Below, piece after piece: positions 1 to 64,000 of a stretch of 64,000 nt of DNA. Position 1 is the stretch's first letter, and every line of letters starts with the position of its first letter. Location of the stretch: assembly GCA_965237805.1 (NCBI GenBank), contig OZ250153.1, positions 96,001 through 160,000 of the forward strand. The letters are read 5' to 3'. Made by a program: the position numbers and the translations under genes. The stretch is from Gammaproteobacteria bacterium (GTDB taxonomy: Bacteria > Pseudomonadota > Gammaproteobacteria > JABABF01). The notes beneath the pieces were generated by a model. The model was not told the DNA's origin. It worked only from the letters and a program-made list of their open reading frames with translations, and searched no databases.

Positions 1-1
1 C

Positions 2-631
2 TTCGAGCTCGGTGCCATATTGATGCGCCATCCCGGCATGGCGAGCGCGATCCAGTTGCGCCTGTCGCAGCCGCTGGATGCCGCTCGCTTGGCCGCCCAG
101 CTACAGGATACGCTCGCTCCCGCTTTTCAAGTTGAGCAGTGGACCGAGCGCTTGGGGCCACTGTTCAAGCTGATCGCTTTGTCCAAGCAGTTGGTCACGT
201 TGATGCTGTCCACCGTGGTGTTGATCGCCGCCTTCAATATCACCGCCATGCTCGCTGTGATGAGCAGCCGCCGCCGCGGCCAAATTGCCTTGTTGCGCAC
301 TTTGGGAGCTCCGCCTAGCTTGATTTTGCGCTCTGTCTTGACCCAAGGTGCGGCTCTGGGCACGATAGGCATCTCGCTCGGTGCCTTTTTGGGCACGCTA
401 TTGTCGCTGGGATTGGACGATCTGGTGTTGGTGTTGGAACGGCACTTCGGCTTTGCCTTGTTGGCTACCGACAGCTATCCACTCGACCATTTGCCCACCA
501 CCGTGGATTGGGCTGAATTGTTGGTCGTCTGTGGCCTGGCGCTGCTACTGTGTGTATCGGCATCGCTCTACCCCGCGTGGCGCGCCGCCAATTTGTCTCC
601 CGCCTCGGTCTTGCGCCAGAGCGGCAGTTAG
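2..631 (+). CDS. lolE: Lipoprotein-releasing ABC transporter permease LolE/LolC family (5' truncated by window edge)
   Basis: FtsX-type permease C-terminus (IAAFNI...IALLRTLGA...YPAWRAA); frame open from position 2; lies upstream of comEC as in the conserved cluster. Confidence 0.8.
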   Translation, partial: FELGAILMRHPGMASAIQLRLSQPLDAARLAAQLQDTLAPAFQVEQWTERLGPLFKLIALSKQLVTLMLSTVVLIAAFNITAMLAVMSSRRRGQIALLRTLGAPPSLILRSVLTQGAALGTIGISLGAFLGTLLSLGLDDLVLVLERHFGFALLATDSYPLDHLPTTVDWAELLVVCGLALLLCVSASLYPAWRAANLSPASVLRQSGS

Positions 632-703
632 CGCGACGGGGCTGGCCGCCCCCGTCGCAGCGTGTAGTATTGAGGTCAACACCACGGAGCCAAGGATGGA
701 TCT

Positions 704-2974
704 GTGCGTATTTGGCTACTGTCGGCGGCTGGCGCGGTTTTGGCGCTCGGTCTGTGTCCGCAATTGCCGCCGCTCAGCTGCGTGCCAGCGCTGGTGGCTG
801 TGGCTCTTGCATCGCTGCGCTGGACCGGAGGTGTCGCCCGTGCCGTCTGCGGCTGCTCGATCGGTCTGGCTTGGGCCATCTTCAGTGGCCATGCCATGTT
901 GTCCCAGCGGGTGCCGGTGGAGCTGGAGGGGCGCGATCTGCTGATCAGCGGCTATCTCAGCGCCATGCCGAGCGACACCGCACTGGACAATGGCAGTAGT
1001 CTGCGGCGTTTCGAGCTGAAAGTGAGCGCAGCACGGCCTCTGGCTGGCGGCGAGCGGCTGAGCTTGGGCAGGCTACGCCTCAATTGGTACGGGGGGCCAG
1101 AGCTGCACCCCGGCGAGCGCTGGCGACTGGTGGTGCGGCTCAAACGACCGCACGGAACAGCTTCGCCCGGTGTGATGGATCGTGCGGCGCAACAGCTCTC
1201 GCAGGGTGTCGGTGCCGTCGGCTATGTGCTCGATCATCCCTGCAACAAGCGCTTGGCAGGCATTGAGATCAAGGCACTACACCATCGCCTGCGGCGGCTG
1301 GTCGGCCAGCACTTGGCGGCGCGCGGCGGAGACTATAGCGGGCTGTTGACGGCCTTGGTCAATGGTGATCGACAGCGACCGCCGACCGCTGTACGCGCAT
1401 TGATGGAGCGCACCGGCACGGTGCATCTGCTGGCAATATCGGGTCTACACATCGCCTTGGTCGCCGGGCTCTGCTTTTATTTGGCCCAAGCGATAGCGCG
1501 CTTGCTCGTCGCGCCCTTGCGTTGCTGTCCAGCGCCGATATGGGGGGCGTTGGCGGCGCTGGTCGGAGCCTGTTCCTATGCCGCATTGGCCGGTTTTTCT
1601 CTGCCGACCCAACGCGCTCTGGTCATGGTGGCCAGCCTGATGGCAGCGCGTTTGTTGCGCCGTCGCACCAGTCGCGGGGTCGGTCTCTGCGCGGCGCTGG
1701 CAGTGGTGTTGGCATGGGACCCGCTGGCTGGTTTCTCGGTTGGATTTTGGCTTTCCTTTGTCGCGGTAGCCGCCCTGCTGATGGCTGTGGAGGAGGGTGG
1801 TTCAGCGCGGTTGTGGCGCTTTGCGCGCGCTCAGTTTGCGGTGTCTTTAGCTCTGATCCTGCCCTTGGGTCGCTTGCTTGGTAGCGTGCCGTTGATCTCA
1901 CCCCTAGCCAATGCCTTTACCATTCCTCTGGTCAGTTGGCTGGTGGTGCCGGCGGCGTTATTGGGCAGTGTCATGCTGCCGTGGTGGCCAGCTGCTGCCG
2001 AGTGGCCACTGCGCTTGGCCGAGCTGAGTGCGGCGCTATCGCTATGGCTGCTGGCACTGTTGCCGACGCCGACTTGGCAGCCGCCGCCGTGGCCATTGCC
2101 AGTGCTGGTGCTGGCGGCTGTCGGTGTGGTCGCAGTACTCCACTGGCACCGCTGGCTGCTCGGTGCCCTGTTGTTGGCACCGTTGCTGTGGGTGCCAGTA
2201 CCGAGTACCGAGCTGTTGCGCCTCAGTGTGCTGGATGTGGGGCAGGGCTTGGCCGTGCTGGTCGAGACGGCGCGGCACAGCTTGCTCTATGACAGCGGCC
2301 CGATATACCGCGGCGGCTACAGCGCGGCGCGGGGCATTATCCTGCCATTTCTGCGCCACCGCGGACACCGACGTCTCGACGCCATGGTGATCAGCCATGC
2401 GGACAGTGATCACGCTGGCGGTGCGAGTATTCTGAGCGAGGCGCTTCCCATAGACCAGCTATGGCGCGGCGAGCCGCTGCCGGGGCTGAGGCACGCACAG
2501 CCTTGTCGCGCTGGCCAGCGTTGGAGCTGGGATGGCATCGATTTTGAATTCCTGCATCCGTTGGTGGCGGGCGGCGGCAACGACCAGTCCTGTGTGTTAC
2601 TGATCCGCGTCGCCGAGCGTCTCATCCTGTTGCCCGGTGACATCGGTGCGGCGGTGGAGCGGCGTTTGGCGACCCGGCTACCGGGCACGGTCGATGTGCT
2701 GGTCGCACCGCACCACGGCAGTGCCTCCTCCTCATCGGAGGCTTTGCTGGCGACGGTTAGGCCGCGCCATGTCGTCTTTTCGCGTGCCGCTCGCAATCCA
2801 TTCGGACATCCAGACAGCGCCGTTTTGCAGCGCTACATGGCTGTGGACAGTCGCCTGTGGGACACCGCCTTGGACGGCACCGTGCAATTCGATTGGCGCA
2901 GTGCCGAGACCCCGCCAGCGGTGCGCGCCTTTCGCCGACAGCACCGCCGCTATTGGCACAGCGCAGCCGAGTAA
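704..2974 (+). CDS. comEC: DNA internalization competence protein ComEC/Rec2
   Basis: GTVHLLAISGLHI competence motif, multiple TM segments, C-terminal metallo-beta-lactamase domain (LDVGQG, SHADSDH, PHHGS). Confidence 0.95.
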   Translation: MRIWLLSAAGAVLALGLCPQLPPLSCVPALVAVALASLRWTGGVARAVCGCSIGLAWAIFSGHAMLSQRVPVELEGRDLLISGYLSAMPSDTALDNGSSLRRFELKVSAARPLAGGERLSLGRLRLNWYGGPELHPGERWRLVVRLKRPHGTASPGVMDRAAQQLSQGVGAVGYVLDHPCNKRLAGIEIKALHHRLRRLVGQHLAARGGDYSGLLTALVNGDRQRPPTAVRALMERTGTVHLLAISGLHIALVAGLCFYLAQAIARLLVAPLRCCPAPIWGALAALVGACSYAALAGFSLPTQRALVMVASLMAARLLRRRTSRGVGLCAALAVVLAWDPLAGFSVGFWLSFVAVAALLMAVEEGGSARLWRFARAQFAVSLALILPLGRLLGSVPLISPLANAFTIPLVSWLVVPAALLGSVMLPWWPAAAEWPLRLAELSAALSLWLLALLPTPTWQPPPWPLPVLVLAAVGVVAVLHWHRWLLGALLLAPLLWVPVPSTELLRLSVLDVGQGLAVLVETARHSLLYDSGPIYRGGYSAARGIILPFLRHRGHRRLDAMVISHADSDHAGGASILSEALPIDQLWRGEPLPGLRHAQPCRAGQRWSWDGIDFEFLHPLVAGGGNDQSCVLLIRVAERLILLPGDIGAAVERRLATRLPGTVDVLVAPHHGSASSSSEALLATVRPRHVVFSRAARNPFGHPDSAVLQRYMAVDSRLWDTALDGTVQFDWRSAETPPAVRAFRRQHRRYWHSAAE

Positions 2975-3009
2975 CATACCATCTAAGGCATTGTTCTCCC
3001 GGCGATGTC

Positions 3010-4836
3010 ATGCCCACCCAGACCCACTCTTTGCGCGATCTCCACGTCTATTTACGCGTGTTGCGCATGAGCTTGGTCAATCGCGGTATCTGGGCGGGCT
3101 GCATCGGTTCTTTCGTGCTGTTTTCGCTGAGTTCGGTGCTGTTCGCCGACGGCATGCAATTGGCGATGAATGCGCTGAGTGACCATCCGCTCAAAGAAAC
3201 ACGCAGCGTGTTGGCGCTAGGTTTGCGCGATTGGGTCGAACCGATGTTCGCCAATCCCGACGCCCGGCGTGTGCAGATCCCGTTGCTGTTGCTGTTGATG
3301 TTGGTGTTGCGCAGTGTCGGCTTCGCCGGTAGTGAGTTCGGTATCCGCTACCTGTCTTCGCGTTTGGTGCACGAATTGCGTTGCCAGATCGCCGACAAAT
3401 TGTTGCAGGTTCCAGGTCACTTTTTTGATCGGCACCCCGATGGGCACTTGATCTCAACACTGAACTACAAAGTGCAGCAGATCACTGATAGTAGCGCCCA
3501 AGTGGCGCTGATCGTGCTGCGCGAAGGGGTCACCGCTATCGCCTTCCTGTCCTACATGCTCTACCTCGATTGGCGGCTATCTTTGGTCTGTCTGGCAACC
3601 GCACCCTTGCTGTTGCAGCTGACTCGCTCCGTGGCGCGACGACAGCGGATGCTGGCTAGGCGTCTGCAGGGCACGATGGGCGATCTGACCCATATCACCG
3701 GCGAGGTGGTGCGTGGCAATCAAGAAATACGCATCTTTGGTGCCCAAGCGCTGGAGAGCGCACGCTTTGACCAGAGCAGCAACGACTTCCGCCAACAGAG
3801 TAACAAGATCTCACTGGCCAACAGCTTGCTACAGCCGGGAACCCATCTATTGATCACGCTACCGTTGTTATTTCTATTTTGGTACTTGTTGGATCCGGCG
3901 CGGGCTGGCAGTTTCAGCCCGGGGGCATTGACTGCTTTTCTGGTGGCGGCCATTCTGCTCGCGCGCCCGGTGCGGCGTCTCAGCCAAGTCATCGAGCAGT
4001 TGCAACAGGGGCTGGCCGCCGCCGAGGATATTTTCCAGCTGCTCGATGAAGAGACGGAACCGGACCGTGGCGATCAGCGTCTCCAAGCCGCTGATCTCCG
4101 CTTGGAATTTCGCCATGTCAATTTTTCCTACGCCGTCGGCGACGGCGAGGGCGCGGTGGTGCTGAGCGACATCAACTTTGTGGTGGAGCCAGGGCAGATT
4201 GTCGCCATCGTCGGCAGAACCGGGGCGGGGAAAAGTACCTTGGTGCGCTTGATGACCCGACTCTATCATCCGAGTGGTGGCCAGATATTGATCGGTGGCC
4301 AAGATACCGCCAATGTGCGCATCAGCGATGTGCGTCAACAGTTTGCCGTGGTGTCGCAACAGCCGGTGCTATTCAACGACAGCATCTACAACAACATCGC
4401 TTTTGGTGAATTGCGTGACTGCAGCGCTGAGGAGGTGCGTGATGCCGCCGCTCGCGCCCACGCGGTGGAATTCATCGACCGCCTCCCCGGTGGCTTTGCA
4501 GCCTCTGTGGGCAATCAGGGGACGCTGCTCTCCGGTGGGCAGAAGCAGCGCATCGCCGTGGCTCGGGCGTTGATGAAAGGTGCTCCTTTTCTGATACTCG
4601 ACGAGGCCACCTCAGCTTTGGATAACGAGACCGAGCAACAGCTGCGCACGGTGTTGCAAGATGTCTCCAGCGGGCACTCGGTGATCATCATTGCTCATCG
4701 TCTGAATTCGGTGCGCAATGCCGATCTGATTTTGGTGCTGGACCGCGGTCGCATCATCGAGCGTGGTCGGCATCGCGAGCTGCTTGAGCAGGATGGGCTC
4801 TACGCCCGCTTAGCGCGCGAAGAGCTGCAGCCGTGA
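3010..4836 (+). CDS. msbA: Lipid A export ABC transporter MsbA
   Basis: ABC TM domain plus NBD (GRTGAGKST, LSGGQKQR, LDEATSALD); followed by lpxK; ATG at 3010 chosen. Confidence 0.9.
   Translation: MPTQTHSLRDLHVYLRVLRMSLVNRGIWAGCIGSFVLFSLSSVLFADGMQLAMNALSDHPLKETRSVLALGLRDWVEPMFANPDARRVQIPLLLLLMLVLRSVGFAGSEFGIRYLSSRLVHELRCQIADKLLQVPGHFFDRHPDGHLISTLNYKVQQITDSSAQVALIVLREGVTAIAFLSYMLYLDWRLSLVCLATAPLLLQLTRSVARRQRMLARRLQGTMGDLTHITGEVVRGNQEIRIFGAQALESARFDQSSNDFRQQSNKISLANSLLQPGTHLLITLPLLFLFWYLLDPARAGSFSPGALTAFLVAAILLARPVRRLSQVIEQLQQGLAAAEDIFQLLDEETEPDRGDQRLQAADLRLEFRHVNFSYAVGDGEGAVVLSDINFVVEPGQIVAIVGRTGAGKSTLVRLMTRLYHPSGGQILIGGQDTANVRISDVRQQFAVVSQQPVLFNDSIYNNIAFGELRDCSAEEVRDAAARAHAVEFIDRLPGGFAASVGNQGTLLSGGQKQRIAVARALMKGAPFLILDEATSALDNETEQQLRTVLQDVSSGHSVIIIAHRLNSVRNADLILVLDRGRIIERGRHRELLEQDGLYARLAREELQP
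3841..3890. other. Intragenic AT-rich island (weak) in msbA
   Basis: 18/50 GC (36%); codons CTA, TTA, TTT CTA TTT; partly explained by a hydrophobic TM segment. Confidence 0.4.
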
Positions 4837-5855
4837 GTGCAGCTGGGAGCGGTCGAGCCGCCCAACAGCAGCTGCGCGACTACTGGCAGCGACCATCGCT
4901 GCCCCTGCGGCTGTTATGGCCGCTGTCCAAGCTCTACCAGACGGTGGCTGCCGGGCGGCGGCGGTGCTTGACGCGTACGGCCCGGCCTTTGGCGGCACCG
5001 GTGATTGTGGTCGGCAACATCAGCGTAGGCGGCACTGGTAAGACCCCGCTGGTGCTGTGGTTGGCGCAGTGCCTGCATGCGGCGGGCCTGCGTCCGGGGA
5101 TCCTCAGTCGGGGCTATGGTGGCAGTGAGCGCGGTCCTCGGCGCATTGATGCCGATGCCGATCCGGCGCAGGTCGGTGACGAGCCTGTGATGCTGGCCAA
5201 ACGCTTGTCCGGAAAGGTGCCGGTGTTGGTCTCGCGCCGGCGTGTGATCGGCGCACAGAGTTTGATCGCCAGTGGCTGCGATGTGGTGATCAGCGACGAT
5301 GGACTGCAGCATTACGATTTGGCGCGCGATGTGGAGGTCGCCGTGGTCGACGGCAGCCGCGGTGTCGGCAATGGTTGGTGTCTGCCCGCCGGGCCACTAC
5401 GCGAGCCGCCAGCGCGTTTGGCAGAGGTAGATTTTGTCGTGATCAATGGTGGCGGTTGGCAGGGCGATGGCTGGCAGATGTCGGTGACACCGAGCACCTG
5501 GCTGCGTCTTCCAGCTTGGGAGCCAGTGGCACTGGATCACCAAGATGCACCGACTGGCTCGGTGCATGCCGTTGCTGGCATGGGCAATCCGGCGCGTTTT
5601 TTTGCCGCGTTGCGGCAGTTGGGGCTGGTGGTGCTGGAACACTCTTTTCCAGATCACCACCGCTACCGGGTGCGGGACTTGTGTTTCGACGATCCTTGGC
5701 CCGTGGTAATGACAGAAAAGGATGCAGTGAAGTATTGCCATTTGTCACCCCCGCCAGCCACCGCCCTGCCGCGCTGGTGTCTGCGGGTCGATGCCTGCCT
5801 GCCAGCAGAGCTCTCCGTGGCGCTGTTGGCGGCGATAGGGCGCGGGCAATCGTGA
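4833..5855 (+). CDS. lpxK: Tetraacyldisaccharide 4'-kinase
   Basis: VGNISVGGTGKTP, SRGYGG, DDGLQH, PAGPLRE, MTEKDAVK motifs. Confidence 0.95.
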   Translation: MSAAGSGRAAQQQLRDYWQRPSLPLRLLWPLSKLYQTVAAGRRRCLTRTARPLAAPVIVVGNISVGGTGKTPLVLWLAQCLHAAGLRPGILSRGYGGSERGPRRIDADADPAQVGDEPVMLAKRLSGKVPVLVSRRRVIGAQSLIASGCDVVISDDGLQHYDLARDVEVAVVDGSRGVGNGWCLPAGPLREPPARLAEVDFVVINGGGWQGDGWQMSVTPSTWLRLPAWEPVALDHQDAPTGSVHAVAGMGNPARFFAALRQLGLVVLEHSFPDHHRYRVRDLCFDDPWPVVMTEKDAVKYCHLSPPPATALPRWCLRVDACLPAELSVALLAAIGRGQS

Positions 5856-6631
5856 GCGCAAGTCCGCGCTTCAGTGTCATCATTCCGGCGCGGCTGGAGT
5901 CGACCCGTTTGCCAGACAAGGTGTTGCTGGACATCGGCGGGCGGACGATGCTGCAACGGGTCTATGAGCAGGCGCTTAAAAGTGGTGCGGTGCGCGTTGT
6001 TATCGCCACCGACAATCCGCGCATCGCCGCCGTTGCCGACGGCTTTGGTGCCGAGTCCTGTATCACTTCCGCGCGGCACAATTCTGGCACTGAGCGCATC
6101 TGCGAAGCGGTGGCAAAACTGGCATTGCAGCCGACGGAGACGGTGGTCAATCTGCAGGCAGACGAGCCGCTGGCACCGCCGGAAGCCATCGGGCAAGTCG
6201 CTGCGGTATTGGCGGCGGGCGATGAGATGGCGACGCTGTGTGTGGCGATCGCTAGCGCCGACGAACTGCGTTCCCCAGCTGTTGTCAAAGTGGTGGCGGA
6301 CGGTGCCGGGCGGGCGCTCTACTTCAGCCGTTTGCCGATCCCGTGGGCTGGGGCATCCGGCGACGGTGCCAGCTTGCCGTCGGACGGTCTGTGGATGCGG
6401 CATATCGGCATCTATGCCTATCGGGTCTCGCTGTTGCGCCGCTGGGCTGAGTTGGGGCCCTCAGCGCTTGAGCGTAGCGAGTGTTTGGAGCAATTGCGTG
6501 CGCTATCGGCAGGTGTCCTGATCCGGCTTGCCGTCGTGCGGGAATCCTTTCCACCCGGTGTCGATACCGCCGCCGATTTGGAGCGCGTGCGCCACCACTT
6601 TGCCAGCGTCACCGACCATGGCGCAGATTGA
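5852..6631 (+). CDS. kdsB: 3-deoxy-manno-octulosonate cytidylyltransferase
   Basis: IIPARLESTRLPDK, SGTERI, VNLQADEP, HIGIYAY, LEQLRAL; GTG start overlapping the lpxK stop. Confidence 0.95.
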   Translation: MSASPRFSVIIPARLESTRLPDKVLLDIGGRTMLQRVYEQALKSGAVRVVIATDNPRIAAVADGFGAESCITSARHNSGTERICEAVAKLALQPTETVVNLQADEPLAPPEAIGQVAAVLAAGDEMATLCVAIASADELRSPAVVKVVADGAGRALYFSRLPIPWAGASGDGASLPSDGLWMRHIGIYAYRVSLLRRWAELGPSALERSECLEQLRALSAGVLIRLAVVRESFPPGVDTAADLERVRHHFASVTDHGAD

Positions 6632-7631
6632 GCGGCTGCGCCAGCTGCGCCGGGACAATTACCTCGGTGTAGACGCTGTCGCGGAGCATTACTGCGAGGC
6701 CATCGATAGCGCACAGTTGCGCGCTGCTCTGGCTTGGTGCCGACAACGCGGCTTGGTCGTGCATCGGCTCGGAGAGGGCAGCAATGTCGTGTTGCCCAAG
6801 CAGCTGCCGGGACTGGTGCTGAGGGTGCGGTTGCGCGGTCTGCACGAGGAGGGTGACAGCGGTGGGCGGGCACTGTTGCGAGTCGGTGCTGGCGAGTCGT
6901 GGCCAGCATTGGTGCGCCACTGCCTGCGCACGGGACACTACGGTTTAGAGAATTTGGCCGGCATACCGGGAAGTGCGGGTGCCGCACCGGTGCAAAACAT
7001 CGGTGCCTATGGCGTGGAATTGGCCGAATTCCTGCATGCGGTGGAAGTCATCGACAGTGCGGATGGTAGCGTTCGCCGGCTGGCTACGCGCGATTGCCAG
7101 TTGAGCTATCGTCGTAGCATCTTTCAGCAACCCGCCGGTGCCGGACTGTTGATCACTGCGCTGTGGCTGCGCCTACACCGCAGGCCACAACCGCGCTTCG
7201 ACTATCCATCGCTACGCGAGATGCTGGTGCGCAAAGGTATCGACAGCCCAGCTCCGGTCGATATTTACCGCGCCGTGTTGCGACTGCGCGGCGGCTTGCC
7301 CAACCCGCGACAGTTGCCAAATGTCGGCAGTTTTTTTCGCAATCCACAGCTCGATGAAGCACACTACCGCAGCTTGCTCAGCGATCATCCCGAGTTGGTG
7401 GCGCGGCGGCGTGGCAGTGGCTATCAGCTGTCGGCAGGCTGGATGATTGAGCGTGCCGGCTTCAAGGGCAAGGCGCACGGCGGTGTCGCCATGCACCGGC
7501 ATCACGCCTTGGTGCTGGTCAATCCGGGCGGTGTCAGTGGCGAGGAGATCCTTGCCTTTGCCGCCGAGATCCAGGACGCTGTGCAGCGTTTGTTTGGGAT
7601 TGCGCTGGAGCTGGAGCCCCGTGTCCTCTGA
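6618..7631 (+). CDS. murB: UDP-N-acetylenolpyruvoylglucosamine reductase
   Basis: LGEGSNV, GLENLAGIPGSAGAAPVQNIGAYG, GSFFRNP, HALVLVN, LELEP. Confidence 0.95.
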   Translation: MAQIERLRQLRRDNYLGVDAVAEHYCEAIDSAQLRAALAWCRQRGLVVHRLGEGSNVVLPKQLPGLVLRVRLRGLHEEGDSGGRALLRVGAGESWPALVRHCLRTGHYGLENLAGIPGSAGAAPVQNIGAYGVELAEFLHAVEVIDSADGSVRRLATRDCQLSYRRSIFQQPAGAGLLITALWLRLHRRPQPRFDYPSLREMLVRKGIDSPAPVDIYRAVLRLRGGLPNPRQLPNVGSFFRNPQLDEAHYRSLLSDHPELVARRRGSGYQLSAGWMIERAGFKGKAHGGVAMHRHHALVLVNPGGVSGEEILAFAAEIQDAVQRLFGIALELEPRVL

Positions 7632-8217
7632 GCTGCCGCGGGTGCTGGATCCCGGACGCGGTGAATTATTGCTCTATCCTTCGCTATTTGCGGCTGAGGC
7701 ACCGTCTTGGTATCGCGCACTGCGCGATCAGATCCCTTGGCGGCAGGAGAGTGCGCGGCTCTTCGGGCGTTGCCAGCCTCTGCCCAGACTGAGCGCTTGG
7801 TGTGCGGGACCGGGGCAACGCTATCGTTATAGTGGCATCTGTCATGAGCCGATGCCGTGGCCCGCAGCGCTGCAGGCAGCCCTTGCGGCGGTGCAGCGCG
7901 TCCTTGCTATGAACTTCAACAGTGCCTTGCTCAGCTACTACCGCGATGGACGCGATACCATCGGCTGGCACAGCGACGATGAGGCGTCGCTGGGCGCGCA
8001 GCCCCGCATCGCCTCACTGAGCTTGGGGGCCAGCAGAACTTTCCAATTGCGTGAACGGCGAGGGGGGACGACCTTGCGCATCGAATTGGCCGCTGGTGCG
8101 CTGTTGCTGATGCGCGGTGAGAGCCAGCGCCGTTGGCGCCATCGCCTACCTCCCAGCCGCACTGCCGGGGCGCGTATCAATATTAGTTTTCGCCACTTTG
8201 TGGGGACATCGCGATGA
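7621..8217 (+). CDS. AlkB-family 2OG-Fe(II) dioxygenase (ALKBH2/3-like)
   Basis: YYRDGRDTIGWHSDDE (HxD), SLSLGASRTF, WRHRLP, RINISFR. Confidence 0.85.
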   Translation: MSSELPRVLDPGRGELLLYPSLFAAEAPSWYRALRDQIPWRQESARLFGRCQPLPRLSAWCAGPGQRYRYSGICHEPMPWPAALQAALAAVQRVLAMNFNSALLSYYRDGRDTIGWHSDDEASLGAQPRIASLSLGASRTFQLRERRGGTTLRIELAAGALLLMRGESQRRWRHRLPPSRTAGARINISFRHFVGTSR

Positions 8218-10076
8218 GCGTGGCTGCAGCTTTCGATCCCAAGGCCTTTGTGCGCACCCTGGGCACGGGGCCGGGGGTCTACCAGATGTTGGATGCGGAG
8301 GGAGTGGCGTTGTATATCGGCAAGGCGCGCCAGCTGCGCCACCGCGTTGGCAGCTATTTCCAAAGCCATGGTCTGGAGACGCGCACGATGCGCATGCTGT
8401 CCCGCGTCTGCAGCATCCAGGTGACGGTTACCGCCAGCGAGACCGAGGCGCTACTGCTGGAGCAAAATCTGATCAAGCGCCATCGCCCGCGCTACAACAT
8501 CTTGCTCAGAGATGATAAGTCTTATCCTTATCTATATCTTTCAGAAGGACAATATCCAAGAATTTCCATGCGCAGGACGCGCCGATCCAAGCGTGTCGCT
8601 GGGCGCTACTTTGGCCCTTATCCAAGCGCTTCGGAGCTGCGCCACAATCTGAATTTCCTGCACCGAGCTTTTCAGTTGCGCCAGTGTACAGACAGTGTTT
8701 TCCACCACCGTACTCGACCCTGCCTGCAGTATCAGATCGGGCGCTGCACAGCACCCTGTGTCGGTTTGATCAGCGAGCGGGGCTATGCTGGCGATGTGCG
8801 CGATGCGGTGTTGTTCCTCGAGGGCGGTGGCCAAGCCTTGCAAGGCCAGCTGGCCGACCGCATGGAGCAGGCCTCCAAGGACTTGGCATTCGAGCGCGCC
8901 GCCGCGTTGCGCGATCGCATTGCGGCGCTGCGGCGCATGCGCGAGCGCCAGAGTGTGGACAGCACCCGCAGTGGCGGTGACGCCGATGTTGTGGCCTTGG
9001 TCGAGGAGGGCGGCATGCACTGTGCTCAGTGGTTACAGGTGCGCGATGGGCATGTCAGCTCCAGCCACAGCTACTTTCCACAATTGCCGCTGAGCGATGG
9101 TGCGACCAGCCTGCTCAGCGCCTTTGTGCCGCATCTGTACCTGGGTGGGGGCGGGCGCGAAATCCCCCGCGAATTGCTGCTGAGCGCAGAGCCCGACAAC
9201 GCCTCATTGTTGGCCGCAGCACTGGGGCGAGCTGCGGGCAAGCGGGTGCGCATCTCCAGTCCGAAACGTGGTCTGCGCGGGCGCTGGCTCCAGCTGGCGC
9301 TCAACACCGCGTGGGAGAATCTGCGCGGCTTCGCCAGCGGCGGGCAGCGTTTGGGGCATCAGCGCGAGGCGCTGGCGAAGGCGCTGGGGTGCAGCGCTAC
9401 GCCAGAGCGCATTGAAGCTTTCGATGTCAGCCACGGCGGCGGGCGGCACACGGTGGCCTCTTGCGTGGTGGCCGGGGTGGATGGCCTGCGCCCGGCCGAG
9501 TACCGCCGTTTCAATATTCGCGACGCCGCTCCCGGCGATGACTTGGCAGCGCTGCGCGAGGCGCTGGAGCGGCGCTATCTGCGTGGTAGCAGGGCGCGCA
9601 GTGCCCAGCTGCCAGATCTGTTGTTGGTGGACGGCGGCGCGGCGCAGCTGCGCGCAGCGCTTGCGGTGCTGTCCCAGCTGGCTGAGGACGGTGCCTGCGT
9701 CGAGGTGGTCGGTATCTCAAAAGGGGTTTCGCGCCGTCCCGGTTGGGAGCAATTGCACCGCGCGGATGGGCGGAGCGTGGCGCTGCCGCCGGACAGCGAG
9801 GCGCTACACCTGCTACAGCGCTTGCGCGACGAGGCCCACCGCTTTGCCATAGCTGGGCAGCGCCGCCGCCAGCGCCGAGCCGCCGGTTCTGGGCTCGAGC
9901 ACATCGCGGGTATCGGCCCGGCGCGGCGGCGCTCCTTGCTGCGCCATTTCGGTGGCTTGCGGGCATTGCAGCGGGCTTCTAGGGAGGAAATCGTCCGCGC
10001 ACCGGGCATGGGCGACAAACTCGCCACCACCGTTTGCGAGGCGCTCTCGGAACCAGCTCGCATGGCGGACGAATAA
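8214..10076 (+). CDS. uvrC: Excinuclease ABC subunit C
   Basis: GIY-YIG domain (GVYQM..LYIGKA), RDDKSYPY, Cys cluster, RDEAHRFAI, HhH. Confidence 0.96.
   Translation: MSVAAAFDPKAFVRTLGTGPGVYQMLDAEGVALYIGKARQLRHRVGSYFQSHGLETRTMRMLSRVCSIQVTVTASETEALLLEQNLIKRHRPRYNILLRDDKSYPYLYLSEGQYPRISMRRTRRSKRVAGRYFGPYPSASELRHNLNFLHRAFQLRQCTDSVFHHRTRPCLQYQIGRCTAPCVGLISERGYAGDVRDAVLFLEGGGQALQGQLADRMEQASKDLAFERAAALRDRIAALRRMRERQSVDSTRSGGDADVVALVEEGGMHCAQWLQVRDGHVSSSHSYFPQLPLSDGATSLLSAFVPHLYLGGGGREIPRELLLSAEPDNASLLAAALGRAAGKRVRISSPKRGLRGRWLQLALNTAWENLRGFASGGQRLGHQREALAKALGCSATPERIEAFDVSHGGGRHTVASCVVAGVDGLRPAEYRRFNIRDAAPGDDLAALREALERRYLRGSRARSAQLPDLLLVDGGAAQLRAALAVLSQLAEDGACVEVVGISKGVSRRPGWEQLHRADGRSVALPPDSEALHLLQRLRDEAHRFAIAGQRRRQRRAAGSGLEHIAGIGPARRRSLLRHFGGLRALQRASREEIVRAPGMGDKLATTVCEALSEPARMADE
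8511..8570. other. Intragenic AT-rich island in uvrC
   Basis: 19/60 GC (32%) versus 38/60 (63%) at 8581-8640; conserved RDDKSYPY encoded by AGA GAT GAT AAG TCT TAT CCT TAT. Confidence 0.8.
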
Positions 10077-10179
10077 CGGCTAAAATCTAGACCCCAAGTC
10101 AGCTGTGTCACCGCCCCAGACGAGCGGAGCATCGCCCGTTGCAGGAATAGGCTATAGCGCGGGCTGTAGCTGTCATGCC

Positions 10180-10758
10180 ATGATTCAACTATCGCTACCC
10201 ACCCTGTTCACCTTATTGCGCATCGCGTTGGCACCCTGTTTGGTGGTCGCGCTGTGCATGCCCGATGGGCGCGGCTGGCCAGCGGCGGCAATTTTTCTGT
10301 TGGCTATTGCCACTGACTGGCTGGATGGTTATCTGGCCCGCCGTCTGAAATTGGAGACGGCTTTCGGAGCCTTTCTCGACCCGGTGGCAGACAAGATCTT
10401 GGTCGCCACCGCGCTGGTCTTGTTGTCGGCGATCATGCACTCGCTGTGGTTTGCCGTGCCAGCGGCGATTATCGTCGGGCGCGAAATCGCTGTATCGGCG
10501 CTGCGCGAATGGATGGCCAGCGGCAAACAACGTCCCTCAGTGCTGCGCATCGCCAAGTATAAGACGATTTTTCAATACATCGCGATTACCTTGTTTTTGC
10601 TGTTGAGCGACGATAAGGCAACGGGGGCGATGGATGCCATGGATCAGATGGAATTGCAGATGGTTGCCTATGCCATGCTCTATACAGCTGCTGGGCTGAC
10701 ACTCTATTCAATGGCCCGCTATTTAGTTGCCGCTTGGCGGCAACGCCAGCGAGCCTAG
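10180..10758 (+). CDS. pgsA: CDP-diacylglycerol--glycerol-3-phosphate 3-phosphatidyltransferase
   Basis: TDWLDGYLAR...FGAFLDPVADK motif; follows uvrC. Confidence 0.95.
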   Translation: MIQLSLPTLFTLLRIALAPCLVVALCMPDGRGWPAAAIFLLAIATDWLDGYLARRLKLETAFGAFLDPVADKILVATALVLLSAIMHSLWFAVPAAIIVGREIAVSALREWMASGKQRPSVLRIAKYKTIFQYIAITLFLLLSDDKATGAMDAMDQMELQMVAYAMLYTAAGLTLYSMARYLVAAWRQRQRA

Positions 10759-10833
10759 CGGTGTCGCCAGCCGTCTCCGGGCGGCTGGGATAGCTTGCAG
10801 CGGCTCCTTAGCACAGCTGGAATTTGGCGGCAA

Positions 10834-10907
10834 GGCTGGATGGCAGAGTGGTCATGTAGCGGACTGCAACTCCGTGTACGCCGGTTCGATTCCGGCTCCA
10901 GCCTCCA
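10834..10907 (+). tRNA. tRNA-Cys(GCA)
   Basis: GGCTGGA/TCCAGCC acceptor stem, GCGGA-CTGCAAC-TCCGT anticodon arm, GGTTCGATTCC T arm, encoded CCA. Confidence 0.96.
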
Positions 10908-10926
10908 TGTCCAGCGGAAGCAGAGC

Positions 10927-11260
10927 TGGTGCGGGGAGCGGGACTTGAACCCGCATGGGGCGATCGCCCCGGCAGATTTTCATCGCCGCCACGGCTTTCG
11001 CCGCCGGGTTGTGTTCCGTTTGGGCGCTGGACTTTGCCTTCGCCGTATCCCGCTAAGCGGGACTTAGGCGGGTGCCGTCAAGTCTCTACACCTTGCCCCG
11101 TATCGCGGCCTTGGCACGGCGTTGCCATCAGCCAGCGGTGGGAGCTACCTGTCGCTGTTGTTAAGGGTTCGCCGTTTTTGACACCTTCTACACCGCGGAT
11201 TTCTCCGCGGGCACTCAATTGCTTTAAGTCTGCTGCGTCTACCGATTCCGCCATCCCCGC
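10927..11260 (-). tRNA. tRNA-Leu(UAA), split by a group I intron (exons 11260-11226 and 10980-10927)
   Basis: Joined exons give GCGGGGA/TCCCCGC acceptor stem, GCAGA-CTTAAAA-TCTGC anticodon arm, long variable arm, GGTTCAAGTCC T arm and ACCA end. Confidence 0.95.
10981..11225 (-). ncRNA. Group I (IC3) self-splicing intron, 245 nt, no homing endonuclease ORF
   Basis: Inserted U^AA in the anticodon; ends in G; P1 ACUU/GAGU with U.G at the splice site; P2 CCGCGGA-GAAA-UCCGCGG; P4 ACGGCG/CGCCGU; P7 GACU/AGUC; core GGCAACGCC..GGUGUAGAGACU..AGUCC; P9 CGGC-GAAA-GCCG. Confidence 0.95.
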
Positions 11261-11383
11261 TCGTGACCATTGTAGCCCAGCCCCTAGACAATGCCATCGA
11301 TTGACGCTAGCATGAGCGCTTGAGGTTGGTAGCGTCTTCGCTGCCATTGAGAATACGGCTCGAGAGACAACAAGGGGGTGCCC

Positions 11384-12766
11384 ATGAGTAGCGACGATGC
11401 CACTGCAACCACCATCGATTACCGCCAAGCGCCCGATAATCGGGTGCTGTCGCATCTTCCTGGGAGCTATGGTTGGCCCTTTGTAGGACACGCATTGCGA
11501 GCCCGGAACGACCTGCTTGGTTTTCTGCGCACGCAACACGATCGCTACGGCAAGCTGTCGCGTACCGGCTTTGGGCGGCAACGTACCGTGCTGGCTTTGG
11601 GGCCGGAGCTGAGTCAGAAAATTTTTCTCGACCGAGAACAAAACTTCTCTAATCAAATGGGCTATGAGCGCAATATGGCCCCCTTTTTCGGCGGCGGTCT
11701 GATGCTGCGAGATTTTCAAGAGCACCGCATACACCGCCGCATCATGCAGAGCGCTTTCAAATTCGACACCCTCAAGCTGTATCTGCCGCTGATGCATGAG
11801 ATGCTCAGCGCGGGCATGGAGCGTTGGCTACAACAGCCACAAGTTTATTTTCATCACGAAATCAAGGAGCTATTGTTGCGGGTGGCTGCGCGCATTTTTC
11901 TCGGTGTCAAGGAGGATATGGGTGATGAGCTGCAACAACTCAACACAGCTTTCCTCGATAGCGTCGCGGCCTTGAGTTCGGTAGTGCACATAAATTTTCC
12001 TGGCTTCCCATTTCACAGCGGCCGCCGCGGTAGGCGCTTCCTCTACAGTTATTTTTCTGCTCGGGTGCCAGCTCGGCGTAGCTCCGACAGCAACGATATG
12101 TTCACGCTGTTTGCCCATGAGCGCGACGAAGCTGGCGAGTTGTTCTCCGATGACGATGTCGTGCGGCACGTCATCTTCCTGACCATGGCGGCTCACGACA
12201 CCACTACCAGTGCACTGTCCAGCTGCATGGCGGAGTTGGTGCAACAGCCTGATTGGCAGCAGCGCCTGCGTGAAGAGAGCAATGATCTACTGGACGGTCC
12301 GTTGCAATATGAAGACATGGCGAAGCTCGAGTTGATGGATCGCTTCATGCACGAGACTCTTCGTGTGCACAGCCCGGTGCCGATGTCGATGCGGCGTACG
12401 GTGCGCGATTGCGAACTCGGCGGCAAGGACATCCCGGCCCATTCGATGGTGGCCGTGGCCCCGGCTTTTAGCCATTATATGGACGATTTCTGGACGGAGC
12501 CCGAGCGTTTCGACCCCGAGCGTTTTGCTCCGGAGCGCGAGGAACACAAGCGTCATTCTTTCAACTACATCCCCTTCGGCGGCGGTGCCCACAAATGCAT
12601 CGGGATGCACTTCGCCATGATGCAGATCAAATGCTTCCTGTCAAATTTTCTGCGTGACTACGAGGCTGAGCTGCCAGCAGGCTACCAGCTGCCGATCAAT
12701 TTCCAGCATCTGCCTTTCCCAGCTCCCAAAGACCATCTGCCACTGCTGATAAAAAAGCTGGGCTAG
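11384..12766 (+). CDS. Cytochrome P450 (CYP136-like)
   Basis: AAHDTT I-helix, ETLR (ExxR), PERF, heme ligand FGGGAHKCIG. Confidence 0.93.
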   Translation: MSSDDATATTIDYRQAPDNRVLSHLPGSYGWPFVGHALRARNDLLGFLRTQHDRYGKLSRTGFGRQRTVLALGPELSQKIFLDREQNFSNQMGYERNMAPFFGGGLMLRDFQEHRIHRRIMQSAFKFDTLKLYLPLMHEMLSAGMERWLQQPQVYFHHEIKELLLRVAARIFLGVKEDMGDELQQLNTAFLDSVAALSSVVHINFPGFPFHSGRRGRRFLYSYFSARVPARRSSDSNDMFTLFAHERDEAGELFSDDDVVRHVIFLTMAAHDTTTSALSSCMAELVQQPDWQQRLREESNDLLDGPLQYEDMAKLELMDRFMHETLRVHSPVPMSMRRTVRDCELGGKDIPAHSMVAVAPAFSHYMDDFWTEPERFDPERFAPEREEHKRHSFNYIPFGGGAHKCIGMHFAMMQIKCFLSNFLRDYEAELPAGYQLPINFQHLPFPAPKDHLPLLIKKLG

Positions 12767-12807
12767 TTCCCAGCTGGTTCTCTTAGGGTGGCGTTGCGGG
12801 GCAGTCT

Positions 12808-13587
12808 ATGCTGCGCGTGATCACATTCAATGCCAACGGCATCCGTGCGGCTGCTCGCAAAGGCTTTTTTGAATGGTTGGCGCGGCAGCGCGCCGATGTG
12901 GTCTGTGTGCAGGAGACGCGGGCGCGTGAGGAACAGCTCGATGCCCGCCACTTTTACCCAACCGGTTATCAATGCTGGTACTACGAGGCCCAAACCCCGG
13001 GCTACAGCGGCACCGCGTTGTACAGCCGCGTCGCGCCCAAGCAGCTCAGTCGCGGCATGGGTTGGGATCCGATGGATTCGGAGGCGCGTTGTTTGCGCGC
13101 CGATTACTCGCAGCTGAGCATCCTATCTCTGTACCTGCCATCGGGCTCATCAGGGCCGGAAAAACAAGAGAAAAAATTCTTTGTAATGAATAGATTATAT
13201 GAAGAATTTAAGGTGATAATAGAGTCTGGTCTGGAGTGTATACTCTGCGCTGACTGGAATATTTGTCACCGCCCCATCGATCTGAAAAACTGGCGTGCCA
13301 ACCAAGGCAATTCTGGTTTCCTGCCCGAAGAGCGTGCGTGGATGGGAAGCTTGCTGGAAGAGCAGGGCTGGGTGGACAGTTTCCGCGCCTTGCACCCCGA
13401 GCTGGCAGCCTACACTTGGTGGTCCAACCGCGGGCGGGCGCGCGAAAATAATATCGGCTGGCGTCTCGACTACCAGCTGGTCACGCCGCAGCTGGCGCGG
13501 GCGGTGCGCGGTGCCGAGATCTGCCGTTCGCCACAATTCTCAGATCATGCGCCGTTGATCATGGATTATGATGTCAGTCTCAGTTAG
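12808..13587 (+). CDS. xth: Exodeoxyribonuclease III / AP endonuclease
   Basis: NANGIRAA, QET, DWN, GWRLDY, SDHAP catalytic residues intact. Confidence 0.9.
   Translation: MLRVITFNANGIRAAARKGFFEWLARQRADVVCVQETRAREEQLDARHFYPTGYQCWYYEAQTPGYSGTALYSRVAPKQLSRGMGWDPMDSEARCLRADYSQLSILSLYLPSGSSGPEKQEKKFFVMNRLYEEFKVIIESGLECILCADWNICHRPIDLKNWRANQGNSGFLPEERAWMGSLLEEQGWVDSFRALHPELAAYTWWSNRGRARENNIGWRLDYQLVTPQLARAVRGAEICRSPQFSDHAPLIMDYDVSLS
13161..13220. other. Intragenic AT-rich island in xth
   Basis: 12/60 GC (20%); codons AAA AAA TTC TTT GTA ATG AAT AGA TTA TAT GAA GAA TTT AAG GTG ATA ATA. Confidence 0.85.
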
Positions 13588-13608
13588 CCGCCGCGAGGGC
13601 ATACCCTC

Positions 13609-13968
13609 ATGTTGATTAGTCTCAGCCAAGCGCAGGATGCCGCAGCATCGGGTGCCTCGGGTAGTTTGCTGTTCCAACTTTTTTTCCTGAGTTCGATTTT
13701 CGCCATTTTTTACTTTCTGCTAATCCGTCCCCAACGCCAACGCCAACGCGAACACGAGATGATGGTCAACACCATCGACAAGGGGACCGAACTGGTGACC
13801 AGCGGTGGTTTGGTCGGACAGGTGACAGCGGTGGAGGGCGACTACCTGCGCCTGCGCGTCGCCACCGACACCGAGCTGTTGTTGCAGCGCCAGTCGGTGC
13901 ATGCTGTATTGCCCAAAGGCACGCTCAAATCGCTCCCACTATCGTGTTTTCAAGCCCGCCGCGCCTGA
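13609..13968 (+). CDS. yajC: Preprotein translocase subunit YajC
   Basis: FYFLLIRPQ, VTSGGLVG, VLPKGTLK. Confidence 0.93.
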   Translation: MLISLSQAQDAAASGASGSLLFQLFFLSSIFAIFYFLLIRPQRQRQREHEMMVNTIDKGTELVTSGGLVGQVTAVEGDYLRLRVATDTELLLQRQSVHAVLPKGTLKSLPLSCFQARRA

Positions 13969-14963
13969 AACTCTGCGCTGCGCCGACCCCCTTTGCGCCA
14001 CTACCCACGCTGAGTCGCGAGTTGGGTGGGCCGCGCCTGTGGGTCAAACGCGACGATTGCACCGGTGTGGTGGGCAGCGGCAACAAGCTGCGCAAATTAG
14101 AATTTATCGCCGCCGAGGCTATCGCCGACAGCTGTGACACCTTGATCAGCTGTGGTGGCGTGCAGTCGAACCACTGTCGCACCATCGCCTGGGTTGGTGC
14201 CCGTCTCGGCCTGCGGGTGCATTTGTTGCTGCGGCTCGACGGCGAGGCCGCTACGGCAGATACGCCGGACGGCAATCTGCTGTTGAGCCGGCTTTTTGGT
14301 GCCCGTGTTGAATGCTTTGAGCGCGCCGACTATCAGCGCCGACTGGAGCAGCTGATGCAGCTGCGCGCCGAGGAATACGCGGCCCGAGGGCACCGTGCCC
14401 GTATCGTGCCCACCGGTGCCAGCGATGCCACCGGCGTGTGGGGCTATGTCGAGGCCTGCCGCGAGCTGGTGCAGGATTTTCGTCGCCGCGGCATCGCCCC
14501 GCGTCATTTGGTCGTGGCCACTGGTTCGGGTGGCACCTTGGCCGGGCTGACGGCGGGCATTGCCCTGACGGGTCTGAAATTGCGTGTCTGGGGGGTCAAT
14601 ATTTGCGATGATCGTGCTTGGTTCGAGGCCAAAGTACACTCTGACCTCGAAGCTTGGGTGCGCCGTTACGCTCAGTCGCCAGCGCTGGCCCAGCATCCGG
14701 TGCACATCATCGAAGGCTATGCTGGCCCCGGCTACGCACGCTGTGAGGCACCGGTTTGGGCGACCATAGGACGCGTCGCAGCCAGCGAGGGATTAGTGCT
14801 CGATCCGGTCTATACCGGCAAGGCTTTCCACGCTCTACTGGCGGAATGGGACAGCGGTCGATTCGATGGTGGTGACGATATTGTCTTTCTACACACCGGG
14901 GGTATCTTCGGCCTGTTCCCGCAACGTGAGCAACTGCGAGCCAGCGTGCCGTCGCTCGGCTGA
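13944..14963 (+). CDS. D-cysteine desulfhydrase / ACC deaminase family PLP enzyme
   Basis: VKRDD, GNKLRKLEF, GGVQSNHCR, GSGGT, LDPVYTGKA, FLHTGG. Confidence 0.9.
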   Translation: MFSSPPRLKLCAAPTPFAPLPTLSRELGGPRLWVKRDDCTGVVGSGNKLRKLEFIAAEAIADSCDTLISCGGVQSNHCRTIAWVGARLGLRVHLLLRLDGEAATADTPDGNLLLSRLFGARVECFERADYQRRLEQLMQLRAEEYAARGHRARIVPTGASDATGVWGYVEACRELVQDFRRRGIAPRHLVVATGSGGTLAGLTAGIALTGLKLRVWGVNICDDRAWFEAKVHSDLEAWVRRYAQSPALAQHPVHIIEGYAGPGYARCEAPVWATIGRVAASEGLVLDPVYTGKAFHALLAEWDSGRFDGGDDIVFLHTGGIFGLFPQREQLRASVPSLG

Positions 14964-14970
14964 GCGGTGC

Positions 14971-16056
14971 TCAGCGGTAGCAGCGCTCGACGCGTGCGCC
15001 GAGGCCGCTCAGCAACTCGTAGCTGAGTCGGCCTGCCGCCGCCGCCACCTCAGCGACTGGCAGCTCGGGCCCCCATAGCGTCAGCACATCGCCGGGCTCT
15101 GCTTCGGCACCATCGAGCAGGCGGAAGCTGGTCATGTCCATTGAAACTTGGCCGACACTGGCGGTGACCAGTTGCCCGCGCAATAGGGCGGGTAGCGAGC
15201 GATCGCGCACACAGGGATAGCCATCGCCGTAGCCGATGGCGACGGTAGCCACTGTGCAGGGTTCGGGACAGCGCCAGTGGCCGCCGTAACCCACCGCCTC
15301 GCCAGCATCCAGCTGCCGCACCGCCAGCACCGGTGCCTCCAGCTGCAACACGGCGCGCAAAGTGCAATCGCCGGGGAGCTGCAGTGGGTTGACCCCGTAG
15401 AGCGCCAAGCCGGGGCGCAGCCAACCGCGCCGCAGCTGCGGGTGGTTGAGCAGGGCGGCCGAGTTGGACAGGCTGCTGAGCGGAGTGTCGCTGTATTGCT
15501 CAAACAGTGCCAGCTGTCGTGCGGTGTCTGCATCGCCGGGCTCGCGCTCGGCACAGCTGAGATGGGTCATGCCAATCACTTCGCCGACTTGGCTGGCGGC
15601 ACGCAGGCGTGACAATGCTGCGCCGTACTGCTTCGGTGCCAAGCCGAGGCGGTGCATGCCGCTGTCCAGTTTGAGCCATATATTCAGCCGCCTCGTCGGT
15701 GGGGCATCGAGCACTGCCACCACCCCCGGCTCGTTGTGCACCACCAAGTCGAACTGGTGATGCTGGCATTGCGCCACGGTCTCGGCGTTGCCCGGTGCTG
15801 CCATCACCACGGTGCGCGTGTTGCAACCGGCGCGCCGCAAGGCCAGTGCTTCCTCGATGCGTGCGACACCCAGCGCGTCGACCTTGTCAGCCAGCGCCTC
15901 GGCCACTGGCAACAGGCCGTGGCCGTAGGCGTTGGCCTTGACCACAGCCAGCAGCTGGGTCGCTGGTGCCAAGCGTCGCAACTGTGCCACATTGTGGTGT
16001 AGCGCCGCAAGATCGATGAGCGCCCTCGGTGCCGATAGCATGCTTTGCTCTTCCAT
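14971..16056 (-). CDS. alr: Alanine racemase
   Basis: AVVKANAYGHG, KLDSGMHRLG, RPGLALYG, GYGDGY, SMDM; start codon uncertain (16056 or 16041). Confidence 0.95.
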   Translation of the reverse strand: MEEQSMLSAPRALIDLAALHHNVAQLRRLAPATQLLAVVKANAYGHGLLPVAEALADKVDALGVARIEEALALRRAGCNTRTVVMAAPGNAETVAQCQHHQFDLVVHNEPGVVAVLDAPPTRRLNIWLKLDSGMHRLGLAPKQYGAALSRLRAASQVGEVIGMTHLSCAEREPGDADTARQLALFEQYSDTPLSSLSNSAALLNHPQLRRGWLRPGLALYGVNPLQLPGDCTLRAVLQLEAPVLAVRQLDAGEAVGYGGHWRCPEPCTVATVAIGYGDGYPCVRDRSLPALLRGQLVTASVGQVSMDMTSFRLLDGAEAEPGDVLTLWGPELPVAEVAAAAGRLSYELLSGLGARVERCYR

Positions 16057-16143
16057 GGTCAAAAGCGCTGGCGAAATACGGCTACTGGCAGCTTATAGTG
16101 TAGCGCTTGAGCACTGCGGGACTGCAAGCAAGGGTCAGGGCTG

Positions 16144-17127
16144 TTGAGCGTTTCCACCAACCAGCGACTTGTCGTCGCCATTTCCTCGCGGGCGCTATTC
16201 GATCTGGCCGAGAGTCACCGCATCTACCAAAGCGAGAGCTTGGCGGCCTACTCGCGCTATCAGATCGAACACGAGGACATCCCGCTTGCTCCAGGTGTCG
16301 CTTTTCCCTTGGTTAGCAAGCTGCTCAAGCTGAATCGCTTGCTCGAGGACGTGCCGACCAGCATCGAGGTGATTTTGCTCTCGCGCAACAGCGCTGACAC
16401 TGGCTTGCGGGTGCTGAATTCGATTCGCCATCACGAGCTCGATATCAGCCGTGCGGCGTTTTGCGGTGGCCAGCAGCCATGGCGCTATGTGCAGCCTTTC
16501 CAATGTGATCTGTTTCTGTCCACTGAGGCTGCAGACGTACGGGCTGCACTGGAGCGCGGCGTCGCCGCCGCCACCATGCTGTCTCCCCCGAGTACACAGG
16601 AGCCAGCCCAGTCGGCGCTGTGCTTCGCCTTCGATGGCGACGCGGTGATTTTTTCTGATGACTCCGAGCGTTTATTCCAGCGCGAGCAGCTGGAGCGCTT
16701 TGCCAAAAGTGAGGCAGCGGCGGCGCGGGAACCGATGGACGGCGGCCCCTTCAAGGGTTTTCTGGCCTCCCTGCAGGGTTTGCAAGCGGCGCTCGCGCAA
16801 CGCCAGCTCGATGGCGCGCTGCGCACCGCTCTGTTCACTGCACGCTCGGCACCGGCCGATGAGCGCGTCATCCGCACGCTGCGAGCTTGGGACATCCGCG
16901 TCGATGAGATCCTCTTTCTGGGCGGACGCAAAAAGGGGCCGTTCCTGAGTGCCTACGGTGCCGATGTGTTTTTCGACGACCAGCTAGAACACTGTGCTAG
17001 CGCGCAGCGCGAGCAGGTGGCTGCCGGGCATGTGCCCTACGGGCCGGTGGGTGCGGAGCAGGATGCGGCTGACAGTGCGGCGGTGTCGCTGGTCGGCGCG
17101 GGGCATTCAGAGGAGAATGAAGCGTAA
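16144..17127 (+). CDS. 5'-nucleotidase (cN-I-like family)
   Basis: LVVAISSRALFDL, AFDGDAVIFSD, TARSAP, FFDDQ. Confidence 0.9.
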   Translation: MSVSTNQRLVVAISSRALFDLAESHRIYQSESLAAYSRYQIEHEDIPLAPGVAFPLVSKLLKLNRLLEDVPTSIEVILLSRNSADTGLRVLNSIRHHELDISRAAFCGGQQPWRYVQPFQCDLFLSTEAADVRAALERGVAAATMLSPPSTQEPAQSALCFAFDGDAVIFSDDSERLFQREQLERFAKSEAAAAREPMDGGPFKGFLASLQGLQAALAQRQLDGALRTALFTARSAPADERVIRTLRAWDIRVDEILFLGGRKKGPFLSAYGADVFFDDQLEHCASAQREQVAAGHVPYGPVGAEQDAADSAAVSLVGAGHSEENEA

Positions 17128-17886
17128 CCCCATCGCGCCCAAAATCAATACCAATAAGATTCGCAATACAGCCTGCGGCATGATGATGCTGAGGCGGGTG
17201 CCCAGATAGACCATCGGCAGGGCACCGCAGAGCAGTCCCAGTAACAGCTTGAAATCGACATTGCCGAGTAGCAGCCAGTGGCTGAGACCGGCGATCAGGG
17301 TTAACGGCACGGCGTGCGCTAATTCGGTGCCGATCACCTCCGATGGAGTGAGTTTGGGATACAGATGGAGTAGCACGGCGGTGCCGATGGCACCGGCACC
17401 TACCGATGACAGCGTGACCAACACGCCGAGTACAACGCCGACCGCAATGGTCATCAACCGCGGTAACTGCCAATCGGGTTGCGGGTGTTGCAGCTGACCC
17501 AACCGCTGCAGCCAAGGGCGCAACAGCAGCACGGTGGCGGTGCCGAGCAACATGACACCGAGGCTCAATTGCAACAGCGCGTCGTAGTTGTGTTGGCCGT
17601 CGAAGATCCACAGTAGTAGCGTGGCGGTCAGGGCTGCGGCGGGCAGGCTGCCACAGGCCAGCAACAGGGCGATGGGCCAGCGGATCGTGCCGTGGCGGTG
17701 GTGGGCGAGCACGCCGCCAGCTTTGGTCACGGCGGCGTAGAGCAGGTCGGTGCCGATGGCGATGCGCAACGGATAGCCCATGAAGGAAAGCAGTGGGGTC
17801 ATCAGAGAGCCGCCGCCGATACCGGTGGCCCCGATGGCCAAGCCGACGACACCACCGGCCAGCAAATTTTGTAAAAATTCGTTCAT
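17107..17886 (-). CDS. TauE/SafE family sulfite exporter
   Basis: GATGIGGGSLMTP, AIGTDLLYA, SSVGAGAIG repeated halves; downstream of cysH. Confidence 0.9.
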   Translation of the reverse strand: MNEFLQNLLAGGVVGLAIGATGIGGGSLMTPLLSFMGYPLRIAIGTDLLYAAVTKAGGVLAHHRHGTIRWPIALLLACGSLPAAALTATLLLWIFDGQHNYDALLQLSLGVMLLGTATVLLLRPWLQRLGQLQHPQPDWQLPRLMTIAVGVVLGVLVTLSSVGAGAIGTAVLLHLYPKLTPSEVIGTELAHAVPLTLIAGLSHWLLLGNVDFKLLLGLLCGALPMVYLGTRLSIIMPQAVLRILLVLILGAMGLRFILL

Positions 17887-17952
17887 ACCCGCCCGCACAC
17901 GGCACCAGCCAGCGCTGTGTGGCAGCGCTGGCTCATCTTGTTGCCGACCAGG

Positions 17953-18723
17953 CTATCGGACACCGTTGGTGGTGGCTAATTGATCTGATGTGATATGTAG
18001 GCCGCACTCTTTTTTGGTCGCCTCTTCCCACCACCAGCGGCCAGCACGCTCGTGCTCACCGGGGAGCACCGCCCGCGTGCAGGGCTCGCATCCGATGCTG
18101 ATATAGCCGCGATTGTGCAATTCATTGTGGGGCACTTCAAAGGCGCGTATATAGGCCCAGATCTCCTCGGAGCGCATCGCTGCCAGCGGGTTGAACTTCA
18201 GTCGTAGCGGGGTGCCGACGGCCAGCGGGTCGCGCTCGACGATTTTGATGGTGGCGCGTGTGTCGGGACTCTGGTCACGACGCTGACCAGTGATCCAAGC
18301 GTCAAACTGTGCCAGCTTGCGTCGCAGCGGTGCCGTCTTGCGCACATCGCAACACTCTTGATGACCATCCCGGTAAAAGCTGTAGAGCCCCTTGTCGCGC
18401 ACCAGCTGCTCCAGCACCTCGGCATCGGGCGAGAGCATTTCGATTTTGAGTTGGTAATGTTCGCGCACGCGCTCTATAAAACGATAGGTCTCTGGATGCA
18501 GACGCCCGGTATCCAAGCAGAAGACAGCGAAGCGATCGGCCGCAGCTTCCTTCAATGCCATATCGATCAGTACCACATCCTCTGCACCGCTGAAAGCGAT
18601 GGCGATGGAGCCTTGGTATTCGAAAGCGGCATGCAATACATCGCGCGCTCCAGCACTCTCCAAGCGGTTCGCCAGCGCAGTGATTTCGGCCTCGGTGGCG
18701 GGCAGTGGTGGGGCGGGGGGCAT
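17953..18723 (-). CDS. cysH: APS/PAPS reductase (Fe-S type)
   Basis: FSGAED, DTGRLH, ECCDVRK and SIGCEPCT cluster ligands, GRWWWE, ECGLH; start uncertain. Confidence 0.94.
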
Positions 18724-18915
18724 CGAATCATCTGGGGTAGGTTTGGAGAACAAAATATTATACGCCTTGTCTCACTGGCCTCAGTCTTGCAGTGCCCCCG
18801 ATGTGTACATTTGCCTAGATGGTCTGCGGGCGCTAAAGTAATGCTCCAACACAGCGATATATTGCTGATTGCCGCGCGCTCAGTGGCGCACGATGACCGG
18901 TAGGGTTGCCTGCAG

Positions 18916-19542
18916 ATGCGAATTATTTGCCTCGATTTGGAAGGGGTTCTCGTCCCTGAGATCTGGCTTGGCCTCGCCGATGCCACTGGCATTGATGCGC
19001 TGCGCGCCACGACACGGGATATCGGTGACTACGACGAGCTGATGCGCATGCGCTTAGCTCTGCTGAAGCGGCATGGGCTCGGCTTGGTCGAGCTGCGGCG
19101 TGTCATCGATGGCTTGGCACCGCTACCCGGTGCCGCCGATTTTTTGCAACGCTTGCGCGACCGCTTTCAGCTGGCCATCCTGTCGGATACTTTCTATGAA
19201 TTCGCCGCGCCGCTGATGCGTCAACTCGGTCAACCGCTGTTGCTTTGCCACCATCTATCGGTGGATAGCGAAGATCGCATCCACGACTACAAGCTGCGCC
19301 AACCGCGTCCTAAATTTCATGCGGTGCGCTCCTTTCAGGCGATGAACTACAAGGTGTTGGCGGCAGGTGATTCACTGAACGACATCGACATGCTGGGCGC
19401 GGCCGACCGCGGTGCTTTTTTCCGTGCACCGCAGAGTGTGCGCTCTCTGCACCAGCAATTTCCGGCCACCGAGGAATACGACGAACTGTGGCGCTGGTTG
19501 TGTGAGAGCGATGCCGCGCTCGTCGCCGAGGAAGCGGCATGA
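18916..19542 (+). CDS. thrH: Phosphoserine phosphatase / homoserine phosphotransferase ThrH
   Basis: HAD motif CLDLEGVLVPEIW, ILSDTF, AAGDSLND; divergent from cysH as in Pseudomonas. Confidence 0.93.
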   Translation: MRIICLDLEGVLVPEIWLGLADATGIDALRATTRDIGDYDELMRMRLALLKRHGLGLVELRRVIDGLAPLPGAADFLQRLRDRFQLAILSDTFYEFAAPLMRQLGQPLLLCHHLSVDSEDRIHDYKLRQPRPKFHAVRSFQAMNYKVLAAGDSLNDIDMLGAADRGAFFRAPQSVRSLHQQFPATEEYDELWRWLCESDAALVAEEAA

Positions 19543-21191
19543 ACGAGCTCGCTCCATCGCTGGGTAATCCCTTGCGCACCTCGCAAGAGCGGGCGACAGA
19601 CGGTGGCTCCCGTTACCGCGAGCGCATCGAGCGCACTGCCGAGCTGCACCGGCGACCGCAGGCTGCGGGTCGCGTCAATGCTGTACGCCAGCACGCTAAA
19701 GGGCGGATGACGGTTTGGGAGCGTATCGAGCTGTTATCTGACAGTCCACCAGAAATTCTCCACCAAAACTGGGGCAAGCAATTGGATGGTGCCTCGTTGG
19801 TCACGGCGTTGATCGACATCAAGGGTCGCAAAGTCGCCGTTTACGGCCATGATTTCACAGTGCGCGCCGGCTCGATCGATGCCACCAATGGGGCCAAGCT
19901 GGTCGCTTTGATCGAATTGGCGTGCAAGTGGGGCATTCCTCTGATCGGGCTCAACGATAGTGCTGGTGCCTTTGTGCCGGCCGGTGTCGGCGGCCTCGAT
20001 GGCTACGCCCAAGTGTTCGCTGCGCTGCGCCGCGCCAGCGGCGTGGTGCCGAGCATTATGTGCATGTTCGGTTTCAATGCTGGTGGCGGCTCCTACCTGC
20101 CGCGCCAAGGCAGCTTCATGATTCAGCCGCAGAACACTTTCTTTGGTTTGACTGGGCCGGGGGTGGTGCAATCGGTGCTCGGCGAGCGCGTCAATGCCGA
20201 CGAGCTCGGCGGTCCGCAGGTGCACAGCCAGAGCGGGGTTGTCGATTTCGTTGTCGCCGATGAGGCGGCGGCTCTGGCCATGGCGCGCCAGTTGCTCGAC
20301 TATTTGCCGGACAACAACCATAGCGCCGCGCCGAAACTGGATTGTTCGGATCCGCCGCGGCGACACACCCAACAGATCGGCGCACTATTGCAGCGCACCA
20401 TCGATTCGCCGACCGGCTTCAACACGCCGCTGGACACCCATCTTGTACTCCAGGAATTGTGTGATCACGGCGACTATCTTGAGACCCAAGCGGGGCGTGC
20501 GCGCAATACCATCACGGCCTTGACCCGCATCGATGGTCATGTCGTCGGTGTGGTCGCCAACAACAGTGCCGTCGCTTCCGGCCAGATAGACATCAGCGCG
20601 GCCTATAAAAATGCGCGCTTCATCCGCTTTTGCAATCTGTACAACCTGCCGCTATTGTTCATTGAGGACACCACTGGCTTCCTGCCGGGGCAGGAACAGG
20701 AGAGAGGTGGGATCATCCAAGCTGGGCGCGCCATGCTGGACTCGATCATCGACCTGCGTACGCCGCGTATCCTCGTGCTGTTGCGCAATGCTTTTGGTGG
20801 TGCCTACGCCGCCTTCAACAACTATGCGGTCGGTGCCGATTTGGTGCTGGCGCTGCCGACGACACGGGTGGCGGTGATGGGGCCAGCCGGTGTGGACTTT
20901 GTCTATAAAAAGGCATTGCGAGCACTGGATGCCGACCCGCGTGGCAATGTCAATTCGGGCAGTGCTGCCGAACGTGCAGCAGCCGAGCAGTGGCGACGCA
21001 GCCAGCGTGCGGAGCTGGATCAGCGCTACGAGCGTGAGCTGATGAACCCCGATGAGGCGCTCAGCTTGGGTTCGATCTCGCGCTTGGTGATGCCCGAGTC
21101 TTTGCGCGCTGAGCTGAGCGAGTCTTTTGCGATGTTCCTGCAGCGCTATCGCCCGCAGGCGATGAGCTCCGTGCAGCGTGAATTTCACTGA
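19539..21191 (+). CDS. Acyl-CoA (probably propionyl-CoA) carboxylase carboxyltransferase subunit
   Basis: HDFTVRAGS, LTGPGVV, ELGG, DTTGFLPG..QE, GGAY, AVMGP. Confidence 0.9.
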   Translation: MNELAPSLGNPLRTSQERATDGGSRYRERIERTAELHRRPQAAGRVNAVRQHAKGRMTVWERIELLSDSPPEILHQNWGKQLDGASLVTALIDIKGRKVAVYGHDFTVRAGSIDATNGAKLVALIELACKWGIPLIGLNDSAGAFVPAGVGGLDGYAQVFAALRRASGVVPSIMCMFGFNAGGGSYLPRQGSFMIQPQNTFFGLTGPGVVQSVLGERVNADELGGPQVHSQSGVVDFVVADEAAALAMARQLLDYLPDNNHSAAPKLDCSDPPRRHTQQIGALLQRTIDSPTGFNTPLDTHLVLQELCDHGDYLETQAGRARNTITALTRIDGHVVGVVANNSAVASGQIDISAAYKNARFIRFCNLYNLPLLFIEDTTGFLPGQEQERGGIIQAGRAMLDSIIDLRTPRILVLLRNAFGGAYAAFNNYAVGADLVLALPTTRVAVMGPAGVDFVYKKALRALDADPRGNVNSGSAAERAAAEQWRRSQRAELDQRYERELMNPDEALSLGSISRLVMPESLRAELSESFAMFLQRYRPQAMSSVQREFH

Positions 21192-21204
21192 TAAGCGAGC
21201 GACC

Positions 21205-24060
21205 ATGTCCAGCGAGCGCACAGCGAGGCATTTTGTCAATCCATCGCCACTGAGCGAGGATCGGCGCCGCTTGCGTGCGGCCACGACCTGGGAGCGCCGC
21301 TTCGATTGCTCGGCGTTGCGACCGTTGATCATCTGCCGCGGTCCGATCCGTAAAGAGGCGATCGATGTGTTCCGTGAGATGGGCATGAGCCATATCGGCA
21401 TGTTGGTTTCCGAGCGCGACAGTATTGTTTTCGAAGGGGGGCGGGCACCGGAGCTGCGTCACTTGGATGCCGAGTGTGTTCATCCGGTGTCGGATTACAG
21501 CGGTGCAGATCTCGCCGAGCGTCGCGCTCGGATCGAAGAGATCATCGAGATTGCGCGGAACCACAACTACGACAGTATTTTTGCTGGCTACGGTTTTATG
21601 GCCGAAGACGCTGAGTTGGCTGCTGCGCTGGAACGTGCCGGGTTGATTTTCATCGGCCCATCGGCAAAAATTTCCCGCCGCGCTGGGCTCAAGGATGAGG
21701 CGAAGCGCACCGCACGTGCGGTCGATGTCAGCGTGACGCCGGGTGTCGACAACACGGCGCAGCTAAGTTTGCTGCGCAAATATCCGGACCGCAGCGCTCT
21801 GTGTGCGCTGGCGCGCAAGCACCGGTTCGATGTCGACACTGGCTCCGATAGCGATACTGCGACGCTGGCGCAACAGCTGTTGACGGCGGCGCTGGCGCGG
21901 GGCATCGCCCTGTTCAGTCTCAATGAGCTATGTGCGGAGGCAGAGCGCCAAGCGCGTGGGCTATTCGAACAGCACCCGACTTACCGCCTGCGGGTTAAAA
22001 CGGTGGGCGGCGGCGGCGGCAAGGGACAGCGTGTCTTAGACGCGCCGGGCACGGTCGCTCAAGCAGCTCGAGCTGCGGGCGCGGTGCCCGGCGCGGTGCG
22101 CGAGGTGTTGGCCGAGATGAAGGCGCTCGGCCCGGGTGACAATCGCAATGTCTTACTTGAGCTGAATATCGAAAATACGCGCCATGTGGAAATCCAGCTG
22201 ATTGGCAATGGCAGCTGGTGTGTTTCCTTGGGTGGTCGCGACTGCTCGATTCAGGCGCACGAACAAAAATTACTCGAGTTGTCGATGACGACCCAATCGT
22301 TGCAACGGGAGGCCGCTGCCGCTGCCGTTGCCGGTCGCAATGCCGAAGCTCGTAGCTTGCGGCGCGAGGGCGAGCTACTCGAGCAAATGGAAAATGAAGC
22401 GGTGCGTTTTGGTGCCGCTGTCGGCTTGGATTCGGTGTCGACTTTTGAGTGCATTGTCGATGCTAAAAATCACTTCTTCATGGAGATGAACACGCGCATT
22501 CAAGTCGAGCACCGCGTCACCGAATTGTGCTCTGCGCTGGAATTTTGCAATCCCCAAGACATCACAGAGTTCTTCCGTGTCAATTCCTTGGTCGAGGCGA
22601 TGGCTCTGTTGGCAGTACACGGCGATGCGCTGCCAGAGCCGCGCCGGGTATCGCGCGCGGATTGCGCCGTCGAAGTTCGCCTCAACGCCAGCAACGATGC
22701 ACTGGCACCTCATGCGGGCGGCATCATCGAGTCGTGGTCGCCGCTGGCACCGGGAGAAATCCGCGACGATCAAGGCATCTCGTTACCGAACCGTGATAGT
22801 GGGCATTTCGTGCGCTACCGTCTCAGTGGTGCCTACGATAGCAACATCGCCTTGTTGTTGTGCGAGGCTGATAATCGTCGGGCACTGTTGGAACGCATGG
22901 ATAGCATCCTCGGGCGGATGGAGTTAGGCGGCATGGATCTCGCCACCAATCTGGATTTCCACCGCGGATTAATCGCTTGGCTGTTGGGGCAAAATCCCAA
23001 TGCGCGTCCCGGCAATGGCTTCGTGCAGCCGTGGTTGGCGGCGGTGGGCGAGCTGTGTCAAGCAGCCGCACTGATCGATTTGGATCATGCCTGGCAGCTG
23101 TTGCGCGCAGCGCGCGTGGAGGCGGCACCAGCCGCGTTGCGCGAGGCGTGGGAGGCCAGCTTGGACGCCAAGAAGATTCTGTTATTGCGTGCGCTGGACA
23201 CACTCTTCGCGCGCCCGCATCTGTTGGCCGGCTGGCTGGGGCGCTCGCAACAGGCTTTGCACCGTCGCGGTGGGCGGGCGGTGGAATTGCACAATCCGCT
23301 GAGTCAGCTGAGTGGGCTGTACCGGCATCTGGATCTGGCACCGCATCCCAAACGGCCAGCTTCGGATCAAATTTGGGATCATGACCAGCAGCTGCTAGAC
23401 GAGGGTTTGGAGTTTTATCGCGATGTGGCGCAACGCCTGCACGGCAGTGGTGCGGATGCGGTGCCCTATGCGGAGCTGGCCGCTCAGCTGGTTGCCGATG
23501 CAGCGCCCAAGCGCATTGCCCGCAGCCTGTGGCGCGAGCTGCGAGCTGCGCATTTGGGCTACCAGTGCGGCATGGAATTGTTGCACTTGCCGTCGGCGAT
23601 CGGGCGCAGTGTGGGTTTTTACCGCATGCGCTGCCGAGCCGATCTCAGCATCGCTTTGCCGTCCAAGTGGTTGGATGCCGAGCTGCAGGCTCAGATGCGA
23701 CGCGTGCTGGCACCGCCGCCGACCCAGAGCGGTGATGAGATATTGGCTGAGAGCGGTGGCAGCTTCTATTGCCGAGAGGCACCGGATCGCCCGCCCTTTA
23801 TCGAGCCGGGGCAGCACTTTGAGAGCGGCGACACACTGTGTATTATCGAGGTGATGAAAATGTTCAATAAAATGCGTGCGCCTTTTGCCGGCACGGTGCG
23901 CGAGCTGTTGCTGAGCGAAGACGGTAGCGTTGTGCGAAAGGGGCAGCCGCTGTTCAGCGTGCAACCCGATGAGCGCGTCGTGGTGGAGGATCCACGTGCC
24001 AAGCAACAGCTGCGATATGCGCGAACCGAGCGTTTGATGCGCCGGGCGGTATTGTCCTGA
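21205..24060 (+). CDS. Acyl-CoA carboxylase alpha subunit (biotin carboxylase plus BCCP, unusually long)
   Basis: AGYGFMAE, GGGGKG, RHVEIQ, RDCSIQ, FMEMNTRIQVEH, biotinylation motif EVMKM. Confidence 0.9.
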   Translation: MSSERTARHFVNPSPLSEDRRRLRAATTWERRFDCSALRPLIICRGPIRKEAIDVFREMGMSHIGMLVSERDSIVFEGGRAPELRHLDAECVHPVSDYSGADLAERRARIEEIIEIARNHNYDSIFAGYGFMAEDAELAAALERAGLIFIGPSAKISRRAGLKDEAKRTARAVDVSVTPGVDNTAQLSLLRKYPDRSALCALARKHRFDVDTGSDSDTATLAQQLLTAALARGIALFSLNELCAEAERQARGLFEQHPTYRLRVKTVGGGGGKGQRVLDAPGTVAQAARAAGAVPGAVREVLAEMKALGPGDNRNVLLELNIENTRHVEIQLIGNGSWCVSLGGRDCSIQAHEQKLLELSMTTQSLQREAAAAAVAGRNAEARSLRREGELLEQMENEAVRFGAAVGLDSVSTFECIVDAKNHFFMEMNTRIQVEHRVTELCSALEFCNPQDITEFFRVNSLVEAMALLAVHGDALPEPRRVSRADCAVEVRLNASNDALAPHAGGIIESWSPLAPGEIRDDQGISLPNRDSGHFVRYRLSGAYDSNIALLLCEADNRRALLERMDSILGRMELGGMDLATNLDFHRGLIAWLLGQNPNARPGNGFVQPWLAAVGELCQAAALIDLDHAWQLLRAARVEAAPAALREAWEASLDAKKILLLRALDTLFARPHLLAGWLGRSQQALHRRGGRAVELHNPLSQLSGLYRHLDLAPHPKRPASDQIWDHDQQLLDEGLEFYRDVAQRLHGSGADAVPYAELAAQLVADAAPKRIARSLWRELRAAHLGYQCGMELLHLPSAIGRSVGFYRMRCRADLSIALPSKWLDAELQAQMRRVLAPPPTQSGDEILAESGGSFYCREAPDRPPFIEPGQHFESGDTLCIIEVMKMFNKMRAPFAGTVRELLLSEDGSVVRKGQPLFSVQPDERVVVEDPRAKQQLRYARTERLMRRAVLS

Positions 24061-24488
24061 TGATCAAGGGCATGGCGCATTTGGCTATCGCGGTGCCAGA
24101 GTTGGAGCGCGCCATCCGCCGTTTCAGCGAAGACTTTGGCTTGGTATTCAGCGGTCGCGAAGATGTGCCATCGGCGCAGACTACGACCGCTTTTTTCTCT
24201 TTGCCACAGACCAGCATCGAATTGGTGCACCCGTTGGAAGATCGCGGGCCGATACGCAAATACCTCGACCGCCAAGGCCGCGGCGGCCTGCACCATATCT
24301 GCTTTGAGAGCGACGATCTCGCGGCAGATGTGAAGCGCCTGCGCGATTTGGGCTATGAGTTTCTCAGCGACGAGATCCAAGCGGGGGCTCATGGTAGCAG
24401 TGTTATTTTCATCCACCCGCGCAGCTGCGACGGTGTATTGATCGAGTTGAGCCAGCCGGCTGCCGAGGGGGATACTGGGCATGGCTGA
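24060..24488 (+). CDS. mce: Methylmalonyl-CoA epimerase
   Basis: VOC fold HLAIAV, GLHHICF, FIHPR..GVLIEL; adjacent to the mutase. Confidence 0.93.
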
Positions 24489-26655
24489 GACGGGCTACCG
24501 TCCGCCCGCCGCCAGTCACGACGACTGGGAGCAGCTGGCCCGGCGCGAATGCAAAGGCGAATCTCCGGACACGCTGGCGCGGGAAATCAGTGAGGAGATC
24601 AAGCTGCGCGCGCTCTACACCCACGCGGACATTGAAGACTTGTCCACCGTCGACACCATGCCAGGTTGCGAGCCTTTTCTGCGCGGCCCCAGGGCCACCA
24701 TGTATGCGCGGCGACCGTGGACTATTCGCCAGTACGCTGGCTTTTCCACCGCCGAAGAATCCAATGCCTTCTACCGACAGAGCTTGGCCGCGGGCGGGCA
24801 GGGCATTTCGGTTGCCTTTGACCTCGCCACCCATCGCGGCTATGACTCCGATCATCCGCGCGTTGCTGGTGATGTCGGCAATGCTGGCGTCGCTGTAGAC
24901 AGCGTCGAGGATATGAAGCGCCTATTCGACGGTATCCCCTTGGATGAAGTGTCGGTGTCGATGACGATGAACGGTGCCGTCTTGCCGGTGATGGCTGGTT
25001 ATATCGTCGCCGCCGAGGAGCAGGGGGTGGAGCAAGCCCAGCTGTCCGGCACCATCCAAAACGATGTGCTGAAGGAATTCATGGTGCGCAACACCTACAT
25101 TTATCCTCCCGATCCATCGATGAGAATCGTCGGCGATATGGTGAGTTACACAGCGCAACATATGCCGAAATTCAACTCCATTTCGATCTCTGGATATCAT
25201 CTCCAAGAAGCGGGTGCCGACCCCGCCCTCGAGCTGGCCTATACCTTGGCGGATGGCAAGGAATATATTCGTACCGCGCTAGCCACCGGCCTCGACATTG
25301 ATCAATTTGCGCCGCGGCTGTCATTCTTTTTTGGCATCGGCATGAATTTCTATCTGGAGATCGCCAAACTGCGTGCGGCTCGGCTGCTGTGGGCGCGTAT
25401 CGTCGACGAGTTCAAACCGAAGTTGGCGCGCTCCAAAATGCTGCGCACCCACTGCCAGACTTCGGGTTGGTCACTGACCGAGCAGCAGCCGTTGAACAAT
25501 GTGGTGCGCACCACGATCGAAGCCATGGCTGCGGTCTTTGGCGGCACCCAGTCGCTACATACCAACGCGCTGGACGAGGCGGTGGCGCTGCCGACCGAAG
25601 AGTCGGCGCGAGTCGCCCGCAATACCCAATTGATCCTGCAGGAAGAGAGCGGCATCAGCGGGGTCGTCGATCCGTGGGGTGGCTCCTATATGATGGAATC
25701 ACTGACCCACAGTTTGTCTGAGCGCGTCTGGCAGCTGATCAGCGAGGTCGAAGAAGCTGGCGGGATGGCCAAAGTGATCGGCAGTGGTGAGCCCAAACGT
25801 CGCATCGAGGCCGTGGCAGCGCGGCGTCAAGCGCGCATCGACCGCTGCGAGGAAGTGGTGGTCGGCGTCAACCGCTATGTTTTGGACACCAGCTCGCAAG
25901 AATCGGAGATCGAAGTGCGAGAAGTGGACAATCGGGCGGTGCGCGAGCTACAAGTGCAACGCTTGGTCGAGCTGCGCGCAGCCCGCGATGAAGCCGCTGT
26001 ACAAGCCGCTTTGGAGGCGTTGGAGCGCGCAGCCCGCGATGACGATGACGGTGCTAATCTGCTCGAGTTGTCGGTGGCGGCAACTAGGCTGCGAGCCACT
26101 GTCGGCGAGATCAGCGAGGTGCTGGAGCGGGTGTGGGGACGTCATGACGGCGCGGTCAGCTTGGTGTCTGGTGTCTATGGTGGCGGGCGGCAACAGGATG
26201 GAGAATGGCATGAGATGACGGGCGAGGTGCAGGAATTTGAGCGGCGATACGGGCGCCGCCCGCGCATGCTGGTGGCGAAAATGGGGCAGGACGGACACGA
26301 TCGTGGTGCCCGCGTGATCGCCAGCGCCTTCGCCGATCTGGGTTTTGATATCGACCTCTCGCCGATGTTCGCCACACCGGCAGAAGTGGCGCGCCAAGCC
26401 TTGGAAAACGATGTCCACGCTGTCGGCATTTCCTCGCAGGCGGCGGGACATAAAACTTTGGTGCCCGAGCTGATCGCCCAGCTTAAAGCGCAGGGTACCG
26501 GGGACATCACCATCATCGTCGGCGGGGTGATCCCGCGACCGGACTACGACTTCCTGCGCCGCGCTGGTGTGGCGGCGATTTTCGGGCCCGGTACGCCGAT
26601 TCCCAGCGCGGCGCGCGAAGTGTTACAAGCGATTCGCGCCGCGCTGCCCGGCTGA
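24481..26655 (+). CDS. scpA: Methylmalonyl-CoA mutase (B12-dependent)
   Basis: [34 protein letters not shown]12-binding DGHDRG. Confidence 0.96.
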
Positions 26656-26680
26656 GCTGCCAGCGGCAACGGGGCGGACC

Positions 26681-27649
26681 GTGGAATACCCCGAACTGTT
26701 GCGGAGTTTGCGCGACGGTGATCGGCGTGCGCTGGCCAAGGCGATCACCTTGGTCGAAAGCAATCGCACAGCGGATCGGGAGCAGAGCCGTCGCCTGATC
26801 GGCGAGCTGGGCGAAGCTGCTGGGCAGAGCCTGCGCGTGGGTATCAGCGGGCCGCCCGGTGTCGGCAAATCCACTGTCATCGATGCCCTTGGGCAATTGC
26901 TCTTGGCACGTGGACAGCGCGTGGCGGTGTTGGCCGTCGATCCCAGCTCGCCGGTTGGCGGTGGCAGTATTTTGGGGGATAAGACGCGTATGGCCAGCCT
27001 CGCCCGCGATCAGCGGGCATTCATTCGCCCCTCGCCATCCGGCGGCGCACTCGGCGGTGTGGCTTATCGCAGTCGGGAGACATTGCTGTTGTGCGAGGCG
27101 GCGGGCTATGACATCACTTTGATCGAGACGGTCGGCGTCGGCCAGTCAGAGCACGAAGTGGCGCGGATGGTGGATTTCTTTTTGCTGTTATTACAGCCCG
27201 GTGCTGGCGATAGTCTGCAGGGCATCAAGCGTGGGATCGTCGAGTTGGCCGACGGCGTAGCGGTCAACAAATGTGATGGCGAGCAGGCGGCACCGGCGCG
27301 GCGCACGCGCGAAGAATACGCTGGGGCGCTGCGTTTGTTCCACGGCGATGTCGATGAGGCACCAGCAGTGCTGTGTTGCTCTGCCGCCAGCGGGGAGGGT
27401 ATGGCGGAGTTGTGGGAGATGATCAGCGTGCATTGCGAGGCGGCGCGTGCCAGCGGTGTCTTGCAAAGCCGGCGCACGGCGCAGCGTCGCGCTTGGTTCA
27501 GGCAGCTGCTGCAGGAACTGCTGGCGAGCGAGTTGCGCGATGAGCCGGTGGCGGCACAGTTGGAGCGCGAGGTCGCTGCCGGAGAGACGGCACCGGCCGA
27601 AGCCGCCGAGCGTTTTCTGGCGGTGTGGCGGGGTCGCTCTTCGCGCTGA
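26681..27649 (+). CDS. meaB: Methylmalonyl-CoA mutase-associated GTPase
   Basis: GPPGVGKST, AVDPSS..GGSILGDKTRM, ETVGVGQSE. Confidence 0.94.
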   Translation: MEYPELLRSLRDGDRRALAKAITLVESNRTADREQSRRLIGELGEAAGQSLRVGISGPPGVGKSTVIDALGQLLLARGQRVAVLAVDPSSPVGGGSILGDKTRMASLARDQRAFIRPSPSGGALGGVAYRSRETLLLCEAAGYDITLIETVGVGQSEHEVARMVDFFLLLLQPGAGDSLQGIKRGIVELADGVAVNKCDGEQAAPARRTREEYAGALRLFHGDVDEAPAVLCCSAASGEGMAELWEMISVHCEAARASGVLQSRRTAQRRAWFRQLLQELLASELRDEPVAAQLEREVAAGETAPAEAAERFLAVWRGRSSR

Positions 27650-27652
27650 AAT

Positions 27653-29056
27653 CTAGCGCGGTCGGCGCGACGCTTGCCGCGCCAATTTTGGTGCCAAGCC
27701 GATATAAGTTGCCGGGCTGAGTGCCAGCAAGCGCTGGCGCGCATCCGCTGGCAAATCCAAGCTGCGCACAAACTCGCGCAAGGCCTCGGCGCTGAGTCGA
27801 CGCCCCTGAGAAAAATTGCGCAGGCGCTCGTAGGCGTCCGGCTGCCCAGCCAGCCGGAGCACGCTCTGCACCGCTTCGGTCAACACCTCCCAGTGCTGTT
27901 CCAATTCTTCGCGCATCTGTTGCGGGGCCGCTTCCAAGCGCGCCAAGCCGCGCTGCGTCGAGCGCCAAGCGAGTAGCGAGTGTCCGAGGGCGACTCCGAT
28001 ATTGCGCATCACCGTCGAGTCGCTGAGGTCGCGCTGTAAGCGCGACACCGGCAACTTGTCGGCAAAGTGCCTGAACAGGGCATTGGCCAGTCCGAGATTG
28101 CCCTCGGCATTTTCAAAATCGATGGGATTGAGCTTGTGCGGCATGGTCGACGAGCCGACCTCGTCGGGCGCTGTGCGCAAGCGGAAATAATCGTGCGAGA
28201 TATAACTCCACAGATCGCGGCAACAGTCGAGCAACACGGTGTTGAGACGCGCCGTCGTATCGCAGAATTCGATCAGCTGGTCGTGGTTCTCGATCTGGGT
28301 GCTGTAGGGGTTCCACGCCAGCTGCAGCCGCTCGCTGACGAAGCTGCGCGACACCGCTGGCCAGTCCAGTTCGGGGCAGGCGATCATGTGGGCGTTGTAA
28401 TTGCCAACTGCGCCATTCATCTTGCCAGACAGTGTTTGCTGTTCCAGCTGGCGGCGTTGTCGCTCTAAGCGCACGACAAAGTTGGCCAGTTCCTTGCCCA
28501 TCGTCGTCGGGCTTGCCGCCTGGCCATGGGTGCGCGAGAGCATCGGTAGTGCCGCCGTCTCGCGCGCCAGTGTACGCAAGGCTTCGAGCAGCTCCGCCAG
28601 CGCTGGCAGCAAGACACTGCGCCGTCCCTCGGCCAGCATTAGCATCCACGACAGATTGTTGATGTCTTCCGAGGTGCAGCCAAAATGCACTAGTGGCACC
28701 AGCGGCGCGGCGCCGTTGATGGCCTCCAAGCGGCTGCGCAGAAACAGTTCCACCGCCTTGACATCGTGCTTCACCCGGCGCTCGATCGCTTTGATCTCGT
28801 GCGCCTCCTCGTCACCGAAGCGATCGGTCAGCGCTGTCAGCTGCCCTTGGATCGCCGGGCTCAGGCTGGGGGCGTCAGGCAGCCGGCTCTGCAGATGTAA
28901 CAGCCATTGAATCTCCACATGCACACGCTGGCGCATCAGAGCGGTCTCGTTGAACAGTGCCCGCCAATCGGCCAGCGCGGAGCTGTAGCGACCGTCCAGC
29001 GGTGACAGCGCGTCCATGGCCTTTACTGCACCGTTACTGTCAATTGGCTCAGCCAC
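27653..29056 (-). CDS. purB: Adenylosuccinate lyase
   Basis: SPLDGRY, HDVKAVE, TSEDINN, GSSTMPHKLNPIDFENAEGN; start GTG 29056 or ATG 29017. Confidence 0.96.
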   Translation of the reverse strand: MAEPIDSNGAVKAMDALSPLDGRYSSALADWRALFNETALMRQRVHVEIQWLLHLQSRLPDAPSLSPAIQGQLTALTDRFGDEEAHEIKAIERRVKHDVKAVELFLRSRLEAINGAAPLVPLVHFGCTSEDINNLSWMLMLAEGRRSVLLPALAELLEALRTLARETAALPMLSRTHGQAASPTTMGKELANFVVRLERQRRQLEQQTLSGKMNGAVGNYNAHMIACPELDWPAVSRSFVSERLQLAWNPYSTQIENHDQLIEFCDTTARLNTVLLDCCRDLWSYISHDYFRLRTAPDEVGSSTMPHKLNPIDFENAEGNLGLANALFRHFADKLPVSRLQRDLSDSTVMRNIGVALGHSLLAWRSTQRGLARLEAAPQQMREELEQHWEVLTEAVQSVLRLAGQPDAYERLRNFSQGRRLSAEALREFVRSLDLPADARQRLLALSPATYIGLAPKLARQASRRPR

Positions 29057-29658
29057 GAACGCACCTCTCGGTGTAGCCGTCGCTGGAACAGCAGCTGCAC
29101 GAGGTGGCCGTCCAACTGACGCCACAATAGTGCGCTGCGCAGACCGGCCAGCAGGGCGACGCGGATGCGCGCCACCACCGTTGGCTGCGCCAGTTGCTCC
29201 GGATCGCCGCGCAGGCGGATGCGGAAGTCCAGTGTACTGATCGTGCGCTGGTAAATTTGGTCGATGTTGCGACAGCGCTCGGCCACGGCAGCGGTGCCGC
29301 TGTGGTCGCGGCTCGCCTCTTGTTGGAGGCCATACTGCAGCTCGTCAAACAGGGTGCTCTGTTGTGCAAGTCGCTGTTCTAAGAGCATCAGCTGGCGGGC
29401 GTAGCGCAATGGCACGGCGTGCGCGGCCAAGCCTTCGCTGAGCATCTGGTCCATCAGCTGCAGCCCGCAACGCACGCCGGCAACGCCGTTGTAGATCTCT
29501 TCAGTGCGGCGGGGATCGAAGACGAATAGGCTGGCCAGCAGGGCACCGAAGTCGTCGCTGTCGCTGTGTCCGGTGCAGGCCAGCTGGTTGGCCAACAGGG
29601 CGGACTGTAACAGGCCAGCCAGCGCCAGCGTACGATCGCGCCATAAATCACTCATCAT
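29023..29658 (-). CDS. hflD: High frequency lysogenization protein HflD
   Basis: TLALAG, YQRTISTL..RI, RVALLAGLRSALLWRQL; located between mnmA and purB. Confidence 0.93.
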   Translation of the reverse strand: MMSDLWRDRTLALAGLLQSALLANQLACTGHSDSDDFGALLASLFVFDPRRTEEIYNGVAGVRCGLQLMDQMLSEGLAAHAVPLRYARQLMLLEQRLAQQSTLFDELQYGLQQEASRDHSGTAAVAERCRNIDQIYQRTISTLDFRIRLRGDPEQLAQPTVVARIRVALLAGLRSALLWRQLDGHLVQLLFQRRLHREVRSWLSQLTVTVQ

Positions 29659-30781
29659 TAGATGTCGCTGGAAGCGGGGCGTCGCCCGCCGTCTGTGTCG
29701 TGATCACACCACCACCAAAACATCGCTCCCCCGCATAGAAGACTACCGACTGCCCCGGCGTGACCGCCCGTTGCGCTTGCTCGAAGCGCACCGACAGCGT
29801 GCTGTCGCCACCAGCCAGTGCCAGCTGATGGTTGATTGTACAGGCCTGTGTCGGTTGGCGATGCCGCAGGCGTGCGCGACAGCATACTGGCGGTGTCACC
29901 CCCGGTGTCACCCAATGCAGCTCGGTGGCATGCAACTGCTTGCGGAACAGCGCTCGGTGTTCGCTGCCTTGGACGACGACCAAGTGATTGCGCCGCCGAT
30001 CCTTGTCGGCGACGAACCACGCGCCCTCGCCGCCGCGCACACCGCCGATGCCAAGACCGCGGCGTTGGCCGATGGTGTAGTAGGGTAGCCCGATGTGTTG
30101 CCCGAGCACGGCACCGGACTCGTCGACGATCGCGCCCGGCGTCACGGGCAGATATCGGCGCAGAAAATCTCGGAAGCGGCGCGGACCGATAAAGCAGATG
30201 CCGACGCTGTCGGCCTTGTTGTGAGTGGCGAGCGAGGCTTGGGCGGCGAGCTGACGCACTTCGGACTTGCACAGTTCACCCAGCGGGAACAGGCAACGCG
30301 AGAGCCGGCTAGCGTCGACTGTGTGCAGGAAATAACTCTGGTCTTTATCTTCGTCGATGCCGCAGAGCAGTTGGGTGCCTTCTGCGCTACCGCCCAGGCG
30401 GGCGTAATGACCGGTGGCGATACGCTCGGCACCGAGCTGCTGGGCGTAGTCTAAGAACAGGCCGAATTTGATCGCACGGTTGCACAGAATATCTGGATTC
30501 GGCGTACGAGCGAGGCGAAATTCGGCGAGGCAATGCTGGAAAACCTGCTCCCAGTATTCGGCCGAGAAGCTGGCTTCGTGCAGGTGGATGCCCAATTGTT
30601 GGCACACCCCACGGGCATCGTCCAAGTCGCGCGCGGCAGTACACAGACCACTGTCATCGTCCTCGTCCCAATTTTTCATGAATAGACCCTCGACGGCGTA
30701 GTGCTGCTCGAGTAGCAACAGTGCTGCCACCGAGGAATCGACGCCGCCGGACATGCCGACGATGACTCGCTTCGCGCTCAT
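29648..30781 (-). CDS. mnmA: tRNA 2-thiouridylase MnmA
   Basis: GMSGGVDSS, NPDILCN, ATGHY, KDQSYFL, GICFIG, TPGQ. Confidence 0.96.
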   Translation of the reverse strand: MSAKRVIVGMSGGVDSSVAALLLLEQHYAVEGLFMKNWDEDDDSGLCTAARDLDDARGVCQQLGIHLHEASFSAEYWEQVFQHCLAEFRLARTPNPDILCNRAIKFGLFLDYAQQLGAERIATGHYARLGGSAEGTQLLCGIDEDKDQSYFLHTVDASRLSRCLFPLGELCKSEVRQLAAQASLATHNKADSVGICFIGPRRFRDFLRRYLPVTPGAIVDESGAVLGQHIGLPYYTIGQRRGLGIGGVRGGEGAWFVADKDRRRNHLVVVQGSEHRALFRKQLHATELHWVTPGVTPPVCCRARLRHRQPTQACTINHQLALAGGDSTLSVRFEQAQRAVTPGQSVVFYAGERCFGGGVITTQTAGDAPLPATSNDE

Positions 30782-30937
30782 GGTTGCAGGCGTGAGCCGC
30801 TCGGTAGGCTGTGTCGGGATGGTCTGCTATACTTCCCGCTACGGCTGTAGCGGCACTGAATTCGGCACAGTGGCGGTGGGTCAGCAGGGCGCTGATGGCC
30901 GCTAGCGGGATCGATCACAGGGACGGTTTTTATCATC

Positions 30938-32203
30938 ATGGCTTATCAACACATCGTGATACCGGAGCAGGGCGAGCGTATCGGTGTCGATACGCAACGC
31001 GATTTTCAGCTCATCGTGCCAGAGCGCCCAATTATCCCCTATATTGAAGGCGATGGCATCGGTGCCGATATCACCCCGGCGACGCTCGCCGTGGTGGACA
31101 CCGCTGTGGAGCGAGCCTATGAAGGTCGGCGTCAGCTGGTGTGGATGGAGATCTTCAACGGTGAGAAAGCGGCCAAAATCTATGATGGGAATTCTTTCCC
31201 AGACGAAACGCTGGCGGCCATCCGCGAATTTAAAGTGGCGCTGAAGGGGCCGTTGACGACGCCGGTGGGTGGCGGTTTTCGATCACTTAATGTGGCCTTG
31301 CGTCAAGTGCTCGACCTCTATGTCTGCCAGCGTCCGGTGCGCTGGTTACAGGGTGTGCCCTCGCCAATGAAAGTTCCGGACAATGTGGATATGGTGATCT
31401 TTCGCGAAAACTCCGAAGATATCTACGCTGGCATCGAATGGCAGGCCGATTCTGCTGAGGTGCGCCAGCTCATCCAATTTCTGCAACGGGAGCTGGGTGT
31501 TAAAAAAATCCGCTTTCCAGAACACTGTGGCATCGGCATCAAACCGGTGTCTGAAGCTGGCACCAAGCGTTTGGTGCGCCGCGCCATTCAATATGCTCTG
31601 CGCCACCGCCGCGATTCGGTGACCTTGGTGCACAAAGGCAACATCATGAAATACACCGAGGGTGCATTCCGCGACTGGGGCTATGAGCTGGTGCGCGAGG
31701 AATTTGGCGGCCAAGCGATAGACGGCGGCCCGTGGCAGCGCGTACCACACCCTGAGGGTGGCGAGGATCTGATCGTCAAAGATATGATCGCCGATGCCAT
31801 GCTGCAACAGCTGCTATTGCGCCCTAGCGAATACGATGTCATCGCCACACTGAACCTCAATGGTGACTATCTGTCAGATGCATTGGCTGCGCAGGTTGGC
31901 GGCATCGGCATCGCGCCCGGGGCCAATCTGGGCGATGGCGTCGCGCTGTTTGAGGCCACCCATGGCACGGCTCCAAAATACGCCGGGCAAGATAAAGTCA
32001 ACCCCTCATCGCTGATCTTGTCCGCAGAGATGATGTTGCGCCACCTCGGTTGGGACGAGGCGGCCGAGCTGATCGTGCGCGGCATCGAGGGAGCCATCGC
32101 TGCCAAAACTGTTACCTACGATTTCGAGCGCTTGATGGAAGGTGCCACCAAAGTCAGTTGCTCTGAATTCGGACGGCAGGTCATCGCTCGGATGGGCGAC
32201 TAG
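30938..32203 (+). CDS. icd: NADP-dependent isocitrate dehydrogenase
   Basis: [44 protein letters not shown]. Confidence 0.97.
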
Positions 32204-32211
32204 CGCATCCG

Positions 32212-32613
32212 GTGTCCGCGCACTTAGGACTCAGATCTCCGTGCGGTACGCAGTCGCCGGAGCACGGCTTGCCGGAGCGCGGTGATGCGCCTCAGGGGCA
32301 CATTGATGTACAGGAGCGGAGCAAGCTGTGCCGGCCGCCACTGTATGGTGTGTTGCTACTCAACGACGACTACACACCGATGGAATTCGTCGTCCATGTA
32401 CTGCAGAAGTTCTTCTACATGGCGCAGCAGGAAGCGAGCCACATTATGCTACAGGTGCATCGCGAGGGGCGTGGGTTGTGCGGTGTGTTCCCGCGCGATG
32501 TGGCGGAGACCTATGTCTCTAGGATCAATCACTACGCACGCAGTAACGACCATCCGTTGCTGTCGGAAGTCGAGGTCAACGACGCTGGTGAGGAAGACGA
32601 TGCTGGCGACTGA
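32212..32613 (+). CDS. clpS: ClpAP adaptor ClpS
   Basis: [22 protein letters not shown]; start uncertain. Confidence 0.94.
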
Positions 32614-32645
32614 GCACCGTCGCTCGCCTTAGCTGGATCCCAGCC

Positions 32646-34949
32646 ATGCCACAACTCAGCCCGAGCCCAGAATTGCAACAAACGCTGCAGAGCTGTTTCC
32701 AGACAGCGGGCGAGATGCGCCACGAATATGTCAGCGTCGAGCACTTGGTGCTGTGTCTTTTGAAGGACAAAGATGCTGCCGAGGTGTTGCGTGTTTGCGG
32801 CGCGGATATCGAGCAGCTGCGCGCTAAGCTGCAAGATTTCATCACCCGTCATCATCGGGTGCTGGATGCGGATATCCAATACGATCTGCGCCCATCGATG
32901 GGTGTGCAGCGCATCCTGAGCCGTGCTGCCATGCATACTCAAGGCGCTGGTCGCGTATCCTTCAACGGAGCAGAAGTGTTGGCCGCAGTGTTCCACGAGG
33001 AGGATAACCACTCCGTTTATCTATTGCGTGAACAGGGCATCGAGCGGGTCAAAGTCACCAGCTATATCGCCCACGGCAATCGCCGCGATACACGCCGTTC
33101 CGCCGATCCCGACAGCACGCGTAGCGAGGTGGCTGAGGGAGAGTCGGGGCCCTTGGAAAAATACACGCGCGACCTTTGCCAAGCAGCACGCGATGGCGCG
33201 CTGGATCCTCTGATCGGACGCGAAGCGGAGCTGCTGCGCATCGAGCAGGTGCTATGCCGCCGCAACAAGAGCAGTCCACTGTTGGTCGGGGAGGTCGGCA
33301 TCGGCAAGACCGCCATCGCCGAGGGCTTGGCCAGTCGCATTGTGGCTGGCGAGGCGACGGCGGCCTTGGCCGACAGCACGGTGTATTCCTTGGATATGGG
33401 AGCCTTGCTTGCGGGAACCCGCTACCGAGGTGATTTCGAGGAGCGATTCAAGGAGCTGAGCGAGGCGCTGCGCACAAGCAAAAATTCCATTTTGTTTATT
33501 GATGAAATCCATACGGTGATCGGTGCAGGCAGTGCCTCTGGTGGTTTTATGGATGCTTCGAATCTTCTCAAACCGATGTTGTCAGGTGGCTTGCGCTGCA
33601 TCGGCGCCACCACTTTCCGTGAATTCCGTGCCATTTTCGAACGCGACCATGCATTGGCACGGCGTTTTCAAAAAATCCAGATCGAGGCTCCCGACAGCGG
33701 ACATAGCTTGAAAATCCTCAAAGGGCTCAAGAGCCACTTTGAGCAGCACCACGCATTGCAGTACACCGATAGCGCATTGCGCGCCGCGGTCGATTTGTCG
33801 GAGCGCTACCTGACGGATCGCTCCTTGCCGGACAAGGCCATCGATGTGATCGACGAGGCGGGTGCTTGGGTGCGCTTGGGACCGAAGTCGCGTCGGCGGC
33901 GTGTCGGTGTGCGCGATATCGAGAGCGTCATCTCCCAGATGGCGGGGGTGCCCACACGCATCGTCGGTGGCAGTGAGCGCCATAAATTACAGCATTTGGC
34001 GACCCAGCTCAAGCTCAGCATCTTCGGTCAAGATCGGGCGATTGCGGCTTTGGTCTCTGCCATCAAATTGGCGCGCACTGGCCTGAAGTCGCGCGAAAAA
34101 ACGATGGGATCCTTTTTGCTTTCTGGACCCACCGGTGTCGGCAAGACGGAGCTGTGTCGCCAGCTGGCGCGCCAGCTCGGTGTCGAGCTGATGCGTTTCG
34201 ATATGTCAGAATATATGGAGCGGCATACGGTTTCGCGCTTGATCGGTGCACCGCCTGGCTATGTCGGCCACGAGCGCGATGGCCTGTTGACCGCAGCGGT
34301 CAGCAAGAACCCCGCCGGTGTGCTGTTGCTCGATGAGATCGAAAAAGCCCATGCCGAGGTGTTCAACCTGCTGTTGCAGGTGATGGATCATGGCAAGCTG
34401 ACCGACAGCAACGGTCGCCAAGCCGACTTCCGCAATCTGATTTTGGTCATGACCACCAATGCCGGGGCGATTGATGCCGCGCGGCCCAGTGTCGGCTTCA
34501 CCGAACAGAGCCACTTGGAGGAACCCGATCGCGCCATCGAGCGCTTGTTCAGCCCAGAGTTCCGCAATCGGCTCGATGCCGTCGTGCGCTTTGTGCCGCT
34601 GAGCCCTGCGGTGATTACCAGTGTGGTCGAGAAATTCCTAGCCGAACTGCAAGCGCGGCTCGACGAGCGCATGATCACTTTGGATGTCGATGAGACGGCG
34701 CGAGCTTGGTTGGCCGAGCGAGGCTACGATCCGACGATGGGTGCCCGGCCGATGGAACGTCTGATACGCGAGCAGATCGCGACACCGCTAGCGGAACAAC
34801 TGGTGGAATTGCCGCCGGGACAAGCGCGCGTGGCTCAGCTGCGTGTGTCGGCGGATCGGCGCGATCTCGTCTTGCTATTGCGCTCGTCCGCTGATGATGA
34901 TAGCGTGACCGATGCCAGTTTGCATCGCCCCACCGAAGCGATCGAATAG
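32646..34949 (+). CDS. clpA: ATP-dependent Clp protease ATP-binding subunit ClpA
   Basis: Two AAA+ modules (GEVGIGKT, GPTGVGKTE), RFDMSEYME, SRLIGAPPGYVG; follows clpS. Confidence 0.96.
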   Translation: MPQLSPSPELQQTLQSCFQTAGEMRHEYVSVEHLVLCLLKDKDAAEVLRVCGADIEQLRAKLQDFITRHHRVLDADIQYDLRPSMGVQRILSRAAMHTQGAGRVSFNGAEVLAAVFHEEDNHSVYLLREQGIERVKVTSYIAHGNRRDTRRSADPDSTRSEVAEGESGPLEKYTRDLCQAARDGALDPLIGREAELLRIEQVLCRRNKSSPLLVGEVGIGKTAIAEGLASRIVAGEATAALADSTVYSLDMGALLAGTRYRGDFEERFKELSEALRTSKNSILFIDEIHTVIGAGSASGGFMDASNLLKPMLSGGLRCIGATTFREFRAIFERDHALARRFQKIQIEAPDSGHSLKILKGLKSHFEQHHALQYTDSALRAAVDLSERYLTDRSLPDKAIDVIDEAGAWVRLGPKSRRRRVGVRDIESVISQMAGVPTRIVGGSERHKLQHLATQLKLSIFGQDRAIAALVSAIKLARTGLKSREKTMGSFLLSGPTGVGKTELCRQLARQLGVELMRFDMSEYMERHTVSRLIGAPPGYVGHERDGLLTAAVSKNPAGVLLLDEIEKAHAEVFNLLLQVMDHGKLTDSNGRQADFRNLILVMTTNAGAIDAARPSVGFTEQSHLEEPDRAIERLFSPEFRNRLDAVVRFVPLSPAVITSVVEKFLAELQARLDERMITLDVDETARAWLAERGYDPTMGARPMERLIREQIATPLAEQLVELPPGQARVAQLRVSADRRDLVLLLRSSADDDSVTDASLHRPTEAIE
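33481..33510. other. Intragenic AT-rich island in clpA (core; weaker signal extends to about 33570)
   Basis: 7/30 GC (23%) over the Walker B region: AAA AAT TCC ATT TTG TTT ATT GAT GAA. Confidence 0.6.
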
Positions 34950-35009
34950 AGGGTATCGGCCCGGGCTCTGTTTACAGACCTCCCCAGCTATTGTCTCTGG
35001 AGGACTGAT

Positions 35010-35228
35010 TTATTGTTCGCGGTAGACGATGCGCCCCTTGCTCAGGTCGTACGGCGACACTTCGACGCGCACTTTATCGCCGGTCAGAATGCGGATGTAG
35101 TGCTTGCGAATGCGCCCTGAGATATGGGCTATGACCTTGTGTCCGTTTTCCAACTGGACGCGGAAAGTCGTATTCGGTAGGGTATCGATGACCTCTCCCA
35201 TCATTTCGATATAACCATCTTTGGACAT
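35010..35228 (-). CDS. infA: Translation initiation factor IF-1
   Basis: 72 aa, [27 protein letters not shown]. Confidence 0.97.
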
Positions 35229-35244
35229 GGTCTTGCTCTACCGC

Positions 35245-35772
35245 TCAGCCATTTTTGCCGAGCATGGCCATCAGCCGCGCTTTGGTCGGCACCACCCAAT
35301 TTTCACGCAGAGCTGGTGACAACAGATCGATCGCGTCCAGTTCGTCACACAGCCACATCTGGTGTGCCAAGTCGAATAGATCCAGCTGTTCGCAGATCTT
35401 TAAATCGTCGTCGAAGCGCAGAAAAGAGATGCCGGGTGTCTCATAATAACTGCCGTCTTCTTTCCGACCCGGGCCACGGTTCATCCAGTGGGTGATGACG
35501 CGGTTTTGATCCGCCACATAGACACCGATATAGGGGAAAGACCAACCCTCCCATCCGTGTTGCATATCGCGCCCATAATGGGTCGTTTTAATGTCCTCGA
35601 TGCCGCGAGCCTGCACCAACATGGTGCCAGCATACTCGCAGCTGTAGACGCAGTCTGTGGCATATAGCTCGTCGACGAAAAAAGTCCACTCGTTGCGTTG
35701 CTCGGCCTCGGCGTGGCAACGGATTAAGTGGTTGGTGCGCTCACGCAACTGCTCGTGGGAATGCTCTATCAT
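35245..35772 (-). CDS. SnoaL/NTF2-like fold protein
   Basis: ELYATDCVY, RGIEDIK, GISFLRF, DLFD pattern typical of NTF2-like proteins; function unknown. Confidence 0.7.
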   Translation of the reverse strand: MIEHSHEQLRERTNHLIRCHAEAEQRNEWTFFVDELYATDCVYSCEYAGTMLVQARGIEDIKTTHYGRDMQHGWEGWSFPYIGVYVADQNRVITHWMNRGPGRKEDGSYYETPGISFLRFDDDLKICEQLDLFDLAHQMWLCDELDAIDLLSPALRENWVVPTKARLMAMLGKNG

Positions 35773-35852
35773 TCGTGCGCCACCTGTGCTGCCCAGTCAA
35801 TCATGCACTTCAGTGTACACCACCGCGGGGCGAGCGCGACGGTGCCCGTCCC

Positions 35853-36815
<963 letters not shown>

Positions 36816-36904
36816 TCACCGTCAACTGCTACGGCATTCTAAGGCACGCCCTCGGCAGCCTGATAAGTGGCCTAAAATAGTGCGGCAACTGAGGATGGTT
36901 ATAT

Positions 36905-39388
36905 ATGGAGCAGGAGCCGTTGGTGCCGGCTGAGAGCGATCGGCACGGCCTCCACTGGCGGCGTGAATTATTGCCGCTGGCGCTCGCTGTAGCCGCCTGC
37001 TATCTGCTGGCGGCGATGCTGAGTTACACGCCGTCCGATCCGGCGTGGACCACCAGCGGTAGCGGTGGTGGCCCGATTGGCAATTGGGGGGGGCCAGCTG
37101 GCGCTTGGTTGGTCGATGTGTTGTTCCACACTTTTGGCCAAGTCTCTTATTTGTTGGCGGTGGCACTGCTGGGTGTCAGCTATCAGCTGTTGCGCGGCGG
37201 CAGTTGGCGCTGGCATGGCATGGCGGGGCGCAGCTTGGCACTGGTGGTGTTTCTGTGCACGAGCTGTGCCCTCGCCGCGTTGGTGGCGGGGGAAATTGCA
37301 CCGGTAGCAGGTGGCGGCATGGCTCAGCTATTTGGTCCGCCGCAGGCTTTTTGCTCAGCGGTCGAAGGACCTTTGCCCTGTGGTGCTGGCGGCTTTGTGG
37401 GCTTGGAACTAGGGCGACGGGTGGCGGGTAGCTTTGGCGGTTTCGGGGCGCGTTTGTTGCTGTCCGCTGCCGCACTGCTGAGCCTGTCTTGGGTCGCACA
37501 CTTGTCTTGGTTGGCGACCACTGCGCGTAGTGGCGATTGGTTGCGGCGTGCGCTGGGTGCCGTGCTGGCCTGCGCTGCCCGCTTGGCGCTTTGGCTGGCT
37601 ACAGTCGGTCGGCGCGCGGGCACCTCACTGTGGACTGTGTTGCGTTACCGCAGCGGGCGGCTCATCGCCGCAGCGACCGCTCTCAAGCGGGTGTCGTCAG
37701 CTGTGCCGACACCAGTGACGGTGGCGCATTCGGACGATGCCGCGCCGCCATCCCCGTCATCGCCCGCGCCCCATCTCAGCACGGCAGCGATGCCGCCGGT
37801 AGCGCCAGTGCCAGCACGTCGCCCACCCGCCAAGGTGGCGCAGCGGGTCAAAGCGGGGGGCATGCCCTCCATCGAGTTGCTGGATCAGAGCAAAATCAAA
37901 GAGGATGTAGCTATCAGACGCGAGGAGTTGGCGGCGCTGGGTCAGCGCCTAGAGGGGCGCCTGAGTGATTTTGGCATCAGTGCCGAGGTGGTGTCGATCC
38001 ACCCGGGGCCGGTGATCACGCGCTTTGAAATCCGTCCGGCGGCAGGTATCAAAGTCAGCCGTATCAGTGCGTTGGCAAAGGATTTGGCGCGTTCGCTGGC
38101 GGTCATCAGTGTGCGTGTCGTCGAAGTGATTCCCGGGAAGTCGGTGGTCGGTATTGAGGTGCCCAACGAGCACCGCCAGCTGGTCACCTTGCACGATGTG
38201 TTGGCCTCGTCGGTCTGGCGCGAGTCGACCGCACCGCTGAGCTTTGCGCTCGGACACGACATCTCTGGGCGACCGGTGGTGGTCGATCTAAGCAAGATGC
38301 CGCACCTGCTGGTGGCGGGCACCACTGGCGCTGGTAAATCGGTGGGCATCAATGCCATGCTGCTCAGCCTGCTGCTCAAATCGCCGCCCGAACAAGTGCG
38401 CCTGATCTTGGTCGATCCAAAAATGCTTGAGCTGGCAGTCTATGAAGGCATCCCGCACCTGTTGACGCCGGTGATCACCGATATGAAAGACGCCGCCCGC
38501 GGCCTGCGCTGGTGTGTCGCCGAAATGGAGCGTCGCTATCAGCTGATGGCCGCGCTGGGTGTGCGCAATATGGATGGCTACAATCGCCGTGTGCGACAGG
38601 CGTTGGAGGCGGGTCAAGCCATGCACTTGGGGAGCGACGGCGTGTTGCTAGAGCACGACGACGAAGCGCTGGTGCCACCAGAGGAACTGTCCGCCGCGCT
38701 GGAGCCATTGCCTTTCATTGTTGTTGTCATCGACGAATTCGCCGATATGATGATGATCGTCGGCAAAAAAGTCGAGCAGCTGATCGCCCGCATCGCTCAG
38801 AAAGCACGAGCTGCTGGTATTCATCTGGTCTTGGCGACTCAGCGCCCCTCGGTTGATGTCATCACCGGCTTGATCAAAGCCAATATTCCCTCGCGCATCG
38901 CCTACCAAGTGCCGGCCAAGGTCGATGCGCGCACGATCATGGATCAGGCTGGTGCCGAGCAGCTGCTGGGGCATGGCGATATGCTCTACCTGCCAGCTGG
39001 TGGTAGCGTGCCGATGCGTGTGCACGGTGCCTTCGTTGCGGACGATGAAGTGCACCGAGTGGTAGCAGTTTGGAAAAAACAAAGTGAATCCAATTATTTA
39101 TCCGAAGTGCTTGAAGGTGTTATGCATGAAAATACAGGCGACTTCTCGTTGCCGGATAGCCGTGACGGTGGCTCCGAGAATGACGCAGCTGATCCGCTCT
39201 ACGATCAGGCGCTGAGCTTTGTCGTCTCATCGCGGCGCGGCTCGATCTCGGCCGTACAGCGCAAATTGCGCATTGGCTACAACCGTGCTGCCCGTCTGCT
39301 CGAAACCATGGAGCAGACAGGCGTGGTCAGCGCGATGGAGAGCAACGGCAGCCGCGAAGTATTGGCACCGGAGCCGCAGGAGGATTAG
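36905..39388 (+). CDS. ftsK: DNA translocase FtsK
   Basis: N-terminal TM domain, Pro-rich linker, [27 protein letters not shown], gamma domain [11 protein letters not shown]. Confidence 0.96.
39071..39130. other. Intragenic AT-rich island in ftsK
   Basis: 20/60 GC (33%); TGG AAA AAA CAA AGT GAA TCC AAT TAT TTA ... GTT ATG CAT GAA AAT ACA. Confidence 0.75.
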
Positions 39389-39391
39389 CCA

Positions 39392-40039
39392 GTGTTGCGT
39401 TATTTGTTGATCAGCGCAGCGCTACTCGCCGTCGGGCCAGCGCAGCTGCGCGCTGGCGAGGGCGAGGGCGAGGGGCTACGCAGTTGCTTGGCAGCCACCC
39501 GCAGCCTGTCGGCGAATTTCAGCCAAAGCAGCCAGGAGTCGGGCGATAGTTTGCCGCTGCAGCTGGAGGGGCGGCTCTATCTGCGCACGCCGCATGATGT
39601 GCGCTGGGATATCTTGCGGCCGTACCGCGAATCGTTGCTCTACAACGGCAGCGAGCTGTGGCACCACGAGCAGGATTTGGAGCAGCTGAGCATTCAGGCA
39701 CTGAGCCCGTCAGAAGTGCCGTTGCTGTTGTTGCTCGACCCAGAGCGCAGCGATTGGCAAAGCCGCTTTGCCGTGCGCAGGGAAGTAGAGGGCACTGCTG
39801 TCAGCTACCATATCACCCCGCATCCAGTCGAGACGGAGCAGGCTGTGCACAGCGCGCTTTTCTCCGTTCTGCGCGCTGATTTCAAGGACTGCAGGCCGCG
39901 TGCAGTCTGGTGGCGCGATGGTCTAGGGCGCGAGACGCTGATCGAACTGAGCCAGCTGCGGGTCAATCCGCGCTTGTCCGATAAGCGCTTCCGTTTGCGT
40001 GTGCCACCGGACACCGATGTGTTGCGAGCCGAACCTTGA
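39392..40039 (+). CDS. lolA: Outer-membrane lipoprotein chaperone LolA
   Basis: Signal peptide, SLSANFSQ, RW, DLEQ; located between ftsK and rarA. Confidence 0.88.
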   Translation: MLRYLLISAALLAVGPAQLRAGEGEGEGLRSCLAATRSLSANFSQSSQESGDSLPLQLEGRLYLRTPHDVRWDILRPYRESLLYNGSELWHHEQDLEQLSIQALSPSEVPLLLLLDPERSDWQSRFAVRREVEGTAVSYHITPHPVETEQAVHSALFSVLRADFKDCRPRAVWWRDGLGRETLIELSQLRVNPRLSDKRFRLRVPPDTDVLRAEP

Positions 40040-41379
40040 GCGGCGAGCTCTTTGGCAATGACCCGGTTGTGGCGGCGGTGCCGCTGGCGGAGCAGATGCG
40101 CCCCCAGCGGCTGTCCGAAGTCTATGGTCAGGAGCAGCTGCTGGCGGCGGGTTGTCCACTACACGAGCTCAGATTGGCACAGGGTTTGCACTCAATGGTA
40201 CTGTGGGGGCCGCCGGGCAGCGGCAAGACCACCATCGCCCGCTTGGCGTCGGCCTGTGCTGCAGCCGAGTTGATTGCATTGCCAGCGGTGCACTGTGGCA
40301 GCGCCGAGATTCGCCATGCAACCGAAAAAGCGCGCCTACGCTTGCGGCAAGGAGGGGGGCGCAGCGTGCTATTCGTCGATGAAGTGCATTGCCTCAATCG
40401 CGTCCAACAGAATATTTTCCTGCCGATCATCGAGGATGGCACGATTATCTTGATTGGCGCGACCACCGAGAATCCGGCTTTCGCACTGATCAACGCGCTG
40501 TTATCGCGGCTTCAGCTGCATGTATTGCAGCCACTGTCCGAAGACAGTTTGTTGCAGCTGTTGCGGCGTGCCGCCGAACGCTTGCGCTCGGAAGGGCGGG
40601 TGCTTGCGCACGGCGATGAGGCACTGCTCGGAGCCATCGCTGCCGCCGCAGACGGCGATGCACGGCGTGCGCTGAACCTGCTTGAGCAACTGCAAACATT
40701 GCCTCCGGATGACGACTCTGGGCGGCGCTTAGCCCAGCTGGTGGCGGCTCGCCCACCACAGGGCGACCGTCACGGCGATTTGTTCTACGAGCAGATTTCG
40801 GCACTGCACAAGGCGCTGCGCGGCAGTGACCCAGATGCCTCGTTGTTTTGGTTGGCGCGCATGTTAGAGAGTGGCTGTGATCCGCTCTACATCGCCAGAC
40901 GCTTGTTGCGCATGGCCAGCGAAGATATTGGCAACGCCGATCCCCGGGCACTGCAGTTGGCGCTGTGTGCTTGGCAGACCCAAGAGCGTTTGGGGAGTCC
41001 AGAGGGCGAGTTGGCGCTGGCGCAAGCGGTTGTTTTTCTCGCCTGTGCGCCCAAAAGCAATGCGGTGTACCGCGCCTTTGACGCCGCCCGTGCGGCAGTG
41101 CGTCGCCACTCTGCAGCCGCTGTGCCGATGCGTCTGCGCAATGCTTCGACTCGGCTGGCCGCACGGCTCGGCCACGGTGCTGGCTACCGTTATCCACATG
41201 ATGAGCCGGGTGCCCACGCGTCGGGCGAACACTATTTCCCAGACGAGATGTCGGCCGAGCTGTACTACCATCCCAGCGATCGCGGCCTTGAGGCGCGTAT
41301 CGCCGAGCGATTGGCACATTGGCGTGGGGCGGTGCGCGAGAGCGAGCGACCGGGCACAGCCCGAGCGGGGCAGCGGTGA
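40036..41379 (+). CDS. rarA: Replication-associated recombination protein A
   Basis: PLAEQMRP, WGPPGSGKTT, GATTENP, SEDIGNADP, GSPEG, PKSNAVY. Confidence 0.95.
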   Translation: MSGELFGNDPVVAAVPLAEQMRPQRLSEVYGQEQLLAAGCPLHELRLAQGLHSMVLWGPPGSGKTTIARLASACAAAELIALPAVHCGSAEIRHATEKARLRLRQGGGRSVLFVDEVHCLNRVQQNIFLPIIEDGTIILIGATTENPAFALINALLSRLQLHVLQPLSEDSLLQLLRRAAERLRSEGRVLAHGDEALLGAIAAAADGDARRALNLLEQLQTLPPDDDSGRRLAQLVAARPPQGDRHGDLFYEQISALHKALRGSDPDASLFWLARMLESGCDPLYIARRLLRMASEDIGNADPRALQLALCAWQTQERLGSPEGELALAQAVVFLACAPKSNAVYRAFDAARAAVRRHSAAAVPMRLRNASTRLAARLGHGAGYRYPHDEPGAHASGEHYFPDEMSAELYYHPSDRGLEARIAERLAHWRGAVRESERPGTARAGQR

Positions 41380-41734
41380 GTGCGCTATCGGTCGTGGCGG
41401 TTGCCGCTGGCGGTGCCGTCAGCCGTTGGTTGCTATTGCAGAGCATGCCGCACTGCCGCTGGGCGTGCTCAGCGGCGATGCCACCGGTTGCTTGGCGGCC
41501 GGTTTTCTATTCGTGTTGATCGAAGAGCGCATGGTGCTGCCACCGCTGTGGCGTGAGGCCTTGTTGCTCGGTGTCCTCGGCGCTTTCACCACTTTTTCTG
41601 GATTCACGCTGGAGCTGTGGTGCCTATTGCAGGATGTTGGCTGGGGGGCGGCGCTGTGACAGCTGTTGCTCAGCCTTGTGTTGTGCTTGGCGGCGACGCT
41701 AGCTGGCATCGCTTTGGCGCACACTCTCTGCTAA
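41376..41734 (+). pseudogene. crcB: Fluoride channel FluC/CrcB pseudogene
   Basis: AGGA N-terminus in one frame, GAFTTFS..E motif in another (frameshift near 41440-41450), in-frame TGA at 41657-41659 before the last TM helix; canonical rarA-crcB-serS position. Confidence 0.85.
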
Positions 41735-41747
41735 AGCGGTATTTGGC

Positions 41748-43046
41748 ATGCTCGATCTAAAACAACTGCGCGACGCGCCAGTGGAGGTGGCGAAGCGCCT
41801 CGCCGAGCGCGGCCACACGCTGGACATAGCGGCCTTTACGGCGCTCGATACCGAGCGGCGACAGGCGGATATCGCCAGCCAGCAAATGCAGGCTGAGCGC
41901 CGCAGCACATCGAAGCACATCGGCGACTTGGTGCGCGGCGGCATGTCGGCGCAGGAGGCGCGACAGAGCCAAGAGGCGACGCTGCAAAAAATTGCCAGTC
42001 AACTCGAGCAACTCGAGGCTCGCAGTCGCGAATTAAATGGCCAGATCGAACGCTTCATTGCCCTCATCCCAAATCCACCGCATACGCAGACCCCCGACGG
42101 TCTGGCCGAGGAGGACAACCCCGAAGTGCTGCGCTGGGGCGAGCCGCGCCTCTCTGACGATGGCTTGCGCGACCATATCAGCTTGGGCGGGGAGGGGGCA
42201 CTCAATCTTGAGCGCGCCGCCGTTTTGGCTGGTTCCCGCTTTGCTGTGCTTGAGGGGGTACTCGCACGCCTGCACCGTGCGCTCAGCCAATTGATGCTGG
42301 ATCTGCATACTGAAGAGCACGGCTATCGCGAGCTCTATGTACCCTATTTGGCCAATGCCGAATCGCTGTTCGGCACCGGCCAGCTGCCGAAATTCGAAGA
42401 CGAACTGTTCCGCACGCGGGGGAGGGACGGTTATTACCTGATCCCCACTGGCGAGGTGCCGCTGGCCAATATGTTGCGCGACTGCATTCTGAAACCACAA
42501 CAGATCGCCACGCCGCTGCGCTACACTTGCCACAGCCCCTGTTTTCGCCGCGAGGCTGGCAGCTACGGCCGCGATGTCCGCGGCCTGATTCGCCAACATC
42601 AATTCGACAAAGTCGAACTGGTACAAGTGGCGCGTGCCGAAGATGCCTCGGCGGCGCTGGAGGATATGTGCACCCACGCCGAGGAAGTGTTGCGCCGCTT
42701 GGAGCTGCCTTACCGCAAGGTGGTTTTGTGCGCTGGCGAATTGAGTTTCGCCGCCTGTCGCGGCTACGATCTCGAGGTATGGATGGCGGCCAGCGCTCGC
42801 TATAGGGAAATCTCCTCGTGTAGCGACTGCGGCGACTTTCAAGCGCGGCGACTGATGGCTCGCTGGCGAGATCCCGAGCGCGGTGACTTGGCCTATCTGC
42901 ATACGCTGAACGGTTCTGGTGTCGCCGTCGGACGGTGTTTGGCGGCGTTGATGGAACAACATCAGCGTGCCGATGGCAGTATCGCGGTACCGGTTGCGCT
43001 GCGCCGCTATATGGGCGGTGCCGACAGCATCCGACCGGGCGACTGA
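41748..43046 (+). CDS. serS: Serine--tRNA ligase
   Basis: GTGQLPKF, LIPTGEVP, CFR.EAGSYG, HQFDKVE, REISSCS, HTLNGSG. Confidence 0.97.
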   Translation: MLDLKQLRDAPVEVAKRLAERGHTLDIAAFTALDTERRQADIASQQMQAERRSTSKHIGDLVRGGMSAQEARQSQEATLQKIASQLEQLEARSRELNGQIERFIALIPNPPHTQTPDGLAEEDNPEVLRWGEPRLSDDGLRDHISLGGEGALNLERAAVLAGSRFAVLEGVLARLHRALSQLMLDLHTEEHGYRELYVPYLANAESLFGTGQLPKFEDELFRTRGRDGYYLIPTGEVPLANMLRDCILKPQQIATPLRYTCHSPCFRREAGSYGRDVRGLIRQHQFDKVELVQVARAEDASAALEDMCTHAEEVLRRLELPYRKVVLCAGELSFAACRGYDLEVWMAASARYREISSCSDCGDFQARRLMARWRDPERGDLAYLHTLNGSGVAVGRCLAALMEQHQRADGSIAVPVALRRYMGGADSIRPGD

Positions 43047-43059
43047 CAGGCGGTTCGCG

Positions 43060-44436
43060 GTGCGCTACCTGCCGCTGTGCCTCGATCTGAGAGGTCGCCG
43101 ATGCCTGCTATTGGGCGCTGGCGACGCTGCGCATCGACGCGCTGAATTGCTACTGCGCACCGGTGCCCAGCTGCGGCTGGTGGCACCGGCAATCGCCCCA
43201 TCTTTGGCAGCGGTGGTGAGCGCCAGCGGTGGCAGCTGCCACCAGCGCGACTACTGCGAGCAAGATTTGGAGTCAGTGGTGCTGGCTGTCGGTGCCAGTG
43301 GCGATGAGCTGCTTGATCAGCGCTTAGCTGCAGATGCCAGCCGCCGTGGCATCTTGGTCAATATCGTCGATCGCAGTGAATTGTGCAGCGCCATATTCCC
43401 AGCCATCATCGACCGATCGCCTTTTTTGATCAGCGTCACCAGCGGTGCTGAGGCGCCGGGGCTGAGCCGTGCTCTACGCGGGCGGCTTGAGGCTTGCTTG
43501 CCCGAGCATTGGCGCACGCTGGGCGATTTTGCCTCCGGGCTTAGGGAGTCAGTGCGTCGGCGTCTGCCGGAGGCCACACGCCGACGGCGCTTCTGGGAAT
43601 GGCTGGCGGATGGTCCTGTCGCCTCGCTGCTGGCAGCTGGCCGCCGCGAGGATGCCGCGCTGGCTGCCGAAAAGGCCTTGGCGGAGGGGGAGGGGGCGGT
43701 GTCTCAGGGCGAGGTATTCTTGGTCGGTGCCGGTCCGGGGGATCCCGATTTGTTGACTTTGCGTGCGCTCCAGCTGTTGCAATCCGCCGACATCATTTTC
43801 TATGACCGCTTGGTGAGCGATGCCGTGTTGGAGCGCGCACGGCGCGATGCCGAGCGGGTCTGCGTCGGCAAAGCGCCGAAATCCCACTCCGTGCCCCAAG
43901 AGCAGATCAATCAATTATTGATCGAGCGGGCGCGCTCCGGGCAGCGCGTGTTGCGACTCAAGGGCGGCAACCCCTTCATTTTTGGGCGCGGTGGCGAGGA
44001 GATCGAACAGTTGGCCGCCGCAGGCATTCCATTTCAAATCGTGCCCGGCATAGGTGCCGCAGAGGGGGCCGCTTGCCATGCGGGTATTCCGTTGACGCAT
44101 CGCGACTGCGCCGATTCGGTACGCTTCCTGTCGGGGCATTTGCGCGACGGCAGCTGTGATGCGCCGTGGGCACAGCTGATGGAGCCGCGTCAGACCTTGG
44201 TGTTCTACATGGCGCTCGGTGCACATGCGGAAATCTGTGGGCAGCTGATCGCTCACGGCATGGCCGCTGAGCGGCCAGCGGCACTGGTCGAGCGCGCCAC
44301 CATGCCAGACCAGCGCGTCACAGCCGCCACGCTGCACACATTGCCCGAGCAGCTGGCTGCCGATGTGTCCGGGCCAGCGCTGTTGATCATCGGCGAAGTG
44401 ATCGCCAAGCGCCGCATGCTCGCCTGGCGCAGCTAG
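43060..44436 (+). CDS. cysG: Siroheme synthase
   Basis: N-terminal dehydrogenase/chelatase, PAIIDRSP, LVGAGPGDPDLLT, FGRGGEE, GIPLTHR. Confidence 0.95.
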   Translation: MRYLPLCLDLRGRRCLLLGAGDAAHRRAELLLRTGAQLRLVAPAIAPSLAAVVSASGGSCHQRDYCEQDLESVVLAVGASGDELLDQRLAADASRRGILVNIVDRSELCSAIFPAIIDRSPFLISVTSGAEAPGLSRALRGRLEACLPEHWRTLGDFASGLRESVRRRLPEATRRRRFWEWLADGPVASLLAAGRREDAALAAEKALAEGEGAVSQGEVFLVGAGPGDPDLLTLRALQLLQSADIIFYDRLVSDAVLERARRDAERVCVGKAPKSHSVPQEQINQLLIERARSGQRVLRLKGGNPFIFGRGGEEIEQLAAAGIPFQIVPGIGAAEGAACHAGIPLTHRDCADSVRFLSGHLRDGSCDAPWAQLMEPRQTLVFYMALGAHAEICGQLIAHGMAAERPAALVERATMPDQRVTAATLHTLPEQLAADVSGPALLIIGEVIAKRRMLAWRS

Positions 44437-44450
44437 CGGGGACACAGTTG

Positions 44451-45815
44451 ATGTCTGAGCGGGCGGACTGCGATCTTTTTGTCATCGGTGGCGGCTCGGG
44501 CGGTGTGCGTGCTGCCCGCGTCGCGGCGGCGGCCGGTGCTAGGGTGTTACTCGCCGAGCGCGGTGCGTTGGGCGGCAGCTGTGTCAATCTCGGTTGCATC
44601 CCTAAGAAATATATGTATTACGCAGCTGAGTATGGTGCCAGCTTGAAGCAGGCGCAGGACTACGGCTGGCAGGGTGGCGGCGGCGAGGCGAGTTTTGACT
44701 GGCCGTATTTCCTCGCCGCCCGTGATGCCGAGCTGCGGCGGTTGAACGGTGTCTACGAGGCTGGCTTGGCCACTGTGGGTGTGCAGCTGTTGCGCGGTTC
44801 GGCGAGTCTGCGGGGGCCGCACAGCGTGGCGGTGGGCGATCGCGGCTATCGGGCGCAGTCTATTTTGTTGGCCGTGGGAAGCGAACCGTGGTTGCCGTCG
44901 CAGCTGGCGGGGCAGGCGGGGGTGCTGTCCTCGGATGAGTTTTTGCAGCTGCGCCAACTACCCAAACGCTTGGCCGTGGTCGGTGGTGGTTATATCGCGG
45001 TGGAACTGGCTTCGATCATGTCGGGGCTCGGCGTCGACTGCACATTGCTACACCGGGGTGAACTGTTCCTGCGTGGCTTCGACCACGGCCTGTGCGTTTT
45101 TCTGCGCGATGCCCTGCGTGCCACCGGTCTGCAGCTGCGCTTCAATACTGAGGTCGAGGGGCTGAGCGAGCGGGAGGAGGGTATCGAGCTGCGGTTGTCC
45201 CGTGGCGCACCCTTGCGCGTCGACTGTGTGCTGTGTGCCACTGGCCGCCATCCGGCATTAGGTGGTTTGGGGCTGGAGCACAGTGCCGTGACGCTCGATG
45301 CCAGCGGTGCCATTCGCGTCGGTTCCGATTGGCGCAGCGATGAGCCTTCCATATTTGCCGTCGGTGATGCCATCAGCGGTCCGGCGCTGACCCCGGTGGC
45401 GATCGCCGCTGGTGAGGCGCTGGCGCGCCGACTGTTCGAGAATGCTCCTTTGGCACCCGGCTACAGCGAGGTGCCGACCGCGGTCTTCTCGCGTCCCGCG
45501 CTGGCATCTGTCGGACTGAGCGAAGAAGAGGCGAGGGCGCTGCACGGTGATGACATCGTCGTGCGCGAATCTCGTTTTGTGCCGATGAAGCAACAGCTAT
45601 TCAGTGCGCAGCCGATCGCCAACCTGATCAAAATCGTGGCCTTGCCAGGCAGTTCAGCTCGGGTTTTGGGGCTACATATGGTTGGTGCCGACGCACCGGA
45701 GATCATTCAGTCATTGACGGTGGCGATGCAGGCTGGCTGTTGTCTCAGAGAGCTGCAGCAGAGCTTGGCTCTGCATCCGACCACAGCGGAAGAATTTTTG
45801 TTCTGTGCCCGTTGA
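44451..45815 (+). CDS. gor: Glutathione reductase
   Basis: GGGSGG, CVNLGCIPKK, GGGYIAVE, LTPVAI, HPTTAEEF. Confidence 0.92.
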   Translation: MSERADCDLFVIGGGSGGVRAARVAAAAGARVLLAERGALGGSCVNLGCIPKKYMYYAAEYGASLKQAQDYGWQGGGGEASFDWPYFLAARDAELRRLNGVYEAGLATVGVQLLRGSASLRGPHSVAVGDRGYRAQSILLAVGSEPWLPSQLAGQAGVLSSDEFLQLRQLPKRLAVVGGGYIAVELASIMSGLGVDCTLLHRGELFLRGFDHGLCVFLRDALRATGLQLRFNTEVEGLSEREEGIELRLSRGAPLRVDCVLCATGRHPALGGLGLEHSAVTLDASGAIRVGSDWRSDEPSIFAVGDAISGPALTPVAIAAGEALARRLFENAPLAPGYSEVPTAVFSRPALASVGLSEEEARALHGDDIVVRESRFVPMKQQLFSAQPIANLIKIVALPGSSARVLGLHMVGADAPEIIQSLTVAMQAGCCLRELQQSLALHPTTAEEFLFCAR

Positions 45816-45875
45816 GCTGGTGGGATCAGCATCCCGGTGTCCGCTCCATATTTGGCCTAGCTGGGTGGAGCTGTT

Positions 45876-47930
45876 TTACAATTGCCGCAACGCGATGAAA
45901 TCCAACAAAAGTTCGGCGCTTTCGTGCAATAGCGGTTTGGCATCGGCATCGTATTGGCGCAGATCGTTGAGCAATTTGTGCTCTTGCTCGCGCTGCTGAG
46001 ATAGCTGGCGACGCCCTTGCTCCCACAACGGGATGCGTGTGTCTTGTTGCTTGTGTTGTTTGAAGAGCTCGGCGCGCTTTCTGAGGTATTGAAACTCGGG
46101 CTGCTGTGCTGTGCGCACACGGTGCTGCCGACGCAGCTCGGGCAGATAGCGATCGATATCGTAGTAATGGCGATGGCGCACCGAGGCGATGAGATCCCAT
46201 TGCATGGCATTGTCCAAGCTGCTCTCGCCAATTTCAGCAGCATCGTAACTGGGCGGAAAGAGCACATCTGGTTTGATGCCATGCAGTTGAGTGCTGTCTC
46301 CGGAAATGCGGTAGAACTTGGCGTCGGTCAGCCTCACTTGGCCAGCGCTCAGACTTTGCAAAGACTGCACAGTGCCTTTGCCGTAGGAGGGAGTGCCGAT
46401 GATCAGACCGCGGTCGTAATCCTGTATCGCGGCGGTAAAAATCTCGGCAGCGGAAGCGCTGAGACGGTTGATCAGCACCACTAGTGGCCAGTCGTAATAA
46501 GGCCCCCGGCGGATCTTCCCTTGGCGCAGTATGTGGTTGTTGCTCTGGCGCACTTGGACCACCGGGCCTTGGGAGATGAACAGGCCGGTGAGTGCGTTTG
46601 CCTCCTGTAGCGAGCCGCCACCATTGCCGCGCAAATCGATGATCAGGCCGGTGATGCCATCGTCGTGTGCTTGATTTGTTTCGTCTTGCTGACGCATTTC
46701 GCTGAGCAGGCGTAGCACGTCCCGCGTCGTGCTGCGGTAACCGACCTCACCGTTTTCGTAGGCGCGGAAATCCAAATAAAAGGAGGGGATGCGCAGTACG
46801 CCGATGCGGTAGGTGCTACTGCTGCGGCGTAGTTCGATCACTTGGCTCTGTGCGGCTTGGCTCTCCAATTTGACACTATCGCGCACGATCGACACCACCC
46901 GCGTGCCCGTGGCATCAGTGATTTCGGCACCCGGTGCCAATAGCCGCAGACGCACGGTGCTGCCGCGCTCACCGCGTATGCGCGCGACGACATCATCCAG
47001 CCGCCAGCCGGTGACCTGAACGAAGTCGCCAGCGTCCCCTTGGGCGATGGCAACGATATGGTCACCAGCCTTCAATTCCCCTTGATGCTCTGCTGGCCCG
47101 CCCTTGACCAGCTGCACCACCTGGGTGTAATCGCCGTTGCGACGCAGGGTGGCACCGATGCCCTCTAACGATAAGCTCATCGAGATGCGAAAATTTTCAG
47201 AGGATCTTGGTGACATATAATATGTATGTGCATCATATAATTGTGCGTATGAATTAAGGAATAAATTGACCACATCGTCGGCTTTCATTTCGTGCGTACG
47301 ATCGCGTTCGGTCGTGATTTGTTGGCGCAGCTTGATCAATTGTGTCGCTGTGCTCTCGCCGCTGATAATCAATCCCAGCAGTCGGTGTTGTAGGCGTTGT
47401 CGCCAGCGTTCGCTCAATGCGGCATCGTCAGCCGCCCATGGTCGCTTGCCGGGATCGGACAGTAAATATTCTTCGTGTTGCAGCTGCAGAGTCGCCACGC
47501 GTGATTCCAAGCTGGCCAACTCTAAGTCGAGCAGGCTGAGCAGACGCTTGCGATAGTAGTTAAAAATAGTGAAGGCTGGCACCAGATTGCCAGCGCGCAA
47601 GGCATCATCGAGCGATTTTCGGTGTTGGCCAAAGGCGGCGACATCGCTCTTGCGGAACACTAGGCGTTCTCCGTCCACCTTGTCCACATAGCTTGCTAAG
47701 AGGCGCTCGGACAGGGCATCGTCCACTGATATTTTGAGGTAGTGGCGAGCCCGTAAGCGTTGTGTGAGCTCGCGCGTTACCCGCTGGTGTTGCAGGCTTG
47801 GCATCAAATGTTCTACTTTGTTGATAGCGACGGCGGGCGAGTCCTTGGCCATTGCTGTTGTGAAGAGGGCAGTTGCGCAGCTCGCCAACCCGAATGCGAT
47901 GCCCAGCCGCAATCGACGATGATTTAACAT
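45876..47930 (-). CDS. prc: Tail-specific periplasmic protease Prc (S41)
   Basis: Signal peptide, DAHTYY, LEGIGA, PDZ domain, DLRGNGGGSL, SASAAEI, GKGTVQ, KFYRISG; start ATG 47930 (alternatives GTG 47948, TTG 47912). Confidence 0.94.
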   Translation of the reverse strand: MLNHRRLRLGIAFGLASCATALFTTAMAKDSPAVAINKVEHLMPSLQHQRVTRELTQRLRARHYLKISVDDALSERLLASYVDKVDGERLVFRKSDVAAFGQHRKSLDDALRAGNLVPAFTIFNYYRKRLLSLLDLELASLESRVATLQLQHEEYLLSDPGKRPWAADDAALSERWRQRLQHRLLGLIISGESTATQLIKLRQQITTERDRTHEMKADDVVNLFLNSYAQLYDAHTYYMSPRSSENFRISMSLSLEGIGATLRRNGDYTQVVQLVKGGPAEHQGELKAGDHIVAIAQGDAGDFVQVTGWRLDDVVARIRGERGSTVRLRLLAPGAEITDATGTRVVSIVRDSVKLESQAAQSQVIELRRSSSTYRIGVLRIPSFYLDFRAYENGEVGYRSTTRDVLRLLSEMRQQDETNQAHDDGITGLIIDLRGNGGGSLQEANALTGLFISQGPVVQVRQSNNHILRQGKIRRGPYYDWPLVVLINRLSASAAEIFTAAIQDYDRGLIIGTPSYGKGTVQSLQSLSAGQVRLTDAKFYRISGDSTQLHGIKPDVLFPPSYDAAEIGESSLDNAMQWDLIASVRHRHYYDIDRYLPELRRQHRVRTAQQPEFQYLRKRAELFKQHKQQDTRIPLWEQGRRQLSQQREQEHKLLNDLRQYDADAKPLLHESAELLLDFIALRQL
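47211..47270. other. Intragenic AT-rich island in prc
   Basis: 16/60 GC (27%); minus-strand codons AAT TTA TTC CTT AAT TCA TAC GCA CAA TTA TAT GAT GCA CAT ACA TAT TAT. Confidence 0.85.
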
Positions 47931-47949
47931 AATATATATTCTACGCACA
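47922..47949 (-). other. dif site (XerCD chromosome dimer resolution)
   Basis: TGTGCGTAGAA-TATATA-TTATGTTAAAT: XerD arm identical to that of E. coli dif, XerC arm 8/11 to GGTGCGCATAA; KOPS polarity flips across it. Confidence 0.93.
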
Positions 47950-48095
47950 ATCCACTATGGCAGATGTGCCAGTATAGCCGATGGTGGGCTATCAGGGCGT
48001 TTTGGCGGTGCTGGAGCTGCCTTGGATGCCTCCTCACCTATGCTAGAGTACGGGCACCTAGGCCGCGATGGGCGCGGCGATACGGTGCCATCCAT

Positions 48096-49646
48096 ATGTC
48101 TGATCACGACACTCCTCGAAGTTGGGGGCAATCCCTGTTGAGCTCGTTTTTGGGGAATAGCCCGCTTTGGTACAAATACACCATCATCGGCTTCTTGTTG
48201 CTAAACCCGCTGGTGTTGTGGGGCTTGGAGACCTTGCTGCCGTCTGCGAGTGCGCCCAGCTTGGGCATGAGCATCACCGCGTGGATGCTCCTGCTGGAGT
48301 TTATCTTCAGCTTGGCGATGGCGCGGCACTGTTATCCCTTGCAACCCGGTGGCCTGCTGGCGCTGGAGGCGGTGTTCCTCGGTCTCACCAGTCCCGGCCA
48401 TGTTTACCAAGAGCTATTACAGAACTTCGAGGTCCTTTTGTTGTTGATGTTCATGGTCGCGGGTATTTATTTCATGCGCCAGCTGCTGTTGATGCTATTC
48501 AGCCGTCTGTTGGTCTCTGTACCGTCGCAAACCCAGCTGTCGCTGATGTTTTGTGGAATGGCGGCACTGTTGTCGGCCTTTCTCGATGCGCTGACGGTGA
48601 TGGCCGTGCTGATCAGTATCGGTGTCGGCTTCTATCAGGTATACCACCAAGCGGTCACTGGTGTCGCGCTCGATCTGGACGCCCCGCAGCGCGAGGAGCT
48701 GCCAGACAGCGCACGTGTCGACTTGGAACAATTCGCCCGTGCGTTGCGCGGTCTGCTGATGCACGGTGCGGTGGGTACTGCGATCGGCGGTGTGTGCACC
48801 TTGGTCGGCGAACCGCAAAACCTGCTGATCGGCAGTCGTATGTCGTGGCATTTCATGGATTTCTTCTGGCATATGGCACCGGTCACGATGCCGGTGGTGG
48901 TGGTGGGTTTGCTCTGTTGCGTGTTGCTGGAGAGCAGTGGTCGCTTCGGCTACGGCACGGCCATCCCCCAGCGGGTGCACCAATGTCTGCGCGACTATGT
49001 GGCTCAGGAGCACGCCACGCGTACGCCGCGCCAAGCCCATGCGCTGGTCGTGCAGGCTGTTGGTGGCATGTTGCTGGTGGTAGCGCTGGCGCTACATATC
49101 GCGCCGATCGGGCTGATCGGGCTCGGTCTGATCGTGTTTCTGACCGCTTTCAACGGTGTGGTCAATGAGCGCGAGCTGGGGTCAGCCTTCCACGAAGCTC
49201 TGCCTTTCACTGCCTTGTTGGTCGTTTTTTTCGTCATTGTCGCTGTCATCGGCGATCAGCAATTGTTCAGTGCTGCGATCGCTGCAGCGCTGTCCTTGGA
49301 AAGCGCTGGTGCCCAGCGCATCGCTTTTTTCATGAGCAGTGGTGCCCTGTCCATCATCAGCGACAATGTCTTTGTCGCCACCATCTATATGAACGAACTC
49401 TCCGACAGCTTGCGCACCGGTGCCATCAGTCGTGCGCGAGCCGAGGAGCTGGCGGTGGCCATCAATACCGGCACCAACTTGGCCAGCGTCGGCACCCCCA
49501 ATGGTCAGGCGGCCTTCCTGTTTCTGCTGACCTCCAGCTTGGCACCCCTGATTGAACTGTCCTACGGACGCATGGTGTGGATGGCATTGCCCTACACCGT
49601 TGTGCTCAGTCTCTCTGGCCTACTCGCCTTGCGTTTCATGCTCTAG
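48096..49646 (+). CDS. nhaB: Na+/H+ antiporter NhaB
   Basis: FLGNSPLWYK, CYPLQPGG, SAFLDALT, VGEPQN, AINTGTN..SV.TPNGQAAFLFLLTS. Confidence 0.96.
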   Translation: MSDHDTPRSWGQSLLSSFLGNSPLWYKYTIIGFLLLNPLVLWGLETLLPSASAPSLGMSITAWMLLLEFIFSLAMARHCYPLQPGGLLALEAVFLGLTSPGHVYQELLQNFEVLLLLMFMVAGIYFMRQLLLMLFSRLLVSVPSQTQLSLMFCGMAALLSAFLDALTVMAVLISIGVGFYQVYHQAVTGVALDLDAPQREELPDSARVDLEQFARALRGLLMHGAVGTAIGGVCTLVGEPQNLLIGSRMSWHFMDFFWHMAPVTMPVVVVGLLCCVLLESSGRFGYGTAIPQRVHQCLRDYVAQEHATRTPRQAHALVVQAVGGMLLVVALALHIAPIGLIGLGLIVFLTAFNGVVNERELGSAFHEALPFTALLVVFFVIVAVIGDQQLFSAAIAAALSLESAGAQRIAFFMSSGALSIISDNVFVATIYMNELSDSLRTGAISRARAEELAVAINTGTNLASVGTPNGQAAFLFLLTSSLAPLIELSYGRMVWMALPYTVVLSLSGLLALRFML

Positions 49647-49689
49647 GGTGTCAGAGCGCTCGGTAGTGTCTGCATGCGGCACTGGCCGT

Positions 49690-50409
49690 TTAGGGTGCGC
49701 TGCGGTCGCCGGCACCATCCTCGTCCCATTGGCAGTGACCGTTGCGTTGTTGCAGCTCGCTTAGGAAAAGACGGTGTTGCTCCAGCTCCGCCTCGCTGGC
49801 TGCCAGCACCGGCGAGCCGCGGCACACCCTGCCTTTCTGAGCTGCGTGCACCACGCCGGGATTGAGGGTGTCCAAGCGCAGCTGCCCGCGACTCATCGCC
49901 AAGTAGACGCGGGCGAGCAATTGTGCATCGAGCAGCGCACCGTGGCGCTCACGCGCTGAGAGGTCGATTTGGTGGCGGCGGCACAATTCGTTCAGGCTGT
50001 TGCCCTGTCCCGGATGGCGTCGTCGTGCCAGCATCAAGCTGTCGATCACTTTGGCGGCATACTCGCTCAGGCATCGCACATCGCCAGCACGCTTCAATTC
50101 GGCATCGAGAAAGCCGATGTCAAAAGGCGCGTTGTGGGCGATCAGTTCTGCGCCGCTAACAAAGGCAAGGAACTCCTCGCGGATCTCGGCGAAACGCGGT
50201 TGCCCAGAGAGAAAATCGTCGCTGAGGCCGTGCACCGCCAATGCCGCTTCCGACACGGGGCGTTCGGGGTTCAGGAAGACTTGGTATTGCTGTCCCAAGC
50301 GCCGGTCGATGATCTCGACACAGCCGATCTCCACCACCCGGTGCCCTGCCGCCGGATCGAGGCCAGTGGTCTCGGTGTCGATGGCAATTTGGCGGCCAGT
50401 ATGATCCAT
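49690..50409 (-). CDS. dnaQ: DNA polymerase III epsilon subunit
   Basis: DTETTG, HNAPFD, HGALLDA, GQLRL clamp-binding motif. Confidence 0.95.
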   Translation of the reverse strand: MDHTGRQIAIDTETTGLDPAAGHRVVEIGCVEIIDRRLGQQYQVFLNPERPVSEAALAVHGLSDDFLSGQPRFAEIREEFLAFVSGAELIAHNAPFDIGFLDAELKRAGDVRCLSEYAAKVIDSLMLARRRHPGQGNSLNELCRRHQIDLSARERHGALLDAQLLARVYLAMSRGQLRLDTLNPGVVHAAQKGRVCRGSPVLAASEAELEQHRLFLSELQQRNGHCQWDEDGAGDRSAP

Positions 50410-50421
50410 TGCTAACCCACC

Positions 50422-50907
50422 TCAGCCCGCGGGCGGCACGCTGGCGCGAGCCAGCTGATCGACGCGTTCATTTTCCGGGTGCCCGTCGTGGGCACGCACC
50501 CAAGCCCAGCGAACCCGGTGGCGCTGGACTGCCGCGTCCAAGGCGAGCCACAGCTCGACATTTTTGACCGGGCGCTTGGCACTGGTGCGCCAATTGTTGC
50601 GTTTCCAGCGCGGCAACCACTGGGTGATGCCCTGCTGCAGATAACTGGAATCTGTGGTCAGCACCACTTCGGATGGGCGCCGCAGCTGCTCTAGCGCCCG
50701 CAGCGCCGCCGTCATTTCCATCCGGTTATTGGTGGTCTGTGGGTCGCCTCCACACAGCTCCCGTTCCGTTGTGCCATAGCGTAGCAGCGCGGCCCATCCG
50801 CCCGGCCCTGGATTGCCCAAGCAGGAGCCGTCTGTGAAGATCTCGACCACTCCCTTCGCCAGCATCTCCGGCGGCTTATAATCTGTGGTGGGGTGTCGTT
50901 TAGTCAT
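50422..50907 (-). CDS. rnhA: Ribonuclease HI
   Basis: [37 protein letters not shown]. Confidence 0.96.
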
Positions 50908-50974
50908 TCGAGCATGGTGGTCGGAGATTGCGCGATCCCATCGATTTGGCCGGGTGCAGGCAATGGGGCGGACG

Positions 50975-51763
50975 ATGTTGGAATTCTACCCGGTGCCCGC
51001 CTTCGAAGATAATTATCTGTGGCTGATCACGCGCGCTGGCAACGACGGGGCTTTTATTGTTGACCCCGGCGATGCGGCACCAGTGATCGCGGAGTTGGCG
51101 CGCCGCAGCTTGTCGCTGGCCGGTATTTTACTGACCCATCACCATTTCGACCACACCGGTGGTATCGATGCCCTGCTGAGCCGCTGGCCGGTACCGGTGG
51201 CGGGCCCCGACAATCCGGTGATTGGGCAGCTGAGCCAAGTGTTGGCCGAGGGCGATCGTGTGTCGGTGCTGGGGGCAGAGTTCGAAGTGTTAGCCGTGCC
51301 CGGTCACACCTTGGATCATATCGCACTGTTCTACCCCGGGGACGGGGGTGGAGAAGCACCCGCCCTGCTCTGTGGAGACACTTTGTTCGCTGGTGGTTGT
51401 GGGCGGTTGTTCGAGGGCACCGCGGCGCAGATGTGGGCATCGTTGTGCAAGCTGGCGCAGCTGCCGGCGGCGACCCGTGTCTACTGCGCTCACGAATACA
51501 CGCTGGCAAACCTGCGCTTTGCGCGTGCAGCTGAGCCGGACAATAGCGATTTGGAGCGGCGTTGGGACGCAGCCGATGCCAGTCGGCGGCAGGGGCAGCC
51601 AACCCTCCCCTCCACCATCGCTCTAGAGCGTGCCACCAATCCCTTTTTGCGCTGCATGGAAATCACCACTGGCTCCGCAATGCCAGCAGAGCTGGGTGCG
51701 GGGCCATTTGATACACCGGAACAGGCTTTTGCCGCCCTGCGTGAGTGGAAAGATCGTTTTTAG
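50975..51763 (+). CDS. gloB: Hydroxyacylglutathione hydrolase (glyoxalase II)
   Basis: [42 protein letters not shown]. Confidence 0.95.
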
Positions 51764-51898
51764 CGGCAATTGCCCAGATCGGTGTGCCGATGGGCGCGTT
51801 TTGCGTCTGATACGATTTGACAACCCCGCGCTATGAGGCCGATAATAGGGCGGATAAGCATTGTCGCACCCCCTCCCCTCCATCAAGAGGATGCTGGA

Positions 51899-54205
51899 AT
51901 GAGCAAGGTCGTGGTTACCGCCCTGTGCCCAGAATGGCGATGGGGTTCGAGCCAGCTAAGCCCTAATCGTCGGGTAGGGTCCCCGTTCCTCGCGGCGTTG
52001 TTGGCTGTGGTCTTTTGTAGCATCGCTTGGCCGAGCTTGGCCAGCGCCCGTCCCGATCATGCCCGCATGGGTAGTGCGCGCAGCGACCAGCTGGGTACGG
52101 TGCAGCCTACCGACCAAGATGAGGCGGCAGAGCGGCGGCACAATCGCCGCGAGCAACGTGAGCTGGCACGGCAACAACGTCGGGAAAAACGAGCAAGTGC
52201 GTCGACACGGTTACCGCAATCCGCTCAGCCCGACAAGGCCGATAAGTCGGCGCTGACGGCAAAGCCGCGCAAGAATTGGCAGCGCTTTGTGCCAGCCTCC
52301 GATACCGTTGCCGAGGCCGATCTCTGGCAGCGGGTGCGGGCGGGCTTTTCGATGGATCTCGATGCGGTCTGCGATGCGGAGGTAGTCGCGCCTTTGCTGC
52401 GCCGTTACGAAGAGCGCACGGGCGTTTACTTGGAGCGCATTCTGGCGCGTGCGAATCCCTATTTGCACCATATCGTCGAGCGATTGGAGGAGCGCGGCAT
52501 GCCGCTGGAGCTGGCCGTCTTGCCCGTGGTGGAGAGTGCCTATGATCCCTTTGCCTATTCGCCGGGCAAAGCCGCTGGCTTGTGGCAATTCATCTCCCAC
52601 ACAGCTGCGCTTTTCGGGATGCACAGCGATTGGTGGATCGAGGGTCGCAACGATATCCGGGCCTCCACCGATGCTGCGCTGAGCTATCTGAGCAAATTGC
52701 ACACCCAAAATAAAGGCGACTGGTTGCTGGCGATGGCCTCATACAATGCCGGTTTGGGTGCCGTCAGGCGTGCGGTGTCCTATGTGCGTGCTGAAAACAA
52801 AGTGCTGTGGCGCCGTGCCCAGCAGCGCGTTAAGGATGGCCAGCGGCAGCTGCGCAAAGCCGAGGCGCGGGCTCGTGCCGCAACGCGACTGTCGGAGACG
52901 GCACAACAGCAGCTGCAAGTGGCACAGGTCCAGCTGGAGTACTTGCGTGCGGAGTTTGTGGCATTGATCGATGCCGCCGATATTGGTCAGACAGAGATCG
53001 AGGTGATCAGACCAGTCGCTGCTGGCGAAGTGATGGCAGTGGTCGTGCTGAGTACCGGCGCGGATGGTATGCACAGCGCCGAACAGGCGGTGACAGAGGC
53101 CGCCGCGCAGCTGGCAGTGGCGTCGGTGTCGGTGCGACGCACGCTGGACAAAGTGGCGCAAGCCGACGAGCGGCTGTTGCTGGTGCGCGCCAACCTTGAG
53201 CGCCAAAATGCTGCTGTGGATTTGGCCAAGGCCAAGTTTGAGCGCTGGCCTACTTTTGGTGAGCTGCGCAAACTGCCGCAGGAAACTCGCAGTTATATTC
53301 CAAAATTCTGCGCTATTGCGCAGATCGTTGCCACACCTGCCCGTTACGGCATCACGATCGCCCCAGTGCCAGATCTTCCCTACTTTTCTGAGGTCGATAT
53401 CGGGGCCCAGCTCGACTTGGCTTTGGCCGCCGAATTGGCTGGTGTCAACATCGAAGTCATCTACCGACTGAATCCATCCATGCGGCGCTGGGCAACGCCA
53501 CCGGATGGGCCGCACCGCTTGCTGGTGCCAGTCGCACAACGCGCATTGATGGAATCCAATTTGGCACAGCTAGCGCCAAAGCACCGACTGCGCTGGATCA
53601 ATCATCAGCTGCGCAAGGGTGAGGGGCTCAATAGCATCGCACGGCACTATCACACCACTGTCGAGGCGATCCAGCGTATCAACAGCTTGCCAGATGGTGC
53701 TAGCCTGCGACTGGGCGACCAGCTGTTGGTCATGGCACCCTTGTACGCACTCGATCGCTATGTGCTGAGCGAGGGGCAACAGCGCATGTCGCAGACCGCT
53801 CTGCGCAGCACTGCCAAGAAACGGCCTGTTCAGCAGCGCTTCCACCATGTGGTGCGTGATGGGGAGAGTTTGTGGAGCATTTCGCGCCAATACGGTATCG
53901 GCAGCTATGACCAGATCGCCATATGGAATCGTTTGGACAGCAATGCTCCTCTGCCGATGGGCACCCGTCTGTCGCTATGGATTCCCCCCAACAACACCAC
54001 GCAACGGGGAAATGCCGTTGCCACGGTGGTCGGCGATCGCGATTATGAGCGTGTGACCTACAAGGTGCGCAGTGGCGATTCGCTGAGTGGTATCGCCCAA
54101 CGTTTTGGTGTTGATATTCGGCAAATTGCCCAATGGAATTCCATTGATGTGCATCAATACATCCAGCCCCAACAAATTTTGGTGCTTTATCCGGCAACAC
54201 GTTGA
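51899..54205 (+). CDS. mltD: Lytic murein transglycosylase D with LysM repeats and a large insertion
   Basis: LPVVESAY (catalytic Glu), AAGLWQF, YNAG, LPQETRSYIPK, three LysM domains; next to gloB; start uncertain. Confidence 0.9.
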   Translation: MSKVVVTALCPEWRWGSSQLSPNRRVGSPFLAALLAVVFCSIAWPSLASARPDHARMGSARSDQLGTVQPTDQDEAAERRHNRREQRELARQQRREKRASASTRLPQSAQPDKADKSALTAKPRKNWQRFVPASDTVAEADLWQRVRAGFSMDLDAVCDAEVVAPLLRRYEERTGVYLERILARANPYLHHIVERLEERGMPLELAVLPVVESAYDPFAYSPGKAAGLWQFISHTAALFGMHSDWWIEGRNDIRASTDAALSYLSKLHTQNKGDWLLAMASYNAGLGAVRRAVSYVRAENKVLWRRAQQRVKDGQRQLRKAEARARAATRLSETAQQQLQVAQVQLEYLRAEFVALIDAADIGQTEIEVIRPVAAGEVMAVVVLSTGADGMHSAEQAVTEAAAQLAVASVSVRRTLDKVAQADERLLLVRANLERQNAAVDLAKAKFERWPTFGELRKLPQETRSYIPKFCAIAQIVATPARYGITIAPVPDLPYFSEVDIGAQLDLALAAELAGVNIEVIYRLNPSMRRWATPPDGPHRLLVPVAQRALMESNLAQLAPKHRLRWINHQLRKGEGLNSIARHYHTTVEAIQRINSLPDGASLRLGDQLLVMAPLYALDRYVLSEGQQRMSQTALRSTAKKRPVQQRFHHVVRDGESLWSISRQYGIGSYDQIAIWNRLDSNAPLPMGTRLSLWIPPNNTTQRGNAVATVVGDRDYERVTYKVRSGDSLSGIAQRFGVDIRQIAQWNSIDVHQYIQPQQILVLYPATR

Positions 54206-54209
54206 AGTG

Positions 54210-56321
54210 ATGAGGGTGGGGCGCGAGTTACTTGCCTCGCTCTGCGTATTCGCCTTGGCAGCCTGTGCCGCTGAGGGTTCCGCCCCGCCCGTTGCCATCG
54301 TCAGCCCTCCCGCCGCAAACGCCGTCCCGATGGCGGTGTCTGCGCCGCTGGTCGCCCCGTCCCCTCCGCTGGCACAGGGCTTGTTGCCACTGTCGGATAC
54401 AGCTGCGCAAAAGCAGCGCTGTGCGATTGAGCTGGCGGCTATGCGCAACGCTTTCAGTCGTTTGGAACGTTACTCAGGTGTGCCGGATGCGGCACATTTT
54501 TTGGAGCCGCTCAGTGCCTTGTTGCGACAGATCGATGATATAGATGGTCCGATTAGCCTCTATGCCAATGTGCACCCCGCTGCCGAGATGCGAGAGGCGG
54601 CTGAGTCATGCCAGCGTGAGCTCAGTCAGATAGCGACCGAAGTCGGCTTGTCCGATGCCTTGTACCAGCGACTCAAGTTGGTCGATCTCGCGCCCCTGAG
54701 CAGAGATCTTCGCGCCAAGCGTTTTGTGACGGAAATGTTGCAGGACTTCCGCCGTGCCGGTGTGCAGCTCGGTGCCGAAGACCAAGACCAATTGCGCAAT
54801 TTGAACGAGCGCATCCTCGAGCTGTCACAGCAATATTCGCGCAATATTCGCGAGGATGTGCGCTCGGTCACGTCGAGCCGCAACGAGCTCGATGGTCTGC
54901 CGCAGGATTTCATTGACGGACTCTCCTTCGACGCATCTGATCGCACGGTTGTCACCACAGACTACCCTGTTTTTTTTCCGGTCATGCGCTACGCTCACAA
55001 CGATGCACTGCGCGAGCGTCTCTACCGCGAGTTCGCTAACCGCGGCTATCCCGTCAACGAAAAGGTGCTGTTATCCCTATTGCAGGCTCGTTACCAGCTG
55101 GCCACCCTGCTGGGTTACCCCAACTATGCAGCCTATGCCAGCGAAAAATTGATGGCCAGGGACGCGGATAGTGCCCAGCGTTTCATCGACCGGATCGATC
55201 AATTGGCCAGACCGCGTGCGGCGCGCGATTATCTGGAGCAGCTGCAACGATTACAGCGCCAGTACCCGGCTCGCCAATCGGTGGGCGAATGGCAGCGCTA
55301 CTACATCACCACTTTGCTCAAGGAAGAGCAACATGGTTTCGATTCCAAGCAGCTGCGTCAATATTTCCCCTATCAGCAAGTCAGAAATGGTATTTTTCGG
55401 CTTGTCGAGCGCCTCTTCGCAATTGAAGTCAAGCCTTGGCAGACAGAGACTTGGCATCCTTCTGTCACAGGCTATTCGCTCTATGAAGACGGTCGCCCCA
55501 TCGGTAATTTTTACCTCGACATGTACCCCCGCGAAGGCAAGTACAAGCACGCGGCTTTCTTCTCTATCCGCAATGACGGCGGCCCCGACAGGCCGCCGCT
55601 CGGAGCCTTGGTCTGCAACTTTCCAGCTCCCGGTTTTGGCAATGACGCCAAAGGCTTGCTGGATCACAGCCAAGTGGTGACTTTCCTACACGAGTTCGGG
55701 CATCTGTTGCATTTCATCCTCGCCAGTGCCCAACCTTGGGCCACCCAAGCTGGCATTCGTACCGAGCTGGACTTCGTCGAAGCCCCCTCGCAGATGCTTG
55801 AGGAATGGGCATGGGACTACAACACCTTGCGCGATTTTGCCGTCAACGACAAAGCGGAGCCGATCAGCGTCGAGTTGGTGGGCAGAATGAATGCGGCGCG
55901 CTATCTGGCCTATGGCACTTGGGTGCGCCGCCAAGGTTACTACGCCGCGCTGTCGATGGAGCTGTACCGCAACAATCCCGAGCTGCTCGATTTGGAGGGC
56001 GATATGGTACGCCTGCAGCACAAGTACTCGCCCTACCCGCCCACACCGGACACACATTTCTACGCCAATTTTGGCCATTTGATCGGCTATAGCTCCAATT
56101 ACTACAGCTATATGTGGTCCAAGGTCATCGCTACGGATATGTTCTCTTTCTTTAAGCAGGCACACACGCCCGCTGAGAAAACAACGGTGGCACGGCGTTA
56201 CCGCGATATTGTGCTCAAAGCCGGAGGTAGTCGACCGGCGATGGCGTTGGTAGAGTCTTTTCTCGGGCGCCCACTCGATTTCGAGGCTTTTCAGAGTAGA
56301 CTACAGGCCGATTCTCAGTGA
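54210..56321 (+). CDS. M3 family (thimet oligopeptidase-like) metallopeptidase, lipoprotein
   Basis: Lipobox LAAC, YLDMYPREGKYKHAA, HEFGH, DFVEAPSQMLEEW, YYSYMWS. Confidence 0.92.
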   Translation: MRVGRELLASLCVFALAACAAEGSAPPVAIVSPPAANAVPMAVSAPLVAPSPPLAQGLLPLSDTAAQKQRCAIELAAMRNAFSRLERYSGVPDAAHFLEPLSALLRQIDDIDGPISLYANVHPAAEMREAAESCQRELSQIATEVGLSDALYQRLKLVDLAPLSRDLRAKRFVTEMLQDFRRAGVQLGAEDQDQLRNLNERILELSQQYSRNIREDVRSVTSSRNELDGLPQDFIDGLSFDASDRTVVTTDYPVFFPVMRYAHNDALRERLYREFANRGYPVNEKVLLSLLQARYQLATLLGYPNYAAYASEKLMARDADSAQRFIDRIDQLARPRAARDYLEQLQRLQRQYPARQSVGEWQRYYITTLLKEEQHGFDSKQLRQYFPYQQVRNGIFRLVERLFAIEVKPWQTETWHPSVTGYSLYEDGRPIGNFYLDMYPREGKYKHAAFFSIRNDGGPDRPPLGALVCNFPAPGFGNDAKGLLDHSQVVTFLHEFGHLLHFILASAQPWATQAGIRTELDFVEAPSQMLEEWAWDYNTLRDFAVNDKAEPISVELVGRMNAARYLAYGTWVRRQGYYAALSMELYRNNPELLDLEGDMVRLQHKYSPYPPTPDTHFYANFGHLIGYSSNYYSYMWSKVIATDMFSFFKQAHTPAEKTTVARRYRDIVLKAGGSRPAMALVESFLGRPLDFEAFQSRLQADSQ

Positions 56322-58084
56322 GTTGGCCAGCCGTACACATCGCGTGGTATCGCCAGTCGCAGTCGATGCGCTGCTATGCCACGCCTGCCGCTTGGCTGGT
56401 GCTCAGCACCCTATTTCTTGTTGCCTGTAGCAGCGACAGGCAGCTGCGCGAAGATGCGGTGACCCGTGGTAACCGAGCGAAAATCCTGCATATGGGCATC
56501 GGCGCAGAGCCCCAAGCCTTGGATCCGCACATCGTCACCGGCGTCACCGAGAGCCGCATCATCCACTCACTGCTGGAAGGCTTGGTTGGCAAGGACCCGG
56601 CGTCACTGGACGCTATACCTGGCGTAGCTAACTCTTGGAATATCGCTGATAATAAAACTACTTACACTTTTAATTTCAGGGAAGATGCAAAGTGGAGCAA
56701 CGGCGATACGGTGCGGGCTCAGGACTTCGTTTTTTCGTGGCGCAGGTTGCTCTCACCCGCATTGGCGGCCGAGTATGCATACAACTTATATGTTGTCAAA
56801 AATGCCCGTGATTACCATCGCGGCACCCTCAAAGATTTTGACAAAGTCGGTGTGCGTGCCATCGACGACCGCACGCTGGAAGTGCGCCTCGAGCATCCTG
56901 CCCCCTATTTTCTGCAACTGCTCGATCACACCAGTGCCCTGCCTGTACACCCTGCCACCATTGAGGGCCACGGTGCCACCCTGCGGCGTGACACCGATTG
57001 GACCCGACCCAAATCCTATGTCGGCAACGGTCCATTTCAGCTGGAGACATGGCAGATTGGCGAGGGCATTTTTGTTCGTAAAAACCGATATTACTGGGAC
57101 TATGACGGTGTCCAGCTGAATGGCATCCAGTTCTACCCGGTGGAAAATCAAAATACCGAGGAAAATATGTTCCGCTCTGGGCAGCTGCATATCACTAGCG
57201 GCGTGGCGATTCCCTATGTGCCGCTGTATTTAGAAAAACGCCCCGACCTGATCCGTATATCGCCTTATCTGGGCACTTATTATTACGAGCTAAATGTCAG
57301 TAAACCGCCGCTGGATGACCTGCGCGTGCGCCGCGCACTGATGTTGGCCACCGACCGCTACAGCATCACGGCGGCGATCACCCAAGCGGGCCAGAGGCCG
57401 GCCTATTCCTTCACGCCGCCGCTGCTCTCTGGTTACCGACCGCCGTCGGATCGCAGCCTCGCTTACAACCCCAAGCGTGCGCGCCGTCTGTTGGCCGAGG
57501 CGGGTTATCCCGGCGGTTTGGATTTTCCGGTGTTGCAGCTGTTGTACAACACCAGCGACGACCACCGCACACTGGCTGTCGCGATTCAGGAGATGTGGCA
57601 GAAGAACCTCGGTATTAAGGTCGAATTGAACAATCAGGAATGGAAGGTCTACCTCAACACGCGCAATAATTTGGAGCATCAAATCGCCCGTGCGGGCTGG
57701 GTTGCGGACTTTGAAGACCCGAGCAATTTCTTGGAAGTGTTGAGTGGCGACAGTGGCAATAACCGTTCGGCTTGGTCCAATCCGGAATACGACCATCTCG
57801 TCGCACGAGCCAAGCGTACATGGGATAGCGAAAAGCGCAACGAGCTCTTTGCCCGCGCCGAACGGCTGATGATCTCGCAAGCGCCGATCATTCCGATCTA
57901 CCACTATGCCAGCAAGCGCCTGTTGCGCCGCTCGGTGGTTGGCTGGAGTAGGAATGCACTGGATCACCAGCGCTACCAAGAGCTCCACTTGCTGGACAAT
58001 CCGAGTAGGCAGGAGCCCAAGGAGTCCCCGCAAGCGGGTGCTGCACCAGCGCAGGTCTTGCCGCAGCCGGGCGCAACGCGATAG
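56318..58084 (+). CDS. oppA: Oligopeptide ABC transporter substrate-binding lipoprotein
   Basis: Lipobox LVAC, EPQALDP, EGLV, AKWSNGD, GNGPF, RAGWVAD; start uncertain. Confidence 0.9.
   Translation: MSWPAVHIAWYRQSQSMRCYATPAAWLVLSTLFLVACSSDRQLREDAVTRGNRAKILHMGIGAEPQALDPHIVTGVTESRIIHSLLEGLVGKDPASLDAIPGVANSWNIADNKTTYTFNFREDAKWSNGDTVRAQDFVFSWRRLLSPALAAEYAYNLYVVKNARDYHRGTLKDFDKVGVRAIDDRTLEVRLEHPAPYFLQLLDHTSALPVHPATIEGHGATLRRDTDWTRPKSYVGNGPFQLETWQIGEGIFVRKNRYYWDYDGVQLNGIQFYPVENQNTEENMFRSGQLHITSGVAIPYVPLYLEKRPDLIRISPYLGTYYYELNVSKPPLDDLRVRRALMLATDRYSITAAITQAGQRPAYSFTPPLLSGYRPPSDRSLAYNPKRARRLLAEAGYPGGLDFPVLQLLYNTSDDHRTLAVAIQEMWQKNLGIKVELNNQEWKVYLNTRNNLEHQIARAGWVADFEDPSNFLEVLSGDSGNNRSAWSNPEYDHLVARAKRTWDSEKRNELFARAERLMISQAPIIPIYHYASKRLLRRSVVGWSRNALDHQRYQELHLLDNPSRQEPKESPQAGAAPAQVLPQPGATR
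56631..56690. other. Intragenic AT-rich island in oppA
   Basis: 19/60 GC (32%); TCT TGG AAT ATC GCT GAT AAT AAA ACT ACT TAC ACT TTT AAT TTC AGG. Confidence 0.75.
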
Positions 58085-58118
58085 CTCGCGCCCTCCCCGC
58101 TAGACGGGTGCCACGGCG

Positions 58119-59048
58119 ATGATACGCTTTATCTGTTGGCGGACTTTGCAGGCCATTCCGGTGCTGTTGGTCGTTGTCACCGTCACTTTTTTTCTGGTGC
58201 GCGCTGCCCCAGGTGGCCCTTTTGATGATGAGCGCCGCGTGTCGCCGCAGATCGAGCAGCGCCTCCTCGCTCACTATCAACTCGACCAGCCCATCTTTGA
58301 GCAGTATCTCTCCTATCTGTCAAACCTGTTGCGGGGGGATCTCGGCCCCTCCTTCCGCTATCCCGGTCGGCGCGTCAATGAGATCCTTTTGCAGGGCATG
58401 CCGGAGACGGTGGAGTTGGCTGGCTACGCGCTTTTGTTCTCGTTGATTTTGGGCATCGGTGCCGGTCTTATCGCCGCCCGTCGCCCGAACAGCAGCCAAG
58501 ATCGCATCACCATGGCGGTGGCGATGATCGGTATCTGCATGCCCTCTTTTCTACTCGGTCCGTTGCTGGTCTTAGTCTTTGGCATCTACCTCGACTGGCT
58601 ACCGGTGGCCGGCTGGGGGCGCTTGCCCGGTGACAAGGTGCTGCCTACCATCACCCTCGGTGCTGCCTACACCGCCTATATCGCCCGCCTGTGCCGCGGC
58701 AGCCTACTGGAGGTGATGAGCGCAGATTTTGTCCGCACCGCCCGCGCTACCGGACTGTCGGAGTCCGCTGTGCTACGCCGCCACGCCCTGCGCGGTGCGC
58801 TGTTGCCGGTCGCCGCCTTCCTCGGCCCCGCCATGGCTGGGCTGTTGAGCGGCTCCTTTGTCGTCGAAACGGTGTTCCAGATTCCAGGCATCGGGCGTTT
58901 CTACATACAGGGGGCATTCAACCGGGATTACACCTTGGTGATGGGCATGACCATCTTTTTCGCCACCTTGCTAGTGCTGCTCAACTTGCTCAGCGACATC
59001 CTGTCGGCTTGGCTCGACCCGCGCATCTGTATGGACCGTCGCCAGTGA
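58119..59048 (+). CDS. oppB: Oligopeptide ABC transporter permease
   Basis: APGGPF, GDLGPSF, FVRTARA.GL, VETVF.IPGIG, LDPR. Confidence 0.92.
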   Translation: MIRFICWRTLQAIPVLLVVVTVTFFLVRAAPGGPFDDERRVSPQIEQRLLAHYQLDQPIFEQYLSYLSNLLRGDLGPSFRYPGRRVNEILLQGMPETVELAGYALLFSLILGIGAGLIAARRPNSSQDRITMAVAMIGICMPSFLLGPLLVLVFGIYLDWLPVAGWGRLPGDKVLPTITLGAAYTAYIARLCRGSLLEVMSADFVRTARATGLSESAVLRRHALRGALLPVAAFLGPAMAGLLSGSFVVETVFQIPGIGRFYIQGAFNRDYTLVMGMTIFFATLLVLLNLLSDILSAWLDPRICMDRRQ

Positions 59049-59908
59049 AGATAGGGTGGTCTCCCTCCGCCTTATGGCACGACGCTTGGGGGCTGCTGAT
59101 GCGCGACGCTGCCGCCCGCCGCAGTTTGTGGCTACTCGGTGTGGTGGTGTTGGCGGTGCTGGTCGGTCCTTGGTTCAGTCCCTACAGCTACGAGACGCAG
59201 GATCTGCAACAGGGAGCCTCTGCCCCCTCGCTGGCGCATTGGTTTGGCACCGATATCTTAGGCCGCGATCTGTTGACGCGACTGCTCTACGGCGGGCGCA
59301 TTTCGCTGGCGGTGAGCTTATCGGCGACCGCGGTGGCGCTGTTGCTCGGAGTCAGTTGGGGGACGCTGTCCGCCTATCTCGGTGGCCGCGTCGATGCAGT
59401 GATGATGCGCATCGTTGATATTCTCTACGCGTTGCCATTCATGGTCGTCATCATTTTGCTGACAGTCAGCTTCGGGCGCAGCATGTTGCTACTATTTCTT
59501 GCCATCGGCTGTCTGGAATGGCTGAGTATGGCCCGTATCGTGCGTGCCCAAGTGCTCTCCTTGCGAGAGCGTGAATTCATTCAAGCGGCCGAGTGCATCG
59601 GTCTGCAGCGCTGGATGGTGATGCTGCGTCATGTGTTGCCGAATGCGCTCGGGCCGATCACGGTCTACGCCACGCTGACGGTGCCCAATGTCATGTTGCT
59701 CGAGGCTTTCCTCAGCTTTCTCGGCCTCGGCGTCCAAGCGCCCCACAGCTCGTGGGGCGTGTTGATTTCCCATGGCGTGCAGTATATGGAGATCCATCCT
59801 TGGCTGCTATTTTTTCCTGGCATCACGCTGACACTGGTACTGTTCGCCCTCAATGTGCTGGGGGACAGTTTGCGCGATGCTCTGGATCCGGCGCACGGCA
59901 AGCTGTAG
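59045..59908 (+). CDS. oppC: Oligopeptide ABC transporter permease
   Basis: HWFGTD.LGRD, GGRISL, ARIVRAQ, EAFLSFLGLG, GDSLRDALDP; GTG start. Confidence 0.92.
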   Translation: MKIGWSPSALWHDAWGLLMRDAAARRSLWLLGVVVLAVLVGPWFSPYSYETQDLQQGASAPSLAHWFGTDILGRDLLTRLLYGGRISLAVSLSATAVALLLGVSWGTLSAYLGGRVDAVMMRIVDILYALPFMVVIILLTVSFGRSMLLLFLAIGCLEWLSMARIVRAQVLSLREREFIQAAECIGLQRWMVMLRHVLPNALGPITVYATLTVPNVMLLEAFLSFLGLGVQAPHSSWGVLISHGVQYMEIHPWLLFFPGITLTLVLFALNVLGDSLRDALDPAHGKL

Positions 59909-59910
59909 CC

Positions 59911-61494
59911 ATGGCTCTTTTGGAGTTGCGCCAGCTCGGTGTGCATTTTCCCGATAAGACCGTGGTGCGGGATTTGGATCTCAGCTTGGAGCGTGGTGCG
60001 ACTATCGGCATTATCGGCGAGTCTGGCTCTGGCAAATCGCTGAGCGGTTTGGCCTGTTTGGGGCTGTTGCCACCGACGGCGCGTGCCTCCGGCAGCATCC
60101 GCTTCGATGGCGAGGAACTGCTGAACATGCCGCCGAGGCGGCTCATCCAGCTGCGCGGGCGACGCATCGCCATGGTGTTTCAAGATGCCGGTACGGCTCT
60201 GACCCCTTGGCTGCGCATCGGCACGCAGTTGACCGATCCGATGCGCAACCATTTGGCGATTGGGCGTCGCGAGGCGCAGCGTCGGGCAGTGGTGGCGTTG
60301 GAGGAAGTCAGCATGCCGGAGCCGGAGCGTGCGCTCAGCCACTACCCACACGAGTTTTCCGGTGGTCAGCGTCAGCGCATCCTCCTCGCCATCGCCTTGG
60401 CGGGGCAGCCGGACTTGCTGATTGCAGACGAGCCGACCACCGCCCTCGATGTCACTATCCAAGCGCAGATCTTGGAATTGTTGAGCGCTCTGCAACGCGA
60501 GCGTGGCTTGGCTTTGCTGTTCATCTCACACGATTTGGCAGTGGTCAACCAAATTGCCGAAAACGCTGTGGTCATGGATGCTGGCGAGGCAGTGGAGCGC
60601 GGTCCGGTGTGGCAGCTATTTCAGTCGCCGCAACATCCCAGCACCCGTGCTCTGATGCGCGCCATCTCCCGTCGCGGTGCGATATCTCATCCGGGCACCC
60701 CGCGCCCGAGCGCAGCTGGCTCAGCCGCGCTGAGTATCAGAGGTCTGCGGGCTACTTACAGCCAGCGCACTCAGCCACAGGGCGTGTTGCACGGCATTGA
60801 TCTGGAGCTGCGCCGTGGCGAGATCGTCGCCTTGGTCGGTGAGTCTGGTGCTGGCAAATCGACGCTGGCGAGGGTGCTGTTGCAGTTGTTGCCCGCCAGC
60901 AGCGGCGAGCTGCGGATCGATGGCAAGCTGCTGAGTGCGGCTACTGGAGTGCGCCGCCAGAACCGCTCAGGGGTGCAGATGATCTTCCAAGATCCCTACG
61001 CTTCGCTCAATCCACGGCTCAGTGTTGAGGAGGCGCTGGCTGAGCCGATACGCTTCCACGGACTGGCGGCCAGCGGTGCTGAATTGACGGCGCGCGTGGT
61101 GGCGCTACTCGCCGCGGTGGGGCTGGACGCCTCCGCTGGCAGCCGTTATCCCCATGCCTTTTCCGGTGGTCAGCGCCAGCGCATCGCCATCGCCCGCGCA
61201 CTGGCTACCGAGCCAGAGCTGCTGGTGGCAGACGAGCCAGTCTCGGCTCTCGATATCGTCACCCAGTGCGAGATACTCGAATTATTGTTTAGAATCATCA
61301 CCGATAGGAGTATGTCGATGTTGTTGATCTCACACGATTTGGAAATGGTGCGTGGCTTGGCTGACTACACTGCTGTGATCCACGGCGGTGTGCTGGTAGA
61401 GCAGGGTCCGACCGAGCAGCTGTTTGCGGCACCGCGCGACGCACAGACCCGTCGCCTGCTGGCGGCCAGCCCCTCTTTGCCCGCCACTCGATGA
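59911..61494 (+). CDS. Fused OppD/OppF ABC ATPase
   Basis: Two NBDs (GESGSGKS / GESGAGKST), each with YPH.FSGGQRQR and ADEP. Confidence 0.92.
   Translation: MALLELRQLGVHFPDKTVVRDLDLSLERGATIGIIGESGSGKSLSGLACLGLLPPTARASGSIRFDGEELLNMPPRRLIQLRGRRIAMVFQDAGTALTPWLRIGTQLTDPMRNHLAIGRREAQRRAVVALEEVSMPEPERALSHYPHEFSGGQRQRILLAIALAGQPDLLIADEPTTALDVTIQAQILELLSALQRERGLALLFISHDLAVVNQIAENAVVMDAGEAVERGPVWQLFQSPQHPSTRALMRAISRRGAISHPGTPRPSAAGSAALSIRGLRATYSQRTQPQGVLHGIDLELRRGEIVALVGESGAGKSTLARVLLQLLPASSGELRIDGKLLSAATGVRRQNRSGVQMIFQDPYASLNPRLSVEEALAEPIRFHGLAASGAELTARVVALLAAVGLDASAGSRYPHAFSGGQRQRIAIARALATEPELLVADEPVSALDIVTQCEILELLFRIITDRSMSMLLISHDLEMVRGLADYTAVIHGGVLVEQGPTEQLFAAPRDAQTRRLLAASPSLPATR
61281..61330. 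other. Intragenic AT-rich island in the oppD/F ATPase gene
   Basis: 17/50 GC (34%); TTA TTG TTT AGA ATC ATC ACC GAT AGG AGT. Confidence 0.6.
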
Positions 61495-61504
61495 GAGTTT
61501 GCCG

Positions 61505-62443
61505 ATGACATTATGGCCACTGGAGCCCCGCCCTTGCTCCGCGTTGGTTCTGGTCTTGCTGCTCGGCGGCTGCGGTGGCCCGCCAGCACTGCCGCCCGCC
61601 AGCGAGCGCCAAGTGCCCGCCGAAGCTGCCGCCGCCACCGGCGCTGTGCCAGAGCGCCTGTTGCCCGTGGCCAAAGCGCATAATGTGCGCGATTTAGGCG
61701 GTTACACCACGGTCGACGGGCGGCGTGTCAAATGGGGCGAACTGTATAGAGCCGATTCGCTGGGCGAGCTAGACAGCGAAGATGTCTCCTATTTGGAGCG
61801 ACTCGGGCTGCGCCGTGTGGTGGATTTCCGCTCTGAGGTGGAGCGAGAACATGAGCCCGATCGCCTGCTGGCCGGGGTGGAATATCGTCTTCGATCGATC
61901 ACGGCACGCAATGCGGAGGGCGAGGACATCGTCGCGCTATTCCGTGACCCCAAGCGGCTCAATGCTACCGACACAGCCGAGGTGATGCGCGAGATCAACC
62001 GGCAGCTGGTGCGCGACCACACGCCGCTGTACCGCGATTGGTTGCATCAGCTGGCCACCGAGGAATCCGCTTCTCCGCAGCTGTTCCACTGCACCGCTGG
62101 CAAGGACCGCACCGGCTTCGCCGCCGCCATTCTGTTGGGCGCACTCGGTGTGCCGCGCGAGCAACTGATGGCCGATTATTTGTTGAGCGCGGACTATAGA
62201 GCGGGGCACAACGCGCGCCGTTTGCGCGTGATCCGATTGCTCTCGCTGTGGCGTATCAAGGCCGAGGCGCTGCGTCCGCTGATGACGGTGGAGGCGAGTT
62301 ATCTGCAGGCCGCCTTCGATGAAGCCGAGCGGCGCTATGGCTCTTTCGAAGTCTATTTGGTCGAGGGTCTGGGCATCGACGCAAAGCTGCGCCGCCAGTT
62401 GCGGGCACGTTTTCTCGAGCCCGAGTCAGCGGTCGGCGGCTGA
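61505..62443 (+). CDS. Lipoprotein tyrosine/lipid phosphatase (MptpB/LipA/IphP type), copy 1
   Basis: Lipobox LGGC, NVRDLGGY, VVDFRS, P-loop HCTAGKDRTG, DYLLS. Confidence 0.92.
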   Translation: MTLWPLEPRPCSALVLVLLLGGCGGPPALPPASERQVPAEAAAATGAVPERLLPVAKAHNVRDLGGYTTVDGRRVKWGELYRADSLGELDSEDVSYLERLGLRRVVDFRSEVEREHEPDRLLAGVEYRLRSITARNAEGEDIVALFRDPKRLNATDTAEVMREINRQLVRDHTPLYRDWLHQLATEESASPQLFHCTAGKDRTGFAAAILLGALGVPREQLMADYLLSADYRAGHNARRLRVIRLLSLWRIKAEALRPLMTVEASYLQAAFDEAERRYGSFEVYLVEGLGIDAKLRRQLRARFLEPESAVGG

Positions 62444-62482
62444 GCCGATTGCTATCCTCGAAGGCACCGTCGACGACTGCTG

Positions 62483-63418
62483 ATGAAGTTTGCCACGTTG
62501 CGCCCGAGCTTAGTGACCGTGGCTTTGTCGATTGTGGCCGCGCTGCTCAGCGCTTGTCATAGCCCTGCCCTGCCGCCAGCCGATGCGCGCCAATTGCCCT
62601 TTGCCCTCGCCGCCAGCGGCGCTCGGCCAGAGCGTCTGTTGCCGTTGGCCAAAACCTACAATACGCGCGACTTGGGAGGCTATACCACGGTCGACGGGCG
62701 GCGCGTCAAATGGGGCCAACTGTATAGAGCCGATGCGCTGGATGGCTTAGATAGCGAAGATGTCGCCTATTTGGCGCGGCTCGGATTGCGTCGTGTGGTG
62801 GATTTCCGCTCCGAGCGGGAGCGAGAAGCCGCGCCCGACCGCCTGCCTGCAGGGGTGGAATATCAGCCGTACCCGATCACGCCGCGTCGCGATGAGGGCT
62901 CGGCCAGCTATCGACTATTTCGCAATCCCGAGCAGCTCAGCGCCGCCGCCGCCGTCGAATTGGTGCGCGAGGGCAACCGGCAGCTGGTGCGCGTCCACAC
63001 GCCGCTGTACCGTGAGTGGTTGCGTCAGTTGGCCAGCGAGGATTCCGCTTCCCCGCAGCTGTTCCACTGCACCGCTGGCAAGGACCGCACCGGCTTCGCC
63101 GCCGCCATCCTGCTGGCCGCGCTCGGTGTGCCACGCGAGCAAATCATCGCCGATTATCTATTGAGCGCGGGCTTTGCCGGGAACGAGGAGCGGCGCCAGC
63201 GCATCATCCGGCAGTTCTCGATGGAGCGTATCAGCGCCGAGGCGCTGCGTCCGCTGATGACGGTGGATGCGAGTTATCTGCAGGCAGCCTTCGAGGAAGC
63301 AGAGCGGAGCCATGGCTCTTTCGATGCCTATTTGGCCGCGGGTCTGGGTGTCGACGCGAGCCTTCGCAGCCAGCTGCGGGCGCGTTTTCTCGAGCCCGTC
63401 CCGCCAGCTGGCAGCTGA
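62483..63418 (+). CDS. Lipoprotein tyrosine/lipid phosphatase (MptpB/LipA/IphP type), copy 2
   Basis: Lipobox LSAC, NTRDLGGY, HCTAGKDRTG; tandem paralog of copy 1. Confidence 0.92.
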   Translation: MKFATLRPSLVTVALSIVAALLSACHSPALPPADARQLPFALAASGARPERLLPLAKTYNTRDLGGYTTVDGRRVKWGQLYRADALDGLDSEDVAYLARLGLRRVVDFRSEREREAAPDRLPAGVEYQPYPITPRRDEGSASYRLFRNPEQLSAAAAVELVREGNRQLVRVHTPLYREWLRQLASEDSASPQLFHCTAGKDRTGFAAAILLAALGVPREQIIADYLLSAGFAGNEERRQRIIRQFSMERISAEALRPLMTVDASYLQAAFEEAERSHGSFDAYLAAGLGVDASLRSQLRARFLEPVPPAGS

Positions 63419-63547
63419 GTCAGACCGGGCTACCGGATTTGGCCGGCAGTGCTAAACTGAGAGCCGAGGCTGTTTTGAGGCTGTTAACCGAGTGTTGGCA
63501 GCTTTTCTTCAGCTTTTTCCATACCCTCCGAGATCACTAGCTAGGCC

Positions 63548-64000
63548 ATGAATAGCAACGCCCAAGACAACCGCATTTCTGCCATCGAGGCGCTGCCAGA
63601 GGCAGCGGTCTCCACTTGGGACATCGAGACCGATGTCATCGTTGTCGGCTTTGGTTCTGCCGGTGCCTGCGCCGCCATCGAGGCCAGCGACCAAGGTGTC
63701 GATGTGGCGCTGTTCGAAGTAGCCAGCGGCAGCGGTGGCACTTCGGCGCTGTCCAGCTCTGAGATCTATATGGGCGGCAATGGCGGCACCCCGGCACAGC
63801 GCGCAAATGGCTTCGAGGACAGCACCGAGGCGATGCGCGACTACCTGATGATGGCCAGTGGCCCCAACGCCGATGCCGACAAGGTCTCGCTCTACGCCGA
63901 GCAGAGCTTGGAGCATTACGCTTGGTTGACGGCACAGGGGATGGAGTTCAATACCACTTTTATCGCCGAAAAGACCATCATTCCCCTGACAGACGACTGC
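63548..64000 (+). CDS. FAD-dependent oxidoreductase, 3-ketosteroid delta4-(5alpha)-dehydrogenase-like (3' truncated; absent from the ORF track)
   Basis: Manual translation MNSNAQ...WDIETDVIVVGFGSAGACAAIEA...GGTSALS..EIYMGGNGGTPAQRANGFEDSTEAMRDYL; FAD_binding_2 fingerprint. Confidence 0.8.
   Translation, partial: MNSNAQDNRISAIEALPEAAVSTWDIETDVIVVGFGSAGACAAIEASDQGVDVALFEVASGSGGTSALSSSEIYMGGNGGTPAQRANGFEDSTEAMRDYLMMASGPNADADKVSLYAEQSLEHYAWLTAQGMEFNTTFIAEKTIIPLTDDC

What the first reader, a model, noticed from the sequence alone, without database searches (positions are those of the whole stretch)
3841..61330. Recurrent short AT-rich, synonymously recoded islands inside core genes: a possible DNA-level signal layer
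Seen: in a roughly 63% GC background, sharply bounded patches of about 50-90 bp drop to 20-36% GC inside msbA (3841), uvrC (8511), xth (13161), clpA (33481), ftsK (39071), prc (47211), oppA (56631) and oppD/F (61281), with a weaker one in scpA (about 25090-25210). The reading frames and conserved motifs are intact, but codons switch to AGA/TTA/ATA/TAT/AAT. Most gaps are about 4.6-9.4 kb, with one longer gap in which the AT-rich cysH-thrH intergenic region falls. Several islands contain GATAA/TTATC. Inference: amino-acid composition alone does not explain this, so the DNA itself appears to be under selection. Candidates are nucleation sites for an AT-binding bridging nucleoid protein (H-NS/MvaT/Lsr2-like) at loop-domain spacing, internal promoters forced into genes by loss of intergenic space, unwinding elements, or micro-recombination tracts from low-GC donors via ComEC. 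I know of no named feature class that matches.
Basis: partly seen in the sequence, partly recalled or inferred. Interest (0 to 1): 0.78.

Follow-up and report, generated by a model that had tools for sequence, protein, structure and literature searches.

The report
AT-rich gene patches clustered around dif
Short, sharply bounded AT-rich patches inside otherwise GC-rich housekeeping genes are real here, are kept AT-rich in a sister species, and cluster around the site where chromosome replication ends, which points to a DNA-level process rather than a protein or translation effect.

Summary
Seven of the nine reported patches are real. uvrC, xth, prc and ftsK beat a gene-wise synonymous-shuffle null at p<=0.0005. 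clpA, oppA and the oppD/F-like gene reach p=0.012-0.044. The msbA and scpA (methylmalonyl-CoA mutase) patches do not (p=0.77, 0.65).

Regular spacing is not supported (p=0.22) and no shared motif was found.

The new result is position. With my filters, 17 of 21 such islands in this 1.73-Mb genome lie within 135 kb of the unique dif site (window 47922-47948). A scan statistic gives P<0.0005. A family relative of another genus shows a weaker dif-centred maximum (P=0.016-0.026). A half-sampled third genome shows none by count.

Six strong islands sit at the same codons in a same-genus relative. There, A/T third positions are retained at 0.82 against 0.51 in the background, yet the exact base is no better conserved than elsewhere.

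Held-out codon pairs show that composition, not codon rarity, is what shifts. Amino acids in the islands also shift towards AT-rich codons.

No H-NS, Lsr2, GapR, MatP or Tus homologue was found.

Best reading: these are composition-defined, easily melted DNA sites maintained in the terminus zone. Whether they are adaptive or a self-reinforcing mutational by-product is open. This scan had not noted the pattern on other DNA.

The parts
8508..8564 (+). uvrC island: codons 99-117, 18 of 19 A/T-ending, GC 0.30
   Evidence: S=16.4; 0 of 2000 shuffles. Shared with same-genus G001. Absent in 5 other relatives and in 52 GC-rich metagenomic uvrC genes.
13147..13230 (+). xth island: codons 114-141, GC 0.31 (60-bp minimum 0.20)
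   Evidence: S=14.6; 0 of 2000 shuffles. Not shared with G001 (zB -1.3). Amino acids here are also shifted to AT-rich codons relative to G002.
33474..33587 (+). clpA island (weaker): codons 268-305, GC 0.42
   Evidence: S=10.8, p=0.012. Not shared with G001.
39056..39136 (+). ftsK island: codons 718-744, GC 0.36, near the C-terminal end of the 827-residue protein
   Evidence: S=17.4, p=0.0005. Shared with G001 (zB -5.05). Contigs of two runs cover it without differences.
47166..47267 (-). prc island: codons 216-249, GC 0.31, 0.7 kb from dif
   Evidence: S=19.8; 0 of 2000 shuffles. Present at the same place in G001, G002 and G003, each about 0.8-0.9 kb from that genome's dif. A sigma-70-like match lies antisense at 47194-47221.
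56612..56689 (+). oppA-like island: codons 83-108, GC 0.37
   Evidence: S=12.0, p=0.016. The G001 alignment did not cover it.
61271..61340 (+). Weak patch in the fused oppD/F-like ABC ATPase gene
   Evidence: S=9.3, p=0.044. Not shared with G001.
47922..47948 (-). dif (XerC/XerD recombination site): the centre of the island cluster
   Evidence: One match per genome in G000-G003 and 0 matches to the reversed control. Resemblance to E. coli dif is recalled, not from a call.
3841..3900 (+). Claimed msbA patch: not an island
   Evidence: minimum GC 0.42, S=5.2, p=0.77
25090..25210 (+). Claimed scpA (methylmalonyl-CoA mutase) patch: not an island
   Evidence: minimum GC 0.42, S=5.2, p=0.65

Best explanation
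The patches are composition-defined DNA-level features of the replication-terminus zone. They are 45-126 bp stretches inside ordinary core genes whose synonymous sites, and to some extent whose amino acids, are held at A/T. They are concentrated within about 130 kb on either side of dif.

Shown:
- They exceed a synonymous-shuffle null.
- They are dif-centred.
- They persist at the same codons in a congener, and for prc across the family, although most 4-fold sites have turned over.
- What is retained is A/T-ness, not the exact base.
- Composition, not codon rarity, is what shifts.

Inferred mechanism: these are the most easily melted sites of their neighbourhood, since intergenic spacers here are not AT-rich. 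The terminus zone is where converging forks and FtsK translocation load DNA with torsional stress. That stress opens these sites.

The A/T state is then kept in one of two ways. Either such torsion-absorbing sites are useful there, or repeated opening exposes cytosines to deamination, so a patch that has become AT-rich stays AT-rich. I rate the self-reinforcing, non-adaptive version slightly more likely than the adaptive one. The data here cannot separate them.
For: Excess over the null: AT-segment score S>=14 gives 15 against 1.4+-1.2. In genome 0-260 kb it gives 9 against 0.2.

Position:
- 17 of 21 filtered islands lie within 135 kb of dif, where 16.7% of coding sequence lies (p=1.8e-10).
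- A centre-free scan puts the best 270-kb window at 115-145 kb, with dif at 143.9 kb. None of 2000 simulations reached it.
- A model-free count agrees: of 12 sites with 80-bp GC<=0.36 inside typical genes, 10 lie within 135 kb of dif. Density is 5.0, 4.0, 1.4 and 0 per 100 kb at 0-50, 50-100, 100-135 and 135-500 kb.
- Second genome G002 (another genus, different gene order, 77% sampled): 11 of 25 within 135 kb (p=0.0012). Its scan maximum flanks its dif (P=0.026 and 0.016).

Maintenance:
- uvrC, ftsK, prc, two lon islands and sucA are shared with G001.
- P(A/T third base in G001 | A/T in G000) is 74/90 in these islands against 1958/3844 in the background (p=6.5e-10).
- A-versus-T identity is 23/33 in islands against 576/828 in the background, both 0.70.
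- Nucleotide identity is 0.748 against 0.708.
- Background 4-fold identity is 0.44 against 0.285 expected at random.

Composition rather than rarity: held-out D/K/N/Y codons are A/T-ending in 100/137 against 0.46, and AGA outnumbers AGG 8 to 2.

Amino-acid shift: aa-imposed GC relative to G002 is -0.040 inside islands against +0.014 in the rest of the gene (n=16, p=0.0017).

Discrete, not graded: there is no general link between aa-imposed GC and synonymous GC. Yet in the terminus zone 8 of 57 AT-rich-context windows have z<-3.5, against 0 of 206 elsewhere.

Neighbourhood: intergenic spacers average GC 0.59-0.60, so the islands are the local minima of duplex stability.
Against: - The melting and torsional-stress step is inference only. 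I ran no duplex-destabilisation calculation, and no structural or expression data exist for this uncultured organism.
- The third genome, G003 (0.8 of 2.0 Mb sampled), shows no enrichment by count: 4 of 11 within 135 kb where 38.8% of sampled coding sequence lies (p=0.68). It does have the prc island, and its six lowest-GC islands (GC 0.22-0.33) all lie in the 400-kb block fetched around dif; that is a post-hoc observation.
- Only one congener exists in the genome collection, and no close relative turned up in metagenome contigs (best 50% identity).
- Island filters (S>=10, GC<=0.45, codon >25, <=45 codons) and the 135-kb radius were set after seeing the data. The scan statistic and the model-free count soften this but do not remove it.
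- Genes were called with my own crude caller.
- AT-rich DNA elsewhere in the genome (85 uncalled or intergenic sites and 32 sites in atypical genes) would melt as easily, so a role specific to the terminus is not self-evident.
- Spacing within the zone is random-like (CV 0.82, p=0.32). This does not favour competition between sites within fixed domains.
Confidence: 0.4

Rival explanations
1. The islands are landing pads for an unidentified protein that prefers AT-rich DNA and organises or services the terminus domain. This would be a functional analogue of MatP/matS, or of GapR-type recruitment of topoisomerases. The islands were built inside genes because the zone has little AT-rich non-coding DNA.
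For: - The distribution is dif-centred and covers about 14-16% of the chromosome.
- A/T-ness is retained across species.
- The terminus zone holds only 8 of the 117 AT-rich sites that lie outside typical genes, so intragenic sites would be the only option there.
Against: - No shared motif beyond composition-matched shuffles. At k=10, 12, 14 and 16 the best totals were 87, 100, 109 and 122, against control maxima of 87, 100, 111 and 121.
- The exact base is no better conserved than in the background.
- No H-NS, MatP, Tus, GapR or Lsr2 homologue was found in G000, which is 97.4% complete.
- A protein that reads only composition would also bind the many AT-rich regions elsewhere.
Confidence: 0.18
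2. The islands are internal or antisense promoters placed inside genes because intergenic space is short.
For: - The prc island holds a 10-of-12 sigma-70-like match on the antisense strand (47194-47221).
- The ftsK island lies about 260-330 bp upstream of the next gene, whose start follows the ftsK stop by 3 bp.
Against: - Only 1 of the 5 islands in the two scanned stretches has a consensus match. Total matches equal the shuffle expectation (5 against 4.8; 8 against 5.8).
- Islands lie at any relative position in their genes, for example codons 99-117 of 620 and 254-285 of 946.
- Promoters would not be expected to cluster around dif.
Confidence: 0.07
3. The islands are conserved rare-codon clusters that slow translation for co-translational folding.
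For: - The islands are rich in rare codons (AGA, TTA, CTA, TCT, GGA).
- Six keep their position in a congener.
- Position-specific conservation of rare-codon clusters is a described phenomenon (PMC5438181; search listing and start of abstract only).
Against: - Codon pairs of near-equal usage shift as strongly as rare ones, and AGA is preferred over the equally rare AGG.
- Of the 16 terminus-zone islands with a G002 orthologue in the sampled part, 15 have no counterpart there.
- 0 of 52 GC-rich uvrC genes show the uvrC island.
- Amino acids also shift towards AT-rich codons.
- A translational feature has no reason to cluster around dif.
Confidence: 0.05
4. The islands are short gene-conversion tracts imported from low-GC donors.
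For: - Borders are sharp.
- Amino acids inside some islands (xth, lon island 1) look AT-shifted and diverge from relatives.
Against: - Six islands predate the G000/G001 split.
- With background 4-fold identity at 0.44 against 0.285 at random, an unmaintained import should have decayed towards GC3 of 0.6-0.7. Instead A/T is retained at 0.82-0.85.
- The prc island persists across the family.
- I ran no donor search, because such old events leave no near-identical donor.
Confidence: 0.05
5. The patches are assembly or polishing artefacts.
For: None found.
Against: - An independently assembled congener has islands at the same codons but with different sequence.
- Contigs of two public runs cover the ftsK and prc islands, and the only listed differences lie elsewhere (41477, 43473, 48734). 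Both runs come from one sample, which may be the source, so this is weak support.
Confidence: 0.02

Closest known systems
Regional AT enrichment and lower GC3 around the replication terminus
   Same: The zone within 135 kb of dif has a lower synonymous GC. Mean z is -0.22 against +0.09 elsewhere, and 4-fold GC3 is about 2-6 points lower (about 2-3 in the well-populated context bins) in every context bin compared. A passage in PMC3091660 states that the region around the terminus is more AT-rich. I recall Daubin and Perriere 2003 on the same point but did not read it.
   Different: The known effect is a gradual regional trend. Here the striking part is a set of discrete, sharply bounded 45-126 bp patches with GC3 near 0.05-0.3 inside genes whose flanks have normal GC3.
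MatP/matS Ter macrodomain of enterobacteria (recalled: Mercier et al. 2008)
   Same: A few dozen sites, many of them inside genes, confined to a dif-centred zone that covers roughly a sixth of the chromosome.
   Different: matS is a defined 13-bp palindrome read by MatP. Here there is no motif and no MatP gene.
Conserved rare-codon clusters (PMC5438181; listing and start of abstract only)
   Same: Clusters of rare synonymous codons inside coding sequences, conserved in position between homologues.
   Different: Here composition, not rarity, is selected. Conservation is limited to the genus except for prc, and the clusters are tied to chromosome position.
AT-rich targets of xenogeneic silencers (H-NS, MvaT, Lsr2) and GapR binding sites
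   Same: Short AT-rich tracts in a GC-rich genome, recognised by composition and shape rather than by motif.
   Different: Those targets are mostly foreign DNA or the 3' ends of highly transcribed genes. Here they lie in vertically inherited core genes, and no H-NS, Lsr2 or GapR gene was found. MvaT was not tested.
Stress-induced duplex destabilisation (SIDD) sites (recalled: Benham and co-workers)
   Same: The size range and the property of being the AT-richest segment within several kb.
   Different: SIDD sites are typically intergenic, at promoters and terminators. Opening was not computed here, and a terminus-specific, intragenic, evolutionarily maintained set has not been described in the papers my searches reached.

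Membership tests
Conserved rare-codon clusters | Local excess of rare synonymous codons over a synonymous-shuffle null | tested here: met
Conserved rare-codon clusters | Position conserved across homologues | tested here: inconclusive
   Kept in the congener for 6 islands. Only prc has a counterpart among the 16 terminus-zone islands with a G002 orthologue. 0 of 52 GC-rich uvrC genes show the uvrC island.
Conserved rare-codon clusters | Codon rarity, not base composition, is what is selected | tested here: not met
   Held-out D/K/N/Y codons are A/T-ending in 100/137 against 0.46. AGA 8 against AGG 2.
MatP/matS Ter macrodomain | Sites confined to a dif-centred zone | tested here: met
MatP/matS Ter macrodomain | Shared palindromic motif | tested here: not met
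MatP/matS Ter macrodomain | MatP gene present | tested here: not met
   PF06303: 0 matches in G000
Tus/Ter fork trap | Tus gene, and oriented consensus sites that flip at the terminus | tested here: not met
   PF05472: 0 matches. No motif. No strand-skew flip at dif.
Xenogeneic-silencer targets (H-NS / Lsr2 / MvaT) | Silencer gene present in the genome | tested here: not met
   PF00816 and PF11774: 0 matches. MvaT was not tested, because the H-NS model did not ring in the control genomes other than E. coli.
Xenogeneic-silencer targets (H-NS / Lsr2 / MvaT) | Targets are horizontally acquired AT-rich DNA | tested here: not met
   The islands lie in core genes with normal flanks and with orthologues in relatives.
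Regional terminus AT enrichment | Gradual decline of GC3 towards the terminus | tested here: met
   The islands are a discrete tail on top of it.
SIDD sites | Predicted strand opening at physiological superhelicity | not tested
   No calculation was run. Only the composition minimum is shown.
Recombination (mosaic) tracts | A donor lineage with matching DNA, and decay after import | tested here: not met
   A/T is retained at 0.82-0.85 against 0.49-0.51 in the background. The donor search was not run.

The most novel reading that the evidence does not exclude
Bacteria of this lineage, and perhaps many GC-rich bacteria that lack MatP, mark or service their terminus domain with a previously undescribed class of element. 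These are motif-less, composition-defined AT-rich patches written into the synonymous sites, and partly the amino acids, of core genes. Their density peaks at dif. They would act as torsional-stress sinks or as protein landing pads during fork convergence, decatenation and FtsK-driven segregation.
Probability: 0.25. Interest if true: 0.85.

Novelty: new variant of a known kind. Interest (0 to 1): 0.66.

Why it matters
If the dif-centred clustering holds in other genomes, it shows that chromosome position can rewrite the synonymous sites, and even the amino acids, of housekeeping genes in discrete patches. That would be either a new kind of terminus-domain signal or a new position-dependent mutational regime.

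Either outcome bears on several open questions:
- how terminus domains are organised in the many bacteria without MatP or Tus;
- what maintains GC content;
- how 'silent' sites should be read in codon-usage and selection analyses.

The claim can be tested purely by computation on complete genomes with an identifiable dif site.

Tried and rejected
- Raw low-GC window counts against the shuffle null are nearly uninformative, because amino acids dominate.
- My first gene set included over-extended 5' ends and wrong-frame stretches that produced false 'islands'. I recalled genes with start trimming.
- The first motif script timed out. The rerun found no motif.
- There is no general positive feedback between aa-imposed AT and synonymous AT.
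- A-T and G-C skew of the islands shows no flip at dif.
- The search of metagenome contigs for closer relatives of UvrC found none (best 50% identity). Those loci served only as a control.
- No RNA holder was listed, so expression and transcription starts could not be examined.
- Laid contigs come from one sample that may be the source.
- Literature searches returned nothing describing dif-centred intragenic AT islands. They cover only the held open-access library, and supplements are closed.
- An earlier idea that the organism uses ScpAB was dropped. The 'scpA' here is methylmalonyl-CoA mutase.


Full report
**What is there.**
The window is bases 96,001-160,000 of a single 1,725,584-bp contig with 61.6% GC. 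Earlier notes of this scan describe the organism as an uncultured gammaproteobacterium (not checked here). Sliding 60-bp windows confirm sharp AT-rich patches in six genes:
- uvrC: 8492-8575, minimum GC 0.30
- xth: 13140-13249, minimum 0.20
- ftsK: 39062-39138, minimum 0.30
- prc: 47164-47294, minimum 0.27
- an oppA-like gene: 56613-56708, minimum 0.32
- a fused oppD/F-like ABC ATPase gene: 61271-61340, minimum 0.35

NCBIfam confirms the gene names. In uvrC, 18 of 19 consecutive codons end in A or T, while the flanks have normal GC3.

**Is it more than chance?**
A raw count of low-GC coding windows is barely above a null that shuffles synonymous codons within each gene. At GC<=0.30 there are 41 windows against 28.6+-3.8, and at GC<=0.40 there are 303 against 299. 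Amino-acid composition therefore explains most low-GC windows.

A score that measures only the synonymous shift towards A/T, taken as maximal-scoring segments, gives a different picture. It was run on 1331 typical genes from an improved gene set:
- S>=14: 15 observed against 1.4+-1.2
- S>=12: 20 against 4.2+-1.9
- S>=10: 41 against 16.1+-3.7

Tested one by one against 2000 shuffles of their own gene:
- uvrC, xth and prc were never reached.
- ftsK has p=0.0005, clpA 0.012, oppA 0.016 and the oppD/F-like gene 0.044.
- msbA (p=0.77) and the mutase (p=0.65) are ordinary; their minimum GC is 0.42.

GATAA/TTATC is marginal, at 10 against 5.1 (p=0.039).

**Not an artefact, and old.**
A same-genus genome, G001, is an independent 290-contig assembly. 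It shares about 70-75% nucleotide identity and has GC3 of 0.61 against 0.70. It has islands at the same codons in uvrC, ftsK and prc, at two places in lon and in sucA. Reciprocally, both G001 islands found in the window's orthologues coincide with G000 islands (2 of 2). Contigs of two public runs from one sample, possibly the source, cover the ftsK and prc islands with no differences there.

**What is conserved is composition.**
Between G000 and G001, 4-fold sites are 44% identical against 28.5% expected at random, so most have turned over.
- In the background, an A/T third base in G000 is A/T in G001 in 1958 of 3844 same-residue codons (0.51).
- In the six shared islands the figure is 74 of 90 (0.82, p=6.5e-10). 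Over all aligned codons it is 108 of 127 against 0.49.
- Where both species have A or T, the base is the same in 23 of 33 island codons and in 576 of 828 background codons (0.70 for both).
- Overall nucleotide identity is 0.748 against 0.708.

The patches are therefore held AT-rich without the sequence being held. A search for shared k-mers among 11 islands did no better than composition-matched shuffles.

**Composition, not codon rarity.**
I called islands without using D, K, N, Y or R codons, which gave 32 islands, and then looked at those held-out codons.
- The near-equally used pairs (D, K, N, Y) are A/T-ending in 100 of 137 cases against 0.46 in the background (p=2.6e-10).
- AGA outnumbers the equally rare AGG 8 to 2.
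- Amino acids shift too. Relative to the aligned G002 residues, the GC imposed by the amino acids is 0.040 lower inside islands and 0.014 higher in the rest of the gene (16 islands, Wilcoxon p=0.0017).
- Islands are not reliably in conserved motifs. Identity to G002 inside them ranges from 0.29 to 0.92.

**The main new finding: position.**
Cumulative GC skew puts the origin near 1.06-1.08 Mb and the terminus near 0.2 Mb. A dif-type site lies at window 47922-47948 (genome 143,922-143,948). The pattern matches exactly once in each of G000, G001, G002 and G003, and never in the reversed control. By my recollection of E. coli dif, 24 of 28 positions agree; that figure is recalled, not from a call.

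I used one filter throughout: S>=10, GC<=0.45, beyond codon 25, at most 45 codons.
- 17 of 21 islands lie within 135 kb of dif, where 16.7% of typical coding sequence lies (p=1.8e-10).
- A scan that does not assume the centre puts the best 270-kb window at 115-145 kb, with 17 of 21 islands. None of 2000 simulations reached that count.
- Without any codon model, 129 sites have 80-bp GC<=0.36. Of the 12 inside typical genes, 10 lie within 135 kb of dif. Only 6 of 85 in uncalled or intergenic DNA do, and only 2 of 32 in atypical low-GC3 genes.
- Density falls from 5.0 to 4.0 to 1.4 to 0 per 100 kb with distance from dif.
- The zone also has a slightly lower synonymous GC overall (mean z -0.22 against +0.09). 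The islands are a discrete tail on top of this: 8 of 57 AT-rich-context windows have z<-3.5 in the zone, against 0 of 206 outside.
- There is no general feedback between neighbouring amino-acid-imposed AT and third-position AT.

**Replication in relatives.**
G002 belongs to another genus and has a different gene order. I held 1.6 of its 2.08 Mb.
- 11 of 25 islands lie within 135 kb of its dif, where 16.6% of sampled coding sequence lies (p=0.0012).
- Its scan maximum flanks dif (P=0.026 for 200 kb, 0.016 for 270 kb).
- These islands are in other genes. Of the 16 G000 terminus-zone islands with a G002 orthologue in the sampled part, only prc is AT-shifted there (0.47 against 0.24 gene-wide). 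This holds even for orthologues that lie near G002's dif.

- It shows no enrichment by count: 4 of 11 islands within 135 kb, where 38.8% of sampled coding sequence lies (p=0.68).
- Its six lowest-GC islands all lie in the 400-kb block fetched around dif. That is a post-hoc remark.

prc sits next to dif in all four genomes. In each it carries the island 0.7-0.9 kb from dif, with A/T-ending codons kept across the family. In 52 GC-rich uvrC genes from metagenomes, the codons aligned to the uvrC island have a median AT3 of 0.26 and a maximum of 0.53.

**Reading.**
The cause follows chromosome position and acts on base composition.
- This rules out a translational pause as the main explanation, and also recent import.
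- It makes promoters unlikely. One of five scanned islands has a sigma-70-like match, and islands lie anywhere in their genes.
- Known AT-preferring or terminus proteins were not found: H-NS, Lsr2, GapR, MatP and Tus gave 0 matches in a 97.4%-complete genome. MvaT was not tested.
- Intergenic spacers here are not AT-rich (0.59-0.60), so the islands are the easiest places to melt in their neighbourhoods.

My best, and inferred, mechanism is that torsional stress in the zone of fork convergence and FtsK activity opens these sites. The size and role of that zone in E. coli are recalled from the literature, not read here. The sites then stay AT-rich for one of two reasons. Either they are useful as torsion sinks, or opening promotes cytosine deamination and so perpetuates itself. 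The main rival is an unknown composition-reading protein of the terminus domain.

**Limits.**
- I used my own gene caller.
- Thresholds were chosen after seeing the data.
- There is only one congener.
- One of three genomes is not significant.
- No RNA, polymorphism or structural data exist for this organism.
- Literature searches cover only the held open-access library, and supplements are closed.
- Of the papers, I saw passages of PMC3091660. For PMC5438181 and PMC5993296 I saw only the listing and the start of the abstract.

Noticed in passing
window 47922-47948 (minus strand) and prc start at 47928-47930: The dif site overlaps the likely ATG start codon of prc. prc lies directly beside dif in all four family genomes examined (G000-G003).
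   Followed up: partly
window 47194-47221 (+ strand): A sigma-70-like match (TTTTCA, 16-nt spacer, TATAAT; 10 of 12) lies inside the prc island. It is antisense to prc and points towards dif and the next gene.
   Followed up: no
genome 1,069,099-1,069,164 (outside the window): One of the few strong islands far from dif (S=16.1, GC 0.33) lies at the GC-skew minimum, that is, beside the presumed replication origin.
   Followed up: no
genome-wide; terminus zone about 9-279 kb: The GC-skew maximum (about 200-220 kb at 20-kb resolution) is offset by some 60 kb from dif (143.9 kb). Skew is weak between 160 and 220 kb.
   Followed up: no
genome-wide: The dif zone holds few of the usual AT-rich sites: 6 of 85 in uncalled or intergenic DNA and 2 of 32 in atypical low-GC3 genes, while it makes up 15.6% of the genome. 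Foreign-looking DNA seems scarce near the terminus.
   Followed up: partly
genome-wide: Intergenic spacers of 40-600 bp average GC 0.59-0.60, about the same as the genome as a whole. This is unusual, because non-coding DNA is normally more AT-rich.
   Followed up: no
window 10834-10907 (+): tRNA-Cys (GCA) lies downstream of pgsA-like ORF 10180-10758. It is 93-96% identical to the copies in G002 and G003.
   Followed up: yes
G002:C1 about 420-505 kb and 288-330 kb: The relative G002 has open reading frames of 28,591 and 13,893 codons, containing internally repeated segments. These are giant repetitive genes.
   Followed up: no
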